Below are positions 1-64,000 of a DNA stretch of 64,000 nt, piece by piece. The translations under genes were made by a program, and so were the position numbers. The notes below the pieces were generated by a model that was given only the letters and a program-made list of their open reading frames with translations, did no database searches and had not been told where the DNA came from. The number at the start of each line of letters is the position of its first letter. Within the stretch, counting starts at the first letter, position 1. The DNA comes from an uncultured Rickettsiales bacterium (GTDB taxonomy: Bacteria; Pseudomonadota; Alphaproteobacteria; Rickettsiales; JALZUV01): contig CAZZJS010000008.1 in NCBI GenBank assembly GCA_964654855.1, positions 4,220 to 68,219 on the forward strand. Reading direction: 5' to 3'.

Positions 1-406
1 AAGATTTAATTGCTTCATCATCTCTTAGTATGTTCCAAAGAATAAAATTTCGGCATTCAAGATCATTATTTTTCATACCAGAAAGTGATAAACCTTTGTA
101 GGGCTTAGCTTCATCGTACATCTTATGCAGTTTTTGTAAGTCTTTATAATATTGAATAGCAGGCTCTATAACCTTGGCATTAAAATAATCTGTCCTCGCA
201 GCAACCCAGTATGAAACACTCCCCCATGAAGCCAGAAGACACAAAGCCATCAAAACATTCTTCTCGGAGATTGTTACACCGGAAATTGTTAAACCATTCG
301 CCGCAAAGGTGGCAATATCAAGTGAAAGAGCGATGATAGCTATACTAGCCCCCATAAAGATAGCTCGATTTCTGCGGGTAGAAGCACTCAAAGGGTCATA
401 GGCCAT
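1..406 (-). CDS. hypothetical 2-TM membrane protein, C-terminus cut by window edge
   Basis: Absent from the supplied track because it runs off the edge. ATG at 406, open for 135 codons down to nt 2 (MAYDPLSASTRRNRAIFMGASIAIIALSLDIATFAANGL...LMALCLLASWGSVSYWVAA...). Two hydrophobic helices. Lies 101 nt downstream of the OLD-like gene on the same strand. No clear SD. Confidence 0.45.
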   Translation of the reverse strand, partial: MAYDPLSASTRRNRAIFMGASIAIIALSLDIATFAANGLTISGVTISEKNVLMALCLLASWGSVSYWVAARTDYFNAKVIEPAIQYYKDLQKLHKMYDEAKPYKGLSLSGMKNNDLECRNFILWNILRDDEAIKS

Positions 407-507
407 GGGTAAAACTTTTAGTCAATTTCATATCACTCTCTAAATAACTGAATCACTCGCTGTATGATACCCTGATCATCAATATAGACATAACCGTCAC
501 TGATATT

Positions 508-2244
508 CTACTGCTGCCAAATCGTTATCAAATCATGCATTTTTTTAATCTCCATCTTAAGGTCTGGGGCGAAATCAGAAAGCTTCTTCTCATCACCCCA
601 AGTATCTACTATCTTTCTGGCTCGTTGCTTCTTACGCAGTGAATTAGGAGCAGAATCTTGGGACTTTTGGTCTAAATAGCTCTCAATAGTTTTGAGCTGC
701 GTATCACCTTCAGCATACCATAAACCTAAGTTATACCCTTCCTTACTCAGCCGCGTGACTTCATCTTTAATAAATCGCTTTGCGGAGAAGAAGTTCGATA
801 TATCGATGACTTTATCCTTATCCTCTTTAAATACAGCATCACTGTCTATAACGACATATGCATTTGGGCTGAAACTAAACATTTGAATAATTTTTCTTTC
901 TTCAACACCTTCATCACCACCATTTTTGATAAGACAGAGACTATCTAACAATGCGCCACCATACATCTGAAATTCATAATCTTGTCCACATTCAAAAGAT
1001 TCAAGAGCGTTTTCCTGAGCATACATTGAAAGCCATTTTTCAATATATATAACATCCGATGGACCCTCTACCCATATGACCCCATTACATTGCAAAATAT
1101 CTGAGCCTTTGCACCCTAAATCCAATAGTATCGAATGGGCATTTTTGTTAATTCTTGTGATTTTAGAAAAAAGAGTTGTCATCTTCATTACCCCTTTTTC
1201 TTTCTCCGCAGGATTATAACCATATGTAGGCCTTTGACCGAGCTTGAAATTACAGTCGTTATTCATCCACGCAGCTTTAACTTTGTAAATTGCGGCATTA
1301 TCTCCCATATTTATGAATTCTTGTATTAATACTGGGGAGTGAGATGCTATAAACAACTGCTTTTGAGTGTTTTGATTTTTTATTTCAGCACCTTCCATAT
1401 AGTGTTTTTTGGAGTAATCAGGAAGAAACTCTTCCCAAAAACTCTCGATTCTTTGAATGCTAGGCGATGATGTTTTGATATCGTTAGCGTCAGTTGCCAT
1501 CCAAGCTAAAATTCTGAGCAATCGCCTTATAGCTCGGGGCTCTAAATGTAATTCAGGTTCCTCAATTAACAGGCAGCTTCCTCTATAAAACTGCTGTATA
1601 ACTTTAGCAACATTCAGCATGCCATCAGACCATGAATTCTTATCAAAACTACCTCCTGAACTATGAGATCTGCTTTGTCCTTTCTCATCGAGAGTATGAC
1701 GCTCAATCAATACCTTAGAAGAAACAGAGATTTCTCTCTCAAATATGTAACTAAGAGCAAAACTTAAGTTAACGTGCTGTTGGACGGGCTCATCAATAAT
1801 TATCTGCGGAATGGACATGAGAAATTCAGCTTCTGACCAATTAGGAGAAATCAGCTTTACTTGCCTTTGAGCACTGATTTTTCCCGAAATAAGCTCACCA
1901 TTACGAAAACTGATATTTTGCTCTATTCCTTTATGGTCATCGTATTCAATATTAATATCCCCCATATAGTTGCCATTATCACTGCTTCGCTTACACCTAA
2001 AGTCATGCTTCAATTTTACTATATGAGTTTCAACTATTCTTTTGTTCGCACCATTTTTATGCGAAACAAGCGTTGAGCCAATAGATTCAGAATACGTCTC
2101 TATATTAGAAAGCACCCTGAATATATTGCTCTTTCCAGCACTGTTCTTTCCAATCAATAAATTGAATTGCCGAGCATCCTCTAGCTTTTGCTGATGTCTT
2201 CCAAACGATAGGACGTTCTTTAGGGTAAGGGACTTTACGAACAT
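508..2244 (-). CDS. OLD-family / PARIS-like ABC-type ATPase fused to a Toprim (DUF4435-like) nuclease domain
   Basis: 578 aa. Walker A GKNSAGKSN, Walker B/D-loop LLIEEPELHLEP, H-loop-like ASHSP. C-terminal Toprim-like Glu (VIWVEGPSD) and DxD (VVIDSD). The architecture matches P2 Old, GajA or fused AriA-AriB proteins. Confidence 0.75.
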   Translation of the reverse strand: MFVKSLTLKNVLSFGRHQQKLEDARQFNLLIGKNSAGKSNIFRVLSNIETYSESIGSTLVSHKNGANKRIVETHIVKLKHDFRCKRSSDNGNYMGDINIEYDDHKGIEQNISFRNGELISGKISAQRQVKLISPNWSEAEFLMSIPQIIIDEPVQQHVNLSFALSYIFEREISVSSKVLIERHTLDEKGQSRSHSSGGSFDKNSWSDGMLNVAKVIQQFYRGSCLLIEEPELHLEPRAIRRLLRILAWMATDANDIKTSSPSIQRIESFWEEFLPDYSKKHYMEGAEIKNQNTQKQLFIASHSPVLIQEFINMGDNAAIYKVKAAWMNNDCNFKLGQRPTYGYNPAEKEKGVMKMTTLFSKITRINKNAHSILLDLGCKGSDILQCNGVIWVEGPSDVIYIEKWLSMYAQENALESFECGQDYEFQMYGGALLDSLCLIKNGGDEGVEERKIIQMFSFSPNAYVVIDSDAVFKEDKDKVIDISNFFSAKRFIKDEVTRLSKEGYNLGLWYAEGDTQLKTIESYLDQKSQDSAPNSLRKKQRARKIVDTWGDEKKLSDFAPDLKMEIKKMHDLITIWQQ

Positions 2245-2506
2245 ATTATTAAGACTATTTCAATGGCTGGGATTTTACACGCACTTCGCACCAAGATGTT
2301 TACAAGGCACTTTAAACAAACCACAAGTAACAGCCAAAGTCATCGTTTAGGTTCTTAAGAAAGTAGCAGCTCTCTAACATTGCATTAGATAAAATAAGAG
2401 AGAGGTGAGTAGTATAGGCTTGGATTTCTGGTTATTTAGTCTTCCTGTAGAATATAGTTATCGAATTTCGTCATAACTTTCATCCAACTCTCACCACATT
2501 TGTCTT

Positions 2507-3055
2507 CTAAGCCCTCTTAAAGCCTCTTATCACCCAAGCTAATATACTTCCCAGTGCGTATAGGGTTAAAGCAGTTATGAGCCACCACTTAAAAAAGAAC
2601 CATATGTACTTTGCACGCTCATACACAAGCTGACTTTCGACCATTTGATTCCAAGAGCTTATAGTTTTTTCAATACACTCACTTAGCTTTTCAGTGCTGC
2701 ATTTTCTATAACTTTCAATGTTTAAGTGTACAGAATAACGTAACTTTTTATTGTGCTGCAGAATGATGTTTCTTCGTTGCTCTGACTCTGAAATGGGCTC
2801 TTTATCATTCTTGACCGCTGTCCTCCCTATCGTGGGTTCTGGAATCTTAGAGTTTGAAGAATCATATTCATATACATTAATGTGCTTACGAACTTCTCTT
2901 GGTAATGAGAGCAACACTTTTTCTTCAAAATCATGCTCAACAGGCATTTTGGGGTATTGACGATAAGCGTATAACGAAACAAACACGAACCATGACAGCG
3001 ATATCACAATCCATAGCCTTCGCCAGCCATTCAAATGCGGTAACTTAAATTTCAA
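2507..3055 (-). CDS. hypothetical membrane protein (N- and C-terminal TM helices)
   Basis: 182 aa. N-terminal hydrophobic helix WRRLWIVISLSWFVFVSLYAY and C-terminal IWFFFKWWLITALTLYALGSILAWVI. No recognisable family. Confidence 0.5.
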   Translation of the reverse strand: MKFKLPHLNGWRRLWIVISLSWFVFVSLYAYRQYPKMPVEHDFEEKVLLSLPREVRKHINVYEYDSSNSKIPEPTIGRTAVKNDKEPISESEQRRNIILQHNKKLRYSVHLNIESYRKCSTEKLSECIEKTISSWNQMVESQLVYERAKYIWFFFKWWLITALTLYALGSILAWVIRGFKRA

Positions 3056-3284
3056 TTTATTTACTCCTATAGGTCTCTATTTTTGCTCTAAAGCAAGATC
3101 TGCTGGTGACTGGGGAGTTTCAAAACCTACTATATAAGAGGTCACATTAACCTTTGCTCAAGGAGCTATTGTATACGCCAATGTCTCCCCAGCCAAAGCT
3201 AAGGAGTACGAATGACGGCCGCACAAACCGTATATAGTAAGAGGTTGAAAAGCCCCGCGCAGCCCTATTTCGACTACGCAAGAA

Positions 3285-3303
3285 GAGGATACATACCTGC
3301 GAC
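3285..3303 (-). repeat. possible degenerate, internally deleted copy of the tRNA-Ala att repeat
   Basis: GAGGATACA (3285-3293) and ACCTGCGAC (3295-3303) are two exact 9-mers of the att repeat, in the same order and orientation. The 8 nt GGAGTCGA that separate them in the repeat are replaced by a single T. Confidence 0.35.
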
Positions 3304-3989
3304 TTATTAGCAAGCATGGATGAAATACCATGGTATGATTGCTTGAATGAAAAAGGACCATAGTTGATCTATCGTGCGCAATGAGTTATATTGGGAATTG
3401 AAGTAAAGGGCTCTCTTGGCTCGCCTATGGGGGCATATATTATATTTAGTGTAGGTAGCCTTATCTTGCCCCTTTAAACCTCCTGCAGCCATGCTTATAA
3501 TGCGTTTAAACGTATACTAAGAATTATAGGCATCATCTTGACGCTTGCTGAGCACTAATCTACTAGAATGCCGTTATTTAATCCATAAGAACACCTAAAG
3601 TGCTATATTATATAGTAAATAACTGGGTTTATGTATATGAACTGCCTGTGCTGAAGAGTGATCCTTTGTTTTAGTGTTTCTTAAGCTGTTGATACTTAGA
3701 AATAGTTTTTCTGAGGAGATAGCCTTATATGCCCAGAAATAGCATTAAGGTATATTTATCATAACCTTATCTCTATTCTTGCGATCAATCAGGGGAGACT
3801 ATCGATAGTTAATCTCTTCTTTAAGAATTATACCACTGAACGCATTTACCACTGAACCTTCTGAATACACTAGGTTATTCTAGGCGTTCCTAGTAATGAA
3901 ATACTAAGCTATTCCCAGTATATATCCTTACAATAAAATAATATCACAGAGCTTATGTTCTATAGATTAAATCTTACTCTTAGGATCAC

Positions 3990-5756
3990 CTAAATTTGCT
4001 CTAACCCTTTATAGAACTTTAGCATATTATCTATCACTTGTTCATTGCTCCTATTCTGACCGAATTCTTTCTTTATGATAGTTTGCTTCCCGGGTGATAG
4101 CTTCATTAATCTATCTAATGCCTGATCTTCTATGACTCCTGTCGGATAATCAGCTTTAAGAGGCTTCTTACCCTGTCTAACTTTAGGCTTTAGGTGCTCT
4201 CCTATGAACTCATAGAAAGTTGTCTGGCCAGTTTCTTGCCAGATTGTTTGGCGCGCCCGTTGCTCGTTCGAATGCGCAAAGAGTTGAATAATAAGCTCTT
4301 GATAGTTGCCCCCTGCATCATCCTCTTTAGAGCTATAATAGTGCCTATCATCTCCTTTAATGCCATCTATGCGCACAGAACGTAGCTCTTTCTGCCCAAA
4401 ATCCTTAGCGGCTAGGCGCATGAATGCTTTCTGCATTCTCTCTTTCAGCCGCTCAGCAACACTAGCTCTGCATATGTAACTATCATGAATGCATAGAATA
4501 GGCTCTTTTTCTCTAATGAAGGGATACAGAATAGCCTCTGCGATCTCAGACTCATGATACATGAGCTCTGTGGCCATACCGGTGCCAAAATAATGAGCAA
4601 TCGGTTGATGGCGCATTTGTAGCTGACTGATTAGGAGAGAGGTATCAGGATGATCAGTGGGATAATCTTGAGGGTTTTCTCGTAGTTCCTTAGCGATGCT
4701 CTGCTTCACACTGGCCATGCTCTCATTATTAAGCAAGCGCATGAAGATCATCTTAAGCAGGCTTCTAAAGAGCTTATCCTGTATTTCATTACCTGTTTTA
4801 GGGTATTGAGGGAGTTCATATGGATCACCTATCTCATTTGAGTTAAGCCCCTCCATCGCATAAAGGATGGCGAAAAACATAGCGCGAAAATCCAGCTCTA
4901 CGGTTTCCTCCCCATTGATGATAATATAGCGCCTGAGATTGCTTTTAACGCCGAGCCACCATGCACCATAGAAGCGCCCACCTTTCTCAAACGATCCATC
5001 ATTATAGACTCTGTGGCATTGCTTGCTCGCAAGGTTAATGCGCTGGCCGATAGCAACATGTTCAAACTTTATATCAATGTCGATATAACTACGCTCTAAG
5101 AGTTCATTATAGCCTTTCAGAGCTGCACGTAGTGATTTCGTTTTATGTGTGTCATCATACTCTATGATGTTCTTATTGCGCTCTGCGTTACCTTCTGTGA
5201 GCTCTTCTCCATCCTTGTTCGATTTCTTTAGGATGATGGTTTCACGGTTAGGATCTCGCTGCGCATCACGAGCAGATAACTTATAGTCATGAAAGACTGC
5301 TTTGAGCTTCTCAGTATGGCGAATACGGGTAACTTTACCTCGCTTGGTTCTAGGGTCATGATACCCTGTATGTAGCTCTATATACTCAAGCTTATGAAGC
5401 CAATCCACAGCTCTTCGGAGGTTACGAATAGATAGATGAAGCTTATTATAACGGCTTTCGACATTATAATTACTGTTTCCCAGCATTATACCAATATAGC
5501 CTTCAGGGTTCGTCAAATAGTTGTTAAACAAGTCCAAAAGCATAACACGCAGGTGCCTCTCGAACTTTCTCCTATCGAAGCCACTTGTATCTAGTGTCAA
5601 CACCTCATCATAGATATGCTGGGTCACTCTCTTAGCTTCAGGATAATCACTCCACCGATGTACATCAAATGGACGAGAGTTATTCAAACGCTCCCCCTTC
5701 TTTTCATGGCTTTCAAGTTCTTCACCTGTTCCCGGGGTATATTCTAAATTAGTCAT
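3990..5756 (-). CDS. hypothetical 588-aa protein, possible replication/polymerase-like function
   Basis: Long ORF overlapping the integrase stop by 8 nt (5749-5756). Ordered motifs resemble a right-hand polymerase palm: VELDFRAMFFAILYA (D289), RSLLKMIFMRLL (R331/K335), LCIHDSYIC (H424-D425-S426). The assignment is tentative. Confidence 0.6.
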   Translation of the reverse strand: MTNLEYTPGTGEELESHEKKGERLNNSRPFDVHRWSDYPEAKRVTQHIYDEVLTLDTSGFDRRKFERHLRVMLLDLFNNYLTNPEGYIGIMLGNSNYNVESRYNKLHLSIRNLRRAVDWLHKLEYIELHTGYHDPRTKRGKVTRIRHTEKLKAVFHDYKLSARDAQRDPNRETIILKKSNKDGEELTEGNAERNKNIIEYDDTHKTKSLRAALKGYNELLERSYIDIDIKFEHVAIGQRINLASKQCHRVYNDGSFEKGGRFYGAWWLGVKSNLRRYIIINGEETVELDFRAMFFAILYAMEGLNSNEIGDPYELPQYPKTGNEIQDKLFRSLLKMIFMRLLNNESMASVKQSIAKELRENPQDYPTDHPDTSLLISQLQMRHQPIAHYFGTGMATELMYHESEIAEAILYPFIREKEPILCIHDSYICRASVAERLKERMQKAFMRLAAKDFGQKELRSVRIDGIKGDDRHYYSSKEDDAGGNYQELIIQLFAHSNEQRARQTIWQETGQTTFYEFIGEHLKPKVRQGKKPLKADYPTGVIEDQALDRLMKLSPGKQTIIKKEFGQNRSNEQVIDNMLKFYKGLEQI

Positions 5757-7476
5757 TCAAAACCTCATCCAAAAAGCTGAAATCAAGCTTCTGCATCGAC
5801 TCGTTGAGTTGTTTGTCACTTAAGCTGCTACCGTAGTTTCCTGATACACTGTTGTCTAACCAGCCACCTAAGGCACCAATTGCATCATGGCCTAATTCTG
5901 CTTCTCTCATGGCATCCCTATAACTGTGTCTTAGAGAGTGAAAGCAATCCTTTCGAGGCTCGTTCTTGACACCAGCCTTTATCTGTTGCCTTGCAAATAC
6001 CTTACTGTAAGCATCTGCTGGGTCTTTAGGGCTCATAGCGTCTTCGAATAGATAGCCCGTATCACCGCTTAGAGCCTTCATTTGTTGAAGGTAGTCGAAG
6101 AATCCATATTTACTTAGTGTGCTATTAACGGGGATCTTTCTGACCGAAGCAGACTTCTTAACTCGACGGTCTTCTCTATACTTAATATTGAAGAACCATA
6201 GGTTCTTCAATTCCTCAATTTCTTCCTTCTTGATGAAGAGAATCTCGCTTAAGCGTGTTCCAGCGCATAAAGCAATGAGGGGAAGCCAGAATTTGTACTC
6301 TTGTTTACGGTGATTCTTAAAGCCCATTACTCCATTTTCTGAAAATAAGAGCTTCAATTGGTCATGAGTTAAAGAGTTTCTCTTATTCTTAGCCTTTTCT
6401 TCTTCATTTAAGCGTATTCCTTCCGTAATATCATCAAAGGGTATTTTAAATTCCCTGTGAATGAACTTAAGTAGTCCCCTAAAATCCCTCATATAGCGGT
6501 TTGCTGTATTTGGAGATAGACGTTTGATAGAGTCGTCTTCTTTTGTTTGTGTGATGATTTCCTTAACGGTTTTGTTTGGGAATTTTTTAGTGATGTTGCT
6601 TGGTAAATGACGCAATGCATTCAGGAGAGTGCGGCTGGTATCAATATCGTACTCAAATACTAATGAATGAGGGCTTAAGACCTCTAGCATGACTCTCTGG
6701 TGAGCCTCTTTCTTCTTGCGTGTATCTTCGCTCTTTTGCTGATTCTCTGGTACGCTATTGTATTTATCAATGGCTTCTTGAAGGGTGACTCTGGGAAAAT
6801 CAAGAGCATTATTCAGATCATGAGTTGCATATCGCTTGCTAGGGTCAAGGCGTTTGTAAACTGCCTGAGATAAGCTTCTAACCTTTGTTTTTCCCATTCC
6901 ATCTTTCCAATCCCCCTCATTTCGTTTTCGAATAGTGTGGATGGATTGCACCTTTGCTTGCAAGAGCGCCATGCAGAGAGATTCAAAATTATGCTGATGT
7001 GAGGGCGTCTCCTCATCAAGTTCAATACCAAAGAGAGAAAGTTGATCATTGGCTTGTTGATGCATGATTTCCCAGTTGCCTTCGATAATAGCATCAAGGT
7101 ATTTTTGTTGATACTGAGCATCGCTCTTCTGATTATATTCTTTATAGGCTGTTACTTGTTCCGGTGATAGGTTTTCTAAGAACTTACGATTATGAGGGCG
7201 TGTGCCTTCATCATGGGTGAGCATGAGGTGATAGAATTTTTCACCTATCTGCTCAATAATCTCATCTGTCAGCTCTGGTTTATGCGTCATAATGCCTAAT
7301 TCATGCAGGATTTGAGAAGTTTGCTTCTTTGCATAATAGGTTGCTTCTCTGTAGCTTCCAGTTTTTAAACTGCGCCACACCTCTTTTTTACCAATTGTAG
7401 GCTGTAATTCTTTGGGAACATAGACGCGACAATAATAAGTTCCATCGCGTTTTACTAGGTTTGCTTGGAGTGCCAT
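5749..7476 (-). CDS. tyrosine recombinase / phage-type integrase (large, 575 aa)
   Basis: C-terminal catalytic region: TRLSE...HSLRHSYRDAM...GH...GGW...SGNYG (R, HxxR, H/W, Y). N-terminus LVKRDGTYYCRVYVPKELQ is typical of integrase N-domains. Start lies 85 nt from att copy 7561-7607. Confidence 0.85.
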   Translation of the reverse strand: MALQANLVKRDGTYYCRVYVPKELQPTIGKKEVWRSLKTGSYREATYYAKKQTSQILHELGIMTHKPELTDEIIEQIGEKFYHLMLTHDEGTRPHNRKFLENLSPEQVTAYKEYNQKSDAQYQQKYLDAIIEGNWEIMHQQANDQLSLFGIELDEETPSHQHNFESLCMALLQAKVQSIHTIRKRNEGDWKDGMGKTKVRSLSQAVYKRLDPSKRYATHDLNNALDFPRVTLQEAIDKYNSVPENQQKSEDTRKKKEAHQRVMLEVLSPHSLVFEYDIDTSRTLLNALRHLPSNITKKFPNKTVKEIITQTKEDDSIKRLSPNTANRYMRDFRGLLKFIHREFKIPFDDITEGIRLNEEEKAKNKRNSLTHDQLKLLFSENGVMGFKNHRKQEYKFWLPLIALCAGTRLSEILFIKKEEIEELKNLWFFNIKYREDRRVKKSASVRKIPVNSTLSKYGFFDYLQQMKALSGDTGYLFEDAMSPKDPADAYSKVFARQQIKAGVKNEPRKDCFHSLRHSYRDAMREAELGHDAIGALGGWLDNSVSGNYGSSLSDKQLNESMQKLDFSFLDEVLND

Positions 7477-7560
7477 CGTAACACCTTATCGTAACAGTTA
7501 AACAAAACTGCTATCAAACAAGGCTATTAATATATAAATATCAGCATATTACGAAGAAAA

Positions 7561-7607
7561 TGGTGGAGGATACAGGAGTCGAACCTGCGACCTCTTGAAT
7601 GCAAATC
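7561..7607 (-). repeat. att direct repeat (copy 3) = 3'-terminal 47 nt of tRNA-Ala
   Basis: TGGTGGAGGATACAGGAGTCGAACCTGCGACCTCTTGAATGCAAATC is identical to 32483-32529. Confidence 0.92.
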
Positions 7608-7724
7608 TTAATTTATATAAATACCCATAAATCACTGTAGGTATATTAGAAGATATTTATCAATGGCTTAAACCCATATATTTTGTTCTTGTGGTATCTA
7701 TAGAGGTGTGCGAAGTTCTATGTG

Positions 7725-7746
7725 TTGGTGCCTATTTGGTGCCTAT
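7725..7746 (+). promoter_or_regulatory. perfect 11-bp tandem direct repeat (TTGGTGCCTAT x2); candidate integrase arm-type or regulatory site
   Basis: TTGGTGCCTATTTGGTGCCTAT lies just upstream of the int B start codon (7759). The 19-nt core GGTGCCTATTTGGTGCCTA recurs at 17438-17456, at the other end of island B. Confidence 0.45.
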
Positions 7747-7758
7747 AATGGAGATAAA

Positions 7759-8925
7759 ATGTCAAATACAGTGAATATCACTAAGCGCTTTGTGGATAGC
7801 AAAGGGGCTGAACCGAAGGATCAAACCTATTGGGATAGTGCTATCCGAGGCTTTGGATTGAAGGTAACTCCGAAGGGGCGAAAAGTCTATTTGTTCAAAT
7901 ATCGCAATATGGCTAAAACTCAGCGCAAAGCTACGTTGGGAGTGCATGGCAATATCACATGTGAGCAAGCGCGTAAAATCGCGCAACAATGGTCGCATGA
8001 GGTATCACAGGGTAATGACCCCGCTGGCAGAAAACAGATGATAGGCGAGTCCCCTACGATTGCTGAATTATGTGATCGATACCTAAATCAATATGCCAAA
8101 CACTACAAAAAAGAGAGCAGTGTTGAATTTGATAGAATTCAGATTGAGAAGCGCATTAAGCCATCAATAGGCAATTTGAAGATAGCAACGATAAACCAAA
8201 ATGATATTACGCGCTTACACCATCAAATGCGTGAAACACCTACCCAAGCGAATAGGGTTTTGGCTGTTCTCTCCAAAATGTTCAATTTGGCCGAGAAATG
8301 GGGTTTGCGCCCCGATATGACGAATCCGGTACGAAACATTGACAAATACCCCGAAAAAGCGCGTGAGCGATTCTTATCGCAAAAAGAGGCGCAACGATTG
8401 CTTGCAGTGCTGGATGAAGAGGAGGAAATGGGGATTGAATCGATTTATGTTATTTCTCTCATCCGTTTGTTAATTTTTACGGGTGCGCGATTGCGAGAGA
8501 TTATGCATGCAAAATGGGAGTGGCTAGATATGAAAAAAGGCTTTCTGCATTTGCCGGATAGTAAAACGGGCAAAAAAACGATTCAATTATCGGCACCCGC
8601 TATATCAATATTAAAGAAACTCCCAAAGCAGGAGAAAAATCCTTACATCATTTGCGGAAAGGTTGAGGGGATGCCTCTAAACAATGCGCGCAAGCCGTGG
8701 CTGCGTATTCGTCAAAAAGCAGAACTCGAAGATGTGCGCTTGCATGATTTACGGCATAGTTTTGCTGCCTTGGCTATTGAGGCAGGAATACCGCTTTACC
8801 ATGTTGGGAAATTGTTGGGGCATAAACAATCTCGCACAACAGAGCGCTATGCACACTTAGCGGATGACCCAATCAAAGCAGCGGCAGAATTAGTAGGAAA
8901 GCAGTTGGATAGCCTCAATGGATAA
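7759..8925 (+). CDS. int: P4-type tyrosine integrase (DUF4102 arm-binding N-domain)
   Basis: Track ORF starts at GTG 7708. ATG 7759 has a GGAG SD. N-terminus ITKRFVDS...YWDSAIRGFGLKVTPKGRKVYLFKYR. Catalytic ARLREI...HDLRHSFA...LLGH...RYAHL. Confidence 0.9.
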   Translation: MSNTVNITKRFVDSKGAEPKDQTYWDSAIRGFGLKVTPKGRKVYLFKYRNMAKTQRKATLGVHGNITCEQARKIAQQWSHEVSQGNDPAGRKQMIGESPTIAELCDRYLNQYAKHYKKESSVEFDRIQIEKRIKPSIGNLKIATINQNDITRLHHQMRETPTQANRVLAVLSKMFNLAEKWGLRPDMTNPVRNIDKYPEKARERFLSQKEAQRLLAVLDEEEEMGIESIYVISLIRLLIFTGARLREIMHAKWEWLDMKKGFLHLPDSKTGKKTIQLSAPAISILKKLPKQEKNPYIICGKVEGMPLNNARKPWLRIRQKAELEDVRLHDLRHSFAALAIEAGIPLYHVGKLLGHKQSRTTERYAHLADDPIKAAAELVGKQLDSLNG

Positions 8926-9826
8926 ATCTGCTTCTTCAGCACTAATAAAGATCATTATGGCGACGACTCAATCGCTGGTGAAAGATGAAAATTCTCACCA
9001 ATCTTATTTTGACATGAGAAAGCAAATAATTCCCTATTTCTGTAATCTCAATGATGAAAAAAAATTGGAAGCTATTAAACTGCTTGAGGCGGAGTTAGGA
9101 GGAAAAGATATTTTGCGTCTGCTTGTGCCAGATCAATATATCGCCAATCTCCTTGCCGTATTAAATGCTCATTATATTTCAGCCTCTAATGGTGTTTCTC
9201 TTGCAAATCTGATTGAGAATCTTGATTCATACCTGCTACCCCAACAGGGGAGCCTACAATCAAAAGCGCGAAAATTGCTATTAGGGTTTATAGCGACCCA
9301 GTTAAGAGAAAATGATGCAACACTAAATGGTGCATATCTTATTTTAGGGGATATGTTCAATACTAGCGAAAGTGATGTTAAGCGGGGCTATAAAGAGTAT
9401 ATTGAAAGCGACCTCCACCGTAATGATCATGCGTTTCAATACCATTTATTGCTGATTTCATTTTGTATGCTTGAATGTGCTAGAGAAAATTGGCGATTGT
9501 CAGAATTAGAGCTTTCAAGCGAGCCATCTTCCAATAAACGGGAAAAGTTAAAAAAAGCCTACGGTGCCTATGATAAATGGCGAATGAATACGATGATAAG
9601 TAATCGTGATGAAGCGCGTGAAATGCTGCTCTCTGACGAGCCGTTAGTTGCCAAATTTATGCGACCGGAATTTGTAGATTTGCTTAATACGAAGCAAGCA
9701 GATTTCACGAATGAAGAAATTATCGCTATTTTAATGTTGCGTATATTTCAAATTGAAGATGATTCACCTATCAATTTGCGTTCAGCATTTTCATTAGATG
9801 AACCTGTGTCAAAGTCTTTGGCCTAG
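8918..9826 (+). CDS. hypothetical protein (302 aa)
   Basis: ORF overlaps the int B stop by 8 nt (ATGGATAA). Predicted mostly helical. No recognisable motifs. Confidence 0.55.
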   Translation: MDKSASSALIKIIMATTQSLVKDENSHQSYFDMRKQIIPYFCNLNDEKKLEAIKLLEAELGGKDILRLLVPDQYIANLLAVLNAHYISASNGVSLANLIENLDSYLLPQQGSLQSKARKLLLGFIATQLRENDATLNGAYLILGDMFNTSESDVKRGYKEYIESDLHRNDHAFQYHLLLISFCMLECARENWRLSELELSSEPSSNKREKLKKAYGAYDKWRMNTMISNRDEAREMLLSDEPLVAKFMRPEFVDLLNTKQADFTNEEIIAILMLRIFQIEDDSPINLRSAFSLDEPVSKSLA

Positions 9827-9940
9827 GTTCAAAGTTTTTTGCTCACCTAGCCAAAAGGTTTGTTCTCCCAGTATTTTAGCATTGTTGGAAGGCGATAAGC
9901 GTCTCCACAAATGTTGAAATCAATAATTGGGGAAAGAACC

Positions 9941-10156
9941 ATGCAGAAAAAATATTATTCACCGAAAGAATTATCGGAACTGTGGGGCGTGTCGGAAAAT
10001 ACGCTTCGCAAATGGCGCTGGGAGGGGAAAGGGCCAAAATTTGTCAAATTAGGTGCGCGGGTGGCATATCGTGCGGTCGATATTGACACTTATTCGGAGC
10101 AAAACCTTCATTCATCTACCACCTTAGCGATGGAGGAGGATCATGCCTCATTATAA
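9941..10156 (+). CDS. AlpA/excisionase-family HTH DNA-binding protein
   Basis: YYSPKELSELWGVSENTLRKWRWEGKGPKFVKLGARVAYRAVDIDTY fits the HTH_17/AlpA pattern. ATG 9941 is preferred over the track start 9911. Confidence 0.75.
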   Translation: MQKKYYSPKELSELWGVSENTLRKWRWEGKGPKFVKLGARVAYRAVDIDTYSEQNLHSSTTLAMEEDHASL

Positions 10157-10460
10157 GCTAAATTTTGATGCAATAAACGAGAAAGCGCTACAGCACAGTT
10201 TTGCCATATTGCGGCGTTGGTTGCCGGATGGAAAGATTGCATGCGGAGAATATATTGCGCGTAATCCCAAACGAGCAGATCGCAAGGCCGGATCGTTTAA
10301 GATCAACCTCACTAGCGGAAAGTGGGCAGATTTTGCAACGGGAGATAAAGGCTCAGGCTTTATCTCATTGGCATCCTATCTTCATAATCTTGAAACTTAT
10401 GAGGCGGCAAAGCAATTAGCGCAGATGCTTGGGATGGTGGGGGTGAGTCATGACCAATAA
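10143..10460 (+). CDS. primase N-terminal (zinc-ribbon-like) domain protein, separate ORF
   Basis: RRWLPDGKIACGEYIARNPKRADRKAGSFKINLTSGKWADFATGDKGSGFISLASYL resembles the N-terminal region of P4-alpha-like primases. Overlaps alpA by 14 nt and the Toprim ORF by 11 nt. Confidence 0.5.
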   Translation: MPHYKLNFDAINEKALQHSFAILRRWLPDGKIACGEYIARNPKRADRKAGSFKINLTSGKWADFATGDKGSGFISLASYLHNLETYEAAKQLAQMLGMVGVSHDQ

Positions 10461-12936
10461 TGTCTCTTTTGCTCCACTTGATGAATCTGAAAAGGAGAAT
10501 CAAGCGCCTAAATCAAAACGAGATACGCTGTGGGAGCCTATCTTTCCAGTTCAAGAGGGTGTTATTGAGCCTTCAGGGATGAAACACCCTAAGCATAATG
10601 TAGCAGTATCACAAGATTGGCCATATTATGATGAGCAAGGCCGATTGCTCGGTTATAATTTACGGTTTGATTTTGAGGTGGATGGCGAGTCTGAGAAAGA
10701 TTATAGGCCTTATACCTATTGGAAAAACACTCAAACGGGCGAATGCCAATGGAAATTTAAGGGGTTCCCAAAGCCAAGGCCGCTTTATGGTTTGGATTGG
10801 TTGGCATCGAATCCGCACGCTACCGTTATTATTTGCGAAGGTGAAAAGTCAGCCCTCGCACTACACAAGGTTGTTGGTGGCGATTATGTTGCGGTTACGA
10901 CCGGCGGCGAGAGTTCAGTCAAATATGCTAATCTCATGCCCCTCAAAGATCGAAAAATTATCATCTGGCCGGATAAGGATAAAGCAGGTTCGAATTACGC
11001 TAAGCAACTATATCAACGGCTGATGGGTGAATCCATTGCCGGTGACGTTTCAATTATTGGGCCACCAACCGATAAGCCGGAAAAATGGGATGCAGCAGAT
11101 GCGATAGAATATGGCTGGGGAAAAACAGAATGCCTAGCCCTTATAGGGAATGCACAAACAGTTAAAATTCCCTATAGGGAAAAGATTCCCTATAGGGTTT
11201 GCGAGAAGGGTTTGTATTTCTCACCACCAGCCAAAGAGGATGGTACCCCCAAGGATGAAATATGGTTATCTGACCCTATAGAGGTGTTAGCACAAACTCG
11301 TGATGAAAAAGGGCATGAATGGGGGCTATTACTTCGCTGGAAAGATGCCGATCATCGTACTCATGAGGAGGCCTTTTCCAAAAAGCATTTTGCGGCATCG
11401 GATGGTAAAGCACTGATTGAGCATTTGCTCGATCGAGGGTTAAATATTTCACCTAATCGCAATAATCGGCAAAACTTCCTCGCATATCTTCAAACAGTCA
11501 AACCACCTCGTATGGCAACTAGCGTGACCAGAGTTGGTTGGAAGGATAGCTTTTATATGCTGCATGATGGGTGCATCCCTAAGAATGAAGAAATTTATCT
11601 GCAAAACGCTGCGATTGAGCATGGCCGTTTCAAGCCAAACGGTACGTTGCCGCAGTGGAGAGAAGAGATAGGTCGCTATATCGCCGGTAATTCTCGGCTT
11701 GTGCTATTTGCATGTTCGGCATTTGCTGCGCCTTTACTCAAAATAGCAGATGAAAAAGAAGGTGGTGGTTTTCATCTTTACGGCGGCACCTCGGTCGGTA
11801 AAAGTACCGCCTTAGAAGTCGCGGCTAGTATTTGGGGTGATCATGATTACATTCACCAATGGCGTAATACGGATAATGCCTTTGAGGCTGTTGCACTTGC
11901 TCATAATGACGGTTTGTTATGCTTAGATGAATTACACCAAGTCGATCCAAAAGCCCTAGATAAAATCATCTACATGATCGCCAATGGCCGCCCTAAAGGT
12001 CGGATGCGTAAAGATACTACGCTCAAACAGGCAGAAAACTGGCTAGTATTGCCCTTATCGGTCGGTGAGGTGACGGTCGAACAACGGCTTGCTGAAGGTC
12101 AGATCAAAGCGCATGGTGGTATGGAAAGCCGTTTTGCGACCATTGCTGCCGATGCCGGAAAGGGTTATGGTCTCTATGATAATATCCATCATTTTACCTC
12201 AGGCGAACAATTAAGCGATCATCTCAAACAAGCTAGTAAGCGCTATTATGGTGCTCCCATTCGTACCTTTATCGAAAAACTAGTACCCATATCGCATGAG
12301 GATATCAAAAGAGAGCTATTGCAGCACCGTGACGCATGGGTGGAGCGTTATGTCAGCTTAGATATCAAAGGGGGTCAAATAGGCCGTGTAGCGAAGCGCT
12401 TTGGCTTGCTCTCTTATGCCGGAAAACTCGCCAATCAGTTTGAGATATTAGGTTGCGGTCAAGATGCGATAGATGAGGGGCTGAGTGTTTGTTTCAGTGC
12501 ATGGCTTTCTGAGCGTGGTACGCTTGGTGATGTTGATATTTATCATGCGATTGAGCGCATCAAAGCATGGTTTAGTAAATATGCTCATAACTCGTTCATT
12601 ACTCTTGGCAGTGAAGAGTTAGATCAAGTTCCTCGTACCATGCGAGAACAGGCAGGTTTTAGCCGTTACATCGACAATCAAAAGCAATTCATTGTGACGG
12701 ATAGTTTCTTCAAAGGTGAGTTTGCAAAAGGCGTGAATGAGAAATCTCTCGCACGTGAACTCGTCAATCAAGGCTATTTATTGCAAGATGGCCAGCAAAA
12801 TACAAAAGTACCGGTGCGTATTCCAGCCCCTCATAGCAATAATAAACCACAGCGCCGGTACATCTTCACACAAAATATAATCGAAAATGAATGCTGTAAC
12901 AGCGTAACAACTGTAACAGAGGAGGAGGTGATATGA
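10450..12936 (+). CDS. Toprim primase / DUF927-type helicase-like replication protein (P4 alpha-like)
   Basis: 828 aa. Toprim VIICEGEKSALAL...IIIWPDKDKAG. P-loop GGTSVGKST with Walker B-like LLCLDELH. Confidence 0.85.
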   Translation: MTNNVSFAPLDESEKENQAPKSKRDTLWEPIFPVQEGVIEPSGMKHPKHNVAVSQDWPYYDEQGRLLGYNLRFDFEVDGESEKDYRPYTYWKNTQTGECQWKFKGFPKPRPLYGLDWLASNPHATVIICEGEKSALALHKVVGGDYVAVTTGGESSVKYANLMPLKDRKIIIWPDKDKAGSNYAKQLYQRLMGESIAGDVSIIGPPTDKPEKWDAADAIEYGWGKTECLALIGNAQTVKIPYREKIPYRVCEKGLYFSPPAKEDGTPKDEIWLSDPIEVLAQTRDEKGHEWGLLLRWKDADHRTHEEAFSKKHFAASDGKALIEHLLDRGLNISPNRNNRQNFLAYLQTVKPPRMATSVTRVGWKDSFYMLHDGCIPKNEEIYLQNAAIEHGRFKPNGTLPQWREEIGRYIAGNSRLVLFACSAFAAPLLKIADEKEGGGFHLYGGTSVGKSTALEVAASIWGDHDYIHQWRNTDNAFEAVALAHNDGLLCLDELHQVDPKALDKIIYMIANGRPKGRMRKDTTLKQAENWLVLPLSVGEVTVEQRLAEGQIKAHGGMESRFATIAADAGKGYGLYDNIHHFTSGEQLSDHLKQASKRYYGAPIRTFIEKLVPISHEDIKRELLQHRDAWVERYVSLDIKGGQIGRVAKRFGLLSYAGKLANQFEILGCGQDAIDEGLSVCFSAWLSERGTLGDVDIYHAIERIKAWFSKYAHNSFITLGSEELDQVPRTMREQAGFSRYIDNQKQFIVTDSFFKGEFAKGVNEKSLARELVNQGYLLQDGQQNTKVPVRIPAPHSNNKPQRRYIFTQNIIENECCNSVTTVTEEEVI

Positions 12937-13112
12937 ATATCAATCAGTTAGAGTGAATCACTTCGTTACAGAATCGTGGTTGGAATCTGTAACCATTGTA
13001 ACTGTTACACTCGTTACGAAATGGAATTAGCAGCCTGTAACGAGTGAAAATAAAATAAGCTATTGATATACAATAACTCAAAAAGCTTGTTACAGCCGTT
13101 ACATGGTTACAA
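12894..13112. repeat. iteron cluster, putative replication origin of island B
   Basis: There are 12 copies of GTAAC/GTTAC, mostly as (C)TGTAACR / YGTTACA: 12896, 12904, 12913, 12965, 12989, 12998, 13004, 13013, 13037, 13089, 13098, 13106. All lie within about 215 bp, where chance expectation is below 1. The cluster starts in the 3' end of the primase gene and is followed by an AT-rich stretch. Confidence 0.6.
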
Positions 13113-13196
13113 AGATTAAAACTTAAATGAATAACGAAATAAAAGTTATTTAACGGTAATGGATGAAATGGCGGAAAAGTGAGTTTTTATTTCGTC

Positions 13197-13240
13197 ATTT
13201 CCCTTAGGGAAAAACAGTTTTTGCACTCCCTAAGGGAAAT
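13197..13240. repeat. perfect 14-bp inverted repeat (ATTTCCCTTAGGGA ... TCCCTAAGGGAAAT), 16-nt spacer
   Basis: Arms at 13197-13210 and 13227-13240 are exact reverse complements. No T-run follows, so a protein-binding or ori-associated role is likelier than a terminator. Confidence 0.5.
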
Positions 13241-13336
13241 CCTGCGATAGTGAGGTTTCGCTATATATAGAAATCAAAACAGTAAAAAGAACAGTTTAAA
13301 ACTGTTTTTAAACAGAAAAATAAAAGGAATTGAACA

Positions 13337-13570
13337 ATGATACGATTAGTTGCAATGGCGATGGGAGTGGGTTTTGCTGCTATCGCCGCTAAAATACTCG
13401 AAACGGAAAAAGAAGCTCCTATTTTGGATGAACCTGCCAATATGGAAAACGATGGTGAAATGAAAGACGAAAACGCCTATCAGCGCGGAGATCGTTTTTT
13501 CTGCCCCGATACAGGAATAGAGCTACAAGTTCGCGCTGTCGGGGGCCGCCCACGTAAGAATGAAGTTTGA
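13337..13570 (+). CDS. small hypothetical protein with N-terminal TM helix (77 aa)
   Basis: AAGGA SD lies 8 nt upstream. MIRLVAMAMGVGFAAIAAKIL is hydrophobic and the middle is acidic. Confidence 0.4.
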   Translation: MIRLVAMAMGVGFAAIAAKILETEKEAPILDEPANMENDGEMKDENAYQRGDRFFCPDTGIELQVRAVGGRPRKNEV

Positions 13571-13639
13571 CGCAATAGATTAATCAGCGTTACACTTTTA
13601 CCGAAAGGTTTTCTTCTGGCCAAGAGCGGACATTCAAGC

Positions 13640-14434
13640 TTAATTATTTTGTAATTTATTGCATCCTTCGGGATAGGTTTTTCCTACCTCCTTAAATATT
13701 ACATCCTCTGCTGTATGAACTTTAAGTACTTTCGCTGTTTCTAGGCAATCTACAATGGCCAAGTCAGTGCCTTCAATACTCACTGTGACTCCCATACTGG
13801 CAGCCCATGCTTTGGAAGCTGTACTAGCCACAGAATGGGCATTCCAACCATCTCGAAGCTGAGTCTGTACTTCTACGATGCGCGGCCTTCCAATGCTTTC
13901 CAACTTATTTGCAATGATATTATCTGATAACCAAAAATATGCAGATTCTCCACCCCAGCTTCTAAGCAAAGGTTTAACACCACAATGGTTAGCTGATTTT
14001 GGGGTTGTAACCGTCCAAAATCGATTTGATCTGCTATCTGCTTGTTTTTGGAATGGACTTTTTTGCAAGATAATATCAACTTCATTTTTTGTTAAAAGTT
14101 GTTTGCTCTTGAGGGTCTTTAGGCGTTGGTGCAAGCTATCAAGCGTGGATGCAGTTATGCGATCTTTCATAGACAATACCTCATCATCCAAGAGTCTTGT
14201 ATAATGCCACACACGTATTGATCTCTCTAAAAACATGGGGGTTATAATATGTTCTAATGCTTCGTTGTAAGCTGCACTGTATTGATTTGGTTTTAAGCTT
14301 TCATATGGATCACTATTTAAGTGCTCATCCATTAAGCGCTTTTCTTCACTAAAATAATTAGTAATAAGGGCGGAACAACTAACCAATAAGCTCCGAAGCT
14401 CATTATCAAATGTTTCTGGGTTCCAGCAATCCAT
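13640..14434 (-). CDS. hypothetical protein (264 aa from ATG 14434; 266 aa if TTG 14440), downstream partner of the two-gene cargo operon
   Basis: ATG 14434-14432 shares its A with the TGA stop (14436-14434) of the upstream ORF, giving TGATG. No recognisable domain. Confidence 0.7.
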   Translation of the reverse strand: MDCWNPETFDNELRSLLVSCSALITNYFSEEKRLMDEHLNSDPYESLKPNQYSAAYNEALEHIITPMFLERSIRVWHYTRLLDDEVLSMKDRITASTLDSLHQRLKTLKSKQLLTKNEVDIILQKSPFQKQADSRSNRFWTVTTPKSANHCGVKPLLRSWGGESAYFWLSDNIIANKLESIGRPRIVEVQTQLRDGWNAHSVASTASKAWAASMGVTVSIEGTDLAIVDCLETAKVLKVHTAEDVIFKEVGKTYPEGCNKLQNN

Positions 14435-16143
14435 CAACAACCCTCAAACTGACTCTGAACAATCTCTAATTCATCGCATATAATTTCACAAATGTGGCGA
14501 AAGTGAGAAGCATATGTTTCATGCTCACTCAATGCATCCATTGATAATTGCTCAGCATCACTTTTTGCGCTGTGCCCTTTCGCTTTGGTTCGAATAAGTT
14601 GGGCTGTACGCAATCCATTTAGTTTCAGTGGCTCTTCTATCTCCTCATTCGAGTTAATGACTTTCTCAAGAAGAGATAGGCTACCTTCTTGTTTATCGAA
14701 AGTGATACTCCTTTCCCTTAACCGTTCACGTAAATCCTTTACTACAAACCCCTCATGAATAAGTTGTGTAAGAGCTAGAAATGACTCCGCCCACTCATCT
14801 CGGCTTGAGGTTAGCGGAACTGTAGCGTTATCAATTAGCCGGTCATCTTTAAGTTTCCACCAAGAATGTTTATTTCTATTCCAATCACGAGAAAAATTCT
14901 TAATTTTTTCTAAAGGGTCAACGAATGATACAAACTGCCCTTCAAAATCATTTACAAATGCTCTTTTTGAAATAGAAGCTTTTGGTTCCTCATTGTATGA
15001 GAGCCAATGCAATAATTCCGATTCAGGCAACCTACGTAAATAACACATATACGCGAATACTTGTCCTGCCTCATTCACATCAAATGCCTCAAGATACCAT
15101 GCTGCCCTGCAATGGATATCTCTCTCCCCTATGGTATATTTATCCTTATCAGCTTTATATTTAAGCAATACTTCTGGCTTGAAAAATGCAGGTGAAAGCT
15201 CAAATGGAAGGTCGTTATTTTCGGTTTCAAAATAATTCACTGTTTCTTTAGGGTCTGTTGATATTTTCCTTACCCGATGGTTTCTCCAGTCATAAGCAAT
15301 AAACTCAAAATGATTCGTATCTTTCTCTCCATAAAAACCACCCTTCATATCAGAGAAGATTAATGACTTAGATCTCCTTGGCCGAACAATCTGAACCCCT
15401 CTGGTATAGGCAGCATCACCATTTATTTTTTGTCTGTAAAACAGTGTACCATTAATATCGAGAATAGCTTCATCACCACCTCCCCAGCTCGAAAAGTTAG
15501 ACCTATCAAGCAATGTAAAATCAAAAAGTCTTACCAAGACTTGGTTTGAAGCAGCAAGATATGAATCGAGAGACGAACGATCAAATGTAACTAGTGAAAT
15601 TTCATTTATCGAATTTCGTTTTGTAATTGATACACATGGCTTAAGGTCTCCTTGCTCATCAAACTTACAATAACCGCGCTGCTCAGGTCGCCAGTGTAAA
15701 CCTTCAAGGTGAGCGTACTCCTGAGAAAGTTCAAAGTAATCTCGATCTTCACCACTCCAACCTTCAAAAGTTCTTCCATAAATGAGATGAGAGCCTTTAG
15801 CTAAAATTTTTGAACCAGTTCCACTTGCTCCACGTTCAACCCATATGTCATCTCTTCCACCGCCCCAAACATAGCTTGCAGCAGATACATATGGATTTAC
15901 ACTCCACCCCAACAAGTCATCTTTGTCTAATGGGTTCATAAATTCTTCAGGAACTACCATGCCATAAACAAAGCTGTACTCAGCTGCTCCATAGACCACT
16001 ATTTCTTGAGATTTTGTATTATTTTCAAGAAACCCAAGATGTGCTTCGGCTTGAACCCACTCCGCCATAGTTTTCTTTTCTGACGGCAGCTTATCAAGAT
16101 TCACAAGCTTCTCAGCAATTTTTTTATGTTCAAAACTTGGCAT
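14434..16143 (-). CDS. hypothetical protein (569 aa), upstream partner of the two-gene cargo operon
   Basis: Long ORF with ATG start. Duplicated W-G-G-G motifs at residues 93-96 and 220-223. C-terminal helical region contains RTKAKGH (Rx5H, 14572-14592). No P-loop or other diagnostic motif. Confidence 0.75.
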   Translation of the reverse strand: MPSFEHKKIAEKLVNLDKLPSEKKTMAEWVQAEAHLGFLENNTKSQEIVVYGAAEYSFVYGMVVPEEFMNPLDKDDLLGWSVNPYVSAASYVWGGGRDDIWVERGASGTGSKILAKGSHLIYGRTFEGWSGEDRDYFELSQEYAHLEGLHWRPEQRGYCKFDEQGDLKPCVSITKRNSINEISLVTFDRSSLDSYLAASNQVLVRLFDFTLLDRSNFSSWGGGDEAILDINGTLFYRQKINGDAAYTRGVQIVRPRRSKSLIFSDMKGGFYGEKDTNHFEFIAYDWRNHRVRKISTDPKETVNYFETENNDLPFELSPAFFKPEVLLKYKADKDKYTIGERDIHCRAAWYLEAFDVNEAGQVFAYMCYLRRLPESELLHWLSYNEEPKASISKRAFVNDFEGQFVSFVDPLEKIKNFSRDWNRNKHSWWKLKDDRLIDNATVPLTSSRDEWAESFLALTQLIHEGFVVKDLRERLRERSITFDKQEGSLSLLEKVINSNEEIEEPLKLNGLRTAQLIRTKAKGHSAKSDAEQLSMDALSEHETYASHFRHICEIICDELEIVQSQFEGC

Positions 16144-16388
16144 GATTAATAACGCTATGTCCTTATATTAATCCGAATTAAAAGGTCCGCTTTGGATCGA
16201 AAGAAGTCACATTACAACTTTATATATACATAAAGGAGCTGCGCCTAATAATATTCTTTGAGCAACTTTTTCACTGAAAAATTAGAGGGGATTAAATAAT
16301 CATATTGAGAGGTGAGTTCAATTCAAATTAAGGATGGAAATAATTTCTCAGGGGCCGCAGTCCTTTCTTTTAAGGCTGCGATAATTTG

Positions 16389-16429
16389 AAAAAAGGGAGC
16401 GCTTCTAGTGACAGCACTCCCCCTTTTTT
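16389..16429 (-). terminator. rho-independent terminator downstream of the lipoprotein gene (A-run and T-run on both sides)
   Basis: AAAAAAGGGAGCGC-ttctagtgaca-GCACTCCCCCTTTTTT. An 8-bp stem with one mismatch, flanked by T-runs on both strands. Confidence 0.6.
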
Positions 16430-16451
16430 AAGGTTAATCTAATTAGCTAAA

Positions 16452-16949
16452 CTAACGTCTATTTCTAGGGTTGTTATTTGGGTTAGCTGGTTTGTCTTTT
16501 TCTGCAATAATTCTTTCATATTGGAGCTTTTCATCTAACCATTGCTGGCGCTCTGCATCAGATTTCCAATTCTTTTTCTCTAGAAAGACCTTTGTTTGTT
16601 TTGGGTATTCTTGCGCTGCACCAGATGCTGCATCAACAATAACGCCAATACCACCACCAAGGATAATATTTCCTAGGGTGGCACCCTGAAATTTCTCTTC
16701 AACGACTGTCACACCATCATTATACCCAGCTTTCTCACATTTTACTGTAAGAGGGCCATCTCCTTTATTAACCATCGCGCTATCAGGAGTGGACTTGATA
16801 TAATAACTTCCGCCTGCGGAATCCTTCAAGTCGCAGCTTGAGCCGATTGCATACGGAGTCTCAACAGTGATTTGTTGAGTTGTACCAGTAGTGATAGTTG
16901 CACAGGCGCTAAGCCCTAGTACAGCGGGTAAGAGAATTAGTTTTTTCAT
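16452..16949 (-). CDS. lipoprotein with glycine-zipper segment
   Basis: Signal peptide plus lipobox MKKLILLPAVLGLSAC. Contains GNIILGGGIGVIVDAASGA and a basic, Asn/Pro-rich tail. Confidence 0.75.
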   Translation of the reverse strand: MKKLILLPAVLGLSACATITTGTTQQITVETPYAIGSSCDLKDSAGGSYYIKSTPDSAMVNKGDGPLTVKCEKAGYNDGVTVVEEKFQGATLGNIILGGGIGVIVDAASGAAQEYPKQTKVFLEKKNWKSDAERQQWLDEKLQYERIIAEKDKPANPNNNPRNRR

Positions 16950-16995
16950 GCTTCAGTGTTCCTTATGGGTTGTAATTAGTACGTTATTTTTAGGT

Positions 16996-17133
16996 TTAAT
17001 GGCAGTGGTATGGCTGAGAGCCTGCATGGCAGCATTTCCCTTGAGGGGAGTCCTTACGGCAGCCCCCGCCGTGTGCTAAAGCAGTTCCGATAGTGAATGT
17101 TAGAAGTATGGCTACAGTTATGATTAACCTCAT
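16996..17133 (-). CDS. small secreted Cys/His-rich protein (45 aa), YHYH-motif-like
   Basis: Absent from the track because it is under 60 aa. MRLIITVAILLTFTIGTALAHGGGCRKDSPQGKCCHAGSQPYHCH*. Has a signal-like N-terminus and ends in YHCH. Confidence 0.4.
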   Translation of the reverse strand: MRLIITVAILLTFTIGTALAHGGGCRKDSPQGKCCHAGSQPYHCH

Positions 17134-17346
17134 TTTACGCCGCCTTTTATTATATATAATTTATCAAAGTGTTACTCTAACGATAGGCTAAGAATAGTCA
17201 ATTAAGCTAATTATCATTCCTGTTAAAGATGTAGAAGGGTAGCCCTATGAAGGTTAAGTAAACATAGATCATCGCCAGAAAGGTAGCACAAGGGTGACGC
17301 CAATTAAATTCTAGATTTATGAAATCGCGGGAAGCCGCTTTAGTGT

Positions 17347-17391
17347 CGGTTGCGGGAGTAGGATTTAAACCTACGACCTTCAGGTTATGAG
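17347..17391 (-). pseudogene. tRNA-Met(CAT) 3'-half fragment (anticodon loop to acceptor end); att-type remnant
   Basis: Reverse complement reads CTCATAACCTGAAGGTCGTAGGTTTAAATCCTACTCCCGCAACCG. This gives a CAT anticodon loop, variable loop, T-arm GTAGG/CCTAC and the acceptor 3' strand. No 5' half is present. Confidence 0.6.
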
Positions 17392-17436
17392 GTTCATCAA
17401 ATGATGTATATACCTAGAATGGTGCGGACATTCTAC

Positions 17437-17457
17437 GGGTGCCTATTTGGTGCCTAG
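17437..17457 (+). promoter_or_regulatory. second copy of the GGTGCCTAT tandem repeat motif
   Basis: GGGTGCCTATTTGGTGCCTAG. Nineteen nt are identical to 7727-7745. Lies 47 nt left of att copy 17504-17549, in the terminal arm of island B. Confidence 0.45.
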
Positions 17458-17503
17458 AATTTTCTAGAAGGCTGGCTATAACTATGTAAGTCACTGAAAA
17501 ATA

Positions 17504-17549
17504 TGGTGGAGGATACAGGAGTCGAACCTGCGACCTCTTGAATGCAAAT
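17504..17549 (-). repeat. att direct repeat (copy 2) = 3'-terminal 46 nt of tRNA-Ala
   Basis: TGGTGGAGGATACAGGAGTCGAACCTGCGACCTCTTGAATGCAAAT is identical to 32483-32528. Confidence 0.92.
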
Positions 17550-17741
17550 TAAGTAACTCGTGATATCGCCACGTTACTACAAATCATCCTAGGTTTCCAT
17601 AAGTTACTAATTTATATAAATTAGAAAGGATTTTCTCATGACAATTACTGCTACACAATACGCTCTGTTTCTCTCTATTTCCCTTATTATTCCCTTATTA
17701 ATTTGGCTGACTTCTTTAATAAGAACTGCTTTAATAAGATT

Positions 17742-18923
17742 ATGCCCAAAGCCAAACTTACTAAGCGTTACATCGAATCGTTACCCTTCATGGAGAAAGG
17801 CCAGCAGCTCTACTGGGACACAGAAATGAATGGCTTTGGCGTATGTGTTGGCAAAAAGTCAAAAAGCTATTTGGTGCAACGTGATGTACATGGTCGTGGA
17901 GTGCGCTATACGATCGGCAAGCACGGAATATTTACTACTGAACAAGCACGTAAGCAGGCACAGCAGCTTCTAACACAAATGGCGCAGGGTATTAACCCCA
18001 ATCAAATTCGTGAAGAAAAGCGCATCAAAGGCATGACGTTGGCTGATCTGTGGAAGCAGTATGAAGAAAATGCACGTACACGCCTTACCGCTAATACACT
18101 TTATGTGTATGAGAAGTTCGTCACTATCCAGTTTGCGGATTGGCTAAATAAGCCCGTTGCAGAGCTTACTAAAGAAATGATGGTCAAGCGCCACCGCAAG
18201 ATTACCGAAGAATCAAGCAAGTCGATGGCAAATAGCTCCATGCATACGTTACGCGCACTCTATAATTACGCTATGATAGAGAATGAGAGCTTAACTAACC
18301 CTGTTGACGTACTTTCGCAAAAGAAACTTTGGCATGCGACAACAAGGCGACAATCGGTTATTAAAGAGCATCAGTTGGCTGCTTGGTATGCTGCGGTGAT
18401 GAATCTGCAAAACACAACGATTCGTGATGCGCTGCGTTTTCTGCTATTTACAGGTTTACGCAAGATGGAAGCGCTAACGCTCACATGGGATCAGGTGGAT
18501 TTAGAAGCTAAGAGTTTCAAGGTGCTAATCACCAAGAATAAACAACCGCTAGAGTTACCACTTAGCGACTTTCTATACGACATGCTGCTGGTACGTTCTG
18601 AGCATAAAGGCGACTCACCCTATGTCTTCCCCGGTGGTGGAGCAAAAGGTCATTTAGTAGAGCCGAAAAAAGCAGTGAAAGCGGTTATTCAAGAATCAGG
18701 TGTGGATTTTATGATTCATGATTTACGCCGCACTTTCATTACCACGGCAGAACGGCTTGATATATCGGCCTATGCATTGAAGCGGCTCGTGAATCACAAG
18801 AACAGTAATGATGTGACAGCGGGTTATATCGTGATGGATGTAGAGCGTTTGCGTAAACCTATGGAAGAAATTGCATTGTATTTCTGCGAACAGGTCAAAA
18901 GTGCCAAAGAGATAATTGTATGA
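17742..18923 (+). CDS. int: P4-type tyrosine integrase (DUF4102 arm-binding N-domain)
   Basis: Track ORF starts at TTG 17703; ATG 17742 (MPKAKLTKRYIESLP) is preferred. YWDTEMNGFGVCVGKKSKSYLVQ. Catalytic GLRKMEA...HDLRRTF...LVNH...AGYIV. Confidence 0.9.
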   Translation: MPKAKLTKRYIESLPFMEKGQQLYWDTEMNGFGVCVGKKSKSYLVQRDVHGRGVRYTIGKHGIFTTEQARKQAQQLLTQMAQGINPNQIREEKRIKGMTLADLWKQYEENARTRLTANTLYVYEKFVTIQFADWLNKPVAELTKEMMVKRHRKITEESSKSMANSSMHTLRALYNYAMIENESLTNPVDVLSQKKLWHATTRRQSVIKEHQLAAWYAAVMNLQNTTIRDALRFLLFTGLRKMEALTLTWDQVDLEAKSFKVLITKNKQPLELPLSDFLYDMLLVRSEHKGDSPYVFPGGGAKGHLVEPKKAVKAVIQESGVDFMIHDLRRTFITTAERLDISAYALKRLVNHKNSNDVTAGYIVMDVERLRKPMEEIALYFCEQVKSAKEIIV

Positions 18924-19441
18924 GTGTTGTAAAGCTGGAGCCTAATGAGGCTGAATATATTGAAAAGGTGAAACAAAAGAAGTGCCAACTTGATAGTTTT
19001 TTGCGTAACTGTTCTTACGATCCTAATAGCCCATGGGGAGAGCAATTTGCGTACTGGGCTAAATTTAAAGAAATAGTTGGAAACTTTAACAATGACCTCA
19101 GCTTTTTAGCCTCCATGCGTGCTAAAGAGTTTCTAGTTGAGCGGTTTAAGGGGATTGAGCTTGATATGGGAAGTAAACCGCAGGGCGCAAAAGGCTTAGA
19201 TATTGACGTTCTTACAAACGAAAATGAACGAATTATTGCTGAAATTAAGACCACCGTTCCTTATCAACTTAATTTTGGTGCCAACCAGAAAGTGTCAATT
19301 AAAATAGATTTGGAAAAACTACGCACTGCAGAAGCAGACTACAAGTTTATGATGGTAACTAATCAAGAAGCGTACGATATTTTGTGCGGAGAGGCATACA
19401 GATTGTTAACTGAAGAGATTGAAATAATTTGTTTGTTTTAG
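18920..19441 (+). CDS. hypothetical protein with PD-(D/E)xK-like motif (173 aa)
   Basis: ATGA overlap with the integrase stop. GLDIDVL-x11-IAEIKT fits the D...ExK pattern of restriction-endonuclease-fold proteins. No Vsr motifs. Confidence 0.45.
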   Translation: MSVVKLEPNEAEYIEKVKQKKCQLDSFLRNCSYDPNSPWGEQFAYWAKFKEIVGNFNNDLSFLASMRAKEFLVERFKGIELDMGSKPQGAKGLDIDVLTNENERIIAEIKTTVPYQLNFGANQKVSIKIDLEKLRTAEADYKFMMVTNQEAYDILCGEAYRLLTEEIEIICLF

Positions 19442-19562
19442 CTTTTACGAATTGTAAATTTGTGACTTCGATATAAATAATGCTCTGATTAAAGTATCCT
19501 GTAAAATGCCCTGTTGACCTATTTGCTTATATAAACAATAAGTAAAGAAATGGAGATCAGTA

Positions 19563-20831
19563 ATGAGTAAGTCGAGTGCCGTCAGAATAAAAACAAAACG
19601 CAATACTTTAGGTCTGACGCAGAAAGAATTAGCTATAAAAGTTGGGTTAAATGAAAATGGTGAGAGAACTGTAAGAGGCTGGGAAAGTGGCCAGCATAAA
19701 CCTAGCGAAAAGAAGCTAGCGGAAATACTTAGCATTGATGCAGCCTATCCATTTAAACATGATGGCAAGACTGAGAAATTTAGATTTATTGACCTATTTG
19801 CGGGCATCGGTGGAATACGACTTCCCTTCCAACAAGCAGGTGGGAAGTGTGTGTTTAGTTCCGAATGGGATCGTTTCTCACAACAAACTTACCATGCTAA
19901 CTTCGGTGAAATGCCAAGCGGTGATATTGTGCCGATTAAAGCCTCTGAGGTTCCAGCACATGATGTCTTACTGGCGGGTTTCCCATGCCAAGCATTTTCA
20001 CAAGCTGGATTGAGAAAAGGGTTCTCTGATACTAGAGGAACTATGTTCTTCGAGATTCAAAAGATTCTTGCTTACCATAAGCCTAAAGCCTTTCTTCTTG
20101 AGAATGTTAAGCAGTTGAAGGGGCACAACAAAGGGGAAACCCTTAAAACTATACTTTCAATTCTACGTGGTGAAAAAATTGCAGAAATACCTAATGACGT
20201 AAATATGAGCGAGGAAGCCAGAGAATCTCTCTCGACACGTTTAAATTACGAGGTGGACTTTAGGGTGATTTCTTCAAACTTATTCGGTGTCCCGCAAAAA
20301 AGGGAAAGAATCTATATTGTTGGATTCAACAAAGATAAATTTTCTTCACAACTAGATATGGATAAATTCTTTTCATCCTTAGAGAAGTTCCATTGTGAAA
20401 CTGTACTGGGTGATGTTCTTGAAGAGAATTGCACTGTTGATGAAAAACACACGATATCTGACCGTTTGCTTGCAGGACACGAAAGAAGGAAGCGCGAGCA
20501 TAAAGCGAAAGGCAATGGCTTTGGTTTTAGTCTCTTTGATAAAACTAGCAAATACTGCAATACAATCAGTGCTCGGTACTACAAAGATGGGTCAGAGGTT
20601 CTGATAGATCAGTCTGATATTAATGCAAACCCTAGAAAGCTTACCCCTCGGGAGTGCGCTAGGATTCAAGGTTTCCCAGAAAATTATATCGTAGATGCAG
20701 TATCGAATACGCAGATATACCGTCAATTTGGCAATTCTGTTTCAATGCCCGTGATTTCTGCAATTGCCCAAACTTTGGTTGATGTAATGCTTTCAGAGTG
20801 TTTGGATAGCAAAAGCAAATTGAGTAAGTGA
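19563..20831 (+). CDS. DNA (cytosine-5)-methyltransferase with N-terminal XRE-type HTH
   Basis: HTH LGLTQKELAIKVGLNE. C5-MTase motifs I FIDLFAGIGGIRLPF, IV GFPCQAFSQAG, VI LLENVKQL, VIII QKRERIYIVG, IX-X LTPRECARIQGFP / RQFGNSVSMPV. Confidence 0.92.
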   Translation: MSKSSAVRIKTKRNTLGLTQKELAIKVGLNENGERTVRGWESGQHKPSEKKLAEILSIDAAYPFKHDGKTEKFRFIDLFAGIGGIRLPFQQAGGKCVFSSEWDRFSQQTYHANFGEMPSGDIVPIKASEVPAHDVLLAGFPCQAFSQAGLRKGFSDTRGTMFFEIQKILAYHKPKAFLLENVKQLKGHNKGETLKTILSILRGEKIAEIPNDVNMSEEARESLSTRLNYEVDFRVISSNLFGVPQKRERIYIVGFNKDKFSSQLDMDKFFSSLEKFHCETVLGDVLEENCTVDEKHTISDRLLAGHERRKREHKAKGNGFGFSLFDKTSKYCNTISARYYKDGSEVLIDQSDINANPRKLTPRECARIQGFPENYIVDAVSNTQIYRQFGNSVSMPVISAIAQTLVDVMLSECLDSKSKLSK

Positions 20832-20900
20832 AAATTAATGGAGATAAAGTGTTAAATCCGATAAAAGATCTGTAAAGGCATGTTTTAAGGAGTTTTACAG

Positions 20901-22484
20901 ATGAATCTTGAAGATCTAGAGGGTTGCATAGGTAAATTAAAGCAAGCGCTATCGACTGTTGATAATAAAAGCCCTGTTAAAATTAGTGAACAGGCTTGGG
21001 AAAAAGTTATTGCTGGATACAGCTCCTTATACCCGAGAGACAATGTATTTGTAGTTGATGGCCATACATTGGTCACTTCCACGTCCGAAGAACTCTCAAA
21101 GTATATCAGCTGTCAGGAGATACCTGTGTGGTTCTCAGCTTTAGGTTATTTTAAAGCACTGAAAGGTTACAAAGAAGCGCTTGACCAAATTGCCCAAAAA
21201 ATGGGATTCGGAAAAAGAGATGACACAGAGGCTCGTGAAGTCTTTGCTTTGCTGCCTGATACCGACTGGCGAGTCAAACTTAAGTCAGAGCATGTACAGT
21301 TGATGGATCAGGTTATTGATTCTATATTTACTGCTGGTGACGCAAATAAGATTCAGCGCTTTATAAGTGATGGTGAGTGGTCAGGAATACACAAAAATGG
21401 TAAAACGGGCCGGCATTTAGAGCGAGACTTTGATTGGGCAGAGTCTGCAATAATGAAAGTAGTTGGTGTCACACAAACTGCTGCTGCCGGCAGGTTCAAT
21501 TTATTAAAAGTATTAGATAATATTGAATTTAATCATTCAGACCTTACATACGGATCTACCCTTCCTCAACTTGTTACTAAAACTAGCGAAGAACGCTTAA
21601 AAAGCGGTCAAAACGAGATTTTTTATGGAGCACCGGGTACTGGTAAATCTTATGTAATCAATCAAAAATGCGCTGCAAATAGTGCAAATGTAGTACGGAC
21701 TGTTTTTCACTCGGATACTCAAAATAGTGATTTTATAGGAGCTTTAAAGCCAGCTACGAATGTTGATGGTGGCGTGTCTTACCGGTTTTCTGCGGGGCCA
21801 TTTGCGCTTGCGTTGTTAAGAGCTTACCAGAACCCTTCTGAGATGCATTATTTGGTCATTGAGGAGCTTAACCGTGCGCCAGCAGCATCTGTGTTTGGCG
21901 AATTATTTTTGTTATTAGACAGAGATGAAAGCGGCGCTAGTCAGTATGATGCTGACTTTCCATCCGAGGAATTCCAAAATTGGTGGAATGAAAGCACTGG
22001 AACTACTGGTGAAAAGTTAAAGCTACCCTCCAATCTTACTATATTTGCTTCAATGAATAGCGCAGACCAAGGGGTCTTTCCATTAGACACAGCATTTAGA
22101 CGTCGCTGGATGCAGACGTACGTTCCCATTGATTATGGAAATGCATCTGAGGGGAGTGTCGAAATTTCAATTGATGGCCCTGACCCTGTAAAGGTACAAT
22201 GGAGCAAGTTTGTAGAAAAATTGAATTACTATCTAACAAATCAGTTGGGTGCCAGCATTCCAGAAGATCGCTTGGTCGGTCAAAGATTCTTATCACCTGC
22301 TGACTTGGAAGATGGCAAGCTCCCTGGCAAGCTTCTTATTTATCTTTGGGATGATGTTTTGAGACACCATGGTCGTGAGATACTGTTCAGCAAGTCGATT
22401 AAAACCTATGGAGACTTGGCACTTAAGGCTAATAGTGGTGATCTAATTTTCTCGACAAAATTTATAGAGATGATGAGTGAGTAG
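20901..22484 (+). CDS. McrB-like AAA+ (GTPase-type) restriction subunit, LlaJI R1-like
   Basis: AAGGAG SD. Walker A FYGAPGTGKSY, Walker B LVIEELNRAPAASVFGELFLLLDR, then ASMNSADQG...LDTAFRRRW. This is the McrB/AAA_5 signature series. Confidence 0.85.
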   Translation: MNLEDLEGCIGKLKQALSTVDNKSPVKISEQAWEKVIAGYSSLYPRDNVFVVDGHTLVTSTSEELSKYISCQEIPVWFSALGYFKALKGYKEALDQIAQKMGFGKRDDTEAREVFALLPDTDWRVKLKSEHVQLMDQVIDSIFTAGDANKIQRFISDGEWSGIHKNGKTGRHLERDFDWAESAIMKVVGVTQTAAAGRFNLLKVLDNIEFNHSDLTYGSTLPQLVTKTSEERLKSGQNEIFYGAPGTGKSYVINQKCAANSANVVRTVFHSDTQNSDFIGALKPATNVDGGVSYRFSAGPFALALLRAYQNPSEMHYLVIEELNRAPAASVFGELFLLLDRDESGASQYDADFPSEEFQNWWNESTGTTGEKLKLPSNLTIFASMNSADQGVFPLDTAFRRRWMQTYVPIDYGNASEGSVEISIDGPDPVKVQWSKFVEKLNYYLTNQLGASIPEDRLVGQRFLSPADLEDGKLPGKLLIYLWDDVLRHHGREILFSKSIKTYGDLALKANSGDLIFSTKFIEMMSE

Positions 22485-23721
22485 CGAATCACCACTGATT
22501 CTTTATGATAGGCTCTCTATCGATAGTCTTCAGGATAAGTATCGGCCTTATTACGATTTGTTATTAGATAAAGACCCCCTTTCCATACAAGGAAAAAGAA
22601 GGTTGCATTTCTGTGGTATGGTATGTCCAAAAGGTGAGGCGCCAGCACTGTTTGTACCGCGAGGGTATGATAACAGTGAGGGCATAAGTGGAGCAAAATC
22701 TATAATGCAAATGCTTGCCAAGTACGGTAAGCAGCTTCCTAATAGGAAAGGAGAAAGCCATCAAAGTGATGGTAACTCTGCATTCGCTTCTCTTGTTCTT
22801 GATATAGCTACGGATTATAAGCAAAATGGATTGTTCAGCCAGAGGGTTAAAATTAAAACAAATGCGCCTAAAGCTACTGATTGGAAGAGAACACTGATAA
22901 AGTGCCTGCCTATGTTTTCTAACGATGGTTCGCCAGTTTATAGTCGAACCGTAGGTAATAAGTTCCTTGATCTTGCGCATAATGATCTAGCAGTCATGCA
23001 AGCTGCTACTATTTGTGAAATAATTGAAACTCATGGCTGGTGGCTTGCGATAGATCAATCGGCAATATCCATGTTATCTAGAATCCCAAAGCCACGAGTT
23101 CCAAAAGAAGCGTATGCGTCAAAGCTTCGTCGTTTCAAGCAGTTGCTATATGATGAGTACTCACTTTCATTGGTAGACAAGATCATTGCATATTGGGAAT
23201 ATGATGCTGGGCAGCATGATGGTAATATGCTCTGCGGCTTAAAAGATTTTTCATCTGTTTGGGAAAAGATGCTCAAAGACTTGGTAAGTGATGAGTCCAG
23301 TAAGTGGAACAGCTTAATCGCGAAGCCTGCCTATCAAGATCAGAATAATAATTTGAGGCCCCGTAGTAAGGGAGGGGTTATTGATATTGTGGTAGAGGGT
23401 ACAGATCGTATTGTGATCGCGGATGCCAAGTATTATGATGCATCAAGTGCGGAGAATGCACCAGGCTTGGGAGATATCCTTAAGCAGTCTTTTTATGTGC
23501 AAGCCGTCAGAAAGCTCATCGTTGATAAGAATATAGAAAGCTACTTTGTGTTTCCTGATAATCAACGAAAGAGCTATCTAAAAGAAACTAGTTTCACAGA
23601 TATAAACATTAAAAGTGTAAATGGGTTGTCTGAAAAGACTAAATGCCTCTACGTGCCTATGAACACAGTTATTAACCGGTATATTCAGGATGAGCGGTAT
23701 AGTTGGTTACCTCCTCAGTGA
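22477..23721 (+). CDS. McrC-like nuclease subunit, LlaJI R2-like
   Basis: Overlaps the McrB-like gene by 8 nt. The C-terminal segment VIDIVVEGTDRIVIADAKYY matches the McrC-type PD...D-x-K core. Confidence 0.7.
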   Translation: MSSESPLILYDRLSIDSLQDKYRPYYDLLLDKDPLSIQGKRRLHFCGMVCPKGEAPALFVPRGYDNSEGISGAKSIMQMLAKYGKQLPNRKGESHQSDGNSAFASLVLDIATDYKQNGLFSQRVKIKTNAPKATDWKRTLIKCLPMFSNDGSPVYSRTVGNKFLDLAHNDLAVMQAATICEIIETHGWWLAIDQSAISMLSRIPKPRVPKEAYASKLRRFKQLLYDEYSLSLVDKIIAYWEYDAGQHDGNMLCGLKDFSSVWEKMLKDLVSDESSKWNSLIAKPAYQDQNNNLRPRSKGGVIDIVVEGTDRIVIADAKYYDASSAENAPGLGDILKQSFYVQAVRKLIVDKNIESYFVFPDNQRKSYLKETSFTDINIKSVNGLSEKTKCLYVPMNTVINRYIQDERYSWLPPQ

Positions 23722-23774
23722 TGATAGCTTACAGTGCACTCCATTGTTTGATTTTGGTTAGACGATATGAAAAA

Positions 23775-23803
23775 ATGCTGTTCAGCGTGACACTGAACAG
23801 CAT
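23775..23803. terminator. bidirectional hairpin terminator between convergent mcrC-like and alpA-like genes
   Basis: Perfect 11-bp stem ATGCTGTTCAG-cgtgaca-CTGAACAGCAT. The T-run is strong on the minus strand (AAAAAA at 23770-23775 on plus). Confidence 0.65.
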
Positions 23804-23830
23804 TTCAAGTAAATTCCTTAATTAATAAAA

Positions 23831-24061
23831 CTATTCATAGCACCATTGAGAAGGTCTCGGGTGAGTATACAAATTTTTAGTGATAAACAATTCTATGTCT
23901 TTAAGACGATAGCGTATACAACCTCTTGAAAAATATACAAACGGAAGCCCTCCAGCCGGCCCATACCCTGTACAACGCCCGTAAGATAGTGAAGAAGGGC
24001 TGATATGAAGAATTTCAGAAACCTCTTTAGTGGTTAGTAATGTTTTTTTATTTTGCTGCAT
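23831..24061 (-). CDS. AlpA/excisionase-family HTH protein
   Basis: ATG 24061 with an AGGAG SD. LLTTKEVSEILHISPSSLSYGR...PFVYFSRGCIRYRLKDIELFI fits the HTH_17 pattern. Confidence 0.7.
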   Translation of the reverse strand: MQQNKKTLLTTKEVSEILHISPSSLSYGRCTGYGPAGGLPFVYFSRGCIRYRLKDIELFITKNLYTHPRPSQWCYE

Positions 24062-25116
24062 GGCTTTAAATCTCCTATTGTTCACCGTTAACAAAATGAA
24101 GATCTGGAACAAAGTTGTACCCTTATCCAGATCTTCTGGATTAAGGTTACAACTGACGCATGTATATGCTGAAGTTACTAAACGGTGCCCTAATGCAAGC
24201 TTTGCTTGCGGCTCATAACTCGCCCTAATTTAAACACAAAATATCATAGTCAAAAAATACGTCAACTATTTTTGGACTGACTTAGTGTCTTAGTTAACGG
24301 CTTATCGCAATGGAGCCGCATAGGAGTTTGCAATTCTCATTTTCTGAAATATTTATTATCTGAGTAGGATGAGATACAGCAGAACAAAAACAATCAAATT
24401 TTCCTTGCAACATACTAATTTGGCATATTTGCTTTTGCAGCAGGTATTGAAAGTACTGTGGATGCAAAGGGTTGATCGTTTGGAGCAATCTTTGCCTGTT
24501 TTTATCAAGACGCCGTCTTCGTAAAGTGATGGGAGTTTTGCGTAGATTGGGCGTTTTACACCATCAATGGATAGTTTTGAGCATCTTTGGCGTAGCGGGT
24601 ATCATACGATTAATCGAAGCAAAAAAGAAAATCCAAATTAAGAAATTAGTATCTAACGAACAAACTGCGCAGAAATTTCAGGGCAGGATTTCTTGGTTGG
24701 TTTCAGGGCAAAAAGCACAAAAAAAGCAGCTTTTCGGCAAGAACCAAGTGTTACTAACATACCCCTCAATCCCCATAGTCTTCTCTATTCCTATGAATAG
24801 CTAACTATCAATTCCTTTCAATCTAACTCCCTTTTTATCATTACACTGGAATACAGAATCACTTTTAGAAAAACCTGTGAATGTTGATACAGCAAATAGC
24901 ACTCAATCACTGCAATAGCAGCTTAATGTGTAACATGCTAATTTAACAATGAAGGAACGATGCAAATGAATGATATGCATGGAAGGAGGTTTTAATCCTG
25001 CGCAAATACGTCCAGTGGACGCCAAACCAATCAAGGCTAGCTTTTGCACACTGAATCGACATAATATCGTTTATAGAAAGAAAAGCAGATGCTAGAGATA
25101 AAACTGAGATTGTACC

Positions 25117-26400
25117 ATGACAGAATCCACCATTGCTTGCCCACAATGTTCTCACAAGATTGAACTTACTTCATCGTTGAAGGATTCTTTAGCGGCACCT
25201 TTATTAGCGGATGCGCAGAAACAGTTTGAAGAACGCCTAGCACTTAAAGATACAGACATCGAACAACGTGAAGCGAGTTTGCGAGAACAACAACAAGCCA
25301 TTAAAGCGGCACAGCAGGCTATCGATAAGCAGGTGGAAGAGAAGTTAGATGCAGAACGCGCTAATGTCGCCAAGCAAGAGGCTGACAAAGCCAAACGTGC
25401 CGCACAATTAGACATACAGGCAGAGAAAGATAAAGCCGTTGAGTTACAGGAGTTACTTAGCCAGCGTGACCAGAAGCTAGAAGAAGCCCGCAAGCAACAA
25501 GCTGATTTTTTAAAGCAACAGCGCGCGTTGGAAGAGAAAGAGCGTGAAGTCGAACTAACCATCCAAAAGCAGGTAACAGCGACACTTGGTCAAGAACGCA
25601 CGAAGATGCAGCAGGAAGTAACGGCAGCTAGTGAATTAAAGCTACGTGAGAAAGAAGAACAAATGGAGTCGATGAAGCGCACCATTGAAGAGTTAAAGAA
25701 AAAGGGTGAGCGTGGATCACAGCAACTTCAAGGTGAAGTCGTGGAGATGCAGTTAGAAGAAGAGTTACAAGCTCGCTTTAGTCATGATGTGATTACTCCT
25801 GTGCCTAAAGGTGAGCATGGCGGTGACGTGCTGCAAACCGTTTGCCAAGTTACGGGCATAGAGTGTGGAAAAATCTTATGGGAAACTAAGCGCACCAAAA
25901 ACTGGACAGAAGGCTGGTTATCTAAACTGCGTGATGATCAACGTGCAGCTAAAGCAGAAATTGCTTTGATGATGTCCTACGCTTTACCTGCTGATGTCCA
26001 AACATTCGACCAACGTGATGGTGTTTGGATATGTGCACCACAATATGCAGTGCCGCTTGTAACAGCGCTACGTCATACGTTATTGGAAGTTGCTAATAGC
26101 AAACAGTCGCAAGTGGGTCAGAAGTCGAAGATGGAATTGGTATATGCTTACCTAACGGGGCCGCAGTTCAGACACCGTGTAGAAGCGATTATTGAGAAGT
26201 TCGATGACATGCAAGCCGATCTAGTCAAAGAGAAGCGTTTTACTCAAAAGCAATGGGCTAAGCGCGAAACGCAGATGCAAGGAGTACTAGACTCCACTAT
26301 CGGTATGTATGGTGACTTACAAGGTATTGCAGGCAAAGCGTTGCAAGAAATTGATGGGCTGGATGTTCCGTTGCTAGAAGCTGATGAAGAAGCGGCGTAG
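25117..26400 (+). CDS. DUF2130-like protein (Zn-ribbon, long coiled coil, conserved C-terminal domain)
   Basis: CPQCSHKIE, then about 190 aa of E/K/Q-rich coiled coil, then GEHGGDVLQTV...GKILWETKRTKNWTEGWLSKLRDDQR, which is typical of DUF2130. Confidence 0.65.
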   Translation: MTESTIACPQCSHKIELTSSLKDSLAAPLLADAQKQFEERLALKDTDIEQREASLREQQQAIKAAQQAIDKQVEEKLDAERANVAKQEADKAKRAAQLDIQAEKDKAVELQELLSQRDQKLEEARKQQADFLKQQRALEEKEREVELTIQKQVTATLGQERTKMQQEVTAASELKLREKEEQMESMKRTIEELKKKGERGSQQLQGEVVEMQLEEELQARFSHDVITPVPKGEHGGDVLQTVCQVTGIECGKILWETKRTKNWTEGWLSKLRDDQRAAKAEIALMMSYALPADVQTFDQRDGVWICAPQYAVPLVTALRHTLLEVANSKQSQVGQKSKMELVYAYLTGPQFRHRVEAIIEKFDDMQADLVKEKRFTQKQWAKRETQMQGVLDSTIGMYGDLQGIAGKALQEIDGLDVPLLEADEEAA

Positions 26401-26505
26401 TCTGTAGTAAAGGAAATTACTGTCATCGGTGCGGCACAAAAAGGGCGACCCCGAAAGACCGCCCTTAGGTTTGCAATTTACACTGCTAGTTAAAGTTGGT
26501 GGGCG

Positions 26506-27609
26506 TTACGCCCAGTCAATTTCCCCTGAATTATAGCGCTTCATACCTTTGAAGATAAAACGATTTGAATACCCTAGCGCATCCCAAAAAGTGTAAACTT
26601 CTTTTACCTCTAAATCCTTCATAGGATTCCCTTTATTATCAAGATTAACGAAATTTGTTGTAGGATTAATATCAAACCCTTTTTGTTCAAGGTAGCGCTT
26701 AATAGAATAGGTTGCCACACGATAAATTCCCATCATAGCACGTACGTATTTGGGACTACCTGGTTTGCATTGCAAGGCACGAATCTTTTTCCCTTCAAGG
26801 TTAAGATTCTGCAATTTAACATGCACCCTATAAGGTGGATAAGAAGATGCCGAGTGATCATTCTTACAGAATATTGTTTTGATGCTGTCACGAATTTTGT
26901 TTATGTCATCCTTTGGGTCGCGGATTAAAAACCCGTGCCAATGTAAATGACCGAAGCCATACTCGTGTTCACCGTGGGGGTAGTTGTATGAAATGTCGAG
27001 TCCTAAACCAATGACTACATTCTCTAGAGCTGGATGACGACGAATGCGGTCACCTGTTTTGCGACATTGATCTGTAGAAAAACTCCGTTTTATGTTTGGT
27101 AAAACCTTTTTAAGTTTTTCTGCTGTTTCTGGTAGACGATCAATGGGTATTGCATATTTCGGAGGAATAATAGTCATATGGTAAATTGCATCTGAACGGC
27201 AAGTCTCCACTAAACGAGTCATTTGATATGCATGACTCATACGTAAATATGCAGAGCAAGCTGGACAAATGAATTGATCGCATGGCGTATGGTCCGACAA
27301 TTTATTACGATTTGGGTACATCTGATTTTTCAGCATAAAGTTTGCTAATTCGCACTCTTTCAGCTTGTTTAGCGCCTTATAAAGACGCTTATCAATTTTA
27401 AGTAATTTTTCTGTTTTCTTTATATTACGAATGATCGACTTTGCAGATTCAAAGCCTTTCTTTTTGTCTTTCTCACATACAATCTTCTTATTCTCCTGAC
27501 GAGTAAATGCATTATATTCACGCATAAGAGCAAACGCTTCTTTCCCATGGTTTTTTAGAATACTCTCGGTCAAATTTTGCTTTTTTGGTTTGGGTTTCTT
27601 GACAGTCAT
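26506..27609 (-). CDS. putative rolling-circle replication initiator (HUH endonuclease-like)
   Basis: 367 aa. HUH-like GHLHWHGFLI, downstream double-Tyr segment GIYRVATYSIKRY, Cys cluster CDQFICPACSAY. Start and stop abut the upstream HTH gene. Confidence 0.5.
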   Translation of the reverse strand: MTVKKPKPKKQNLTESILKNHGKEAFALMREYNAFTRQENKKIVCEKDKKKGFESAKSIIRNIKKTEKLLKIDKRLYKALNKLKECELANFMLKNQMYPNRNKLSDHTPCDQFICPACSAYLRMSHAYQMTRLVETCRSDAIYHMTIIPPKYAIPIDRLPETAEKLKKVLPNIKRSFSTDQCRKTGDRIRRHPALENVVIGLGLDISYNYPHGEHEYGFGHLHWHGFLIRDPKDDINKIRDSIKTIFCKNDHSASSYPPYRVHVKLQNLNLEGKKIRALQCKPGSPKYVRAMMGIYRVATYSIKRYLEQKGFDINPTTNFVNLDNKGNPMKDLEVKEVYTFWDALGYSNRFIFKGMKRYNSGEIDWA

Positions 27610-28097
27610 TACGCACCCCCATTCAGTTGGTTGAGGTTATCACGAAGATACGCTTCAACATCGCTGCGGTGATAGCGGACAAGTGAGCCAATTTTATGAT
27701 ACGGAAGATTTATGCCTAAACCGCTATAGCGCGACTTCTGTAAAGGCTTCACTGAAATACGAAGATAGTGAGCGACTTCCTTTTCAGTCATTAGATCATG
27801 CATCTCAGACAGGTTCTTGGTTTGTGCCGTGGATAAGGTTGTTGCTTTAACCGCAAAGGACAAAATCTTGTCGATCAGCTTCTGTACACTGAAGCGTTCG
27901 GGTTTACCTTCTTCATTGATAAGCGTCATAGGTTCAACAGGTTCTTCGACGCGGACAACACCAAGTCCATCAAACTCCTTGTGATAGGTGATACGGGTAG
28001 TCAATGAGGACTTTGCCCCATAATTAATGTGAATCATGATATGATTCCCTTCTGCCCACTCAGGTTTCCGGAATCCCATGTAAAAGCGAGTGAGCAT
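27609..28097 (-). CDS. hypothetical protein with C-terminal HTH_17 (excisionase-type) domain
   Basis: LMTEKEVAHYLRISVKPLQKSRYSGLGINLPYHKIGSLVRYHRSDVEAYL. ATG start. Its stop overlaps the Rep-like start. Confidence 0.6.
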   Translation of the reverse strand: MLTRFYMGFRKPEWAEGNHIMIHINYGAKSSLTTRITYHKEFDGLGVVRVEEPVEPMTLINEEGKPERFSVQKLIDKILSFAVKATTLSTAQTKNLSEMHDLMTEKEVAHYLRISVKPLQKSRYSGLGINLPYHKIGSLVRYHRSDVEAYLRDNLNQLNGGA

Positions 28098-28332
28098 GCC
28101 CTTTAATGGGTATACTCACGGAACTTAAAGCATTTGCTAGAAGCGGCTTTGCCTAAAAGCCTGTCGTGTACAATCTAAATTATTATCAAACATGTTGCTT
28201 GAAAGAATTTAAGTTAGGTAGATAACTTTGGCTTAACGCTACCCTCATTAGTACATGCACGATCATACACTAATATCTGTTAAGGAGTCAAGATTTTGGC
28301 ATGCTGTTTTTTTACTAAATTTAGCAAACGCT

Positions 28333-28800
28333 TTATGAAGACTCAGGTTTTCCAAATATTTTTTCTGCATCAGTAATTTGCTGATACCAATAGTCTTGCT
28401 GTTCTGCTGGCTGTGAAGCTACAACTTGAAATATTCTATAAGCGTTAGCACTCACATCTTTGCTTTCAGAATCAAACGAGAATAAATCACGCATCTCGAC
28501 ACGTAATAGTCTTGAAGCTTTATAAGCGACTTCAATAGGGCAGCGATTCTCACCGCGCTCTATGCGTGAAATATGTTCTTTAGAAACGCCTACTGAATCA
28601 GCTAATGTTTGCTGAGTAATTCCCGCAATACCGCGAAGCGTTTTCAGGCGTTTACCAAATAGCTTTAATAATTTTTTCTTTTCCACCGCAATATAATCGC
28701 ATATTGCCACTGAACTTCCACGCCATTTACTGTTGATTTTAATGCAGGTTTTGCTAAATAATCGTGATAATTGCCTACTTGTGGCGATACCTAGAAACAA
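28333..28800 (-). CDS. XRE-family HTH transcriptional regulator (start uncertain)
   Basis: FGKRLKTLRGIAGITQQTLADSVGVSKEHISRIERGENRCPIE. The N-terminal part has no ATG. Candidate starts are TTG 28800, GTG 28710 and GTG 28686; the shorter forms leave about 100 bp of divergent promoter region. Confidence 0.75.
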   Translation of the reverse strand: MFLGIATSRQLSRLFSKTCIKINSKWRGSSVAICDYIAVEKKKLLKLFGKRLKTLRGIAGITQQTLADSVGVSKEHISRIERGENRCPIEVAYKASRLLRVEMRDLFSFDSESKDVSANAYRIFQVVASQPAEQQDYWYQQITDAEKIFGKPESS

Positions 28801-28811
28801 AATGGTGAAAT

Positions 28812-29450
28812 ATGATGCCTAAGATCGAAGAATTATCGCAGCTAAATGAGCTACGTAAACAGGGGGCTTTAAGCGAAGCTGAGTTTGAAGCGCAGAAGAA
28901 AAAGATTCTGGAAGGTGATGCTGAAACAGCAGAACGAGCTGCATCAGAAGAAACATCCAAGCAAGGTAAGTCCAAGTACGTAAACTGGGAAGATGTACCG
29001 CTAAAGCATAAGTTCTGGCTCCATATGTTGTTGGGATTGTTTGCAGGGCCGCTTGGGGTGATCCCATTTGCGCTATTCCCATCCTATATGAAGAACAAAA
29101 AAGGCGGCGTTGATCGGGCCGGTAAAGCGATGAAAGCTCTCTTTGCTTGCGGCTTTGTTATTTTGTGGGTGATTGCTGTTTTTAATCCAAGTTCTGATTT
29201 TACCTTGCCGTTATGCGATAGTGCCGCAGTGGAACAGACGCTTGGTCAGTTAGTCGCAAACGGCCCACAAAGTAAACTGGTGAATATCAAGCTACTGCAA
29301 GTCACGAATGCCGCAGAGATTTCTTATGATGCACAGCTTCTTGAGCGCGCTTGTACTGCTGATCTACTGTTAAATACAGGCAATGAGTCCGTGCGCTTTA
29401 AAGTCACTAAAGGCAAAGCGTTTGGCACATTCCTAGTGCAGACATTCTAA
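28812..29450 (+). CDS. membrane protein with N-terminal SHOCT domain (paralog 1)
   Basis: SHOCT-like IEELSQLNELRKQGALSEAEFEAQKKKILEG. Two TM segments flank FPSYMK. The C-terminal domain has conserved Cys (CDSAAV...SYD...C). Confidence 0.7.
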   Translation: MMPKIEELSQLNELRKQGALSEAEFEAQKKKILEGDAETAERAASEETSKQGKSKYVNWEDVPLKHKFWLHMLLGLFAGPLGVIPFALFPSYMKNKKGGVDRAGKAMKALFACGFVILWVIAVFNPSSDFTLPLCDSAAVEQTLGQLVANGPQSKLVNIKLLQVTNAAEISYDAQLLERACTADLLLNTGNESVRFKVTKGKAFGTFLVQTF

Positions 29451-29453
29451 GTT

Positions 29454-30086
29454 ATGCCCAGCACCGATGAACTGATTAAGCTGAGTCAACTGCATCAGGA
29501 TGGCATCCTAACGCAGGAAGAGTTCGAAGCTGAAAAGCAGAAGATTCTAAATGTTACGCCTACTACGCAAAAGCATGTTCCAGCTTCGGAAGTCGAAGTA
29601 ACGCTGCTGAAAGGCTGGGATGATATACCACTGCGGTGGAAGCTGTGGTTCCAGCTTATAGTGAGTATTTTCCTGCCGCTAATAGGATTGTTGTTGATGG
29701 TGTTCTTACCCTCCTATTCCAAGACAGAAGATGAAAAAGCACAAAAGGTTAGGAATACATCAAAGAGCATTTATATGGTGGCCATTCTAGCTGCATGGGG
29801 GCTGTTTGTACTAGTGGAAAGCGTAACCTTCCCTGAATGTGACAGCAGCAGGGTAATAGAGCGTTTAGACACGCTTATCGAGAAAGAGCCTTTATTGAAA
29901 TTCGCTAATATTAAGCCGCTATGGCATGTGGTAGTGTCTGAGACTTCCTATGATGAAGGTGCTGGCAAGCGTGTTTGTAAAACAGAAATGCTGCTGGAGA
30001 ATGGCAAGGACTTCACAATACGCTATGAGCTAATAGAAGAAGTCACTGAAGCGGGCGCCTTTTCGATAAACTTGCTCTATAAGTGA
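29454..30086 (+). CDS. membrane protein with N-terminal SHOCT domain (paralog 2)
   Basis: Starts 3 nt after paralog 1. TDELIKLSQLHQDGILTQEEFEAEKQKILN. Shares W(E/D)D(V/I)PL, (F/L)PSY.K, CDS..V, NIK.L, SYD and L.NG with paralog 1. Confidence 0.7.
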   Translation: MPSTDELIKLSQLHQDGILTQEEFEAEKQKILNVTPTTQKHVPASEVEVTLLKGWDDIPLRWKLWFQLIVSIFLPLIGLLLMVFLPSYSKTEDEKAQKVRNTSKSIYMVAILAAWGLFVLVESVTFPECDSSRVIERLDTLIEKEPLLKFANIKPLWHVVVSETSYDEGAGKRVCKTEMLLENGKDFTIRYELIEEVTEAGAFSINLLYK

Positions 30087-30101
30087 TGCTGTCATAGATG
30101 A

Positions 30102-31121
30102 CTAATCTGTAATTCCACCAGTTTTATGAATTGTAGGCTGGTGTTTCTTTTGAATCTCAGAGGCAATTTCTTGCGCAAGTTTGTCAGACACTTCATTAAT
30201 TGCTAACTCAGCTGCTTTGCTACCATCGTTGGAGGTGAGACAAAATGCGATTTGCTGTTTAGGCAATAACACAACTTTAGCACGGTTTAATGTATTGCTA
30301 CCGTCATGTGTAAGCACCGCGCCGTTATTTAAGGAATGCATTCCAGAGCTTGTATAGGCACTTCCTTGCCCTGTTAAGACTTCTTGCGAGTGATTTAACG
30401 TATAGCTGTTTTCCATACGGTGCTGCAAAAACTTCATCCAATCTCCCATAGAGGCGTGTATTCTTCCCGCTGCATCATAAAGTGACGGGTTGTCCTCATT
30501 AATGGCTTGTCCGTTTTCTTTACTGTGTCCCCAAGGTTGGTTTGGAATATCGGACGCAGAGTCTGCCATTGAACCAAAACCAGCAGTTTGCATGTTGAGT
30601 GGTTCGAATATCCTTTCTGTGACCAGCGTCTGGTAGCCTTTGCCTGTTTGTTTTTCTGCTATAGCGCCTAACAAAATGTACCCGACATTACTATACTCAA
30701 ATTGATCTTTTGGAGTGGGAGGCGCATCACTCAGAATGTTTGATATAATGTCCTTTTTATCCAGACTCATATCTCCTTCGTAATTCACCGCCAATCCCGC
30801 TGAATGTGTGAGTAGTTGAGAAACCTTGATGTTCGCAATATCAGGATGCAATGGTTGGTCTGTAAAAATATCTTCTAAACGATCAGATAACTTTAGACGA
30901 TTTTCACCAACCAGTTGCTGTATAAGAAGCGCACTGACAGCTTTACCGCAAGAGCCAAAGTGAAATTTATCATCCGTGGTAACAGGGGTTTCATTTCCAC
31001 GCTTACGAACCCCCGAAGCAAAACTACTAATTTGTCCATCAAATAAGACAGACACGCCTAATGCTGGCAAATCATGCTCTTTTCTTTTTTGCTCAATTAT
31101 CTCTTGCGTGCCTTCAAACAT
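30102..31121 (-). CDS. serine hydrolase, beta-lactamase/PBP-like family
   Basis: SxxK FGSCGKAV, YxN YSNVGYILLG, plus LLTHSAGL. 339 aa with no signal peptide evident. Confidence 0.8.
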   Translation of the reverse strand: MFEGTQEIIEQKRKEHDLPALGVSVLFDGQISSFASGVRKRGNETPVTTDDKFHFGSCGKAVSALLIQQLVGENRLKLSDRLEDIFTDQPLHPDIANIKVSQLLTHSAGLAVNYEGDMSLDKKDIISNILSDAPPTPKDQFEYSNVGYILLGAIAEKQTGKGYQTLVTERIFEPLNMQTAGFGSMADSASDIPNQPWGHSKENGQAINEDNPSLYDAAGRIHASMGDWMKFLQHRMENSYTLNHSQEVLTGQGSAYTSSGMHSLNNGAVLTHDGSNTLNRAKVVLLPKQQIAFCLTSNDGSKAAELAINEVSDKLAQEIASEIQKKHQPTIHKTGGITD

Positions 31122-31184
31122 ACAACTTTATTGTAAATGAAAAACCTTACAGTTTGATTAAGCTCATCTTAGTTAGCACTAGTG

Positions 31185-32192
31185 CTACTGCCTTACGCTG
31201 TAACAGCGTATAAGCGCTTTATCTTCTCCACTATTAATAGTCATGCCTTCTGTAGCAAAGTAATGGTGCGCTTTGCGGTATTGCGCTTGGGTTAAATGTT
31301 CTGCTGCTACGTTAAATGCAGCAAGGGGTGACTCCATGGCATAGGGAAGCTTTAGAAAATGCGATGCAGCAATGGCGAGATTTCCTTTTAAAGCAGCAGA
31401 AGCGGTGGCAATGCCGTGCCTTTGCCAGAAGCAATCTTTGTTAGGGGCTGAAAAACGGTGTATGGCAGAGATAGCAATATCGACTTGTTCTTGTTTGATC
31501 ATGTTATGCCAGCGGGTAATGAGCTGTTGGCGTAACGGGTTTAATAGCTTGTTACTTCCTTGGTGCAATTGTCCCTCATGATAGATATGCCGCATGTATT
31601 TCTTACGTGGTGAGAACGCTTCTATTGGTTCATTCAGGCCAAACATATCATAACAAGCACATAGCAAGGCACGATGGCCTGAGGATAATGTCACGACACG
31701 GTGCGGACTATCATAATCTTCGCTATAGCCGGCAATAGAGGTGCCTTTTCCAGTACCGTTACTGTCCCGATCTGTAGGAAACACCTTTCTGCCAATACCT
31801 ATAATGCCGCTACGGTTCCAAGCGATACAAAGCTCATCTCCGCTTTCCCAATCGCTGGCCTTAGCGCTATCAACGCCGCAAATAACCGTAATATCAAGAT
31901 AGCGCGTATGAAGCTGTTTTGATGCTTTCTGCAATGCTTGTGCAAACTCGGTTACTTCTAGCGCTTGCTTGCGTCCTGCATAATCCAAACGACCACAGGC
32001 AAAGGGAGCAAAGAAATGGCCACCGGGCAGCACTACTGCATGCAGCTCTTGCCAGTTAGATTTTAGGATGGTTTGGACGGATTGTTCCAACAGTGCAATA
32101 CGCTGGGCATTAATGTTAGTGTCTATGGCTTTATCGCCAGAAGCACAGATCGTTACGATATTAAGTGGCTTCTTGGTATTTGTTTCTGGCAT
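31185..32192 (-). CDS. hypothetical protein, weak carbon-nitrogen-hydrolase-like pattern
   Basis: 335 aa with alternating beta-like strands. GRKVFPT and LLCACYDMFG resemble the Lys and Cys motifs of nitrilase-superfamily enzymes, but the catalytic Glu motif is not evident (VVLPGG). Confidence 0.5.
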   Translation of the reverse strand: MPETNTKKPLNIVTICASGDKAIDTNINAQRIALLEQSVQTILKSNWQELHAVVLPGGHFFAPFACGRLDYAGRKQALEVTEFAQALQKASKQLHTRYLDITVICGVDSAKASDWESGDELCIAWNRSGIIGIGRKVFPTDRDSNGTGKGTSIAGYSEDYDSPHRVVTLSSGHRALLCACYDMFGLNEPIEAFSPRKKYMRHIYHEGQLHQGSNKLLNPLRQQLITRWHNMIKQEQVDIAISAIHRFSAPNKDCFWQRHGIATASAALKGNLAIAASHFLKLPYAMESPLAAFNVAAEHLTQAQYRKAHHYFATEGMTINSGEDKALIRCYSVRQ

Positions 32193-32482
32193 AATCGGTT
32201 CCTTTTGTTGTTATGCCCCGAAGGCTACAAAAGGCACAAAGCCCGTCAATTCGTTGATGAGCAGGCATGAGTTGGCTATAGTAATGGCAGAAAGTTTCGA
32301 TAGTGGCGTTGCTTCATAACAAGAGTAAACAGGTAAAAGCGCTAAAAACGAGTCTGGAACTACCCCACAGCACCCTGCGTTTCTACGTCTGTTCCTTATT
32401 ATAGCCTTATTAATTTGGAAGCGAGCATTCTTCGCTGATCGCGTGACGACCAAGTAAGCTATTGAACAATATTATGAAATAA

Positions 32483-32558
32483 TGGTGGAGGATACAGGAG
32501 TCGAACCTGCGACCTCTTGAATGCAAATCAAGCGCTCTACCAACTGAGCTAATCCCCC
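32483..32558 (-). tRNA. tRNA-Ala (anticodon UGC), CCA encoded
   Basis: Reverse complement GGGGGATTAGCTCAGTTGGTAGAGCGCTTGATTTGCATTCAAGAGGTCGCAGGTTCGACTCCTGTATCCTCCACCA. Cloverleaf folds, G3:U70 identity pair present, anticodon loop TTTGCAT. Confidence 0.95.
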
Positions 32559-32651
32559 ACAAGCAAGAGACGCACTATTTGCCGCGATTGCGCTCTTGTG
32601 TCAAGCGAAAAGCGGGCTGGTATTTCTGCTCTGCTTTTGTATAAGTGCAAT

Positions 32652-33218
32652 ATGCGTTTTATCTTTCTTATCTTCTTTCCCGTTTTTCTGATTGTGCTGG
32701 GTGTATATGGTGCCGGTTCATCGCTTCCTGTGCAAAATACAGTGGTGCGAGGTGTTTCTCTTCCCATCCCTCAAGATAGGCTATGGGAGCTTTTAACAGA
32801 GTTTGAAGCGATGGGCCAATGGCATGAAGAGATTACTAAAGTGACGGCCCTTCCGGAGTTGGAAACAAAGAAAGTATTATGGCATGTGACTGAAAAGGAT
32901 CAAAAGTCTTACGTGATTGTGCCTAGCTATCAATCAAAACCTGATATTTTCAATGTAGAATGGGTAGAAAATAGTCTGCCTTACCAAGTGCGCTGGGAAA
33001 CTAGTTTGGTAGATAAAACGCCAAAGCCGAAAGAAAAAGAGGAAGTTGCGGCGAAAACTTTTATTAAAATTACGGAAACTTCAAAAACCTCTAACCCATT
33101 TGTCCGATTCTTTATTCAATATTTTGTGGGTTATGAAACGAATGTTGAGCAGTATCTTCAGAATTTAGCTAAACATTTTGAAGTACCAAAATCAGAAATT
33201 AAAGAATTGATGGCATAA
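32652..33218 (+). CDS. membrane-anchored SRPBCC-like protein
   Basis: ATG 32652 (MRFIFLIFFPVFLIVLGVYG anchor). The remaining ~170 aa resemble polyketide-cyclase/SRPBCC-type proteins. Weak call. Confidence 0.45.
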   Translation: MRFIFLIFFPVFLIVLGVYGAGSSLPVQNTVVRGVSLPIPQDRLWELLTEFEAMGQWHEEITKVTALPELETKKVLWHVTEKDQKSYVIVPSYQSKPDIFNVEWVENSLPYQVRWETSLVDKTPKPKEKEEVAAKTFIKITETSKTSNPFVRFFIQYFVGYETNVEQYLQNLAKHFEVPKSEIKELMA

Positions 33219-34543
33219 TGAGTGATAAAGCCCAGCAATTATTGAAAATGGCGCAGAAGTTAGGTGCTGAGAGTGCCGATGTACTATTTTCTAATTCAAC
33301 CAGCATGAGCGCTTCTATTCGTTTAGGGAAATTGGAAGAGCTAGAGCGTGCCGAATCCGGTGGTATTGGGTTACGCGTATTCATGGGTAAGCAGCAAGGG
33401 GTGGCCTCAGGCAGTGATTTACGCAGTGAAAGCTTGTCTCAGATTGCAGAGCGTGCCGTGGCGATAGCTAAACAAGCGCCTGAAGACCCATATGCTGGGT
33501 TGCCAGAGCAGGAATCGATTGCGAAAGACTGGCCACAGCTCGATATGGTAGATAAAGAAGAACCTGAAGTAGATTGGTTGCTGGAGCAATGTCGTGAGGC
33601 AGAAGAAACAGCCTTGGCAGTGAAAGGGGTGACGAATTCCGAAGGTGGTAGCGCTGGTTATAGCCGCGGTGATATCACCTTACTTACCAGCGATGGCTTT
33701 AGTGGCTCCTATGCCAAAACCTCCTTTAGCTTGTCGGCGAGTGTGCTGGTGGGGGAAGGTACAGGCATGGAACGTGACTATGCTTATAGTGCTGCACGTC
33801 ACCGTAAGTTATTGAAAAGCGGCAGGGAAATTGGAAAGGAGGCAGCAGAGCGTGCCCTCAAACGACTCAACCCAACCAAGAAAGAAACCTGTAAAGTTCC
33901 GGTGGTTTTTGATCCGCGTGTGGCTCGTGGATTGGTGGGTAACTTTACCAGCGCCATTTCGGGATCTGCCGTTGCGCGTGGGACATCTTTCTTAAAAGAT
34001 AAAATGGGTGAACAGATTTTTAATTCTAATATTACTATTTTGGATGAACCTCATCGTGAAAATGGGTTAGCTTCACGCCCTTTTGATGGTGAAGGTTGTA
34101 AGAGTGAGGCGCTAACCTTGGTAGAAAAAGGTGTATTAAATCATTGGTTGCTCGATAGCCGTTCAGCGCGTCAGTTAGGCTTGCAAACGAATGGCCGTGC
34201 AGCGCGAGGGCTTTCTTCAGGAACTTCCCCTACAAGTACGAATGTGACATTGAAGGCGGGTGAATTAAGCCCTGAGTCTATAATTAGCGAGATTGAAGAT
34301 GGTTTCTATGTGGTCGAAACTTTTGGTATGGGCGTGAATCTTGTAACAGGTGATTACAGTCAAGGTGCGAGTGGTTTTTGGATTGAAAATGGCAAGCTTG
34401 CTTACCCTGTGAGCGAAGTAACCATTGCTTCTACGCTGCCAGAGATGTTTTCAGAGTTAACAGCGGCGAATGATTTAACGACAGAATATGCAACTAATAC
34501 GCCGACTTTACGGATTAATGAGATGACAGTAGCGGGAAATTAG
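33218..34543 (+). CDS. pmbA: PmbA/TldE metalloprotease modulator family
   Basis: 441 aa. N-terminus LLKMAQKLGAESADVLF..., C-terminus GDYSQGASGFWIENGKLAYPVSEVTIA is typical of PmbA/TldD-fold proteins. Confidence 0.85.
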   Translation: MSDKAQQLLKMAQKLGAESADVLFSNSTSMSASIRLGKLEELERAESGGIGLRVFMGKQQGVASGSDLRSESLSQIAERAVAIAKQAPEDPYAGLPEQESIAKDWPQLDMVDKEEPEVDWLLEQCREAEETALAVKGVTNSEGGSAGYSRGDITLLTSDGFSGSYAKTSFSLSASVLVGEGTGMERDYAYSAARHRKLLKSGREIGKEAAERALKRLNPTKKETCKVPVVFDPRVARGLVGNFTSAISGSAVARGTSFLKDKMGEQIFNSNITILDEPHRENGLASRPFDGEGCKSEALTLVEKGVLNHWLLDSRSARQLGLQTNGRAARGLSSGTSPTSTNVTLKAGELSPESIISEIEDGFYVVETFGMGVNLVTGDYSQGASGFWIENGKLAYPVSEVTIASTLPEMFSELTAANDLTTEYATNTPTLRINEMTVAGN

Positions 34544-34576
34544 CCAAAAGAGCTAAAACCTGCTAAAAGCGCAATC

Positions 34577-36319
34577 ATGCCGTTTGAGCAACAAGAGACA
34601 AAAGATGGAAAAACGCTGCTAAGGCGTTTGTACCACGATTATTTAAAGCTCTTTAAAGGGCGCATGGTGTTTGCTGGCCTTTTGATGGTATTGGTGGCTG
34701 CTACGACTGCGGCTAATGCTTGGCTCATGCAGCCCGTGTTGGATGATATTTTTCTGAATAAGAAACGCGAGATGCTCACGTTAATCCCGATTGCGGTATT
34801 GGTGATTTTTACCGTCAAATCCGTATCTACTTACGGGCAGAATTTAATTCTCCAGTTAATGGGTCAACGCATATTAGCGACGATGCAACAACAGCTTTAT
34901 CGTCATCTAATTCATGCCGATATTGGCCTTTTTGCGCAAGCTTCATCTGGTCGGTTGATTTCACGCTTCACTAATGACATTTATATTATGCGCCAATCAG
35001 TTTCGACGCTCTTTACGGGTATGATTAAAGAAGTGCTGACCTTGATTTTCTTGATTGCGGTGATGGTTTATCAAAGCTGGCAATTAGCATTGATCGCGTT
35101 GGTGATTTTCCCCGTTACCGCTTGGCCGATCATGCGTTTAGGTAAGCGCATGCGTAAGATTTCTGGGCAGACACAGGCGAATTTAAGTGAATTTGCGGGC
35201 CAGCTAGATGAGACTTTTGCCGGGGTTCGCTTAGTAAAAGCCTATGCACAGGAGGATCGTGAGATTGAAAAGGCCAGAGGCATGATTGAGTCGCTTTACC
35301 AGCTTTATGCGAAAGCGGCGAAAGTGCAGGCAGCTGCATCGCCGATGATGGAGCTTTTCACTGGTTTTGTGATTGCCGGTATTATCGGTTGGGGTGGCGT
35401 GCAGGTGATGGATGGAACTACCACGCCAGGTATGTTCTTTAGCTTCATTACGGCGCTAATTATGGCTTACAAGCCAGCTAAAACCCTTGCAGGTATGAAT
35501 ACGCAGCTTCAAGAAGGAATGGCAGCGGCGAGCCGGTTATTCTCGGTGTTAGATACGCCAACGATGGTGGTCGATAAGCCAAATGCTTCTGAACTTAAAG
35601 TGGGTAAAGGGGCATTAGAGATTACGAATGTGAGCTTTAAATACCCTGATGAGAGTGGTATTGAGAATGTTTCAGTTACCGTTCCAGACGGTAGTTCCAT
35701 TGCTTTAGTGGGGCCATCTGGTGGGGGTAAATCAACTTTGATGAACTTACTCTTACGCTTCTATGATCCACAGTCGGGCACTATCTCCGTAGATGGTACC
35801 GATATTCGTGACGTGACCCAAGCTAGCTTACGACAGCATATTGCGCTTGTAAGCCAAGAGACGGTTTTATTTGATGATACGGTGGCGGCGAATATCGCGT
35901 ATGGTTTACCTGATGCCGATCAAACAGCGATTGAGCAAGCAGCGAAAGATGCAGCAGCGCATGACTTTATTATGGCGATGCCAGAAGGTTATGAAACACG
36001 CGTAGGGCCACGTGGAGTTAAACTCTCAGGCGGCCAAAGACAACGATTAGCCATTGCGCGAGCCTTGCTGAAAGATGCGCCTATTTTACTACTAGATGAA
36101 GCAACTAGCGCGCTGGACACACAGTCTGAGTCTCTAGTTCAGGCAGCGATTGATCGTTTGATGAAAGGGCGAACTTGTGTGATTGTGGCGCATCGTCTTT
36201 CCACGATTGCTCATGTAGATAAAGTCTATGTGATGGATGAAGGGCAGATTGTTGAATCAGGTACTCATAAACAGCTACAGGCTAAGAGAGGCTTATTTGC
36301 GCAACTTTACACAGCTTAG
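34577..36319 (+). CDS. ABC transporter permease/ATPase fusion, MsbA-like lipid exporter
   Basis: Six-TM N-domain. Walker A GPSGGGKST, signature LSGGQRQRLAIARAL, Walker B ILLLDEATSALD. Confidence 0.85.
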   Translation: MPFEQQETKDGKTLLRRLYHDYLKLFKGRMVFAGLLMVLVAATTAANAWLMQPVLDDIFLNKKREMLTLIPIAVLVIFTVKSVSTYGQNLILQLMGQRILATMQQQLYRHLIHADIGLFAQASSGRLISRFTNDIYIMRQSVSTLFTGMIKEVLTLIFLIAVMVYQSWQLALIALVIFPVTAWPIMRLGKRMRKISGQTQANLSEFAGQLDETFAGVRLVKAYAQEDREIEKARGMIESLYQLYAKAAKVQAAASPMMELFTGFVIAGIIGWGGVQVMDGTTTPGMFFSFITALIMAYKPAKTLAGMNTQLQEGMAAASRLFSVLDTPTMVVDKPNASELKVGKGALEITNVSFKYPDESGIENVSVTVPDGSSIALVGPSGGGKSTLMNLLLRFYDPQSGTISVDGTDIRDVTQASLRQHIALVSQETVLFDDTVAANIAYGLPDADQTAIEQAAKDAAAHDFIMAMPEGYETRVGPRGVKLSGGQRQRLAIARALLKDAPILLLDEATSALDTQSESLVQAAIDRLMKGRTCVIVAHRLSTIAHVDKVYVMDEGQIVESGTHKQLQAKRGLFAQLYTA

Positions 36320-36351
36320 CCCAGTCTCTCTTGATATATAAGGATATAAAG

Positions 36352-37380
36352 TTATGCCGCGCGGCGGTTCGTCCCAGCAGCATGGCGTGAGAGCTTATGC
36401 ATAAGGTTGCGGCAGGTCATTTCTGGTGCAACGATACCACGCTTTGCTTCACGTTCTGCTTCTAGCAGCGCGCTAACCGCTCGTCGTAAGCCTGCTTCAT
36501 TCCATCGCATAAGTTGTTGGCTGATAAGCGGCTCTTGCTTAAAAAATACGCCATGACGGGTGAAAGCTGCTTTCTGAGCAATGCCATTTGCCATCATTGC
36601 TTTGATACTTAGCAATTTTTGCAGATGTGAGGAAAGCATACGGTAAATACCGATAGGCTGGATGTTCTCGTTAAAACAGCGGGTGAGTGCATTCTCTAGC
36701 CCACCTTTGCCGCCACAAACAGCGTGGAAAAGTTCATCTAATGTATGATCCTTATTATCGCCGCTGAGCTTGCGTGCCAGATCGGCGCTTAGGCGGCGTT
36801 CCTCGCCTAAATAAAGATCAATCTTTTCAATTTCTTGTAGCGTAATCGCACGATCATTGCCGAGGCTATTTGCTAGCATCGGAATGACGCCTTGCTCGCA
36901 AGTTACATTGCGCTCTCTTAAGCCCTCAGCCAGTACTTGTGTTACTTTTCGAGCATCATCACGATAACAAGCAAGGGCGGCGAGAGATTTTTCTGCTTCA
37001 AATAATTTGCGCAATTTAGAGGTCGGTCGTAGCTCACCTGCCAGTACGATAAGTGGCCAAACGGGTTTTGGTTCATTCAAAAGTATGGGTTCGATGATTT
37101 TTGCATCATCGCTACTGGCTTGGCGTAAAATAACCAAGCGATCACCTCCCATAAGGTTGAAGCTGCTCAGCTCGTCAGAGAGGCGTGCTGGGTCCTCAGA
37201 TAGACTATCAGAGCTTATTTCCGTAAGATCGAGGGGATCGTACTTTTGTCCTAAGAAATGAGTGATAAGCTGTCGACTTTGGGTGCGGGTTTGCCCTTCA
37301 TCTGGGCCATAAAGCAAAAAGGCGCGACAATCTCCGGGGGTCTTGAGGAAGTTTTCTTGTTGCGCGGGAGCGATTTTCAT
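36352..37380 (-). CDS. holA: DNA polymerase III delta subunit
   Basis: 342 aa. AFLLYGPDEG N-terminal pattern. Sits downstream of lptE with a 4-nt overlap, the conserved lptE-holA arrangement. Confidence 0.8.
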   Translation of the reverse strand: MKIAPAQQENFLKTPGDCRAFLLYGPDEGQTRTQSRQLITHFLGQKYDPLDLTEISSDSLSEDPARLSDELSSFNLMGGDRLVILRQASSDDAKIIEPILLNEPKPVWPLIVLAGELRPTSKLRKLFEAEKSLAALACYRDDARKVTQVLAEGLRERNVTCEQGVIPMLANSLGNDRAITLQEIEKIDLYLGEERRLSADLARKLSGDNKDHTLDELFHAVCGGKGGLENALTRCFNENIQPIGIYRMLSSHLQKLLSIKAMMANGIAQKAAFTRHGVFFKQEPLISQQLMRWNEAGLRRAVSALLEAEREAKRGIVAPEMTCRNLMHKLSRHAAGTNRRAA

Positions 37381-37880
37381 TGAGTGCGCCCCTTTAAATG
37401 AGTCACCAGTTCCATCGCGATGGTTTGTGCTAATGCGTTAATACCGTTTTTGCGTGCATCGCGTTCTGCAATAAAAGTTGCAAAGTCAGAATCGGACACA
37501 TTATAGCTTGAAATGCGCTGTGAGTGTTTAGAGAAGATCTTCTCACCGCTCGCAATGTCAAGCAGTTCAGAGGTTGATTTTAGCACCATGTTGTAGCGAG
37601 TAATTTGTGCATCACGCTCAATGATAATCGGTTGTCTAATTTCTTCTAACTGGCTCACCAAGTGATAACGAGGCTCAGGATACTGATTGCCCGGATGCAA
37701 CGCATCTTCTAGTGCAATACGGTATAGCTGCGCCGTACGGCCCTTTGTTGGCACTTCCACCTTGATCATTTCCAGTAGTGGACTCGATTCCGCCACTTTA
37801 GTGCCGTGCACTGGTTCAAACCCGCAAGCACAAAGCAGGAAGAGTGAAAGAATGATCGCCAAAAATCGCATAAATAACAT
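37377..37880 (-). CDS. lptE: LPS-assembly lipoprotein LptE
   Basis: Lipobox LLCACGFEPVHG (the CGF.P..G motif typical of LptE). 167 aa, upstream of holA. Confidence 0.7.
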   Translation of the reverse strand: MLFMRFLAIILSLFLLCACGFEPVHGTKVAESSPLLEMIKVEVPTKGRTAQLYRIALEDALHPGNQYPEPRYHLVSQLEEIRQPIIIERDAQITRYNMVLKSTSELLDIASGEKIFSKHSQRISSYNVSDSDFATFIAERDARKNGINALAQTIAMELVTHLKGRTQ

Positions 37881-37907
37881 CTAGCGGCTAAGTGCGATTA
37901 GGTAAAG

Positions 37908-39125
37908 CTATGTTCTATAATCTGCGTTGATTGAGATATAGCCATTCGTAAGATCACAGCTATAGGCCGTGAATTGTCCATCTCCGAGTCCAATATCAAC
38001 ATGGATAGCGAGCTCTTGTTCTTTCATATATTGCGAAACAGTTGCTTCATCATAAGCGGGATGACGTTGACCTTTTTGCGTCAGTAAATACTCGCCAAAG
38101 CTGATTTCAAGCTTATCTCGGTCAGCTGCACCGCCAGATTTACCAACCGCCATAACGACGCGACCCCAGTTAGCGTCTTCACCTGCAATGGCAGTTTTAA
38201 CGAGTGGAGAGTTGGCAATGGCCATGGCGATGGTTTTAGCATCAGCATTAGAGGCAGCGCCTTTCACATTCACGGTAAAAAACTTCTTCGCGCCTTCACC
38301 GTCGCGAATAATGAGTTTGGCGAGCTCTAGCATTAAACTTTGCAATTCTGTGCGGAAAGTAGCGAGATCATCGCCACTTACTTCTGCGCCTTGGCCGGTA
38401 GCAAAGAGCAATACCATATCGCTTGTAGAAGTGTCTGAATCGACCGTGATGGCGTTAAAGCTGGTTTCAGTGCAATCACGAAGCAACTCTTGTAATGTCT
38501 CAGCGCTTATCTTCGCATCCGTAGCGATGAATCCGAGCATGGTAGCCATATCAGGGGCAATCATACCAGAGCCTTTGGCGATACCGTTCAAGGTTACGGT
38601 ATCAGAGCCTATCTTGAAGCTACGAGTGGCAAGTTTTGGGAAAGTATCCGTTGTACAAATCGCCTTAGCAGCTTCCTGCCAGCCAGTATGGCTGAGATTG
38701 TCATGAGCATCAGGTAAAGCGCCGATGATATTCTCATAAGGCAGTGGTTCGCCAATCACGCCGGTGGAAGCGACAAAACATTCTTCCTGTTCGCAATTAA
38801 GAAGTTGAGAAGCGGTTGCGAGTGTTTGGTTCACCGCCATTTCACCCAATTGACCGGTAAAGGCATTGGCATTGCCTGAATTGATAATGAGCCCGCGCGC
38901 TTGACCGCCTGCTACGTGCTGTTTACTGCGCAAAACTGGTGCTGCTGAGGTTTTGGATTGGGTGAAAACGCCTGCTACCTGCGTTCCTTCTTCAAAGGCC
39001 ATAAGCAATAGGTCTAGCGCTCCTGATTTGCGAATACCGCTGGCGATAGCAGCCATACGGCAACCAGCAATAGGTGGTAACTCAGGATATGTTTTAGGTG
39101 CCAGAGGCGAAAGGGGGAGGGGCAT
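37908..39125 (-). CDS. argJ: bifunctional ornithine acetyltransferase / N-acetylglutamate synthase
   Basis: 405 aa. Autoprocessing site PDMATMLGFIATDA. C-terminus YISINADYRT. Confidence 0.92.
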   Translation of the reverse strand: MPLPLSPLAPKTYPELPPIAGCRMAAIASGIRKSGALDLLLMAFEEGTQVAGVFTQSKTSAAPVLRSKQHVAGGQARGLIINSGNANAFTGQLGEMAVNQTLATASQLLNCEQEECFVASTGVIGEPLPYENIIGALPDAHDNLSHTGWQEAAKAICTTDTFPKLATRSFKIGSDTVTLNGIAKGSGMIAPDMATMLGFIATDAKISAETLQELLRDCTETSFNAITVDSDTSTSDMVLLFATGQGAEVSGDDLATFRTELQSLMLELAKLIIRDGEGAKKFFTVNVKGAASNADAKTIAMAIANSPLVKTAIAGEDANWGRVVMAVGKSGGAADRDKLEISFGEYLLTQKGQRHPAYDEATVSQYMKEQELAIHVDIGLGDGQFTAYSCDLTNGYISINADYRT

Positions 39126-39973
39126 TATTTTTCCTGAATTTCAATCGGGAATTTTAATTTCTTACCCTTTGCATCGCGATAATCAATTGTCGCTCCTTTG
39201 AGCAAGTCTTTGATATATTGCTGATTGGCTTCTTGACGCATTTGTTCTTCAATGGTCAAACGTGCTTCTTCGTAGGGAGGAAGTGGAATATCACGCTTTT
39301 CATGCAGCTTGATAATATGCCAACCGAAAGAGCTTTTCACCGGCTCGGAGATTTGATCTTTTTCCAGTTTAAAAGCAGCTTCAGCAAACTCTTCAACCAT
39401 TTGCTCTTTATTAAAGAAGCCCAAATCGCCACCCCCTGCTGAACTACCCACATCAGCAGAACGACGCTTTGCAGTCAGTGCAAAGTTAGCACCATCATCT
39501 AAGAGCTTTTTGATCTCTTTAGCTTCTTCTTCGGCTTCCACCAAGATGTGGCTTGCATGCGCTTGCTGGTTGCCTTTCAGCTGGCTGACCATCTCATCAT
39601 AGCGCTTTTTTACAGTTTCTTCCGGCGTATTGATGGTACGAACACGTAAATGCTCTTGTACTAACACTTGGCGGCGTGCGGCTTCGATCTTTTCCATGAT
39701 ATCGCGGCGTTCGTGCAACTTACCTGCTTCGGCATCTTTCAGCATCAATCGCTCGCTTACAATACCGCGCACGACATTACCTTTGATTGCCTCACCGAAC
39801 TGATCGATCGGTGGAGCCGGCTCATCCCCTGGAAAAAGTCCATCCCAAATTTCTTGTACTTGTTTGTACGAAATTTCCTCACCATCCACTTTCAGCATGG
39901 TATAATCTTTCGCAAAAGCGGGGCTAGTCATGATTAGAGCTGTTGAAACAGCTAATGCAGTTATTAGTCGCAT
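39125..39973 (-). CDS. periplasmic parvulin-type peptidyl-prolyl isomerase (SurA/PpiC-like)
   Basis: Signal peptide. Parvulin domain HASHILV...GGDLGFF...FGWHIIKL. Confidence 0.8.
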   Translation of the reverse strand: MRLITALAVSTALIMTSPAFAKDYTMLKVDGEEISYKQVQEIWDGLFPGDEPAPPIDQFGEAIKGNVVRGIVSERLMLKDAEAGKLHERRDIMEKIEAARRQVLVQEHLRVRTINTPEETVKKRYDEMVSQLKGNQQAHASHILVEAEEEAKEIKKLLDDGANFALTAKRRSADVGSSAGGGDLGFFNKEQMVEEFAEAAFKLEKDQISEPVKSSFGWHIIKLHEKRDIPLPPYEEARLTIEEQMRQEANQQYIKDLLKGATIDYRDAKGKKLKFPIEIQEK

Positions 39974-40039
39974 GGTAAAATTCCTTTATGTTGCGTTTCG
40001 ATATGCCATAAAATTCCCATACTGGCAATCCATGACTAG

Positions 40040-41122
<1,083 letters not shown>

Positions 41123-41274
41123 TTTTAAGTAATGGTTCCCCGGTGCGCCTGCTGGCGCGCTTCGATGGAACGCCACTCCGTGGGCTAATGGCTCACTCGT
41201 CTGCTGACTCATTTTTTGCCGATAATATCAAGGGAGATCAGCAGGGCGAATAGAGTGAAGAATTTGCGTAAACG

Positions 41275-41301
41275 AAAAAAAGCCCCGCCAGATGGCAGGG
41301 C
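41275..41301 (-). terminator. rho-independent terminator (minus strand), about 220 nt downstream of exoD
   Basis: Minus strand reads GCCCTGCC-atct-GGCGGGGC followed by TTTTTTT. Confidence 0.6.
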
Positions 41302-41524
41302 TCTAAAGCAGTTCAAGCAAGTTGCAGGATACGTTTTCGATTTTGCTCTCATTTAGTCGGTTCCTTAGTCCCTTGCCACAATATATTGTGTTTTGGGTGC
41401 GTCGAAACTCTATGAATAGGTATATAGAAAATCGTAAATCTCTCAACGAGTCATTTCTGCTTATCCACAATTTTATCTATGCTTGTGGAGAAAGAGCTCT
41501 AGCATTTTGTTTTTTAGGATTTTC

Positions 41525-42181
41525 CTAAAGGCTGTTAGAAAGGAATGGGAAAAGAGAGGTAATTGCCTCAACCCCCAACATGAGTAGTAATGTGGTGAAA
41601 GTTACGCCTACAAAGCCAATAATGGCACCGACAATGACAACGATGCCGTCGCGCCCCAGCATGCCAAGTGCCATGATAAGTGTGCCTATACCGGGTAGAA
41701 AATTCGTCATCGGTAGAGGTACGGCGATGGAAATCGCGAAAATCAGCCAGATAAACCCAACCGCCCGCTCACCGGTTTTGCTGCCTGTAAAGGTAAAGCG
41801 TGGGTGCAAGAATTTTTCTACCCATCGTAGGCGCGGTGCGGCGATGCGCACGACCTTATCAATCGTACTTTGCTCCATTGATTTAGTACGCAACCATTGA
41901 GGCATCCATGGGCTATTTTTGCCCCACAGCATTTGCACGGCAATGAAGAGTAGCGGAATGGAGAGGATGGTTGATCCGCCCGGTGGAATAGGCACAGGTA
42001 CGCAATTAGGCAGTACTAGCACCAGCATCAACACCGCAAAACCGCGATGGCGTAGCCCATGTAAAAGTTGATTAATTGTGATGCGTGAAGACTCACGATA
42101 ATGATCCGCCATTTTCTCGAGCGTTTGGGAAACAGGCTCGGAAGTATCAGTACTTTCAAATAAATTTGGATCTTCAGGCAT
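41525..42181 (-). CDS. exoD: exopolysaccharide synthesis protein ExoD family
   Basis: RITINQLLHGLRHRGFAVLMLVLVLPNCVPVPIPPGGSTILSIPLLFIAVQMLWG matches the ExoD pattern. Multi-TM. Confidence 0.8.
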   Translation of the reverse strand: MPEDPNLFESTDTSEPVSQTLEKMADHYRESSRITINQLLHGLRHRGFAVLMLVLVLPNCVPVPIPPGGSTILSIPLLFIAVQMLWGKNSPWMPQWLRTKSMEQSTIDKVVRIAAPRLRWVEKFLHPRFTFTGSKTGERAVGFIWLIFAISIAVPLPMTNFLPGIGTLIMALGMLGRDGIVVIVGAIIGFVGVTFTTLLLMLGVEAITSLFPFLSNSL

Positions 42182-42210
42182 GGTGTGAGATTGATGATTT
42201 TCGCATATTA

Positions 42211-43098
42211 TTACAGTAGCAGAGCAAGCGCGATAAGTAATACAATTAAACTATAATGGCTCAGACTCAAAAGCCAATTCCAGCGCTTAATATCTGGTTT
42301 TTGTAAACGAGCGATACCATTACCGAGCCAATCCCGTCCTAATAAGTCGAGATAGTAGCTGCTAGGTCCGCCCAGACTAACGTGCATTGCTTCAGAAACC
42401 GTAGCGATAATAGCGGTATGCGGCATTAGCATTTTTTCAAAACCTAAGCGTAGTGCGGGTAGAGGTTTTCCTTTGCTGATGAAGAGTGAGGCAAAGCTGA
42501 TAATACCAATTCCTAAAAGGCTCGCAGGAAAGAGAAATAATTTGGCAGCGCGGCGAATAGAGAAATCAAACCCCGTTTGAATGCTCATGACCGCATTGCG
42601 TAAAGCAATGATCGAAATTATCATAAATACGCCTGACCAGCCTAAGATAACCCAGCCTGTTAAAGGCGCTAAGATATCGTGTAGGAGTCTGATTCCGTCA
42701 GATTCAATTTCATGACGAAACTGCGAAGCATCGTCATCTTTGGAAGAGGAAGAAGCTTTAGGTAAAGCCAAAAACACAAGAGAAAGTAACAATGTTTCGA
42801 GATAATCATTCTGTAATCGGTCAAAAACTTTTTCGCAAAAGAAGCCAAAAAGGAAAGCAATCAAAAGCACCATGAATAGCAAGATGCGCCCACGTATTCG
42901 CAATGCGCCGCTGGAGCGCTCTTTGCGGTTTAATCTGTGAGCGAAGTTGGTGCAGCCACTACGCCATGCTTCCAGTGGAGAAGGAATGGCAGATAGAAGC
43001 TGTAACTTCTTGTCTGCCAGACGAAGCAAAAGCGCAATCAAGAGCGCTAATGCTGCAATAAGACACAGAGAAGCAAAACTATAATCACTAAGTAGCAT
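42211..43098 (-). CDS. CobD/CbiB-family-like membrane protein
   Basis: Multi-TM, 295 aa. The C-terminal segment HVSLGGPSSYYLDLLGRDWLGNG resembles the CobD/CbiB motif. The N-terminal HPV motif is not seen. Confidence 0.45.
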   Translation of the reverse strand: MLLSDYSFASLCLIAALALLIALLLRLADKKLQLLSAIPSPLEAWRSGCTNFAHRLNRKERSSGALRIRGRILLFMVLLIAFLFGFFCEKVFDRLQNDYLETLLLSLVFLALPKASSSSKDDDASQFRHEIESDGIRLLHDILAPLTGWVILGWSGVFMIISIIALRNAVMSIQTGFDFSIRRAAKLFLFPASLLGIGIISFASLFISKGKPLPALRLGFEKMLMPHTAIIATVSEAMHVSLGGPSSYYLDLLGRDWLGNGIARLQKPDIKRWNWLLSLSHYSLIVLLIALALLL

Positions 43099-43102
43099 TT
43101 AA

Positions 43103-43939
43103 TTACCCTAAGAAAATCTCAACACGACGGTTCTTAGGTTCGACTGCATTGTCACCTTTGTCAATAGCTGGATCGGTTTCTCCAAAGGCAAAATACTTTA
43201 AGATATTTGCAGGTATACCACCTGCAACAAGTGCCTCTAATACGCTTAAAGCTCTTTCTTCCGATAGGCTCATATTATAATTCTCGCCACCGCGGCTATC
43301 CGTATGGCCGTGAATCAAAATCTCGGAAGGCGCGTTATGCATAACATCTGAAATTACTTGGTTCACGATTTGAGCTGAAGCTTCATTAAATTGGGTTAAA
43401 TTATAACCAAAATAAACAAGGTAGGCAGTGTTGTTCGTAGGCGGTAGCTCTGCTTCTTCTGCCTCGAGCCTGACAAATTCTAGGTCATTTAGAGCATTAT
43501 GAAAGCGAGTCTCGCAATGTGAAATGGCATGTTGATGTACATTTTCTTCTAGTTCTTCCAACCAGCAATCAAAAGCAAAGGTAGCTTCCGCAGATTCTTT
43601 TGGAAATTGCTGACGGGTTCGTTCATTCGTCATACTCAATAGCTTCTCACGTGCAGCGGCTAATTCCGGTTTGAGGTCTTTGGCAATATTCCAACTTTTT
43701 ATCTCTTCTGCGGTTACGGTTTGCCCATAGCCAACCATTAGGCCTTTTTCAGCAAAATAACTCGAATCCGTCCAGTCGTGCCTTTGCGCTTCTTTCTCGC
43801 TAAATTCAAGATAATGCTGGGTAAGGGCAATAGCGTAAGGGGTGCCGCGAGGTGTTACCTGACGCAACTCCTCCAAACTTGCTGTTGTGGCACATGCAGA
43901 TAGTGCCATCAGCAATAAAATTGCGCAAATAATACGCAT
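43103..43939 (-). CDS. OmpA-family lipoprotein (peptidoglycan-associated)
   Basis: ATG 43939 with a GGGGGA SD and lipobox LLMALSAC. C-terminal OmpA domain HGHTDSRGGENYNMSLSEERA...NRRVEIFL. Confidence 0.8.
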   Translation of the reverse strand: MRIICAILLLMALSACATTASLEELRQVTPRGTPYAIALTQHYLEFSEKEAQRHDWTDSSYFAEKGLMVGYGQTVTAEEIKSWNIAKDLKPELAAAREKLLSMTNERTRQQFPKESAEATFAFDCWLEELEENVHQHAISHCETRFHNALNDLEFVRLEAEEAELPPTNNTAYLVYFGYNLTQFNEASAQIVNQVISDVMHNAPSEILIHGHTDSRGGENYNMSLSEERALSVLEALVAGGIPANILKYFAFGETDPAIDKGDNAVEPKNRRVEIFLG

Positions 43940-44064
43940 TTTCCCCCAACCATTTTCTTTTAGGGTTAGGCAAACTGCATATAAGATGCAATTAATCAGG
44001 CTCATAGAATGAAAAAATAAGCAATAAAGACTGTGAGTGTTTCACTTATGCCTTACTCAAATTG

Positions 44065-44703
44065 TTATCGGCGGCGGGGCGGCAGAGGTTTATCGGTGGT
44101 GGCTTCATCATTACCGGCACGAAAATTTTCTGGCGAAAGCTTGGATTCTTCTTTTTTAAGATGTTCCTCAAATTCGTGAATTTCAGGCTCAAGCAACTCA
44201 TTTTCATCCACTTCCAAGTTTGCTCCCGCCTCAAGGTTCAAAAGGCTGATTCCAAGGTTTCTGATATGATCGGTTCCTTTTTCTGAAAGGGTTTGTATGA
44301 GGGGGTGGTTCTTAGAGATAAGGTTTTCATTCTCCCAGATGCTTGCTTCTTTCCCCATTGAGGTTTGTAATTCTGAAATTTCAGAACGCACTTTTTCTTC
44401 GTATAATTCATAAGCTTTTTCGTATGACAGGGCTAATCCAGATGATAAAATCGTACCAATACCCTGTATTGTACGGGTAAGGGCTATGGGATTTGTGTGT
44501 TCTTCTGACTGAATATTCATAGCGTTAAGCAATGCTTGATGAAAACGAAGCTCTTCCTTATGGCCATCACCACCGTTTGATTTTTCCATGTGCCCGCCAT
44601 CCATGAAAAAACGTGCAGCGACGGTACGAAATTGAATGGTTTCATCAACGATCTTAGATCGAACGCTTGCAGGAAGAATATGCCATTCAATCGGTTCGGT
44701 CAT
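44065..44703 (-). CDS. hypothetical acidic protein (212 aa)
   Basis: ORF starts 3 nt after the ilvB stop. No ACT-domain (IlvN/IlvH) motifs. E-rich C-terminus. Confidence 0.5.
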   Translation of the reverse strand: MTEPIEWHILPASVRSKIVDETIQFRTVAARFFMDGGHMEKSNGGDGHKEELRFHQALLNAMNIQSEEHTNPIALTRTIQGIGTILSSGLALSYEKAYELYEEKVRSEISELQTSMGKEASIWENENLISKNHPLIQTLSEKGTDHIRNLGISLLNLEAGANLEVDENELLEPEIHEFEEHLKKEESKLSPENFRAGNDEATTDKPLPPRRR

Positions 44704-44706
44704 AGT

Positions 44707-46512
44707 CTAAACTTGGCTGGTATCCAAATCACCCCATGGCTCGTCAGGGCCGAGGAGGAGTTCATTATGCGCAGCGCCTGCCGGAATCATCGGATAGACA
44801 TTTTCGTTCTGACATACGCGCATATCCACTAATACAGGACCATCAATCTTCAGCATCTCTTCAATGGTGGCATCCACTTTGCTTGGATCTTCGCATTCGA
44901 GTGAGGCAATACCATAAGCTTCTGCCAATTTTTGGAAGTCAGGTAGCGATTCCATATAGCTTTCCGAATGGCGATCGCCATGGAACATTTCCTGCCATTG
45001 GCGTACCATACCCATATAGCGGTTATTCAAGATGAAAATTTTGATCGGTAAACGATATTGCGCGATGGTGGAGAGTTCTTGAATATTCATCATGAAGCTG
45101 GCTTCACCTGTGACGCAGATAGTGAGTGAGTCTGGATGCGCAACCTGAACACCCATCGCAGAAGGTAGGCCATAACCCATTGTGCCGAGGCCGCCGCTGC
45201 TCATCCATTTGAACGGTTGGTCAAATTTCAGATATTGTGCCGCCCACATTTGGTGCTGCCCCACATCCGTCGTGTAATAGGGCGATTGCTTCTTTGCGAG
45301 CGTATAAAGGCGCTGTAAGGCGTATTGTGGCTTGATGATCTCGTCGCCCTGCTCATAAGAAAAACTTTTACGTGCACGCCATAGTTCAATCTCTTTCCAC
45401 CAGCTTTTCAGATCAGCGGAGTTAGGTTTCATGCCTCTTTCTCGCCATGCTTTACGCATTTGACGGATGACCGTGCCCGCGTCACCTACAATCGGTACAT
45501 CGACTTCTACATTTTTATTGATCGAAGAAGCATCAATATCGACTTGAATCTTTTTTGAGTTTGGTGCGAAGCCATCTAGCTTACCAGTCACGCGATCATC
45601 AAAGCGCACGCCTAGGCCAATCATCACATCGCATTCATGCATGGCCATATTCGCTTCGAGCGACCCATGCATACCCGGCATTGCCAAGAACTGCTCATCT
45701 GTGCCCGGATAAGCGCCCAGTCCCATAAAGGTAAGGGTAATAGGGAAACCCGTTTCTTTCACAAATAGCTGCAATTCTTCGCAAGCAGCCAAACCAGAAT
45801 TGATTAAGCCGCCACCGACATAAAAGAGAGGCTTTTTCGCTGCAGCAATGAGATCCATCGCTTCGTTAATACGGCTCGCATTACCCACTGTCTTTGGATT
45901 ATAGCGTTCACGGCGGAATGTATGACTATGGTCATAGTCGCCCAGCTCGTTGAGAATGTCTTTAGGTACATCAATTACTACAGGGCCGGGGCGGCCAGTG
46001 GTGGCCACATGGAAGGCTTCATGCACGATGGCAGGTAGGTCTTCAATGCGCTGAACGAGGTAATTATGTTTGGTGCAGGCACGCGTGATGCCCGTTGTAT
46101 CTGCTTCTTGGAAGGCGTCTGAGCCAATAAGATGGCTTGGTACTTGCCCCGTAATACAGACCATGGGGATGGAATCTAGCATCGCATCGGTGAGCCCTGT
46201 AATGGCATTAGTGGCGCCAGGACCAGAGGTAACGAGCACGACGCCCGCTTTGCCAGTAGAGCGGGCATAGCCTTCTGCTGCATGGGTGGCCGCTTGTTCG
46301 TGACGTACCAAAATATGGCGTAAGTGATTTTGTTGAAAAATCGCATCATAGAGCGGCAATACTGCGCCACCCGGATAACCGAAGATGGTGTCTGCACCGC
46401 AATCAATCAGAGATTTAATCACAATTTCTGCGCCGGTCATTTCCTGAGTAGTTTCAGTGGCGTCGGATGAATGAGTCGCGCCTGTCTCTTTGGTCTTTTT
46501 CTGTGCGGTCAT
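44707..46512 (-). CDS. ilvB: acetolactate synthase large (catalytic) subunit
   Basis: 601 aa. N-terminus [31 protein letters not shown]. ThDP motif [15 protein letters not shown]...NNRYMGMV. Confidence 0.92.
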
Positions 46513-46643
46513 GGTCTTTTACTATCGCTTAACGGTTTTAGAACAGCGAGTTATAGCGCGAAATCCTGCGTAATACAACCATTTGCGATTGCTTTTGCTA
46601 GCTGAACCTTGCATTATCCCCGCAAAATTAAGGAGACTCCTCA

Positions 46644-47960
46644 ATGGGAAAAGCAACAGATGATATGAAATTTGCAACCAAAGCCATTCATGGCGGGAAC
46701 GATACTGATACTGCCTTTGGCTCGCCGCAAACGCCTATTTATCAAAGCGTTTCGTTTGAATTTCCGGATGCGCAATCTGCGTCAGATCGCTTTAATTTGC
46801 GCGAGTTTGGTCAGGTTTACAGCCGTCTTACCAACCCAACGACCGATGCGCTAGAAGCTCGCCTTGCCGCGCTTGATGGTGGTGTAGGGGCGATTGCTGC
46901 GGCTTCTGGTCATGCGGCACAGATGCTGGCTTTCTTGCCAATGGTTATGCCCGGCGATCACATTGTGGGCTCTAAGCGCCTTTATGGTGGCTCAACCAGC
47001 CAGTTGACCAATACGTTCCCAACCCATTTTAACTGGCAATCAACTCTCGTAAATCCGGATGATGTTGATAATTTTGAAGCGGCTATTCAAGAAAATACCC
47101 GCGCTATCTTTATTGAAGCATTGGCGAATCCGGGCGGCGTGGTGGTCGATATTGAGAAAGTGGCTCGCGTAGCTGAGCGCCACCATATTCCGTTGATTGT
47201 CGATAATACTTTGGCAACGCCATATCTGCTTCGTCCGCTTGAGTGGGGTGCGAATGTAGTGACTTATTCTACGACTAAATACCTAACTGGTAATGGCTCT
47301 GCTTTAGGTGGAGCGATGGTTGATGGCGGTAACTTCGATTGGGGCAAAGATGACCGTTTCCCAGCTTTGACTGAAGGTTGTGGTGCTTATCACGGTATGA
47401 AGTTCCACGAAACCTTTGGCGAAATGGCTCTGTTTGTTCATGCAAAGGGTGTGGGTTTGCGCGATATTGGCGCTTCTCAACAGCCAATGAATGCATGGCT
47501 TACTTTAAATGGTTTGGAGACGCTGCCGTTACGTATGGATCGCCATTGCGAAAATGCACAGAAAGTGGCTGAGTGGCTATCTTCGCATGATCAAGTGGAT
47601 GCTGTGACCTATGCAGGTCTGCCCGATAGCCCGTATCATGCGCTTGCGAAAAAATACACGCCGAAAGGCCCTTCATCGCTCTTTACGTTCGATATTAAAG
47701 GTGGCATGGCTGAGTCGGCTGAATTTATTGAAGGCTTGAAGCTCTTCACCTTTGTAGCAAATTTAGGAGATTCTCGCAGTCTTCTCATTCACCCTGCCAG
47801 CACAACTCATAGCCAACTTTCGCCAGAGCACCGTGTGGTAGCAGGTATCACGGATGGTACGATGCGTATCTCTGTTGGTCTAGAGGATGCGGATGATATT
47901 ATCGCTGATCTCCAACGCGGTTTTGATGCAATTGGCAGTGGTTTACGCAAAGCTGGATGA
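46644..47960 (+). CDS. metY: O-acetylhomoserine sulfhydrylase (PLP-dependent)
   Basis: 438 aa. PLP-lysine segment YSTTKYLTGNG. YSRLTNPT. C-terminus RISVGLEDADDII. Confidence 0.9.
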   Translation: MGKATDDMKFATKAIHGGNDTDTAFGSPQTPIYQSVSFEFPDAQSASDRFNLREFGQVYSRLTNPTTDALEARLAALDGGVGAIAAASGHAAQMLAFLPMVMPGDHIVGSKRLYGGSTSQLTNTFPTHFNWQSTLVNPDDVDNFEAAIQENTRAIFIEALANPGGVVVDIEKVARVAERHHIPLIVDNTLATPYLLRPLEWGANVVTYSTTKYLTGNGSALGGAMVDGGNFDWGKDDRFPALTEGCGAYHGMKFHETFGEMALFVHAKGVGLRDIGASQQPMNAWLTLNGLETLPLRMDRHCENAQKVAEWLSSHDQVDAVTYAGLPDSPYHALAKKYTPKGPSSLFTFDIKGGMAESAEFIEGLKLFTFVANLGDSRSLLIHPASTTHSQLSPEHRVVAGITDGTMRISVGLEDADDIIADLQRGFDAIGSGLRKAG

Positions 47961-49093
47961 GCTTAGAATCCTTCAGCGTTGCTAGAACTTATTTCCCGCA
48001 TGTGAATTTATTGCGGGCATTTGCTGCACTTTCCGTGTTGGTTTATCATGTGATTGAGCATTATGCGTGGCATGGTTTCCCACTTGGATATGGGTTGATT
48101 TGGTTTCGTATCGGCTGGATGTCGGTAGATTTATTCTTTGTGATTAGTGGCTTTGTGATCGCTTGGTCGCTTATCCAACTACATGCCCGACATACGCAGT
48201 TTAAGCCTTTAGCGCGCGAATTTTTATGGCGGCGCTTTGGCCGCATTGTGCCGCTCTATATCGTCACGATGCTGGTCTTTGCTGCCGCAGTGCAACCTAG
48301 CTTATTTCATCTCTCTGCATGGGGGCATTGGTTGGCGCATTTAACTTTTCTGCATCCGCTTCATCCGGCAACTTTTGGTTCGATTAATGGCATTAATTGG
48401 TCGGTCGGCATTGAGGTGCATTTTTATCTTTTTGCACTAATAACGTCACCTTTGTGGGTCAAGAGAAAGGCTCTGAGTCTATTTATTATAGGTATTCTTG
48501 TGGCTTGGATGCTGCGCGGAGTTGCATGGGTAGGCGCTGAACAAATAGGCTGGGTCGGTGGGCAACTATTCGGTCTTATGGTGCAAATGCCACTTATGTT
48601 AGATGAATTTGCTGCTGGTGCGGCGATAGCTCTGCTTGTGCATCATTACCCGCTGGAGAAATGGCCAGGAACCATGCGTCAGCAAGGAGTCGTGTTGGGC
48701 GGTGTTTTACTCATTGTTATGATTGCGGCCTTTAAGACTTATTGGCTGGATGCAGATTATTGGCATAATCCTAAGATGGTGATTTTCTGGCGCAGTTTAA
48801 TGGCAGCTGCATTTGCGCTGCTAGTCGTTTTCTTCGTTTGGTTGCCACCGTTAAAGAAGCCAAACTTCCTTTATCGAACCCTCTATTATCTGGGCGATAT
48901 TTCTTATGGCATTTACCTTTGGCATCTAGCAGTGATATTGCTGCTAAAACCGTATTTTGCCGACAGCCCTGCTCAGTCGCTTTTGATCATTATACCTTGC
49001 GTTCTTGCCCTCTCAGCCCTTAGCTGGCACTTTCTTGAAAAGCCGATGATTAAGTGGAGTAAGGCAAAAAGCCTTACTTCTCGTAATGTTTAG
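47957..49093 (+). CDS. acyltransferase family 3 membrane protein
   Basis: About 10 TM. LLRAFAALSVLVYHV and VDLFFVISGFVI motifs. ATGA overlap with metY. Confidence 0.8.
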   Translation: MSLESFSVARTYFPHVNLLRAFAALSVLVYHVIEHYAWHGFPLGYGLIWFRIGWMSVDLFFVISGFVIAWSLIQLHARHTQFKPLAREFLWRRFGRIVPLYIVTMLVFAAAVQPSLFHLSAWGHWLAHLTFLHPLHPATFGSINGINWSVGIEVHFYLFALITSPLWVKRKALSLFIIGILVAWMLRGVAWVGAEQIGWVGGQLFGLMVQMPLMLDEFAAGAAIALLVHHYPLEKWPGTMRQQGVVLGGVLLIVMIAAFKTYWLDADYWHNPKMVIFWRSLMAAAFALLVVFFVWLPPLKKPNFLYRTLYYLGDISYGIYLWHLAVILLLKPYFADSPAQSLLIIIPCVLALSALSWHFLEKPMIKWSKAKSLTSRNV

Positions 49094-50603
49094 CGACCAT
49101 ATCGTTAAGTAAGCGAACGCCGAAGCCAGTCGCACCTTTCGGGCAAATATCGAAATTCTTGCTCGCTGTAGCCACGCCAGCAATATCCAAATGTGCCCAC
49201 GGAACATCATTTACAAAACGCTGTAAGAACTGAGCGGCGGTGATGGAGCCGCCCCAACGACCGGAGCTGATATTTTGCATATCAGCGACGGGAGAGTTGA
49301 TCAGCTCGTCATATTCAGGGCCCATTGGCATACGCCATAGTCGTTCATCTGTTGCTTTAGATGAATCTAACAAGCGCTGTGAAAGCTTATCATCGTTTGA
49401 GAAGAGTCCACCAGTAGTCTCACCCAATGAAACGAGAATCGCACCGGTAAGGGTGGCGAGATTGACCATAAATTTCGGTTTATATTTATCTTGGCAATAC
49501 CAGAGGCAATCGGCCAGCACGAGGCGGCCTTCTGCATCGGTATTGAGGATCTCGATGGTTTGGCCAGAAAGTGACGTCACCACGTCTCCTGGACGGCTTG
49601 CATTACCGTCAGGCATATTTTCTACAAGGCCAACAATACCGATCACATTTGCTTTGGCTTTACGCTTAGCCAGCGCCATCATCAGGCCGACTACGGTACC
49701 AGAGCCACCCATATCCATTTTCATTTCTTCCATGCCGCCAGAAGGCTTGATACTGATACCCCCTGTATCGAAGGTCACGCCTTTACCAATAAAGGCGATA
49801 GGCTGGTCTTTCTTTTTGCCACCCTCCCATTTCATGATGACCATTTTAGATTCTTTGACGGAACCTTGGCCGACGCTTAATAGAGAGCCACAGCCTAACT
49901 TAGCCATTTCTTTTTCGCCAAGAATTTCGATCTTCACGCCGAGAGGGGCGAGGGTTTTATCAATGAGTTTGGCGTAGCTTTCAGGCTCAATCACATTGCC
50001 CGGTTCATTCACTAAGTCACGCGTGAAGAAAGTGCCATCCAGCACCTTATCTTGAATGCCATAGGCTTTTTCTGCCTCGCGTGAATCATTTGTGGCGATG
50101 GTCACACTGGTAAGGCTTGGCTTATCCGCAGCTTTTAGCTTGGTCTTATATTTATCAAATCGGTAAGATTTGAGCTTAAAGCCGATCGCAACATGCGTTG
50201 CGATTTCTGCATCAGAGAGCTTACAGCCTTTAATTTCTGGGTTTAAAGCGCTCGCTTGCTTAACGCCAAGACGATTAAGTTCGCCTACAAGCTTCCCGCC
50301 AATTTGCTCTAGGCACGCTGCGCCGAGGTCTTTGCCTTTGCCTGTGCCGATCAAAATCAGTTGCTCATATTGCAAACCTTCGGGTGCGAGAATAGTAAGA
50401 AGTTGCTTCTTTTTCGCTTCAAAGCGGCTGCTCGCAATAGATTTCTTGATTTTTCCATAGGCATCGCGATCAATATCACTAAGCCATTTGGGTAGCGTGC
50501 GGCCTTCAGGAACCAGTAAAATAAGGGCCCCACGAGCCGTTTTAGCTGCAGGTTTGAAACGTGAATTTTGAGCAAAAGAAATTTTCATAAGCGAAAGCCT
50601 CAT
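49074..50603 (-). CDS. pepA: leucyl aminopeptidase (M17)
   Basis: NTDAEGRLVLAD signature, VGKGVTFDTGG-like GKGVTFDTGGISIKP. Start is ATG 50603 or ATG 50588. Confidence 0.9.
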   Translation of the reverse strand: MRLSLMKISFAQNSRFKPAAKTARGALILLVPEGRTLPKWLSDIDRDAYGKIKKSIASSRFEAKKKQLLTILAPEGLQYEQLILIGTGKGKDLGAACLEQIGGKLVGELNRLGVKQASALNPEIKGCKLSDAEIATHVAIGFKLKSYRFDKYKTKLKAADKPSLTSVTIATNDSREAEKAYGIQDKVLDGTFFTRDLVNEPGNVIEPESYAKLIDKTLAPLGVKIEILGEKEMAKLGCGSLLSVGQGSVKESKMVIMKWEGGKKKDQPIAFIGKGVTFDTGGISIKPSGGMEEMKMDMGGSGTVVGLMMALAKRKAKANVIGIVGLVENMPDGNASRPGDVVTSLSGQTIEILNTDAEGRLVLADCLWYCQDKYKPKFMVNLATLTGAILVSLGETTGGLFSNDDKLSQRLLDSSKATDERLWRMPMGPEYDELINSPVADMQNISSGRWGGSITAAQFLQRFVNDVPWAHLDIAGVATASKNFDICPKGATGFGVRLLNDMVAKHYEK

Positions 50604-50677
50604 CCGTTAATAGTTTAAAGATGATATTACCCTAACGCTCGTATAAGCGAAGGCAAGCAAATTAGGAGAGAAACCCT

Positions 50678-51736
50678 TTAAGAGGCAGCGGCGACTTCTT
50701 TTTCCTGCTTGAATGCTGCAGGGCTAACCTTCTTTGCCGTCTTTTTGGCTGGTTTAGCCGCCTTAGAAGCTGTTTTTTTCTTAGCGGCTTTCTTAACGGT
50801 TACAGGTTTTTTCGTCGAGTTTTTCTTTTCTGGCTGAGTGCGCAGCTCATTCACACGCTCATCAACTTTATCAATTTTGAGCGTTTTGAGTAGATCGCGA
50901 ACTTCCTGACGCGCGGTAATGTGCGACATAGAAACATTCACATTATTGCTCACGTCCATAATGTCGAGCACTGTAAGGCCTTGTAGGAAAAGCTCACGGT
51001 AAATAACACGCTCGCTAAAGCCCGGTGCAACGCGGAAACCAATACGGCGCGATAGCTCCGTAAGCACTTGGTTCATATAGCGTTTATTGCGAGCATCAAT
51101 TGTCGTGAGACGGTTACGCATGACGATCCACTCGATGCTACCACCATCGCGTTTCGCACGGCTAAGCTTTTGTTCCCACACCATTTCTGAATAAATAGAA
51201 GGGCGAATCACACGCATGGTAGCGCCATCGACCGTCGCCAGAACGTCAAGATCGACGAAACTATCGTTGATCGGTGTAATCACTGTATCAGCGTAAGAGT
51301 GAGCAAGGCGCGATAAGTACGTATCGTTACCTGGGCTATCAATAACCACAAAGTCATTTTCTTCCATCAAGCGTTCGATACCGCCTGTGAAGCGTTCATT
51401 TTCGTCTGATTGTGCATCATCTACGATGTTAAACGGGCTCTTCTGAATGACGAGATGGCTAGATTCCGGCAAGCTCACATCCTGTTTGCGGATAGTGTGC
51501 TTACGATTTTCCATATAGCGAGAGAGAGTGCGCTGGCGCGAATCAATATCAATCGTACCGACTTTAAAGCCAAGGCGAAGCAAGGCCACAATCAGGTGCA
51601 TGGTAGTGGTCGTTTTACCCGAACCGCCTTTTTCATTTCCCGTTACGATTACGTGTGCACGTTTTTTGTTCAATGCTGGGCCTGGCGCGGATTTGGTTTC
51701 CGTCGCTGCCGCTTTTTTAGAGCTAAATAGTTGCAT
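50678..51736 (-). CDS. mipZ: division-plane positioning ATPase MipZ with Lys/Ala-rich C-terminal tail
   Basis: VIVTGNEKGGSGKTTT, IDIDSRQRTLSRYMENR, INDSFVDLDVL, VMRNRL...ARNKR and RVIYRELF align along the full length with the Caulobacter MipZ pattern. Extra tail KKPVTVKKAAKKKTASKAAKPAKKTAKK. Confidence 0.88.
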   Translation of the reverse strand: MQLFSSKKAAATETKSAPGPALNKKRAHVIVTGNEKGGSGKTTTTMHLIVALLRLGFKVGTIDIDSRQRTLSRYMENRKHTIRKQDVSLPESSHLVIQKSPFNIVDDAQSDENERFTGGIERLMEENDFVVIDSPGNDTYLSRLAHSYADTVITPINDSFVDLDVLATVDGATMRVIRPSIYSEMVWEQKLSRAKRDGGSIEWIVMRNRLTTIDARNKRYMNQVLTELSRRIGFRVAPGFSERVIYRELFLQGLTVLDIMDVSNNVNVSMSHITARQEVRDLLKTLKIDKVDERVNELRTQPEKKNSTKKPVTVKKAAKKKTASKAAKPAKKTAKKVSPAAFKQEKEVAAAS

Positions 51737-51830
51737 GTTCCCTCGTCTCGTTTGTCTTTTATATTTTTATTATTAGACAGAGCCGAAAGTTACGCTATTT
51801 TGCGCGGCGAGTAAAGAGGTGGATAAAAAA

Positions 51831-52142
51831 ATGTCTGATGATGTTCCTAAGTTGTTGAAAGTGGTAGTCATATCGGGTGGTGTGATGCTTTTAGGTGGCT
51901 TTTTATGGGTTGGTGCGGTGGTTGCGCAACGCGCGAGCGAAAGTGCGGCTTCGATAGCAGATAAACCGGTAGAAAAGAGAATAGAACAAGTGACTGACTG
52001 TGCAGAAATTACGCTCCCGCGTTTTTCCGGTGCAAAGGTTGAGTTCAAGCAAGGCGAATGGCACGTGGCTACATCTCGTGAAATTCGCCGCTATAGTGAG
52101 TGTGGTGAGTTATTACAAAAAGCAACTCTTGCGCGAAAATAA
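51831..52142 (+). CDS. small membrane-anchored hypothetical protein
   Basis: ATG 51831 (track start is GTG 51819). One TM helix, VVVISGGVMLLGGFLWVGAVV. Confidence 0.4.
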   Translation: MSDDVPKLLKVVVISGGVMLLGGFLWVGAVVAQRASESAASIADKPVEKRIEQVTDCAEITLPRFSGAKVEFKQGEWHVATSREIRRYSECGELLQKATLARK

Positions 52143-52234
52143 TGACAGTTCATCGCATTTGAGACAAATGTGACAGGTTTTTTAACCAAACTGTAATCAT
52201 TTTTTTCACACACAAAAGGTTGGTTTGCCTTTGT

Positions 52235-52654
52235 CTAAATTTTGGATTTTAGGTTGAAGAGGGTAATGGCGGCGTTGGCAGCATCAGCACCTTTATTCTT
52301 TTCATTCACCTTGGCGCGGGCCCAAGCTTGGTCGCGATTCTCAACGGTGAGAATGCCATTACCTATAGGTACTTGGTGGAAAAGCCCTAAATCCATTAAT
52401 GCGCGGCTGCTTTCGCCGGCTACTACATCATAATGCGCCGTTTCGCCGCGAATCACGGTACCGAGCGCGATATAGCCTGCATAGTTGCCGCTTTCAATGC
52501 TATAGCGAATTGCTTGTGGAATCTCGAGCGCACCGGGCACTTCCACTTCATCATAATCATGGCCTGCTGTTTCTAAAGCGGCTTTCGCGCCTTTGAGTAA
52601 TTCATCTGCCAGGTCGCGGTAGAAATTCCCGCTTACAATCAAAAATTTAGTCAT
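52235..52654 (-). CDS. ribH: 6,7-dimethyl-8-ribityllumazine synthase
   Basis: 139 aa. EVEVPGALEIP, GTVIRGETAHYDVV, NKGADAANAA. Lumazine synthase pattern. Confidence 0.88.
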   Translation of the reverse strand: MTKFLIVSGNFYRDLADELLKGAKAALETAGHDYDEVEVPGALEIPQAIRYSIESGNYAGYIALGTVIRGETAHYDVVAGESSRALMDLGLFHQVPIGNGILTVENRDQAWARAKVNEKNKGADAANAAITLFNLKSKI

Positions 52655-52690
52655 GAGGAGGCTTTACGGCTTTCTCCGTATAATTCCAAG

Positions 52691-53044
52691 CTAAAAACGT
52701 CTTTTACGTTCGGCACGCCATTTCAGGCTTTGTTCATCTAGCGGTTCCAGCGGGCGGGCGCCAGTGACCATATCTTCAGCCAGATAGACGGCCTTGCGTA
52801 GCTGAGCTTCTGATAAGTGCATGATGGCGGGTTCTTTAAGCTTGTCATACCATACGCCTTTGCAGACATGATCTAGGATAATGCGCTGAAAAGCGGCAGT
52901 TTCGTCTACTTCCCAGCCCCGCTGAGAGGCTATCTCCGGTAAATCCTCATCGGTTGCCTGCCAGTAGCGTTTACGCAAGCTTTCCATGCGCATCTGCTTG
53001 TTCTCACGGCGTTTTGTCGCTTTCTCATTGTCAGTCAAACTCAT
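52691..53044 (-). CDS. hypothetical protein
   Basis: ATG 53044 (MSLTDNEK) is preferred, because longer starts (53059, TTG 53083) collide with the divergent scoB start. Basic termini. No family recognised. Confidence 0.45.
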   Translation of the reverse strand: MSLTDNEKATKRRENKQMRMESLRKRYWQATDEDLPEIASQRGWEVDETAAFQRIILDHVCKGVWYDKLKEPAIMHLSEAQLRKAVYLAEDMVTGARPLEPLDEQSLKWRAERKRRF

Positions 53045-53062
53045 AACGGTTAAACCCATAGC

Positions 53063-53710
53063 ATGGCTTGGACACGTGAACAAATGGCACAGCGCGCGGC
53101 CGAAGAATTGCGCGATGGATATTATGTGAATCTGGGGATTGGTATGCCCACACTAGTGGCGAACTATATTCCCGATGGAATGAGTGTGACACTACATTCA
53201 GAAAACGGCATGCTAGGCATGGGGCCTTTCCCTTATTCCGATCAGGTGGATGCCGATTTGATTAATGCCGGCAAGCAAACTATTTCGCAATTGCCTGAGT
53301 CTGTCTATTTTGATTCGGCAGAATCTTTCGCGATGATCCGCGGTGGGCATATTGATTTGACAATTCTAGGTGCACTAGAAGTAGCGCAGAACGGTGATCT
53401 TGCCAATTGGATGATTCCCGGCAAGATGGTCAAAGGCATGGGCGGCGCGATGGATTTAGTCGCTGGCGTGAAGAAGATCGTTGTGTTGATGGATCATAAT
53501 GCCAAAGATGGCTCGCCCAAATTGGTGAAAGAATGCGCTTTGCCGCTTACGGGCACGCAAGTGGTGAATATGATTATCACCGATATGGGTGTGTTTGACA
53601 TTGTGGACGGTAAATTGCGTCTGGTGGAATTAGCTGAAGGGGTGAGCGAAGCTGAAATTCGCGAATGTACCGAGGCAAATTACGTGACGGCTTTGTCTGA
53701 GGCTGCTTAA
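53063..53710 (+). CDS. scoB: 3-oxoacid CoA-transferase subunit B
   Basis: [17 protein letters not shown], active-site [16 protein letters not shown]. 215 aa. Confidence 0.88.
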
Positions 53711-54510
53711 TAGTTGAGAATAAACCCTGCATCAAATGCAGAAAACCCTAATAACACACCGATGATTTGGAATAATATCCGGTGGTAGACATAATAATGC
53801 ATCGTATTGCGCGCGGTGAATCGAACAATGTAGTTCAGAATACCGCTTTGAGGTGCCCATCTACTTGGTTTGACTTCAAAATGGTAAAGTACCCATACGG
53901 TGTAAAACGTTCCGATGACCATAAAAGCATTTTGGAAGATATTAAATTCAAACCATAATAGCTGGTAACCCAAAAATAACAGGGTGGTTAGAATCGTAAA
54001 TGCAATTAAGTCTCGGCTATATAGTTTTCGGCGAATCATATCGCCCATAATAGCGAAGCAGACGCCCAACGTGCCATATTCAAAAAGCATAGTGCTGGGA
54101 AGTGAGAGCATTATACAGGCAATAAAAATATCAAAGGGGCGCTTATCAATAGTGCCACGATCTTTTAGCCAAAAAACGATATATCGGCAGATAACAATGC
54201 TTATGAGTACGTTTAAAGGGAATATGCCGCCGCCGGTTAGGTAATTAATGATTGCCAAACCAATGGCAAGCCAAATGATTTCACCGCCCAAAACGCGTGA
54301 TTGAGAATAGCCTGCAAGAAAGAACCACATCGGTACACAAATACGGCCAATAGCCCTTAGCCATTCAGCATTCTCATCCATGAGATAAGCACCAATATGG
54401 TCGATTGTCATAATGACCAAGGCAATAAATTTTAGCCAATCATAGCTATTTACAGCCGAACCGTAGCGCGAAGCGCGTTTATGCATGTCGGTGAGGTTAG
54501 AAAACTGCAT
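53707..54510 (-). CDS. TraX-family membrane protein
   Basis: [19 protein letters not shown]-terminal motif and an 8-9 TM profile typical of the TraX family. Confidence 0.7.
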
Positions 54511-54516
54511 TAGAAT

Positions 54517-54990
54517 TTATCCTTCAATTACAAACATGCCATCGACCTCTACGGCCACGCCAAAAGGTAGCTGTGCGGTATTGACGGCAAAACGGGCATG
54601 TCTGCCTGCCTCTTCGCCGAAAATCTCTTTGAATAGAGTCGAAACGCCATTTGCGACGGCAGGAGCATCGGTAAAATCTTCCGTAGAATTGACAAAAACT
54701 CCTAAACGCAGCGTTTTCTTCACTTTATTGAGATCTCCACCACAAGCATTTTTTAGATGATAGAGTAAACTTAATCCGCAAAGCCGAGCACATTCTTGCC
54801 CTTCTTCAACTGAGAAGTCTTTGCCCAGCTTGCCAATATGGCTTAATTCGCCATTTTGCATTGGTAGTTGGCCAGAAATGGTCACGATACCATTATGCTC
54901 AGTATATGGCACATAAGCCGCACCCGGTGCTATTTTTGCCTCAGGCAGGGTGATTCCTAATGATTCAATTTTAGCTGTTATGCTGGACAT
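54517..54990 (-). CDS. RidA/YjgF-family protein
   Basis: 157 aa. VTISGQLP...LRLGVFVNS...ARFAVNTAQLPFGVAVEVDGMF pattern. Confidence 0.82.
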   Translation of the reverse strand: MSSITAKIESLGITLPEAKIAPGAAYVPYTEHNGIVTISGQLPMQNGELSHIGKLGKDFSVEEGQECARLCGLSLLYHLKNACGGDLNKVKKTLRLGVFVNSTEDFTDAPAVANGVSTLFKEIFGEEAGRHARFAVNTAQLPFGVAVEVDGMFVIEG

Positions 54991-55179
54991 GGTACGCTCC
55001 TAATTGGTTTAGATTAATAGTTTATTAGGTTTTTAACATTAGGTTGAGAGTAGATAAACGGTAAAATGACAATTCTAAGACAAACTCAAACTATCTAGGT
55101 TTTTGTCATGAGACTGTCACATTGCTGTGCTAGAGCTTAAATGTTAAAGCAATTATTTTAAGGATGCGAGGAGTATAAA

Positions 55180-55587
55180 ATGAACGCAAATACATATACA
55201 AACGAAACAATAGAAATGCTATGGCGCGGTACGCTAGCCATTGCAGCGGTAGCTATTTTTGCCATGCTACCATTAGAAGTATTGGCAACAACAGATAGAG
55301 GTGCTGGTACAGCACTGGATAATGTTCTCTGTAACATTGTCAGTTTCTTCACCGGTGCAGTAGGTAAAGGTATCGCGACGATTGCCTTGATTATCATTGG
55401 TATTGGTGCACTTATGGGTAAAATCTCATGGGGTATGGCCCTTATCGTAGCGCTAGGTATTGCGCTCGTATTCGGTGCAACCACATTGGTAGATGCGCTT
55501 GGTGCAAGTGAAGGTGGCACGACCAGTAGTGGTTTAGGTGCTTCAGATTGTACTACTGGTGGTTACGGTATCGAGGGTGTTACTTGA
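55180..55587 (+). CDS. TrbC/VirB2-family type IV secretion pilin-like protein (orphan)
   Basis: Signal or leader region followed by two hydrophobic helices: LCNIVSFFTGAVGKGIATIALIIIGIGALMGKISWGMALIVALGIALVFGATTLV. Confidence 0.7.
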   Translation: MNANTYTNETIEMLWRGTLAIAAVAIFAMLPLEVLATTDRGAGTALDNVLCNIVSFFTGAVGKGIATIALIIIGIGALMGKISWGMALIVALGIALVFGATTLVDALGASEGGTTSSGLGASDCTTGGYGIEGVT

Positions 55588-55612
55588 TTTAACCTTGATA
55601 ACCAAACAGGAA

Positions 55613-55640
55613 AGCCCTGCCTCACGGCGGGGCTTTTTTG
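55613..55640 (+). terminator. rho-independent terminator after the virB2-like gene
   Basis: AGCCCTGCC-tcac-GGCGGGGCT followed by TTTTTT. Confidence 0.7.
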
Positions 55641-55748
55641 TTGCCGTATTTTTGCTCAAAGATTGTCACAAAAGCTTAACACTTCATTTATCCACAAGTG
55701 GTATAATTTATGAATAGAAAAATATTGATGAAATTAAGAAGGTAGATC

Positions 55749-57104
55749 ATGGTAGGATTTGATGATTTTAAACAAGGACTAAGAGGTGCAATAACAACCT
55801 ATGGATTGACCGCAGCCATGACTTTTGGCGGTGCAGCGGGAGCTTTATCAAATACAACGGCACCTGCTGATCTTAACAATGTAGATGCGAAGCATATCTT
55901 AATTAATCAAGGCGATCCAATTAAAGGTCTGCAAAAAGGGTCACTAGAATATCTTTATGCTGAGGCGATGATTTTGCATGAAGCAGGAAAAGAAGATTTA
56001 TTGGAATATATCTTTAATGAAATTAGGGAAAAAGAAAAAGCAGAGAGCATCACAGAAGCCGAAAGGGAAGGTGCCAAGAAAAAAGCAAGCGAATCTGTGG
56101 ATTGGGATAATCTAAAATATGCAGATATTGAAGACGTTGTAGAAGACGTTAAAGAGCGTTCTGAAACAAAAGTTATTTCGGCTGCTGATATCGCGGCGGT
56201 TAATGAAGCACAGCAAGATGCTGCCCCTGTAGCTCCAGAAAAAACATATAATGATCAAGCTTACGGTGAGGCTGAAGAGCCTGCTTCTACTATGACTTAT
56301 CAAGCAGAGCCCCATAAAGATGATGTGGTTGTGAAGGAAGGAAAAACTTACGATTTATCAAAATATAAGAAACAAACGACCTTTTACATCCCTGCGGGTG
56401 TGAGTGCAAAATTTGAGAATGCATTTTTTGATGCACATACTTTTAAAACTGGAACGCAAAGGTTAGGCTTTGTCGAAGGTGGTAGGGACGGTGACTTTGC
56501 CTATGTTGTTCGTGATGATCAAGGTCGAAGCAAAGGAGTGATAAGCTTTAATAATGCAAAAATGAGCAAAGCATTTTCTGATATTTCTCGTCAAAAAAGG
56601 AGAGATTCAAATATAAGTGATGAATTGGAAAATCTAGGTGAACAAGCGGGCAAGGTGATAACACGTCAGCAGACAATAGATGCTGCAGCGGACAAAGTGG
56701 TACCCTCTTTCTTAGGACAAGTTCTCAGTTGGGCTGGCAAAAACAAACGTGAGTTCGAAAATGAATTTGAAAGAGCGGATCCTGCTAAAGCTGAAAGCGC
56801 CCGTCTTGCTTTCCGTACACAGAATGGAGATATTCCAGAAATCTTACCTGATAAAGAAGCAAAAAAACCAATAATTGGGAATTCTCAAGGCTCAATCGAT
56901 GTGGAAAAGATCTTAAATAAAGGTGATGATACCTATCGTGGTTTGGTTGATGGCAGTTATGAAGCGCAATATACTGCAGTGAATGTTGCCCAGATTCAGC
57001 AGAAAGAGCCAGAAAAAGGTAAGTGGCAAAAGTTACATGAAGCTAAGGAAGCCAAGAAAGCTGAAAGCCAAAAGTCATCGGATTATTTCCGAGGAATGTC
57101 CTAA
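55749..57104 (+). CDS. hypothetical protein (451 aa)
   Basis: Long ORF with a charged, low-complexity middle. No recognisable motif. Confidence 0.5.
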   Translation: MVGFDDFKQGLRGAITTYGLTAAMTFGGAAGALSNTTAPADLNNVDAKHILINQGDPIKGLQKGSLEYLYAEAMILHEAGKEDLLEYIFNEIREKEKAESITEAEREGAKKKASESVDWDNLKYADIEDVVEDVKERSETKVISAADIAAVNEAQQDAAPVAPEKTYNDQAYGEAEEPASTMTYQAEPHKDDVVVKEGKTYDLSKYKKQTTFYIPAGVSAKFENAFFDAHTFKTGTQRLGFVEGGRDGDFAYVVRDDQGRSKGVISFNNAKMSKAFSDISRQKRRDSNISDELENLGEQAGKVITRQQTIDAAADKVVPSFLGQVLSWAGKNKREFENEFERADPAKAESARLAFRTQNGDIPEILPDKEAKKPIIGNSQGSIDVEKILNKGDDTYRGLVDGSYEAQYTAVNVAQIQQKEPEKGKWQKLHEAKEAKKAESQKSSDYFRGMS

Positions 57105-57107
57105 AAA

Positions 57108-57809
57108 TCACTGCACGCAGTGGATATTGACAATCATCTCGCTGGCCATGCGCTCTAAATAGCCTTGGCCATGCTGTAGCGCCGAATGCATCGTCACCGT
57201 ATAGACATTCTCACCTTCTAGGAAATTCCATAAATGCGGCAAGCTGATTGCGAGATCGCTATTGCCCATATTTTCCACACGGCCGCTAATGACGTTGGTG
57301 CGTGTAAGTTGCGCTTTACCCATGACTACGCCAATCACATTGCCGCTTCTATCGAGTAAGGGGCCGCCACTATTACCTTGGCGCGCAGAATCTTCAAATT
57401 GCACCCAGCGGTCGCTGCCCATCGGGCCGATTGTATCTTTCACTTTGGAATGACTCACTTTGTAAATGCCGGTTTGCCCATGCTTTTCGGGATAGCCAAT
57501 CACGAGGAGCTTCTCGCCTTTACGAATCGGAATGCCTTTCTCACGGATGGGTGCAACACGGGGAGGGATCGTACTGGTCTTTAGCAAGGCAAGGTCAATA
57601 TCCGCATCGACCTTAATAACTTTTGCTTGTGTCGGGTTAACGGCCCCACGAATCCGCACTGTATCGCAGCCTTTCACCACATGCTCATTGGTGATAATAT
57701 GCCCAGCTTTGCTTATGAAAAACCCTGTGCCAGATTTATAATATTGCTGCGCCTGAGCGGGAAAGGCCAAAAGCGCGAGGATGCCGAGTGTATATAATGG
57801 GTGTTTCAT
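57108..57809 (-). CDS. secreted trypsin-like serine protease (S1 family)
   Basis: Signal peptide. Triad contexts ITNEHVV, DLALLK, GNSGGPLLD. Confidence 0.82.
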   Translation of the reverse strand: MKHPLYTLGILALLAFPAQAQQYYKSGTGFFISKAGHIITNEHVVKGCDTVRIRGAVNPTQAKVIKVDADIDLALLKTSTIPPRVAPIREKGIPIRKGEKLLVIGYPEKHGQTGIYKVSHSKVKDTIGPMGSDRWVQFEDSARQGNSGGPLLDRSGNVIGVVMGKAQLTRTNVISGRVENMGNSDLAISLPHLWNFLEGENVYTVTMHSALQHGQGYLERMASEMIVNIHCVQ

Positions 57810-57843
57810 TATTTCAGTATATCCTAGTTATTGGTCATTTTGA

Positions 57844-58806
57844 TTAAAGGGCTCTCTCTTTATCAGAGAACTGCTCTTTCCCATTCTCTAAGACAGATCG
57901 TATACAGGCAGTAATGATACCACCCTTTTGATCCATTCGCTCTGCTTTTTCTAGAAGCGTTTCCATTGTTGCTCGTGTTCTCTTTGCATCTGGATGGCCA
58001 ATCGCTTTTGCGCAGCTTTTAACATGCTCAACGAGTGTATTTACGAAGGATTCCTTATCTGTAGCCATGCTAAAGCATTGATCAATAATTTGTTTTGCAT
58101 TCATTTCTTCAAGCACGATAGGCTTACCCGGTGCTACATATGCAGTTTTTTTGACAGGAGGCTCTAGTTTAGTAATGGTAGGCTTAGGTTCTATTGGCTT
58201 GAGCGCAGGTATGCTTTTTTTCTTTTGCTCGGGTTTTGGTGGAATCTTCACATCAAAGCCAATAGAGCGTTCAATCTTGGCTAAAATTTGTTCGGCACTT
58301 GGAAGTTTTTCATCTTCTTGGCTGCACCAGGGAACCTCTTTTTTTAGAAGTTTTAGGAATTTTTTATTTTCCTGTGTGACGATATGTTTTTTAGTTGTTC
58401 CCGCAAGCCTTTCTTGGTTCTTTTCCACAATGAATTTGGTGGTGATCGCAACGATTGGTTTTTCTTTTAAGAGCGCTTCAATCAACCCTTCCCCTGTTGC
58501 ATTATCTGTGGGCATGAAATTGTGATCAGGGGCTTCTGCTGCGGCAGGTTTTGAAAGTGGCAACGTTTGATGGCGATTAAAAAATCGTTTGAGCTGTGTT
58601 TTAATTATTGAGGCTTCTGTTTTGCTATAACCATTCTCAAGCAGTGTAAGGGTGAACTCCCAGTCTTTGACTGTATCTGTGCCTTTAACCCCAAACCCTC
58701 GGTTGCGATTCGCAAAGGCATAAGCCTGTCGCGCTATTTCACCCTCTTTAGCTTCTAATGCTTTATAGGTAATATAACCGGTTCTTTTTTCTAGGCTTTT
58801 AGCCAT
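57844..58806 (-). CDS. hypothetical protein (320 aa)
   Basis: ORF starts 12 nt after the clpA stop. Lys/Pro-rich central linker. No family recognised. Confidence 0.5.
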   Translation of the reverse strand: MAKSLEKRTGYITYKALEAKEGEIARQAYAFANRNRGFGVKGTDTVKDWEFTLTLLENGYSKTEASIIKTQLKRFFNRHQTLPLSKPAAAEAPDHNFMPTDNATGEGLIEALLKEKPIVAITTKFIVEKNQERLAGTTKKHIVTQENKKFLKLLKKEVPWCSQEDEKLPSAEQILAKIERSIGFDVKIPPKPEQKKKSIPALKPIEPKPTITKLEPPVKKTAYVAPGKPIVLEEMNAKQIIDQCFSMATDKESFVNTLVEHVKSCAKAIGHPDAKRTRATMETLLEKAERMDQKGGIITACIRSVLENGKEQFSDKERAL

Positions 58807-58818
58807 CCAGCAACCTGA

Positions 58819-61158
58819 TTAAGCGTCTGCTTCTTCTTTACGGGGTTTGCGTTTTTTCGGCTCAGGCTTGTCGAAATCAAAGACGAGTTCGTCTTTCTTC
58901 AGCACGACTGTTACCGTACCGCCTTTAGTCAATTTACCGAAGAGAACTTCATCCGCCAATGGTTTCTTGATCTTCTCGGTAATGAGGCGAGATAGCGGAC
59001 GAGCGCCGTTCTTACGGTCATAACCTTTTTCAGATAACCACTCACGTGCGTCTTCAGAAAGGATAATCTGTACGTTACGCTCTTGTAGTTGACCTTCAAG
59101 TTTCGCGATGAACTTATCGACCACATGGTTAACCACTTCGCCGTCCAAGTGAGTGAATGGCACGATAGCATCTAAACGGTTACGGAATTCTGGCGTAAAG
59201 AGACGGTTAACTGCTTCCGTATCTTCGCCTTCGCGTTCGGTACGGCCAAAGCCGATAGGAGCGCGTTCCATATCCGCTGCGCCCGCATTACTGGTCATAA
59301 TGATGATTGCATTGCGGAAATCGACGGTTTTGCCATTATTATCAGTAAGTTTGCCGTAATCCATCACTTGAAGGAGGATATTATAAACATCCTGATGCGC
59401 TTTTTCGATCTCATCGAGAAGGATTACGCAATATGGGTTTTTGTCGACTGCATCTGTCAATACGCCGCCTTGCTCATAACCAACATAGCCTGGAGGGGCA
59501 CCAATTAGACGAGCTACTGCGTGTTTCTCCATATATTCTGACATGTCGATACGAGTCAGCTCCATACCCATTGCTTTGGAAAGTTGTAGAGCTACTTCGG
59601 TTTTACCTACGCCGGTTGGGCCGGTGAAGAGGTAGTTACCGATTGGTTTCTCAGGTTCGCGTAAGCCTGCACGCGCCATTTTCACGGCAGAAGCAAGTTG
59701 TTCAATCGCATTATCTTGACCAAATACAGTGAGCTTGAGGTTCTGTTCAATGTGTTTTAGTTGTTCAGTATCGTCTGAAGATAAAGACTTACTCGGCATC
59801 TTAGCGACTCTCGCGACAATATCTTCAATCTGGCGTAACCCGATAGTTTTACGGCGTTGGCCTTCTGGCAATAGCATTTGCGCTGCACCTGCTTCGTCCA
59901 TCACGTCGATGGCCTTATCAGGCAAGTGGCGGTCATGAATGTAGCGTGAAGAGAGTTCCACGGCAGCTTTGATGGCTGCAGTGGTGAATTTCACCTTATG
60001 GTGCTCTTCATAGTAAGGCTTCAAGCCGCGCAGGATCTTGATGCTATCTTCGATATTTGGCTCAGCTACGTCGATTTTTTGGAAACGACGCGCAAGCGCG
60101 TGATCTTTTTCTACATGATTGCGATATTCTTTGTAGGTAGTTGAACCGATACATTTGATCGAACCACGCGCTAAAGCTGGTTTTAGCAAGTTACATGCAT
60201 CTAAAGCACCGCCTGAAGTCGAACCTGCGCCCATAATCGTGTGGATTTCATCAATAAATAAAACTGCACCAGGAAGTTTCTCAATTTCTGTAATTACGGC
60301 TTTCATGCGTTCTTCAAAGTCGCCACGATAGCGCGTTCCGGCAAGGAGCGAACCCATATCGAGTGAGAAGATTACGGCATTTTTAAGCACATCTGGCACT
60401 TCACCGCGTGTGATACGAAGGGCGAGGCCTTCAGCAATCGCGGTTTTACCCACGCCTGCCTCACCCACATAAAGTGGATTATTTTTGCTACGGCGGCAAA
60501 GCACTTGAATGGTGCGCTCTACTTCTTTTTCACGACCAATCAGAATGTCTGTTTTACCTGATTCAGCTTTCTTATTGAGATCAACCGTATATTGAGCGAT
60601 TGCTTCTTGGCTGTCTTTTGCTCCTGTTTGTGCGGCAGTGCCGAAAGCGTCCGCTGTTTCTGTCTCGCGTTCGTCGTTTTGGTTTTCATCTTGCTTAGCA
60701 GGTGTGCCTACGCGCATGAAATCACCGTATTTCACAATACCGTGGCTGATATAGTTGACCACATCAAGGCGGTTAATATCTTGTTCTTGAAGGAAATAAA
60801 CTGCATGGCTTTCGCGCTCTGAGAATAAGGCGACAAGTACATTCGCGCCCGTTACTTCGCTTTTGCCAGCCGATTGTACATGGATAGCCGCACGATGGAT
60901 CACACGTTGGAAGCCAGCCGTTGGTTTTGCTTCATCAATGCTATCTACCGCAAGTGCGCTTAGGTCATTTTCGATGAAATCAACCAATGCATCTTGCAGG
61001 TCACCAAGGTTTACACCGCAACCACGTAAAATAGGCGAGGCATCTGTATCTTGCGTAAGCCCTAATAATAGATGCTCTAGTGTAGCATATTCATGGCCGT
61101 AATCTTTAGCTAGGCCCAGTGCGCGGTGGAGTGTTTGTTCCAGATTTTTAGAAAGCAT
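58819..61158 (-). CDS. clpA: ATP-dependent Clp protease ATP-binding subunit ClpA
   Basis: ATG 61158 with a GAGGA SD (track start is TTG 61194). Two AAA+ modules, GEAGVGKTA and GPTGVGKTE. N-domain MLSKNLEQTLHRA. Confidence 0.93.
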   Translation of the reverse strand: MLSKNLEQTLHRALGLAKDYGHEYATLEHLLLGLTQDTDASPILRGCGVNLGDLQDALVDFIENDLSALAVDSIDEAKPTAGFQRVIHRAAIHVQSAGKSEVTGANVLVALFSERESHAVYFLQEQDINRLDVVNYISHGIVKYGDFMRVGTPAKQDENQNDERETETADAFGTAAQTGAKDSQEAIAQYTVDLNKKAESGKTDILIGREKEVERTIQVLCRRSKNNPLYVGEAGVGKTAIAEGLALRITRGEVPDVLKNAVIFSLDMGSLLAGTRYRGDFEERMKAVITEIEKLPGAVLFIDEIHTIMGAGSTSGGALDACNLLKPALARGSIKCIGSTTYKEYRNHVEKDHALARRFQKIDVAEPNIEDSIKILRGLKPYYEEHHKVKFTTAAIKAAVELSSRYIHDRHLPDKAIDVMDEAGAAQMLLPEGQRRKTIGLRQIEDIVARVAKMPSKSLSSDDTEQLKHIEQNLKLTVFGQDNAIEQLASAVKMARAGLREPEKPIGNYLFTGPTGVGKTEVALQLSKAMGMELTRIDMSEYMEKHAVARLIGAPPGYVGYEQGGVLTDAVDKNPYCVILLDEIEKAHQDVYNILLQVMDYGKLTDNNGKTVDFRNAIIIMTSNAGAADMERAPIGFGRTEREGEDTEAVNRLFTPEFRNRLDAIVPFTHLDGEVVNHVVDKFIAKLEGQLQERNVQIILSEDAREWLSEKGYDRKNGARPLSRLITEKIKKPLADEVLFGKLTKGGTVTVVLKKDELVFDFDKPEPKKRKPRKEEADA

Positions 61159-61317
61159 AATTTCCTCGTTGTTACTCTCTAACTTTATCGCCAAACTCTT
61201 AACATGACGTTAGCAGAAGCTTAAAAAAGGGTTAGGATGTAAGAAAAAGTGAAATTTTTTGGTTAAGGAGCTTCCTCTTCACTATAAAGTAACCACTTTT
61301 GGTTATAATTTGCTTCA

Positions 61318-62268
61318 ATGAGTAATTTACGAGATAATTTATTACAGCGGGCACATAATGCGAGTTATGCAGAGCGCCTACAGTTGGTAAGAGAGTGCCT
61401 TGCCGAAGCGTCTCAACAGCAATTTCAAGCGATGCAGCATGTTCTTGAATTTCACGATAGCCTAATCCTGCAGGCGAAAGAGCGGGGCTACGACGATTTA
61501 CCTGATATTATTTGTGCGGCTCCGTTTGAGCAAAAAATAAAACATTATGTTCAAACTGCTCCTGCAGTTGAGATCATGGGTCTGGAGCCGGATGAATTGG
61601 TGGGTTCAATCGCTATTGCAGATCGAGATATTACCGATAATAAAGCTCTATTTAAGCAAGGCATTTCTGAGGTAAGAGGCTATCTGATAGATTTGGGTGA
61701 AGAAGAAATCTTCAACCACTATTTAGCATTAACAAATGGTTTTGATAAGGTAACAAAGTGGACGATTCGTGCCAATGCTATTTTAGGTAATAAACTTGGT
61801 ACAGGTGAAGTACAAAATGCAAAGAAACTACTCAAACGGCGTGTAAGGGAAGTTGTGAACGCTTTGAAGGTTTCAACCTCAGCAATTCAGAATTACTGTA
61901 CTCGTATTATCAAGCATGCAGATGAGCTGGGCATTGAGGGGGAGTTGCTAGATAGTGTTATTGAAAATACCGAATCGTACGCAGGTTTAGATTATGATGC
62001 AGTGTTACAGGAGACGATTGAGTCGATTGAGGGTGCTTTAGTAAAACCAGAGCTAGATCGAGCAAGTCTAGAGATTGAAAGCGAACTTCAGGAGGACCTT
62101 AGAGCTTTAGAGAATTCTAGCAATATTTGTGCAATGTTTTTCACGAAAAAATTGAGTGAGGAAGTGCGCAAGGATCTATTAAAGTCAAAGGGTGAACTGA
62201 CTGATGCGATGGACCAGTTGCGTGAAGTAGAATTTAAGCAAAATAAAGATCGAGGTCAAAAGCGCTAG
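61318..62268 (+). CDS. hypothetical helical protein (316 aa) inserted between clpS and clpA
   Basis: ORF on the opposite strand. Its stop lies 1 nt from the clpS stop. No family recognised. Confidence 0.5.
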   Translation: MSNLRDNLLQRAHNASYAERLQLVRECLAEASQQQFQAMQHVLEFHDSLILQAKERGYDDLPDIICAAPFEQKIKHYVQTAPAVEIMGLEPDELVGSIAIADRDITDNKALFKQGISEVRGYLIDLGEEEIFNHYLALTNGFDKVTKWTIRANAILGNKLGTGEVQNAKKLLKRRVREVVNALKVSTSAIQNYCTRIIKHADELGIEGELLDSVIENTESYAGLDYDAVLQETIESIEGALVKPELDRASLEIESELQEDLRALENSSNICAMFFTKKLSEEVRKDLLKSKGELTDAMDQLREVEFKQNKDRGQKR

Positions 62269-62269
62269 T

Positions 62270-62629
62270 TTATGCGTCTTTTTCCATTACGCATTGAAGG
62301 GGATGGTCATTCTGGCGAGCGAGGTAAAGGGTTTGATCTACTTTAGTTTCAGCAACATCGCGGGTGAAAACACCGCATAGGCCAGCGCCTTTATTATGCA
62401 CCTGCATCATGATAGATGCCGCTTCTTCGGTGGATTTATGGTAGATATTTTCTAGCACTTTCACGACAAAATCCATCGGGGTAAAATCGTCATTGAGCAA
62501 TACGACCTTATAAAAAGACGGGCGTTGCAGCTTTTGCTTTGGCTTAGCTTCCAGTACATCCGTATCGCCGTCACCAGGCTGCGCTGGTGGCAATTCTTCC
62601 GCTTGTAATTTAGTAGAGTCTGCTTTCAT
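62270..62629 (-). CDS. clpS: ATP-dependent Clp protease adaptor ClpS
   Basis: [23 protein letters not shown]...[14 protein letters not shown]. Confidence 0.9.
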
Positions 62630-62679
62630 TCACCTTTCTTTATACCGTAAATTCACTTTTGGCAAAAGAAGGGTTGTGA

Positions 62680-63684
62680 TTATTGCGCCCCGCTACTTTC
62701 TGAGGCTGCGTCTGCTGCTGGTGGGAGTGCACTGACAGAATTATCGTTTTGAATTTTCTTTTGGCGTTTTTTCAATGTGTCTCTTGCATTTGGCACGGTG
62801 AGGAGCGAACGAGGTGCCGCCTGCGCTTGTGGCAGTAATGATAAATGTGATCCACGTAATAAGATAATCTCAATACGGCGGTTAAGAGCTGAGATAGGGT
62901 CGTCGCGCAAAACAGGGTTGCTGGAAGAATGTCCAACAATTTTCTTTACCCGTGCTTTGGTCATTTTGTTTCTTTCTAAGAAACGACGAGTTGACAAGGC
63001 ACGGTCGGTTGATAATTCCCAATTAGAGTATTTCTTGTTGATTCCCGCATAGGGCAGCGCATCCGTATGGCCGTTAATCGAAAGATGGTTCGGCAATTTA
63101 CGAATGATGGGAGTCATTCCTTTTAGAATTTTCTTACCTGCATCGCTAAGCTCAGCGCTTCCAGGTTTGAACATGGTATATTTATCAGAATCGCGAAGCT
63201 CAATTTTTAATCCTTCTGGGTTTTGTTCCATTAGGATATTTTCAGTAAAATCTCGTAAGTTGGGGTCTGACTCTACGACTTGAGCAATTTCTTTCTTTGC
63301 ATCTTCGAACAGAACGCTTTCTTCCTCGCCATCCAAATTCGTTTCGGCACTATTATCGGTTACTTCACCAGAATCGGGCTGTTTGATAACGAGATTCACC
63401 TCAGACGTATCATTTCGAGAGGTGCCGCTTTCCGTCGTGACAGATTTACCGCCAGAAAAACCGATACCTTGCGAATCTCTCAAACCGACTGTCGGGGTGA
63501 AGTACTCTTGAAGGCCTTTTTTCTGCTCTTCCGAGGCAGCTGCGATTAACCATAATAACAAAAAGAATGCCATCATTGCGGTCACAAAATCTGCGTAGGC
63601 TACTTTCCATGCCCCCCCATGATGGACAGGGCGGCCTTTTTTAACCTTTTTAATAATGATGGGAGGTTGGTTTCCGTCAGCCAT
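62680..63684 (-). CDS. motB: flagellar motor stator protein MotB
   Basis: ATG 63684 (MADGNQPPIIIKKVKK...HHGGAWKVAYADFVTAMMAFFLLLWL). C-terminal OmpA-like domain INGHTD...NWELSTDRA...NRRIEIIL. Confidence 0.85.
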   Translation of the reverse strand: MADGNQPPIIIKKVKKGRPVHHGGAWKVAYADFVTAMMAFFLLLWLIAAASEEQKKGLQEYFTPTVGLRDSQGIGFSGGKSVTTESGTSRNDTSEVNLVIKQPDSGEVTDNSAETNLDGEEESVLFEDAKKEIAQVVESDPNLRDFTENILMEQNPEGLKIELRDSDKYTMFKPGSAELSDAGKKILKGMTPIIRKLPNHLSINGHTDALPYAGINKKYSNWELSTDRALSTRRFLERNKMTKARVKKIVGHSSSNPVLRDDPISALNRRIEIILLRGSHLSLLPQAQAAPRSLLTVPNARDTLKKRQKKIQNDNSVSALPPAADAASESSGAQ

Positions 63685-63695
63685 AATATTTTCTG

Positions 63696-64000
63696 CTAGT
63701 CGCTCGTGCCGGTGCAAGCGTCTTCAACGGTTTTAAAATCTGGCCGTTCTGCTTGCGGAATCACATTACGAGCAAATTCGACAGTGACGGCCGGTGCGTT
63801 TCCTTTTAAATGGGCTAGAATTCCAGCGCGGATGCATAAAGCATACTGATGCTCATCATCAAGGTATTTCCCAATGAAACTACCAATAGGGCTCACTAAA
63901 CCATAGGCAAGCAGGATACCAAGGAAGGTTCCCACCAGTGCTGCACCAATGAGTTTACCTAAAATTTCAGGTGGTTCGCTGATGCTACCCATCGTAACGA
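63696..64000 (-). CDS. motA: flagellar motor stator protein MotA, C-terminal part (N-terminus outside window)
   Basis: The frame stays open to the window edge. GSISEPPEILGKLIGAALVGTFLGILLAYG matches the conserved MotA/TolQ/ExbB channel segment. Confidence 0.8.
   Translation of the reverse strand, partial: VTMGSISEPPEILGKLIGAALVGTFLGILLAYGLVSPIGSFIGKYLDDEHQYALCIRAGILAHLKGNAPAVTVEFARNVIPQAERPDFKTVEDACTGTSD

Follow-up and report, generated by a model that had tools for sequence, protein, structure and literature searches.

A 64,000-nt stretch of DNA from an uncultured Rickettsiales bacterium, here called the window, contains a tyrosine recombinase gene that overlaps a 588-aa open reading frame. 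The product of this frame, which we call X, belongs to a family whose members are annotated as hypothetical everywhere, including in cholera phage ICP1. The locus raises the question of what X does and what it contributes to a mobile element. We present evidence that X is a reduced relative of DNA polymerase I (Pol I) and T7 RNA polymerase (T7 RNAP) and that it probably replicates a small mobile element that inserts into tRNA genes. TV-Pol-type enzymes, which X resembles in composition and setting, are considered close to the minimal ancestral core of DNA polymerase I and the T7-like RNA polymerases.

Locus and att sites

The window holds an array of three islands at tRNA-Ala (Table 1). The tRNA-Ala(TGC) gene is at 32483-32558, and the att copy that the earlier note placed at 7561-7607 is an exact 47-nt copy of its 3′ end. 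A second 47-nt copy of the 3′ end is found at approximately 17504-17550. Exact repeats occur at 7575-7597, 17518-17540, and 32497-32519, with none expected by chance. The site at 7561-7607 bounds the element on the integrase side and is common to the neighboring island too. It is followed by the integrase, which faces inward from the att site, and then by X.

The integrase matches Pfam DUF6538 (6.5e-16), Phage_integrase (3.3e-8), and the PHROG 1 integrase family (2.4e-25) and contains the residues R...HxxR...Y (H513xxR516...Y). It overlaps X by the 8 nt ATGACTAA: the last codons of the integrase read ...AAT GAC TAA, and the first codons of X read ATG ACT AAT. The coordinates and overlap reported in the earlier note, and the order of the three motifs described below, are reproduced here. 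The locus of the closest X homolog (L003; 34% identity) also has a DUF6538 integrase, the identical 8-nt overlap, and an adjoining tRNA-Ile, with cargo downstream of X.

Retention of the overlap in the closest homolog would suit a recombination accessory, that is, a directionality or excision factor translationally coupled to the integrase in the manner of the PICMI "integrase-overlapping gene" (iolg), since iolg genes overlap int and are required for excision. We consider this role extremely improbable for X. We reject the analogy: iolg genes are small genes with no relationship to X, and most X genes have no overlap with int, lying in most family members 1 to 8 kb away from it and often at the element's other end. 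A polymerase fold and an invariant two-metal site, both predicted for X, would also be superfluous in a directionality factor.

Downstream of X is a noncoding stretch with an AT content of 65%, versus 57% in X. It contains TACCACTGAAC twice at 3831-3857, 16 nt apart; searches for iterons and inverted repeats over 3250-4000 returned a 2 × 11-nt repeat and nothing else. A conserved origin adjoining X was considered and is unsupported, because the downstream flank shows no conservation between X loci of 73 to 78% identity and because the family-wide excess of 9-mer repeats near X comes from four loci, such repeats not being general.

Table 1. Features of the X locus, in window coordinates
Feature	Coordinates	Strand	Basis or comment
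Possible cargo if the element is ~8.2 kb	508..3055	-	Pfam, PADLOC, att remnant, family element sizes
578-aa OLD/AriA/GajA-like ABC-type ATPase	508-2244	-	Pfam AAA_21 and AAA_15; PADLOC AriA, 8.8e-18
182-aa membrane protein	2507-3055	-	Possible cargo
Degenerate att-like sequence	3285..3303	-	Two exact 9-mers, 7-nt deletion between
Noncoding AT-rich stretch downstream of X	3304..3989	.	Candidate origin or regulatory region, putative function
X, 588-aa open reading frame	3990..5756	-	
X residues 461-588, C-terminal tail	3990..4376	-	Poorly conserved, low model confidence
X residues 251-460, minimal PolA/T7-RNAP-like catalytic core	4377..5006	-	Invariant columns, model, Foldseek, BFVD, hhalign
X residues 1-250, N-terminal accessory region	5007..5756	-	AlphaFold domain model, Foldseek, PHROG
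575-aa tyrosine recombinase with N-terminal DUF6538	5749..7476	-	Pfam, PHROG, motif residues
att site	7561..7607	-	Exact repeats, alignment with tRNA gene

Extent of the element

The earlier note proposed an element of about 4.3 kb comprising the integrase and X, with its left end at 3285-3303. The att-like sequence at that position exists as two 9-mers, GAGGATACA and ACCTGCGAC, with 7 nt missing in between, but it is marginal statistically and does not establish a boundary. Its score of 23 compares with a null of 12.3 ± 2.1 (per-tile p of ~7e-4 over ~3,200 tiles), which is not significant window-wide, and a chance match of equal quality occurs near 60.2 kb. It may be a decayed att site or a chance match.

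A far better tRNA-Ala remnant, with a 25/26 match including flank, is located at L001 16346-16370, ~600 nt outside the window and beyond position 1. This remnant makes the 4.3-kb, two-gene element doubtful and implies a putative element of ~8.2 kb with cargo. The longer version would take in the ATPase and membrane protein genes of Table 1 and a 214-aa gene. A length of ~8.2 kb with defense cargo is typical for the X family, whose elements range from 5.0 to 13.5 kb.

Architecture and polymerase identity of X

The motifs of X are VELDFRAMFFAILYA at residues 286-300 (D289), RSLLKMIFMRLL at 331-342 (R331, K335), and LCIHDSYIC at 421-429 (H424, D425, S426). Conservation was assessed in an alignment of 51 homologs with 26 to 35% identity to the query. 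Invariant positions are E287, D289, R331, K335, H424, D425, S426, R249, G260, and R261; conservation is at least 90% at D311, L339, N343, and D402. The earlier note allowed that its motifs could be coincidental; the resemblance is well beyond chance, because all seven proposed residues are invariant in the 51 homologs.

The core of X spans ~210 aa, versus >450 aa in T7 RNAP, and consists of a β-hairpin (strands 248-251 and 259-263 in the model, with G260 and R261), motif A with D289, fingers with D311 and R331xxxK335, a D402-S helix, and motif C with H424-D425-S426. The invariant R249 falls at the last positions of the N-terminal region, just before the core. The AlphaFold model has a pLDDT of >90 across most of residues 30-460 and a pTM of 0.73. 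It shows a predicted palm and fingers fold on which motifs A, B, and C follow one another, and it contains no exonuclease-like region. The top 50 Foldseek matches in the PDB are all family-A DNA polymerases or human mitochondrial RNAP (E of ~1e-4, probability of ~1.0), and in BFVD phage homologs come first, followed by PolA enzymes and T7-like RNAPs. The polymerase palm suggested in the earlier note thus has structural support, and neither a nonpolymerase fold nor variation at its proposed catalytic Asp residues was seen, D289 and D425 being invariant.

Profile alignments place these residues on those of known enzymes. With hhalign, D289, R331, and K335 correspond to D705, R754, and K758 of Pol I (local E of 0.056), while H424-D425-S426 corresponds to H811-D812-S813 of T7 RNAP and D402-S to its H784 helix (local E of 1e-4); sequence-level links to PolA and RNAP are marginal at these values. 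R331 and K335 also pair with T7 RNAP R627 and K631, and the X segment GGRFYG..WQxIP aligns with TGRLSS..PNLQNIP of Pol I. X has no match above noise in Pfam or NCBIfam, none to PF00476 (DNA_pol_A) even at E values up to 1, and none to PF00940 (RNA_pol), the T7-like RNAP profile alignment covering the motif C region only. Single-sequence and profile searches against PDB sequences returned 0 matches.

Could X instead be a T7-type DNA-dependent RNA polymerase that, rather than priming replication, recognizes promoters of its own and transcribes genes of the element or phage? Its motif C reads HDS, as in T7 RNAP, where PolA has HDE; among the profile-profile comparisons, the T7-like RNAP profile scores best (E of 1e-4); PHROG returns a weak match to an "RNA polymerase" family (E of 0.0096); and some homologs belong to large lytic phages, for which a transcriptase of their own could be useful. 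This function is nevertheless decidedly unlikely. At the position of the Tyr with which T7 RNAP selects rNTPs (Y639, corresponding to the O-helix Tyr Y766 of Pol I), X has N343, and at least 90% of the family has Asn. The Pol I steric-gate position, E710, carries a bulky residue rather than Gly, F294 in X and His in at least 90% of family members. The small core is without the promoter-recognition or specificity-loop elements of single-subunit RNAPs, and an element of two to eight genes would have little use for its own transcriptase. CcPol-MP, a distant relative and to our knowledge the only TV-Pol-type member characterized experimentally, uses dNTPs.

The N-terminal region gave a separate AlphaFold domain model with helices and a small sheet (pLDDT of 86, pTM of 0.80) and also holds a predicted long helix at 204-222. 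Its Foldseek matches are weak and are all to MarR, TFE, or PadR winged-helix domains (best E of 0.02, probability of 0.9), and residues 88-205 weakly match a DnaD-like loader in PHROG (E of 0.022). From the model, a winged-helix fold is likely present within this region, which is probably a domain of the "TV-PolN" type. The C-terminal tail shows no conservation in the alignment, and its residues 472-545 have a pLDDT of <50. The tail is longer than in most homologs, which are mostly 440 to 540 aa and typically ~500 aa long.

Distribution and gene neighborhood of the X family

The family comprises ~11,000 sequence clusters, has no Pfam or NCBIfam model, and was found in 477 of ~186,000 species representatives, with mainly Proteobacteria as hosts. 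Linkage to an integrase, which the earlier note had suggested checking among homologs, is a family-wide property: a tyrosine recombinase lies within 10 kb of X in ~33 of 38 fully flanked loci. The integrase is the sole broadly recurrent neighbor (51/85 loci); across these 85 loci (ORFs of at least 60 aa), recurrent helicase, primase, or relaxase genes were not found near X. In 12 loci a resolvase is found downstream of X and convergent with it.

X elements of 5.0 to 13.5 kb are bounded by tRNA-derived direct repeats; int either adjoins X in them or lies at the other end, and X alone recurs in these islands besides the integrase. None of 23 small contigs showed the terminal overlap of a free circular copy. 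A Rep role for X in small plasmids was also considered and rejected; there are only four plasmid matches, all in replicons of 0.13 to 2.2 Mb. Homologs are also present in ICP1-like lytic phages of 110 to 150 kb that carry replication genes of their own, which shows that the protein is not only an island replicase.

The cargo of the islands includes restriction-modification (R-M), Mrr, SIR2, and REase genes and an OLD/AriA-like ATPase. Such richness would fit a defense role, with X acting as an anti-phage or phage-interference effector or accessory, for example as an abortive-infection-type polymerase, and the phage-encoded homologs could then be counter-defense genes. We judge this highly improbable, since X matches none of the 5,027 PADLOC models, the defense genes differ between loci while the integrase is the only conserved partner, and X occupies the replication-module position of an otherwise standard integrative-element layout.

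Proposed mechanism

We consider it probable, with some reserve, that X represents a minimal PolA/T7-RNAP-superfamily polymerase, most probably an integrase/resolvase-linked TV-Pol, and that it serves as the replication module of a small island integrating at tRNA-Ala. The DUF6538-type integrase would recombine the tRNA-derived att repeats and excise the element as a circle. X would then bind the circle, possibly through its winged-helix-like N-terminal region at an origin in the adjoining noncoding DNA, and would make a primer de novo and/or extend one, using the two-metal site of D289 and D425 and the nucleotide-binding helix with R331 and K335. Replication would start without a helicase or primase encoded by the element, and host proteins would complete it. 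The amplified element could reintegrate or travel passively inside capsids or vesicles, a route already proposed for tycheposons and marine satellites. The proposal builds on the fold, the invariant catalytic residues, the linkage to integrase and tRNA, and the finding of no other conserved partner gene. Counting against it are the marginal sequence-level links to PolA and RNAP, the unsupported origin, the failure to find circular contigs or small plasmids with X, the phage homologs, and the dependence of CcPol on an OB-fold partner and a helicase that X loci do not conserve.

Relationship to TV-Pols

TV-Pols were described, and predicted to be primase-polymerases of replicative mobile elements, in 2008 (Iyer, Abhiman and Aravind, Biol Direct 3:39; PMC2579912). 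They are proteins of 400 to 600 aa with a minimal PolA/T7-RNAP-like core, no database domain, and no nuclease domain; the core has an Arg in a β-hairpin, two Asp residues in the palm, and an Asp and RxxxK in the fingers, with a thumb of two antiparallel helices N-terminal to the hairpin (PMC2579912). A subset linked to an integrase, resolvase, or transposase has an extra N-terminal globular domain, TV-PolN, and the neighbors are λ-type integrases, γδ resolvases, or transposases at integration hot spots with R-M operons (PMC2579912).

X resembles these proteins in its size, its lack of a known domain or fused nuclease, and its extra N-terminal domain. It shares the hairpin Arg (R249 and R261, both invariant), the palm D289 and D425, and the fingers D311 and R331xxxK335. 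A single long, confident helix (204-222) precedes the hairpin of X, and a possible thumb-partner segment at ~181-200 is modeled with low confidence. The setting is similar as well, with integrase or resolvase neighbors, R-M, Mrr, and REase cargo, and hot spots, as are the hosts (Rhodobacterales, Rhizobiales, Geobacter, Desulfobacterota, Vibrio, and phages). Two differences are that the N-terminal domain is all-helical in the published description, whereas the X model has helices and a small sheet, and that the published elements are framed as replicative transposons, whereas X elements are site-specific tRNA integrants with att repeats (PMC2579912).

A direct comparison used gp030 of phage Ma-LMM01, a presumed TV-Pol with adjoining transposases. 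Its motifs are colinear with those of X by eye, the profile score was matched by 16% of shuffles, and hhalign gave an E value of 0.08 on a different region. Because this comparison is not significant, the TV-Pol membership of X rests on its match to the published description, by which X most probably belongs to the integrase/resolvase-linked branch. Ma-LMM01 gp134, a "putative DNA primase" with adjoining transposases, was considered as a named TV-Pol and is instead a DnaG-type primase.

It is unlikely, in our estimate, that X and its ~11,000 relatives are not the published TV-Pols but form a single-chain lineage of their own, built by joining a winged-helix domain that binds origins to the smallest PolA-type core known. 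If they did, a tRNA island of 5 to 13 kb could start replication with one protein, needing neither a helicase or primase nor an SSB as partner; in ICP1-like virulent phages, the enzyme would represent a replication module held in common, by way of which the islands would act as satellites of those phages.

As a TV-Pol, X is not new in kind but a fresh example of a barely studied one, and finding it is an incremental step, since the 2008 work had already described the family with its contexts and predicted function. Its recognition assigns a predicted replication function to a class of small tRNA-integrating defense islands in marine and soil Proteobacteria, and it offers biochemistry a candidate for a compact, possibly partner-independent primase-polymerase.

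Comparison with other known systems

CcPol-MP, a TV-Pol of SCCmec and other elements of Bacillota, has been shown experimentally to be a template-dependent dNTP primase-polymerase (Bebel et al. 2020, PMC7581432; Rice 2023, PMC10061031). Like X, it is an A-family-derived polymerase that fills the replication slot of small integrative islands with defense and R-M cargo, and the catalytic Asp and O-helix R/K residues are conserved. CcPol is recognizably Pol I-like, with an A-family annotation, a partial 3′-5′ exonuclease domain, and E710 kept, whereas X has no Pfam PolA match, and the N-terminal domain of X is unrelated to CcPol. CcPol needs an OB-fold partner (MP) and shares an operon with a helicase, while neither is conserved adjacent to X (85 loci, ORFs of at least 60 aa). 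Large serine recombinases at rlmH or ssrA accompany CcPol in Bacillota, and tyrosine integrases at tRNAs accompany X.

Tycheposons are characterized by an integrase that faces inward and by a small replication module, which either adjoins the integrase or occupies the far end (Hackl et al., bioRxiv 2020.12.28.424599). Tycheposons and VEIMEs share with X elements tRNA targets, partial-tRNA repeats, tandem arrays, and cargo in between (bioRxiv 2020.12.28.424599; Eppley et al. 2022, PMC9618062), as well as an inward tyrosine integrase at one end, a replication module adjoining it or opposite, small size, and hosts among marine Alpha-, Gamma-, and Deltaproteobacteria. Judged by gene order, the layout of X elements appears tycheposon-like, both across the family and in the window. 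The published replication modules of tycheposons are primases, primase-helicases, and "polymerases," with an X-type protein unmentioned.

Pipolins are self-replicating integrative elements that encode a primer-independent PolB (PMC11551731). They resemble X elements in having a tyrosine recombinase, a single polymerase gene, defense cargo, and tRNA-flanked integration (PMC11551731). The two are analogous and not homologous, because the pipolin polymerase belongs to family B and not to the PolA superfamily.

The 575-aa protein encoded upstream of the 588-aa ORF is, by its sequence, a tyrosine recombinase, with matches to Pfam DUF6538 (6.5e-16) and Phage_integrase (3.3e-8) and to PHROG 1 "integrase" (2.4e-25) and with the R...HxxR...Y residues present. 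The two genes overlap by 8 nt, ATGACTAA, where the integrase ends in ...AAT GAC TAA and the 588-aa frame starts with ATG ACT AAT. Both ORFs, their overlap, and the integrase identity were thus confirmed as an earlier sequence-only note had described them, and the three motifs that it quoted from the 588-aa protein were located at the residues it gave. The window is a tandem array of islands at a single tRNA-Ala, as shown by an exact copy of the 3′ end of this gene at 7561-7607 and a further copy at ~17.5 kb; chance alone would be expected to yield none. The features are listed in the table.

Features of the island array and of related loci (positions refer to the window unless another sequence is named)
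Feature	Position	Strand	Remarks
214-aa gene	L001 (source contig reaching beyond window position 1), 15351-15995		Downstream of 578-aa ATPase; inside element if ~8.2 kb
OLD/AriA/GajA-like ATPase, 578 aa	508-2244	minus	Inside element if ~8.2 kb
Membrane protein, 182 aa	2507-3055		Inside element if ~8.2 kb
588-aa protein	3990-5756	minus	ORF downstream of integrase
Integrase, 575 aa	5749-7476	minus	Tyrosine recombinase, Pfam/PHROG matches
att copy	7561-7607		Exact 47-nt match to tRNA-Ala(TGC) 3′ end
P4-type integrase	7708-8925		Island 2
302-aa gene	8918-9826		Island 2; overlaps integrase stop by 8 nt
AlpA/HTH_17 gene	9911-10156		Island 2
105-aa gene			Island 2
DUF6371/Toprim/DUF927 primase, 828 aa	10450-12936		Island 2
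P4-type integrase	17703-18923		Island 3
173-aa gene			Island 3; overlaps integrase by 4 nt
HTH-m5C methylase	19563-20831		Island 3, LlaJI-type system
AAA_5 ATPase	20901-22484		Island 3, LlaJI-type system
RE_LlaJI	22477-23721		Island 3, LlaJI-type system
DUF2130	25117-26400		Island 3
Beta-lactamase-fold gene	30102-31121		Island 3
tRNA-Ala(TGC) gene	32483-32558	minus	Only tRNA gene of the window
ICP1 homolog of 588-aa protein	HQ641353.1, 53296-54780		L011, ICP1_2001_A
Vibrio phage 11895-B1 homolog of 588-aa protein	76755-78023		L010

Island 2 (7561-17550) lies between two tRNA-Ala fragments and shows the order int/int-overlapping gene/alpA/prim, as in PICMI or P4-like phage satellites; its target is tRNA-Ala rather than fis. 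Two more of its genes, 14434-16143 and 13640-14440 (minus), had no Pfam or PADLOC matches. Island 3 (17504-32483) adjoins the intact tRNA-Ala and carries a LlaJI-type restriction-modification (R-M) system. Each of the window's three integrases is overlapped at its stop codon by the next gene (5749-5756, 8918-8925, and 18920-18923; 8, 8, and 4 nt), and the three overlapping genes, mutually unrelated, recall the "integrase-overlapping gene" (iolg) of PICMI, which is needed for excision. At ~60217-60232, where no tRNA gene was called, AGTCGAACCTGCGCCC matches the T-arm part of att/tRNA-Ala at 15/16 positions and may be a chance match or a tRNA remnant.

The 588-aa protein had no matches in Pfam, NCBIfam, PADLOC, or PDB sequences. 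It matches phrog_4756 (function unknown) at 1e-59, its HDS region weakly matches an "RNA polymerase" PHROG, and a homolog search returned 209 proteins of ~500 aa, none annotated. An alignment of 51 of these (26-35% identity to the query) has the family consensus ExDYSGLHIxLLYA ... RxxxKxxLLxAINA ... PVLCIHDSFIV. Invariant in it are E287, D289, R331, K335, H424, D425, and S426, every residue proposed in the earlier note among them, as well as R249, G260, R261, W267, and R275; conservation is at least 90% at D311, L339, N343, and D402. The AlphaFold model built from this alignment has good confidence between residues 30 and 460 (pTM 0.73). Its top 50 Foldseek matches in the PDB (E ~1e-4, probability ~1.0) are all family-A DNA polymerases (apicoplast Pol, Bst, Taq, T7 DNAP, Pol nu, and phage G20c) or human mitochondrial RNA polymerase, with TM-scores that are low (0.2-0.3) because the superposition covers only ~280 columns, palm and fingers. 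In BFVD, phage homologs (E down to 7e-24) are followed by PolA enzymes and T7-like RNA polymerases.

Residues were mapped with hhalign against profiles built on relatives of E. coli Pol I, T7 DNAP, and T7 RNAP. The Pol I alignment (local E 0.056) pairs D289/D705, F294/E710, R331/R754, K335/K758, L339/F762, and N343/Y766 and places GGRFYG..WQxIP on TGRLSS..PNLQNIP. The T7 RNAP alignment (local E 1e-4, probability 58%) equates the D402-S helix with the H784 helix and H424-D425-S426 with H811-D812-S813, and the global alignment sets R331/K335/L339/N343 against R627/K631/M635/Y639. The proposed mapping is statistically marginal, yet colinear and in agreement with the fold result. The earlier note had read the motifs as those of a polymerase, a view that a non-polymerase fold or catalytic aspartates not conserved among homologs would contradict; neither was seen, and fold, residue conservation, and gene context support that reading. 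The protein is thus predicted to be a minimal polymerase of the PolA/T7-RNAP superfamily, laid out as an N-terminal region of ~250 residues, a core of ~210 residues, and a poorly conserved tail. Modeled alone (pLDDT 86), the N-terminal region gave weak matches, all of them to winged-helix domains (best E 0.02); a winged-helix-like N terminus would be compatible with origin binding and is not evidence for it.

An exhaustive profile search found 11,394 cluster representatives at E<=1e-3 and 5,394 at E<=1e-30, and relatives occur in 477 species when each species is represented by a single genome. Hosts are mostly Rhodobacterales, SAR116, and Rhizobiales, along with Desulfobacterota, Geobacterales, Nitrosomonadales, Methylophilaceae, Clostridia, and Dehalococcoidia. 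Relatives are encoded in 161-243 phage genomes as well, mostly those of lytic phages of 110-150 kb that infect Vibrio (ICP1 included), Aeromonas, Pseudoalteromonas, Shewanella, and Rheinheimera. These phage homologs belong to phrog_4756, are often present in two copies per genome, and are almost all annotated as hypothetical; one from a Rheinheimera phage is named "DNA polymerase" in BFVD. The ICP1 homolog is surrounded by small early-region genes and is seemingly split in some isolates.

The closest homolog (34% identity, locus L003) shares the DUF6538 integrase and the 8-nt overlap, and lies directly after a tRNA-Ile. Other members share a small island with an integrase plus genes of the R-M, Mrr, SIR2, or REase type. 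Of 80 genomic loci, 38 have full 10-kb flanks, and ~33 of these have a tyrosine recombinase within 10 kb. When neighboring ORFs were clustered all against all, the integrase was the sole broadly recurrent family (51/85 loci), and no recurrent helicase, primase, SSB-like, partition, or relaxase gene was found in the 85 loci. Twelve of them have a convergent serine resolvase (~210-260 aa, Pfam Resolvase plus HTH) just 3′ of the polymerase gene, e.g., 6082-6876 in locus L072. Nearly all loci have a flanking tRNA, and in more than 25 a tRNA-end direct repeat of 17-60 nt bounds an element of 5.0-13.5 kb, with the integrase and polymerase genes side by side or at opposite ends and cargo between or beside them. 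The complete genome of Falsihalocynthiibacter sp. SS001 has a 6.05-kb tRNA-Gln-flanked element with the polymerase gene directly beside the tRNA; no tyrosine recombinase was detected inside it, and it may use another recombinase or be immobilized. A role as small-plasmid Rep was rejected, as the only four plasmid or chromid matches are all large replicons; small contigs bearing the gene had no circular signature.

The earlier note proposed a minimal 4.3-kb element of two genes ending at 3285-3303. Two exact att 9-mers do occur there, with 7 nt missing between them; this is the best att match near the element, yet not significant window-wide. The source contig runs 4.2 kb past window position 1 and has a better remnant at L001 16346-16370, CTCCTGTATCC-CCACCATTATTTCA, identical at 25/26 positions to the final 18 nt of tRNA-Ala and the next 8 nt, as well as a T-arm-like match (15/16) at 16149-16164. 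These remnants, ~400-600 nt outside the window, mark where the island array ends distally; past them are a DUF3179 gene and an RTX-repeat gene. With the 16346-16370 remnant as its end, the element would be ~8.2 kb, a size and content typical of the family; the 8.7-kb element of L003 likewise has its cargo downstream of the polymerase gene. The added cargo would include a 578-aa ABC-type ATPase, a probable antiphage defense gene judging from its best PADLOC matches (AriA [PARIS], 8.8e-18; ATPase-Toprim, HEC-01A, GajA, and Old), and a 214-aa gene with no matches. Either an 8.2-kb element or a 4.3-kb one adjoining a decayed element is compatible with the data, so the minimal two-gene element is unproven.

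In the best-supported reading, the integrase would excise the island at the tRNA-derived repeats, and the 588-aa protein would start replication of the circle by DNA priming and/or extension, with dNTP or NTP as the substrate, at a two-metal site formed by D289 and D425, the nucleotide-binding helix carrying R331 and K335; host factors would provide everything else. The AT-rich 0.7 kb 3′ of the gene has one 2 × 11-nt repeat; no origin was identified there or in the family flanks, where a few loci account for the repeat enrichment downstream of the gene and the flanks show no conservation between loci of 73-78% identity. The catalytic site is invariant, the distance to the integrase varies, PADLOC gave no matches, and the integrase is the sole conserved partner; roles as a transcriptase, a defense effector, or a recombination accessory each fit these findings less well.

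Among published systems, PICMI satellites, tycheposons, and VEIMEs suggest analogies. The gene lies in a tycheposon-like tRNA island, its overall layout being as published for elements of that type. TV-Pols, defined in 2008, are proteins of 400-600 aa without known domains, with a minimal PolA/T7-like RNAP core (two-helix thumb, invariant-Arg beta-hairpin, two palm Asp, and fingers Asp plus RxxxK) that is never fused to a nuclease (PMC2579912). A subset has an extra N-terminal globular domain, neighbors a lambda-type integrase, gamma-delta resolvase, or transposase, and occupies integration hot spots with R-M operons in Rhodobacterales, Rhizobiales/Brucella, Geobacter, Desulfococcus, Vibrio, Alteromonas, and some phages; the authors predicted that these proteins act as primase-polymerases of replicative mobile elements (PMC2579912). 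The 588-aa protein agrees with this description feature after feature, the resolvase-bearing loci match the Brucella elements described with TV-Pol and gamma-delta resolvase, and we consider it a likely TV-Pol member. From Ma-LMM01, gp134 was rejected as a TV-Pol, being a DnaG primase; gp030, a likely TV-Pol, shares colinear motifs with the 588-aa protein by eye, and 16% of shuffles score as well as it does.

The sole TV-Pol with an experimental study is CcPol of SCCmec, which with the OB-fold protein MP forms a dNTP-using primase-polymerase working alongside the Cch2 helicase; [quoted passage not shown] (PMC7581432), and a 2023 survey found PolA-SSB pairs of the CcPol type in Bacillota only (PMC10061031). 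Unlike CcPol, the 588-aa protein has no recognizable Pol I similarity at the profile level, no exonuclease remnant, and neither an OB-fold nor a helicase partner that is conserved. Where Pol I has E710 and Y766, it has His/Phe and Asn, respectively, and its partners are tyrosine integrases at tRNAs. It is a good target for biochemistry and is best classed as an unannotated newcomer to the already described TV-Pol kind.

Follow-up and report, generated by a model that had tools for sequence, protein, structure and literature searches.

The window, i.e., the entire 64,000-nt stretch of DNA analyzed here, is predicted to encode a single tRNA, an intact tRNA-Ala(UGC) located on the minus strand at positions 32483 to 32558 (ARAGORN; Rfam RF00005, 72.7 bits). 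The host is an uncultured marine alphaproteobacterium, and the sequence represents a contig from a JGI metagenome. A 46-mer, TGGTGGAGGATACAGGAGTCGAACCTGCGACCTCTTGAATGCAAAT, which at positions 32483-32528 constitutes the 3′ 46 nt of the intact tRNA (copy 3), recurs exactly and likewise on the plus strand at positions 7561-7606 (copy 1) and 17504-17549 (copy 2); the chance expectation for these three exact occurrences is none, with no exact match in shuffled sequence (0/100 shuffles). The original prediction, which had placed repeats of the tRNA-Ala 3′ half in the same orientation at 17504-17549 and 7561-7607, was correct in all coordinates. When shared flanking bases are included, copy 1 is identical to the tRNA across 48 nt (7560-7607 = 32482-32529) and copy 2 across 47 nt. 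In tRNA numbering, the repeated block starts at nt 31, where the 5′ strand of the anticodon stem ends, takes in the entire anticodon loop, and extends to the encoded CCA. No further exact match to the 46-mer was found in the viral and metagenome collections searched. The G+C content is 0.38-0.44 over positions 1-32 kb versus 0.46-0.50 to the right of the tRNA. Copies 1 and 2 are interpreted as displaced tRNA 3′ parts which separate three elements, designated A, B, and C. Copy 2 (17504-17549, minus strand), an exact 46-nt match read directly from the sequence, marks where element A (left) meets element B (right), while copy 1 (7561-7607, minus strand) joins element C (left) to element A (right), as indicated by its exact match, the sequence, and an 18-nt analogy to contigs L095 and L100.

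Element A (7608-17503, plus strand; ~9.9 kb), as annotated using Pfam, PHROGs, and NCBIfam, equals a Logan contig, SRR2835677_25707 (9955 bp), and has a single-copy relative in L096. It harbors the integrase gene intA, a 302-aa open reading frame (ORF), an AlpA-like HTH_17 gene, a 105-aa ORF, a Toprim-DUF927 primase-helicase gene, and three minus-strand cargo ORFs of unknown function. The product of intA (7759-8925, plus strand), located at the tRNA-distal end and reading inward, is a 388-aa tyrosine integrase with an Arm-DNA-bind_3 (= DUF4102) N-domain and a Phage_integrase domain (Pfam; phrog_1 integrase, 1e-69), in which the complete catalytic set (TGAR, K, HDLRH, GH, and RY) is present. 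The HTH_17 protein, which is of the AlpA/excisionase type (9911-10156, plus strand; Pfam HTH_17, 1e-10; phrog_66 excisionase/regulator), is a candidate directionality factor or regulator. The 828-aa replication protein (10450-12936, plus strand) combines a Toprim primase and a DUF927 (Cch-like) helicase in one fusion (Pfam DUF927, 1e-75, and Toprim; phrog_1139 DNA primase), with a partial match to the NCBIfam SCC Cch1 helicase. The three cargo ORFs of 266, 569, and 165 aa (13640-16949, minus strand) carry no known domain and gave no match in Pfam, PADLOC, or NCBIfam, the only match among them being that of the 165-aa ORF to phrog_6823, of unknown function; their position is that of the SIR2 gene slot in L096.

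Element B (17550-32482, plus strand; ~14.9 kb; Pfam, PADLOC) equals Logan contig SRR2835677_13488 (14991 bp). In addition to intB, it harbors genes for a LlaJI-like restriction-modification module (HTH-C5 methyltransferase, AAA_5 GTPase/ATPase subunit, and LlaJI endonuclease; 19563-23721, plus strand; Pfam, PADLOC REase_II), DUF2130, HTH_17, HTH_3, two SHOCT, and beta-lactamase-fold proteins, together with ORFs of 173, 367, and 335 aa. The 162-aa HTH_17 protein (27609-28097, minus strand; Pfam; phrog_66) is a candidate excisionase or regulator. As in element A, the integrase gene, intB (17742-18923, plus strand), is inward reading and situated at the tRNA-distal end, and its 393-aa product possesses an Arm-DNA-bind_3 (= DUF4102) N-domain and a Phage_integrase domain (Pfam) with all catalytic residues (TGLR, K, HDLRR, NH, and GY). 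Inward integrases of similar length with DUF4102 N-domains had been predicted within 150-200 nt of the internal copies, and intA and intB indeed start 152 nt past copy 1 and 193 nt past copy 2, respectively.

Element C occupies positions 1-7560 of the window (minus strand) and extends to approximately -587 on the source contig, giving a total of ~8.1 kb (Pfam, PADLOC, source-contig sequence); Logan contig _4239 starts inside copy 1. Its genes are intC, a polymerase-like gene, and genes for a small membrane protein, an AriA/OLD-like ATPase, and a 214-aa ORF. IntC (5749-7476, minus strand), a tyrosine recombinase of 575 aa, combines a DUF6538 N-domain with a Phage_integrase domain (Pfam) and has a full catalytic set (GTR, HSLRH, GGW, and NY); its gene adjoins the tRNA-proximal end of the element and is transcribed in the same direction as the tRNA. 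The 588-aa product of the partner gene (3990-5756, minus strand; phrog_4756, unknown function), which overlaps intC by 8 nt, has no Pfam or NCBIfam match. Its AF2 model (pLDDT 81) returned family A polymerases for all top Foldseek PDB matches, and E287/D289, R331/K335, and H424-D425-S426 are invariant within the family. The protein is, on this structural basis, assigned to an uncharacterized family with a predicted family A DNA polymerase-like fold and represents a putative replicase of element C. The cargo comprises a 578-aa AAA_15/AAA_21 ATPase (508-2244, minus strand; Pfam; PADLOC AriA, 9e-18) which resembles the AriA/OLD/GajA defense ATPases. No directionality factor for element C was found in the ORF annotation of the window.

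The original prediction that an unrelated 575-aa recombinase abuts the outermost repeat holds insofar as intC starts 85 nt to the left of copy 1, but a decayed fourth copy lies further out. This degenerate copy, AATAATGGTGG-GGATACAGGAG, is situated on the source contig ~600 nt left of the window edge (approximately -606 to -588), matches 17 of the 18 terminal tRNA nt with a 1-nt deletion, and closes element C. The last 18 nt of copy 1 (7561-7578) appear to double as the tRNA-proximal core of element C, by analogy to L095 and L100. Because the left chromosome flank of the array has no match in L001, the outer boundary is placed on the basis of the decayed repeat and of the homology to L095. The 1-nt deletion may have cost element C its ability to excise.

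Each element is marked at either end by tandem motifs of its own, which hardly occur elsewhere in 68 kb. In element A, GGTGCCTA occurs as a pair with an 11-nt period on the integrase side (7727-7745, plus strand; motif search, family D10) and again as a pair 48-66 nt left of copy 2 (17438-17456, plus strand; motif search), such that four of its five occurrences in 68 kb belong to these two pairs. Element B carries CCTTATTA in the same manner, i.e., twice with an 11-nt period on the integrase side (17682-17700, plus strand; motif search, family D2) and twice 71-89 nt left of the tRNA 3′ end (32394-32412, plus strand; motif search). At the end of element C, two copies of TCGTAACA with a 13-nt period lie between the intC start and copy 1 (7476-7496, plus strand); a third, at -528 and ~60 nt inward of the distal repeat, completes the set found in 68 kb.

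Comparable units were identified at other tRNA genes. The A-type relative in L096, a lone island, has an exact 45-nt repeat of tRNA-Ala(GGC) at its boundaries, a distal integrase, GGTACCTA twice at both ends, and the gene order of element A. B-type relatives adjoin tRNA 3′ parts which start in the anticodon loop, at a tRNA-Ala(UGC) site (76% identity), tRNA-Arg(ACG) (63%), and tRNA-fMet (60%), and all possess CCTTATTA-like pairs, the CCTTATTA pair itself being found upstream of the IntB homologs in L087 and L090. IntC homologs adjoin tRNA-Thr(UGU) in L095, where an exact 19-nt repeat recurs 7.1 kb apart, and tRNA-Ile(GAU) in L100, where the element directly follows the intact tRNA and an exact 18-nt repeat lies 8.7 kb away; both contigs share the two-plus-one motif layout of element C (TCGTA[AG]CA). 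The elements in L096 and L100 are thus discrete single-copy units with direct repeats at other tRNAs. L001, whose tRNA is identical and whose PmbA is 77% identical, is syntenic with window positions 32465-35649, and, in the synteny comparison that the original prediction had called for, its similarity to the window ceases completely and precisely at the tRNA 3′ end; L001 continues with a restriction-enzyme fragment, succeeded by core genes. No same-species empty site or alternative occupancy was seen.

Given the synteny break in L001, the complete catalytic sets of all three recombinases, the distinct end motifs of each element, and the single-copy relatives, three integrative elements that are unrelated to one another, and each of which brings its own integrase, very probably lie in tandem here, having entered a single tRNA-Ala(UGC) gene through site-specific tyrosine recombination. 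The tandem accretion originally proposed for A and B is, therefore, supported and extended to a third element, with the 575-aa recombinase as the integrase of C. In A and B, strand exchange in or at the anticodon loop would rebuild a functional tRNA with the copy supplied by the element, while the old tRNA 3′ part and all downstream DNA would be displaced outward; as each insertion displaces the former tRNA 3′ part, exact 46-nt copies would come to lie between the elements. If insertion was sequential, the 3′ half of the intact tRNA would have been contributed by the element B attP. The tRNA-distal position of intA and intB after insertion would follow from each gene facing away from attP on the strand opposite to the tRNA sense. 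Element C would use a shorter site than A and B, namely, the last 18 tRNA nt from the T-loop/T-stem to CCA, and, because the T arm is complete within the displaced 46-nt fragment, its insertion may have preceded or followed that of A.

The short end repeats are read as integrase arm-binding sites, as would be expected for a split attP, with each integrase predicted to bind its own motifs on either side of the core (GGTGCCTA for A, CCTTATTA for B, and TCGTAACA for C). Because these motifs are element specific, each integrase would be expected to excise its own element only. Judged from sequence, excision of single elements is plausible, while joint excision, which the original prediction had also allowed for, appears unlikely, since the outer ends of any pair carry arm motifs of different integrases. 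The pairwise alignment suggested at the outset showed IntA and IntB to be 24% identical, which fits independent arrival, and because their arm motifs also differ and close relatives reside at other tRNAs, the two integrases appear to have converged on the tRNA-Ala site independently. The proposed independence of the A and B insertions thus stands, but the same specificity proposed for them is shared only for the 46-nt core.

An alternative origin of the array lies in its assembly: strains each carrying one element (A or B) at tRNA-Ala may have been joined serially by the assembler via the 46-nt repeat. The sequence does derive from a metagenome, and in the k=31 Logan assembly of run SRR2835677, every repeat interrupts the sequence, which is left as three separate contigs ending inside the repeats. 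Furthermore, the stored version of the JGI contig (71,278 bp) lacks 73 nt of the window (7486-7558) between intC and copy 1, a sign of heterogeneity or of assembly difficulty at this locus. Such a chimera is, however, very unlikely, as the two longer assemblies agree on element order and are identical apart from this indel, a 46-nt repeat is shorter than an ordinary Illumina read, so that the junctions should be read directly, and comparable back-to-back layouts occur in the unrelated contigs L095 and L091. Slightly less probable still is a single composite element, in which C and A, or all three, move as one unit and the internal tRNA copies are relics. Although C-type and A-type elements also lie back to back in L095, they do so around a tRNA-Thr rather than a tRNA-Ala fragment, which is hard to square with a fixed unit, and the A-type element of L096 and the C-type element of L100 each occur alone between their own direct repeats; the differing arm motifs would, moreover, leave the outer ends of a composite matched to no single integrase.

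It is possible, albeit doubtful, that the array formed as proposed and that its elements are now immobile, domesticated defense or cargo islands. The damaged distal repeat of C and the lack of a directionality factor found for this element are consistent with such a state, as is the fact that domain and PHROGs searches of the window ORFs found no relaxase, conjugation, packaging, or capsid genes. Conversely, the perfect repeats of A and B, the intact catalytic residues of all three integrases, the predicted arm motifs at both ends, and the excisionase-type HTH_17 genes of A and B argue for elements that may still be mobile.

Tandem arrays of this type are already well known as a route of bacterial gene gain, and the locus is a clean example. 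P4-type (DUF4102/Arm-DNA-bind_3) tRNA islands and prophages of the anticodon-loop site class include P22 at thrW and ICEAfe1 at tRNA-Ala, while in classical islands, such as CP4-57 at ssrA and P4-like elements at leuX, int follows the intact tRNA. Elements A and B resemble the P4-type islands in integrase domain architecture, the predicted rebuilding of the tRNA, and arm-type repeats around the core. They differ in that identity to their best-matching phage integrases reaches only 35-40% and no conjugation or virion genes were detected, and, unlike in classical islands, intA and intB are tRNA distal, beside the displaced fragment, and transcribed away from it. Both anticodon-loop and T-loop integration site classes have been documented (10.1101/2020.11.02.365908), as have tandem arrays split by partial tRNAs, namely, the Prochlorococcus tycheposons (10.1101/2020.12.28.424599). 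These arrays and streptococcal ICE/IME/CIME accretion likewise involve serial elements at one tRNA with partial tRNA copies as the sole separators, inward integrases, cargo carried alongside small replication modules, and outward displacement of older elements by newer ones. Here, in contrast, three unrelated integrases and two site classes (46 nt and 18 nt) meet at one tRNA, and whereas streptococcal accretion usually involves related att sites served by one integrase, so that joint mobilization is possible, the arm motifs of the present elements differ.

The int, AlpA-type HTH, and Toprim-DUF927 genes of element A, followed by a variable cargo slot, recall SaPI/PICI, the P4-like int-alpA-primase backbone, and SCC Cch (DUF927). 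As packaging, capsid-redirecting, and psu/delta/sid-type genes were not detected, element A is not classed as a satellite. The freshest item at the locus is the element C family, in which a DUF6538 tyrosine recombinase is coupled to an uncharacterized protein with a predicted family A DNA polymerase-like fold. Pipolins and casposons are integrative elements whose hallmark is a DNA polymerase of their own. Element C is similar in pairing a tyrosine recombinase with a polymerase-fold protein, in its tRNA site, and in its short direct repeats, but its putative polymerase, which is without a Pfam domain, is modeled with a family A (Pol I/T7-like) rather than a family B fold, and its recombinase bears DUF6538.

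The window harbors a single tRNA gene, tRNA-Ala(UGC) (32483-32558, minus strand; Rfam score of 72.7 bits), whose 3′ 46-mer occurs exactly and in the same orientation at three positions, namely, 7561-7606 (copy 1), 17504-17549 (copy 2), and 32483-32528 (copy 3, within the intact gene). This repeat, which reads TGGTGGAGGATACAGGAGTCGAACCTGCGACCTCTTGAATGCAAAT on the plus strand, starts at nucleotide 31 of the tRNA, spans the anticodon loop, the variable loop, the T arm, and the 3′ strand of the acceptor stem, and ends with the encoded CCA. Matches to it were found in none of 100 shuffles, and, with shared flanking bases included, copy 1 is identical to the tRNA gene over 48 nt and copy 2 over 47 nt. 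Element A (7608-17503) and element B (17550-32482) are each bounded at either end by an exact 46-nt copy. An 18-mer near match at 60215-60232 was taken as chance, because it lies inside a long open reading frame (ORF) where no tRNA is present. An exact scan of the viral_contigs and metagenome_contigs collections with the 46-mer returned no matches and hence supplied neither an empty site nor a circle junction nor another occupant.

Among species-representative genomes, the closest was the Rickettsiales-labeled metagenome-assembled genome (MAG) JALZUV010000207 (L001), whose tRNA-Ala is identical and whose PmbA is 77% identical; all other PmbA matches were alphaproteobacterial, at about 50 to 57% identity. 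Synteny with L001 covers window positions 32465-35649 (tRNA, a 206-aa gene, pmbA, and an ABC transporter) and ends exactly at the 3′ end of the tRNA, beyond which L001 carries a partial type I restriction subunit gene followed by housekeeping genes (those for M16 peptidase, glucose-6-phosphate isomerase, and Kef-type exchanger proteins). The far-side flank of the array could not be matched to L001. The G+C content is 0.38 to 0.44 over positions 1 to 32 kb versus 0.46 to 0.50 to the right of the tRNA. In the window (32483-32640), the tRNA is a stand-alone gene outside any rRNA spacer, divergent from the 206-aa gene and pmbA, and the same stand-alone arrangement is kept in L001 (6936-7080).

Copies 1 and 2 are each flanked by an inward-reading integrase gene, intA (7759-8925, plus strand) and intB (17742-18923, plus strand), respectively, whose products both combine Arm-DNA-bind_3 (DUF4102) and Phage_integrase Pfam domains (DUF4102 E values of 1.4e-17 for IntA and 3.4e-12 for IntB) and are P4-type by domain architecture. 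The stored gene call for intA employs an upstream start and specifies 401 aa, as against 388 aa for the ORF. Both catalytic sets are complete (TGAR, K, HDLRH, GH, and RY in IntA; TGLR, K, HDLRR, NH, and GY in IntB). The original prediction is upheld as regards both the three perfect, co-oriented tRNA 3′-half copies and the DUF4102 integrases beside copies 1 and 2. Pairwise alignment of IntA and IntB gave 24% identity, implying convergence of two such dissimilar integrases on one 46-nt core. Candidate arm motifs, in the form of tandem 8-mers with an 11-nt period, are located near either end of each integrase's own element: GGTGCCTA twice at 7727 and twice at 17438 in element A, and CCTTATTA twice at 17682 and twice at 32394 in element B. 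These terminal pairs account for four of the five GGTGCCTA and four of the seven CCTTATTA occurrences in 68 kb, and the motifs are kept in relatives. Pairs at both ends would be the layout expected of a circular attP split by insertion.

The IntA and IntB families are large (7,981 and 3,981 proteins, respectively, at E ≤ 1e-20), and the genomic contexts of their closest homologs are informative. The A-type relative L096 (GCA_010031735.1; integrase 58% identical) is a single 10.4-kb island with an exact 45-nt tRNA-Ala(GGC) repeat from the anticodon loop, the intact tRNA at the far end, a distal integrase, an A-like gene order, SIR2 cargo, and GGTACCTA twice at each end, while a second A-type relative, L095 (64% identical), adjoins a 46-nt tRNA-Thr(UGU) 3′ part and stands back to back with a C-type element. 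Among B-type relatives, the integrases of L087 (76% identical), L090 (63%), and L091 (60%) are found at the 3′ parts of a tRNA-Ala(UGC) of different sequence, of tRNA-Arg(ACG), and of tRNA-fMet, respectively, each with a CCTTATTA-like pair upstream of the integrase gene. Based on these contexts, the distal integrase and the anticodon-loop boundary are family traits, the tRNA target changes quickly within both families, and elements A and B came to tRNA-Ala(UGC) independently. The proposal that A and B are independent insertions accordingly gains support, both from the low identity between their integrases and from the relatives located beside other tRNAs.

Element A encodes, in addition to IntA, a 302-aa ORF, an AlpA-type HTH_17 protein, a 105-aa ORF, and an 828-aa Toprim-DUF927 primase-helicase, and its far end carries three opposite-strand ORFs without known function (13640-16949, minus strand; 266, 569, and 165 aa). 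None of these three had a match in Pfam, PADLOC, or NCBIfam, and the 165-aa ORF matches phrog_6823, a family of unknown function. Because a 1,328-aa SIR2 gene fills the same slot in L096, the three ORFs are regarded as candidates for an undescribed defense system. Element B encodes IntB, an LlaJI-type restriction-modification module, a DUF2130 protein, two HTH proteins (one HTH_17), two SHOCT proteins, and a beta-lactamase-fold protein. The methyltransferase of the LlaJI-type module (19563-23721) has an N-terminal HTH, the SHOCT-domain paralogs are neighbors (28812-30086), and the serine beta-lactamase-fold protein (30102-31121) scores far under class C cutoffs.

The position of a third recombinase gene, intC (5749-7476, minus strand; 575 aa, DUF6538 plus Phage_integrase in Pfam), abutting copy 1 was correctly noted in the original prediction; the recombinase is no mere neighbor, as a decayed distal repeat and the relatives in L095 and L100 identify it as the integrase of element C (about -587 to 7560, negative positions denoting the source contig to the left of the window). 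IntC presents the catalytic residues GTR, HSLRH, GGW, and NY, and its gene begins at a distance of 85 nt from the CCA terminus of copy 1 and has the same orientation as the tRNA, which is the classical tRNA-then-int layout. The distal repeat (-606 to -588, approximately 600 nt left of the window) reads AATAATGGTGG-GGATACAGGAG, corresponds to the final 18 nt of the tRNA bar a single deletion, and matches 7561-7578 over 17 of 18 nt. The motif TCGTAACA occurs three times in 68 kb, at 7476 and 7489 (between intC and copy 1) and a third time 60 nt inward of the distal repeat. In L095, a recombinase with 52% identity to IntC lies, together with its partner gene, between an exact 19-nt tRNA-Thr 3′-end repeat and a 46-nt tRNA-Thr fragment, and the left-end noncoding DNA can be aligned to that of element C from the core onward; in L100, the corresponding two genes lie immediately after an intact tRNA-Ile(GAU), with an exact 18-nt repeat 8.7 kb downstream and the same 2+1 motif layout as in element C. 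Because of the distal repeat, the TCGTAACA layout, and these two relatives, which confirm the unit, element C is classified as a unit of about 8.1 kb belonging to a family with a predicted T-loop-to-CCA site. A metagenome scan with the IntC alignment produced pattern matches and no confirmed relative, and a literature search for DUF6538 returned no match.

Three large minus-strand ORFs at 508-7476 had raised the suspicion of a recombinase-in-trio arrangement of the Tn554 type. This reading was ruled out because 5749-7476 alone encodes a recombinase and 508-2244 (minus strand) encodes an ATPase (AAA_15/AAA_21), for which the best PADLOC match was AriA of PARIS, followed by OLD/GajA-type models. 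The ATPase gene is followed by a 214-aa domainless ORF (about -238 to 406), cut by the left edge of the window, and the two genes possibly constitute a defense cargo of element C. The approximately 330 nt of noncoding DNA at the left end (about -606 to -250, corresponding to 12495-12851 of locus L083 on the source contig and to L095 1598-1950) is conserved between the two elements, whose integrases are 52% identical, and contains AAAATCAGGAGTCGAACC, which resembles a T arm, and the G-rich stretch CAAAGGGGGCATGCGGGGGACAAGGGGT; this region could function as an origin or an arm region or encode a small RNA. The T-arm-like 13-mer at about -407 was also considered as a decayed att remnant, perhaps a deleted B-type junction, an interpretation rejected because L095 has the 13-mer in its tRNA-Thr element as well; it is therefore taken as a conserved cis feature of C-type elements rather than a tRNA-Ala relic.

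The partner gene of intC (3990-5756, minus strand) encodes a 588-aa protein and overlaps intC by 8 nt, as does its homolog in L100, an arrangement which points to translational coupling to the DUF6538 recombinase in both elements. The protein bears no similarity to IntC and had no sequence match in Pfam, NCBIfam, or the PDB, profile search included; its PHROGs match is phrog_4756, which has no assigned function. A total of 209 homologs were retrieved at E ≤ 1e-5, distant copies being present in 155 phage records, mostly of large marine Vibrio, Aeromonas, and Pseudoalteromonas phages and annotated as hypothetical, while plasmid matches were few and uninformative. An AlphaFold model (mean pLDDT of 81, from a 50-sequence alignment) was compared with the PDB by Foldseek, and nearly all of the top 50 matches were family A DNA polymerases (apicoplast Pol, KlenTaq, Bst, Klenow, and T7), alongside a single related enzyme, a single-subunit mitochondrial RNA polymerase; the best E value was 6e-5 with a probability of 1.0, though TM-scores were low (0.2 to 0.27). 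The family consensus includes DYSGLHI..LL, R...K, and IHDS, with D289, R331, K335, H424, and D425 invariant, and we take these to be motifs A, B, and C by analogy to the Pol I and T7 enzymes. At the level of fold, the modeled structure thus suggests a putative family A DNA polymerase-like protein. It is tentatively proposed, as a reading about which we retain more doubt than confidence, that element C and its relatives in L095 and L100 represent an undescribed family of 7- to 9-kb self-replicating integrative elements whose defining module is a large DUF6538 recombinase translationally coupled to a highly divergent family A-type polymerase. Pipolins and casposons encode family B polymerases; if the 588-aa protein has polymerase activity, element C would be a family A counterpart to these, and a phage protein family without a function would gain one.

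With regard to mechanism, IntA and IntB are proposed to perform strand exchange around the anticodon loop, recombining the chromosomal gene with an attP that bears the 3′ portion of the tRNA, such that insertion would restore the tRNA and push out the old 3′ part; IntC would carry out the equivalent exchange at the T loop. These exchange sites, and the rebuilding of the tRNA, are inferred from what is established for tyrosine integrases. The observed footing of the scheme comprises the exact repeats, the intact recombinases, the end motifs, the synteny break at the tRNA, and single-copy relatives of like anatomy. On the same evidence, the predicted tandem accretion at tRNA-Ala holds, and the break in L001 bears out the anticipated lack of the islands at the tRNA-Ala site of a related genome. 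Sequential insertion into the intact gene would imply that C arrived first, A second, and B last, and the 3′ half of the working tRNA would derive from element B; other orders yield the same map. Because the displaced 46-nt fragment keeps the whole T arm, element C may have been inserted either before element A or later, into the fragment. On the tentative reading of C-type elements as a family of their own, they would need only the T arm and could insert into displaced tRNA fragments left by other islands, which would help explain their stacking behind A-type elements. Single rather than joint excision is expected, as the outer ends of adjacent pairs carry candidate arm motifs for different integrases.

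For tRNA islands, both an anticodon-loop and a T-loop class of site have been documented (10.1101/2020.11.02.365908). Elements A and B share with the former the catalytic set, the DUF4102 domain, the repeats, the candidate arm repeats, and the synteny break, and element C shares with T-loop/3′-end islands the tRNA 3′-end repeats of approximately 18 nt and the tRNA-adjacent integrase. Affiliation with phage satellites (P4-like, PICI, cfPICI, and PLE) was weighed for element A, which has the int-alpA-primase backbone alone in common with them: no helper-virion hijack genes (terS, capsid-size or packaging redirection, or psu/delta/sid) were detected among ORFs of at least 80 aa with Pfam and PHROGs. 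As to integrative conjugative or mobilizable elements (ICEs and IMEs), no relaxase, coupling protein, type IV secretion, or other mobilization Pfam families were detected among the ORFs from 1 to 32.5 kb, and in elements A and B conjugation, relaxase, packaging, and capsid genes were all absent from the Pfam and PHROGs results. Tandem arrays with partial tRNAs between elements are known from tycheposons (10.1101/2020.12.28.424599), and tandem arrays are described for streptococcal ICE/IME accretion. The present locus is a tidy further example of such arrays, and what is unusual about it is the combination of three unrelated integrases and two site classes on one tRNA, together with the recombinase-polymerase-like module of element C. 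A single tRNA gene can accommodate several unrelated elements at two different subsites, and the locus supplies attP/attB predictions for three integrases of an uncultured lineage. The cargo slots, in which restriction or defense-like genes are found beside genes without known function, provide candidate new defense genes.

Side observations on the B-type relatives concern their neighbors. In L091 (8425-11161), the B-type integrase and another integrase of 361 aa, this one with a D5-type primase element, stand back to back around the tRNA-fMet 3′ fragment, a layout equal to that of intC, copy 1, and intA; back-to-back stacks around these integrase families seem to be common. In L087 (485-1785), the far side of the tRNA-Ala(UGC) fragment holds an MmeI-type restriction-modification gene and an Abi_2 gene, and the B-type element itself apparently contains little beyond a ParE toxin pair.

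The DNA is of metagenomic origin and, through exact protein look-ups, was matched to contig BBAY71_10000099 (71,278 bp) of JGI metagenome 3300000976, which reaches 4,213 nt past the left edge of the window. The tandem order of the elements is the same in both long assemblies. A k=31 assembly of SRR2835677 is broken at every repeat into contigs of 11,742, 9,955, and 14,991 bp, which correspond to element C plus flank, element A, and element B, respectively, and end inside the repeats. A 73-nt segment between the intC start and copy 1 (7486-7558), containing the second TCGTAACA motif, occurs in both the window and Logan contig SRR2835677_4239 and is missing from BBAY71_10000099, the remaining overlap with which is 100% identical; this difference reflects either population heterogeneity or an assembly difference. 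The ends of the JGI and Logan contigs fall within 59 nt of one another (L083 16398-16457), just after an RTX-repeat gene approximately 4.2 kb left of the window, and these coinciding ends suggest another repeat or a strain-variable junction.

What the first reader, a model, noticed from the sequence alone, without database searches (positions are those of the whole stretch)
13640..16143. Unassignable, translationally coupled two-gene operon in the cargo slot of a P4/PICI-like island: candidate novel defence system
Seen in the sequence: two minus-strand ORFs of 569 aa and 264 aa are joined by a TGATG stop/start overlap (14432-14436). A hairpin with T-run (16389-16429) insulates them from the upstream lipoprotein gene. 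A plausible sigma70 promoter precedes them (TTGAAT-16 nt-TATGAT on minus, 16299-16326). They follow the int-alpA-primase-ori backbone of island B. By eye I cannot place either protein in a known family. There is no P-loop, HTH, or classic nuclease, TIR or SIR2 motif. The large protein has duplicated WGGG motifs (residues 93-96 and 220-223). Its helical C-terminus contains LRTAQLIRTKAKGH, an Rx5H pattern reminiscent of the HEPN Rx4-6H RNase motif, but this match is weak. Established knowledge: variable cargo positions of P4-like satellites and PICI-type islands are enriched for anti-phage systems. Inference: this pair is a candidate undescribed defence or abortive-infection module.
Basis: partly seen in the sequence, partly recalled or inferred. 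Interest (0 to 1): 0.8.

Follow-up and report, generated by a model that had tools for sequence, protein, structure and literature searches.

The report
Uncharacterised defence-island gene pair
Two overlapping genes carried as cargo of a small integrated mobile island belong to two protein families that match no described family. Both families turn up across bacteria beside restriction enzymes, toxin-antitoxin genes and other anti-phage genes, so they are good but unproven candidates for new phage-defence genes, and they are only sometimes found as a pair.

Summary
A 569-aa and a 264-aa ORF on the minus strand share a TGATG stop/start overlap. They sit at the far end of a 9.9-kb int–AlpA–primase island bounded by 54-nt tRNA-Ala repeats.

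Neither protein matches Pfam, NCBIfam, PADLOC, PHROGs or PDB sequences.

**The large protein.**
- It founds a big family of constant length: at least 1,878 clusters at 50% identity, across many phyla.
- About one locus in seven has Type I/IIG restriction-modification genes in the flank. Others lie beside CBASS, toxin-antitoxin genes or integrases, or as GMT-island cargo.
- Two members carry an N-terminal TIR domain.
- Its most conserved polar feature is R518-[S/T/N]-x4-H524 in an all-helical C-terminal domain. This is a HEPN-like motif, but no HEPN profile or fold match was obtained.

**The small protein.**
- Its model is confident (pLDDT 91) but has no significant structural neighbour.
- The weak hits are enriched for ADP-ribosyltransferase folds.

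**The pairing is facultative.**
- 0 of 52 loci with a small-protein relative carry the large gene.
- Most large genes lack the small one.
- The pair recurs in the window's clade. A probable remote version occurs in sphingomonads.

**Verdict:** a credible new defence candidate, centred on the large protein. The mechanism is inferred, not shown.

The parts
14434..16143 (-). Large gene, 569 aa. It founds an undescribed family of constant length (about 555-590 aa).
   Evidence: ORF and translation. At least 1184 homologues and 1878 clusters at 50% identity. No Pfam, PADLOC, NCBIfam, PHROGs or PDB hit.
14572..14592 (-). Codons for R518-T-K-A-K-G-H524, a HEPN-like R-[S/T/N]-x4-H motif in the all-helical C-terminal domain.
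   Evidence: R518 is 99% and H524 is 99% conserved in 328 sequences. The residue after R is S 59%, T 28%, N 11%. Both are invariant in the 22-49%-identity alignment A5. Predicted helices span 410-567.
14944..15243 (-). Codons for residues about 301-400. This is the most conserved segment of the family and has no assigned fold.
   Evidence: Mean top-residue frequency is 0.72 here against about 0.5 elsewhere. 14 of the 21 residues conserved at >=97% lie here. AlphaFold2 pLDDT is below 50 for 300-406.
13640..14434 (-). Small gene, 264 aa. It belongs to a second undescribed family. The model is confident, with weak ADP-ribosyltransferase-like hints.
   Evidence: ORF. 157 homologues. pLDDT 91, pTM 0.87. 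No significant PDB or BFVD neighbour. The weak hits include NatT/RES, XopAI, Tpt1, ADP-ribosyltransferase-domain and PARP proteins.
14432..14436 (-). TGATG stop/start overlap, consistent with translational coupling.
   Evidence: Read directly from the sequence. The same 4-nt overlap occurs in L001, L002 and L144.
16299..16326 (-). Sigma-70-like promoter candidate, TTGAAT-16-TATGAT.
   Evidence: 9 of 12 matches. The number of such sites in the region is not above chance.
16389..16429 (.). GC-rich hairpin flanked by an A-run and a T-run. It is a bidirectional intrinsic terminator between the 165-aa ORF and the pair.
   Evidence: dG -22 kcal/mol, z = -3.99.
16452..16949 (-). 165-aa ORF upstream of the pair, lipoprotein-like and related to a phage family.
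   Evidence: phrog_6823 at E 1.4e-12. Weak N-terminal resemblance to spanin and Cor lipoproteins.
7553..7606 (.). Left island boundary: a 54-nt repeat that is the 3' end of tRNA-Ala.
17496..17549 (.). Right island boundary: a 54-nt repeat, 96% identical to the left copy. The next island starts here.
7708..8925 (+). Tyrosine integrase of the island.
   Evidence: Phage_integrase, Arm-DNA-bind_3 and SAM-like domains.
9911..10156 (+). AlpA-like HTH_17 regulator.
   Evidence: PF12728 at E 1.3e-10.
10450..12936 (+). Primase/helicase-type replication protein (Toprim + DUF927).
   Evidence: PF06048 at E 1.3e-75, plus Toprim.
32483..32558 (-). Intact tRNA-Ala(TGC), the integration target of the tandem islands.
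   Evidence: ARAGORN. A third copy of the 28-nt repeat core starts at 32487.

Best explanation
The cargo slot of a 9.9-kb tRNA-Ala-integrated int-AlpA-primase island holds two genes from two separate, horizontally mobile families typical of defence islands. In this lineage the two genes have been joined into one translationally coupled operon.

**Large protein (569 aa).** This is the core element. It belongs to a widespread family of constant length whose members usually occur without the small gene. I propose it is a self-contained immune protein with two parts:
- a beta-rich N-terminal region and a very conserved central region that sense an infection cue;
- an all-helical C-terminal domain whose invariant R-[S/T/N]-x4-H motif, with conserved E464 and H547, forms a HEPN-type metal-independent RNase site.

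The cue could be loss or inhibition of a neighbouring restriction-modification system. On activation the protein would cut tRNA or mRNA and stop translation, giving abortive infection. This would resemble PrrC and ApeA.

**Small protein (264 aa).** This is a facultative partner. It is an enzyme-like protein with many invariant R, H and E residues and a possible ADP-ribosyltransferase-type NAD-binding strand (W-H-Y-T-R). It may act as a second effector or as a modulator.

**Shown:** the genes, the island, the conservation, the neighbourhoods, the TIR fusion and the facultative pairing.
**Inferred:** the defence role (about 0.7), HEPN RNase chemistry (about 0.3), an ADP-ribosyltransferase-like small protein (about 0.25), and functional dependence between the two (about 0.35).
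For: **Real, constrained genes**
- The large family has at least 1184 homologues and 1878 clusters at 50% identity, nearly all 555-590 aa.
- The small family has 157 homologues.

**Mobile and patchy**
- Hits come from Proteobacteria, Acidobacteriota, Chloroflexi, Nitrospira, Planctomycetes, Verrucomicrobia, spirochaetes and Melainabacteria. Only 133 hits were found among 185,579 species genomes.

**Defence context of the large gene**
- It lies directly behind Type I, Type IIG or DUF1156 methylase genes, with gaps of 3-18 nt.
- 12 of 83 loci have Type I/IIG components in the flank, and 10 of these are on the same strand within 3.5 kb.
- It lies next to CBASS on a P. aeruginosa megaplasmid.
- It is the first cargo gene of a Gamma-Mobile-Trio island. 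The cargo of such islands is rich in defence systems (bioRxiv 10.1101/2023.03.28.534373).
- Other neighbours are toxin-antitoxin genes, RES, Fic, TIR, SMC-like, Schlafen-AlbA and integrase genes.

**TIR fusion:** a TIR_2 domain (E 1.5e-17) is fused to the N-terminus of the module in two 70%-identical proteins from separate contigs.

**Conserved C-terminal motif**
- R518 and H524 are 99% conserved, the residue after R is S, T or N, E464 is 96% and H547 is 95% conserved.
- The motif sits in a predicted all-helical domain.
- This matches the published HEPN description: Rx4-6H with a polar residue after R, a second acidic residue, and at least 16 HEPN clades linked to restriction-modification systems (PMC3710099).

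**Small protein**
- The model is confident.
- Invariant residues are H77, R80, E85, R104, S126, R135, E163 and E188.
- Its neighbours include AbiEii, SIR2 and HD proteins, integrase/AlpA islands and plasmids.
- ADP-ribosyltransferase-fold proteins recur among its weak structural hits.

**Pair linkage**
- The same overlap is found in the window, in L001/L002 and in L144; Microbulbifer (L143) carries the same pair in a sister island, but its small gene is annotated without the overlap.
- The A2 profile picks the four sphingomonad +1 partners as its next-best hits among about 460 neighbour ORFs (E 9e-5 to 2e-3; the next hit is at 0.5).
Against: - No experiment has been done, and no match to any validated defence system was found.
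- HEPN is supported only by a short motif and a helical prediction. No HEPN Pfam model hits any of 45 divergent members even at E<=10. Foldseek against the PDB gives no HEPN hit among the top matches; the best hit is Avs3 at E 0.03.
- The residue after R is mostly S or T rather than the N, D or H typical of HEPN. R518 lies at the end of a helix and H524 follows a glycine.
- The large model is mediocre (pLDDT 68), and its most conserved segment is unmodelled.
- The ADP-ribosyltransferase-like reading of the small protein rests on non-significant hits (E 1-10) and one motif.
- Pairing is absent in most loci of either family. The two genes may therefore be functionally independent neighbours.
- This island contains no restriction-modification system, so a guard role for such a system cannot apply here.
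Confidence: 0.5

Rival explanations
1. The two genes are independent single-gene modules, each a defence or toxin-type gene in its own right. They were stacked in the same cargo slot and have no functional dependence. The 4-nt overlap only reflects compaction in a small island.
For: - 0 of 52 small-family loci carry the large gene.
- Large homologues at 63-70% identity are solo.
- Each family pairs with many other neighbours.
Against: - The pair, with the same overlap, is kept across at least five different genomic contexts while the proteins diverge to 74-87% identity.
- A probable remote small-like partner with the same length and the same overlap follows the large gene in four sphingomonads.
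- Small-like genes lie two genes away in L037 and L043.
- For two families this rare, repeated adjacency is unlikely by chance.
Confidence: 0.3
2. The pair is a toxin-antitoxin-like addiction module that stabilises the island. One protein is a toxin and the other neutralises it. It has no anti-phage role.
For: - The two genes are coupled in one operon on a mobile island.
- Toxin-antitoxin genes are frequent neighbours of both families: TacAT, Phd/YefM, RelE, RES, AbiE and HicB.
Against: - Both proteins usually occur without the other, which an obligate toxin-antitoxin pair would not tolerate.
- Sizes of 569 and 264 aa are atypical, and no DNA-binding antitoxin domain is present.
- The tight linkage to restriction-modification operons and the TIR fusion point to immunity.
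Confidence: 0.08
3. The large protein is an accessory subunit or regulator of restriction-modification systems, for example for target recognition, control or anti-anti-restriction. It would not be an effector, and the R...H motif would bind a ligand or nucleic acid rather than catalyse a reaction. In the island it would be a remnant, or would act on restriction-modification systems encoded elsewhere.
For: - It sits at the 3' end of Type I and Type IIG operons with gaps of 3-18 nt.
- 10 of 83 loci have Type I/IIG components on the same strand within 3.5 kb.
- There is a weak structural hit to the sensor protein Avs3.
- A TIR fusion is typical of an effector attached to a sensor module.
Against: - About 85% of loci have no detectable Type I/IIG component nearby.
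- The restriction-modification types it accompanies are unrelated to each other.
- The window island has no restriction-modification genes.
Confidence: 0.1
4. The genes serve the island's own life cycle, as in P4/PICI-type satellites. They might exploit a helper phage, redirect packaging or control replication, rather than defend the host.
For: - They lie in a satellite-like int-AlpA-primase island, and a sister island in Microbulbifer carries the same pair.
Against: - Most family members lie outside such islands: in chromosomal restriction-modification operons, on plasmids, in a GMT island and on a serine-recombinase element.
- There is no match in 50,697 phage records.
- PHROGs gives no hit.
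Confidence: 0.04

Closest known systems
PrrC / EcoprrI (an anticodon nuclease linked to a restriction-modification system) and other such HEPN clades (Anantharaman et al. 2013, PMC3710099)
   Same: - The protein has a C-terminal helical domain with an invariant Rx4-6H-type motif.
- The gene is often the last gene of a Type I restriction-modification operon.
- The proposed logic is the same: a latent RNase released when the first line of defence fails.
   Different: - There is no ABC-ATPase or P-loop N-domain.
- No HEPN profile or fold match was found.
- Most members, including the window copy, have no adjacent restriction-modification system.
- The N-terminal and central regions are unrelated to anything known.
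ApeA (a single-protein HEPN anti-phage tRNA nuclease activated by a small ligand; bioRxiv 10.64898/2026.01.26.701840)
   Same: The predicted architecture is the same: a single-polypeptide immune protein with a sensing part separate from a HEPN catalytic centre. Both are mobile and reside in defence islands.
   Different: Pfam HEPN_Apea and the PADLOC ApeA models do not hit. Oligomeric state, ligand and RNase activity are unknown here.
TIR-domain immune proteins (Thoeris ThsB, TIR-STING, TIR-NLR type fusions)
   Same: Two family members carry an N-terminal TIR_2 domain fused to the whole 560-aa module. This is the usual effector-plus-sensor layout.
   Different: The window protein has no TIR domain. 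The fusion is rare: 2 of the 120 best hits.
ADP-ribosyltransferase-superfamily toxins used in conflict systems (DarT, RES/NatT/MbcT, Tpt1-like) - for the small protein
   Same: - A strand ending in aromatic-H-aromatic-T-R is followed by a helix.
- Several R and E residues are invariant.
- Proteins of this fold recur among the weak structural hits: NatT twice, XopAI, phage Tpt1, two ADP-ribosyltransferase-domain proteins and a PARP catalytic domain.
   Different: No hit is significant (E 1-10, TM at most 0.23 for those proteins). No Pfam ADP-ribosyltransferase, RES or DarT model hits. The catalytic triad cannot be assigned.
Cargo hotspots of P4-like satellites, PICI-like islands and GMT islands
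   Same: The pair occupies the variable position distal to the integrase in a tRNA-integrated int-AlpA-primase island. A distant large homologue is the first cargo gene of a GMT island.
   Different: The island type was not shown to be a true phage satellite: no capsid-redirection or packaging genes were identified. The N-terminal ~120-130 residues of the synthesized GAPS2-GAPS13 genes show no resemblance by eye to the large protein's N-terminus. GAPS1, the small protein and later regions were not compared.

Membership tests
HEPN superfamily (large protein, C-terminal domain) | All-alpha helical-bundle catalytic domain | tested here: met
   AlphaFold2 predicts residues 410-567 as helices only, with pLDDT mostly 80-93. 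This is a prediction, not a fold match.
HEPN superfamily (large protein, C-terminal domain) | Conserved Rx4-6H motif | tested here: met
   R518-x5-H524 is 99%/99% conserved in 328 sequences and invariant in alignment A5.
HEPN superfamily (large protein, C-terminal domain) | Polar residue (mostly N, D or H) right after the R, and a second conserved acidic residue (Ex3[KR]) | tested here: inconclusive
   The residue after R is S 59%, T 28%, N 11%. E464 is 96% conserved and followed by K/R at +5, which is Ex4[KR] rather than Ex3. The criteria are from PMC3710099.
HEPN superfamily (large protein, C-terminal domain) | Profile or structural similarity to an established HEPN family | tested here: not met
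HEPN superfamily (large protein, C-terminal domain) | Metal-independent RNase activity that depends on the R and the H | not testable with these tools
   Requires biochemistry.
PrrC-type anticodon nuclease linked to a restriction-modification system | N-terminal ABC/P-loop NTPase domain that regulates the nuclease | tested here: not met
   No P-loop or ABC domain.
PrrC-type anticodon nuclease linked to a restriction-modification system | Gene embedded in, or adjacent to, a Type I restriction-modification operon | tested here: inconclusive
   True for 10-12 of 83 family loci. Not true in the window island.
Known or candidate anti-phage systems in PADLOC-DB 2.0 | Match to any of the 5027 system-protein models | tested here: not met
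   Zero hits at E<=10 for both proteins.
ADP-ribosyltransferase superfamily (small protein) | Sequence-profile match to an ADP-ribosyltransferase, RES, DarT or Tpt1 family | tested here: not met
   Pfam, NCBIfam and PDB profiles give nothing.
ADP-ribosyltransferase superfamily (small protein) | Split beta-sheet fold of this superfamily with an NAD-binding H/R on strand 1 and a catalytic E | tested here: inconclusive
   Only non-significant Foldseek hits to proteins of this fold. H77 lies on the first strand, and E163 and E188 are invariant.
Type II toxin-antitoxin pair | The two genes co-occur obligatorily, and one is a small neutralising or DNA-binding protein | tested here: not met
   The families mostly occur apart. 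No HTH, RHH or antitoxin domain is present.
P4-like / PICI-like integrative satellite island (context) | Integrase, AlpA-type regulator and primase-type replication gene, bounded by att repeats at a tRNA | tested here: met
P4-like / PICI-like integrative satellite island (context) | Helper-exploitation genes (capsid-size redirection, packaging, cos/pac) | not tested
   The 302-aa, 105-aa and 77-aa ORFs have no family hits. Satellite status is unproven.

The most novel reading that the evidence does not exclude
The 569-aa protein defines a large, previously unrecognised family of stand-alone bacterial immune proteins. The family would have three notable parts:
- a new sensor architecture, including a highly conserved roughly 100-residue core of unknown fold;
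- a new HEPN-like nuclease domain;
- recurrent attachment behind unrelated restriction-modification systems as a second-line guard, sometimes armed with a TIR domain.

The 264-aa protein would be a new NAD-utilising (ADP-ribosyltransferase-like) effector or modulator that plugs into several different upstream partners: this family, AbiEii and HD proteins.
Probability: 0.25. Interest if true: 0.75.

Novelty: new variant of a known kind. Interest (0 to 1): 0.55.

Why it matters
If the large family is an immune protein, it adds a widespread component to the bacterial defence repertoire: at least 1,878 clusters at 50% identity across many phyla. Current annotation tools (Pfam, NCBIfam, PADLOC) miss it entirely.

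Its repeated placement as the last gene of unrelated restriction-modification operons would give a new, testable case of layered defence. In that model a latent effector backs up restriction, as PrrC does.

The small family is a confident model with no structural neighbour, and it follows several very different upstream genes. It could reveal a reusable effector or regulator module.

Both proteins have clear mutational targets: R518, H524, E464 and H547 in the large protein, and H77, R80, E163 and E188 in the small one.

Tried and rejected
**Family and structure searches that found nothing**
- Pfam, NCBIfam, PADLOC and PHROGs scans of both proteins gave nothing. Pfam on 45 divergent large-family members at E<=10 gave no recurrent family.
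- PDB sequence-profile searches returned only noise.
- Foldseek against the PDB gave nothing for the small model (best E = 4). For the large model the only hit was a weak Avs3 match (E 0.03, about 210 columns, region not reported), which I did not build on.
- Foldseek against viral structures was not significant for the small model.
- Phage genome records have no homologue of either protein.

**Ideas considered and dropped**
- Duplicated WGGG as a signature: rejected, because it is not conserved.
- PD-(D/E)xK nuclease in the N-terminal half, prompted by the Avs3 hit and by GAPS1: rejected for lack of conserved acidic or lysine residues. Only R124 and E138 are conserved there.
- 2H-phosphoesterase reading of the small protein (H-x-T motifs): rejected, because T79 varies and there is no second H-x-T motif.
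- Identity with GAPS2-13 of GMT islands: the N-terminal parts of the synthesized genes show no resemblance by eye. The full sequences were truncated in the held file, so this was not tested rigorously.

**Other negative checks**
- An Rfam scan of the island found no RNA element.
- A literature search for accession numbers of family members found no paper.
Full report
**1. Observation**

The two minus-strand ORFs exist as described.
- The large ORF is 14434-16143 (569 aa, ATG start). The small ORF is 13640-14434 (264 aa from the ATG).
- The stop of the large gene and the start of the small one form TGATG at 14432-14436. A GAGG lies 6 nt upstream of the ATG.
- WGGG occurs at residues 93-96 and 220-223, and LRTAQLIRTKAKGH contains R518 and H524.
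- The hairpin at 16389-16429 is strong (dG -22 kcal/mol, z -4.0). It is flanked by an A-run and a T-run, so it can terminate transcription in both directions.
- The proposed promoter (16326-16299, TTGAAT-16-TATGAT) is found at 9 of 12 matches. Such sites are no more frequent here than in shuffled sequence (11 against 12.8), so it is only plausible.

**2. The island**

- A 54-nt direct repeat lies at 7553-7606 and at 17496-17549 (96% identical).
- Its 28-nt core occurs a third time inside the intact tRNA-Ala(TGC) gene at 32483-32558.
- At least two islands are therefore integrated in tandem at the 3' end of tRNA-Ala.
- The island holding the finding runs from about 7553 to 17549 (9.9 kb). Its gene order is:
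  - integrase (7708-8925);
  - a 302-aa ORF;
  - an AlpA-like HTH_17 gene (9911-10156);
  - a 105-aa ORF;
  - a Toprim+DUF927 primase (10450-12936);
  - a 77-aa ORF;
  - the pair, on the opposite strand;
  - a 165-aa lipoprotein-like ORF.
- Microbulbifer sp. CnH-101-G carries a sister island: int, DUF6387, AlpA, DUF927 primase, then large, small and a 1180-aa ORF.
Whether the island is a true phage satellite was not established.

**3. No known family**

- Pfam, PADLOC and NCBIfam give no hit for the large protein at E<=10. For the small protein the only hit is a 12.6-bit NCBIfam match far below its cut-off.
- PHROGs gives nothing significant.
- Profile searches of PDB sequences give only noise.
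- Scanning 45 divergent members of the large family against Pfam at E<=10 yields no family hit by more than one member.

**4. The large family**

*Size and spread*
- A word-indexed search found at least 1184 homologues, almost all 565-575 aa and all unnamed.
- An exhaustive profile search found 1878 clusters at 50% identity (496 with E<=1e-30), again nearly all 555-590 aa.
- In one-genome-per-species data the family appears in Gamma-, Alpha- and Betaproteobacteria and Deltaproteobacteria-type lineages. It also appears in Acidobacteriota, Nitrospira, Chloroflexi, Planctomycetes, Verrucomicrobia, a spirochaete and a Melainabacterium. Only 133 hits were found in 185,579 species. This is the patchy spread expected for a horizontally moving accessory gene.

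*Conservation over 328 full-length members (28-100% identical to the window protein)*
- The residues conserved at >=97% are R124, G165, G249, P313, F321, V325, Y329, K335, Y336, C345, W349, N357, Q361, L369, P373, E376, W380, N384, W451, R518 and H524.
- R518 and H524 are 99% conserved. The residue after R518 is S (59%), T (28%) or N (11%).
- In the C-terminal domain, E450 (93%), E464 (96%) and H547 (95%) are also conserved.
- The WGGG motifs are not family features.

*Structure*
- The AlphaFold2 model is mediocre (pLDDT 68).
- It shows a beta-rich region from about 45 to 300 and a confident all-helical domain at 410-567.
- Confidence is below 50 for 300-406. Yet this segment is the most conserved of all, with a top-residue frequency of 0.72 against about 0.5 elsewhere. 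This remains unexplained.
- Foldseek against the PDB gave only a weak match to Avs3 (E 0.03).

**5. Neighbourhoods of the large gene**

*Link to restriction-modification genes*
- The gene is often the last gene of a restriction-modification operon:
  - 18 nt after hsdS in L004 and L012;
  - 3 nt after a Type I methylase-specificity fusion (L070);
  - 3 nt after an R-S type protein (L086);
  - 7 nt after a Type IIG enzyme (L031);
  - downstream of another Type IIG enzyme (L066);
  - 12 nt before a DUF1156 methylase (L057).
- By homology to these seeds, 12 of 83 loci have Type I/IIG components in the flank. In 10 they are on the same strand within 3.5 kb.

*Other settings*
- An int-AlpA island with a SmaI restriction-modification system, a TIR protein and an SMC-like ATPase.
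- Between TacAT and Phd toxin-antitoxin genes.
- Beside HEPN_RiboL-PSP and DUF4145 genes.
- Next to CBASS on a P. aeruginosa megaplasmid.
- Near RelE/Phd and RES genes on Rhodococcus pFiD188.
- As cargo of a serine-recombinase element.
- As the first cargo gene after gmtY-gmtZ-gmtX on P. syringae pPma4326F. GMT cargo is reported to be rich in anti-phage systems (bioRxiv 10.1101/2023.03.28.534373).

*Immediate neighbours and exceptions*
- Across 119 immediate neighbours, the recurrent families are Type I specificity subunits, N6 methylases, Eco57I/MmeI-type enzymes, MADS-type models, SEC-C proteins, SMC_N, Fic, Schlafen-AlbA_2, DUF2971, radical SAM and transposases.
- Some loci simply abut housekeeping genes such as uvrA and rpoD.
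- No homologue exists in 50,697 phage records.

**6. A domain fusion**

- P0350 (761 aa) and P0409 (762 aa) are 70% identical and come from different contigs.
- Both carry an N-terminal TIR_2 domain (E 1.5e-17, above Pfam's cut-off) fused to the complete module.
- Their nearest unfused relative is 84% identical over the module.
- TIR domains are immune effectors or signal generators (established knowledge). The fusion is independent evidence that the module works in immunity. It hints that the module can act as the sensing or scaffolding part.

**7. The small family**

*Properties*
- It has 157 homologues, none named.
- The AlphaFold2 model is confident (pLDDT 91, pTM 0.87). It has five strands and many helices.
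- Invariant residues include W76, H77, Y78, R80, E85, R104, S126, R135, E163 and E188. This pattern looks like an enzyme.

*Structural neighbours*
- Foldseek finds no significant neighbour in the PDB (best E = 4) or in viral models (best E 0.23, an uncharacterised protein, TM 0.42/0.51).
- Proteins with an ADP-ribosyltransferase fold recur among the weak hits:
  - NatT, a RES-domain NADase, twice, and XopAI, among nine PDB hits;
  - a phage Tpt1, two ADP-ribosyltransferase-domain proteins and a PARP catalytic domain, among 48 viral hits.
- The invariant strand end W-H-Y-T-R followed by a helix resembles the aromatic-H-x-T NAD-binding motif of the H-Y-E branch of that superfamily. That comparison rests on my own knowledge.
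- This is a lead, not a result.

*Neighbourhoods*
- Accessory and defence-like settings again:
  - an AbiEi-AbiEii-small-403 aa operon with 4-nt and 16-nt overlaps (five loci);
  - a SIR2_2 protein;
  - an HD protein;
  - integrase/AlpA islands;
  - conjugative or large plasmids with SIR2 and PAPS-reductase genes.

**8. Is it a pair?**

*Against an obligate pair*
- Among 80 genome loci with the large gene, a clear small homologue directly follows it only in the Thiodiazotropha-type loci (L001, L002).
- Distant small homologues lie two genes away on the opposite strand in L037 and L043.
- None of 52 loci fetched through the small family (at most 57% identity to the window protein) contains the large gene.
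- Large homologues at 70%, 66%, 65% and 63% identity are solo.

*For a real link*
- The coupled pair recurs in different surroundings:
  - the window;
  - L001 and L002;
  - L144;
  - the Microbulbifer island;
  - two further contigs inferred from shared contig lengths.
- In four sphingomonads a 266-aa protein follows the large gene with the same 4-nt overlap.
  - The small-family profile, run with filters off, picks these four as its next-best hits among about 460 neighbour ORFs (E 9e-5 to 2e-3; the next hit is at 0.5).
  - They align at equivalent positions 57-112, over RIRxxHxTR...E...RL.
  - hhalign gives E 2.5e-4 and probability 43%.

*Conclusion.* Each family is independently mobile, but they associate more often than chance would allow for two such rare families. 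The link is facultative.

**9. Mechanism**

I commit to the following.
- **Defence role.** The large protein is an autonomous immune protein (defence or conflict role about 0.7).
- **Chemistry.**
  - The only invariant polar residues outside the central core are R518 and H524, with E464 and H547 nearby. They lie in an all-helical C-terminal domain.
  - This fits the published definition of HEPN RNases: Rx4-6H, a polar residue after R, a second acidic residue, and frequent linkage to restriction-modification systems as a second line of defence (PMC3710099).
  - I therefore propose a latent HEPN-type RNase. It would be held inactive by the N-terminal and central regions and released by an infection signal.
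  - Where the gene follows a restriction-modification operon, that signal could be failure or inhibition of that system, as for PrrC. ApeA is a single-protein analogue with a separate ligand pocket.
  - Confidence in the HEPN chemistry is only about 0.3, for three reasons:
    - no profile or fold match was obtained;
    - the residue after R is usually S or T;
    - the TIR fusion would equally fit a pure sensor role.
- **Small protein.** It is proposed as a facultative second effector or modulator, possibly NAD-dependent (about 0.25).
- **Rivals** (detailed in the Rival explanations section):
  - two independent stacked modules (0.3);
  - a restriction-modification accessory or sensor without catalysis (0.1);
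  - an addiction module (0.08);
  - an island life-cycle function (0.04).

**10. Novelty and limits**

- Neither family is described in the libraries or the literature searched.
- In concept the locus is a familiar kind: mobile-island cargo, a defence-island resident, possibly an abortive-infection protein of the HEPN type. The protein families, the conserved central core and the small protein's fold are new.
- I therefore rate it a new variant of a known kind.
- Limits:
  - the neighbourhood enrichment has no formal background model;
  - nothing has been tested experimentally.

Noticed in passing
window 7553-7606, 17496-17549, 32483-32558: There are three copies of the 3' end of tRNA-Ala(TGC). 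At least two islands (about 7.55-17.55 kb and 17.55-32.5 kb) are integrated in tandem at this tRNA, and each begins with its own tyrosine integrase (7708-8925 and 17703-18923).
   Followed up: partly
window 3990-7476 (minus strand): A third integrase with a DUF6538 N-terminal domain (5749-7476) overlaps an unassignable 588-aa ORF (3990-5756). This may be the end of yet another element to the left of the island.
   Followed up: no
window 16452-16949 (minus strand): A 165-aa ORF just upstream of the pair matches phage family phrog_6823 (E 1.4e-12). Its N-terminus weakly resembles spanin and Cor lipoprotein signal sequences. It could be a surface-exclusion-type cargo gene.
   Followed up: partly
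window 14944-15243 (large protein residues ~301-400): This is the most conserved segment of the whole family, yet AlphaFold2 cannot model it (pLDDT below 50). No motif or fold could be assigned.
   Followed up: partly
P0350 and P0409 (metagenomic proteins of 761 and 762 aa): A TIR_2 domain is fused to the N-terminus of the complete large-family module in two 70%-identical proteins.
   Followed up: yes
L124, L125, L127, L129, L131 (metagenome and genome loci): A distant clade of the small family (about 35% identity) is the third gene of a tightly overlapping operon: AbiEi-like gene, AbiEii, small protein, then an unassignable 403-aa protein.
   Followed up: partly
L036, L038, L041, L081 (Novosphingobium, Blastomonas and an alphaproteobacterial metagenome-assembled genome (MAG)): A 266-aa protein follows the large gene with the same 4-nt overlap. 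It shares only the RIRxxHxTR...E segment with the small family, so it is a probable remote homologue.
   Followed up: yes
L007 12038-12892 and L147 3448-4281: DUF5677 proteins lie convergent immediately downstream of solo large genes in two unrelated contigs.
   Followed up: no
L017 10326-11306 and L019 1894-2904; L043 11706-13079; L048 11686-14163: Other genes overlap the 3' end of the large gene in different lineages: radical-SAM proteins, a Schlafen-AlbA_2 protein and an 826-aa SEC-C-motif protein. This suggests a variable downstream partner slot.
   Followed up: partly
L143 10878-14417 (Microbulbifer sp. CnH-101-G): An unassignable 1180-aa ORF follows the pair in the sister island. It has no Pfam hit.
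   Followed up: no
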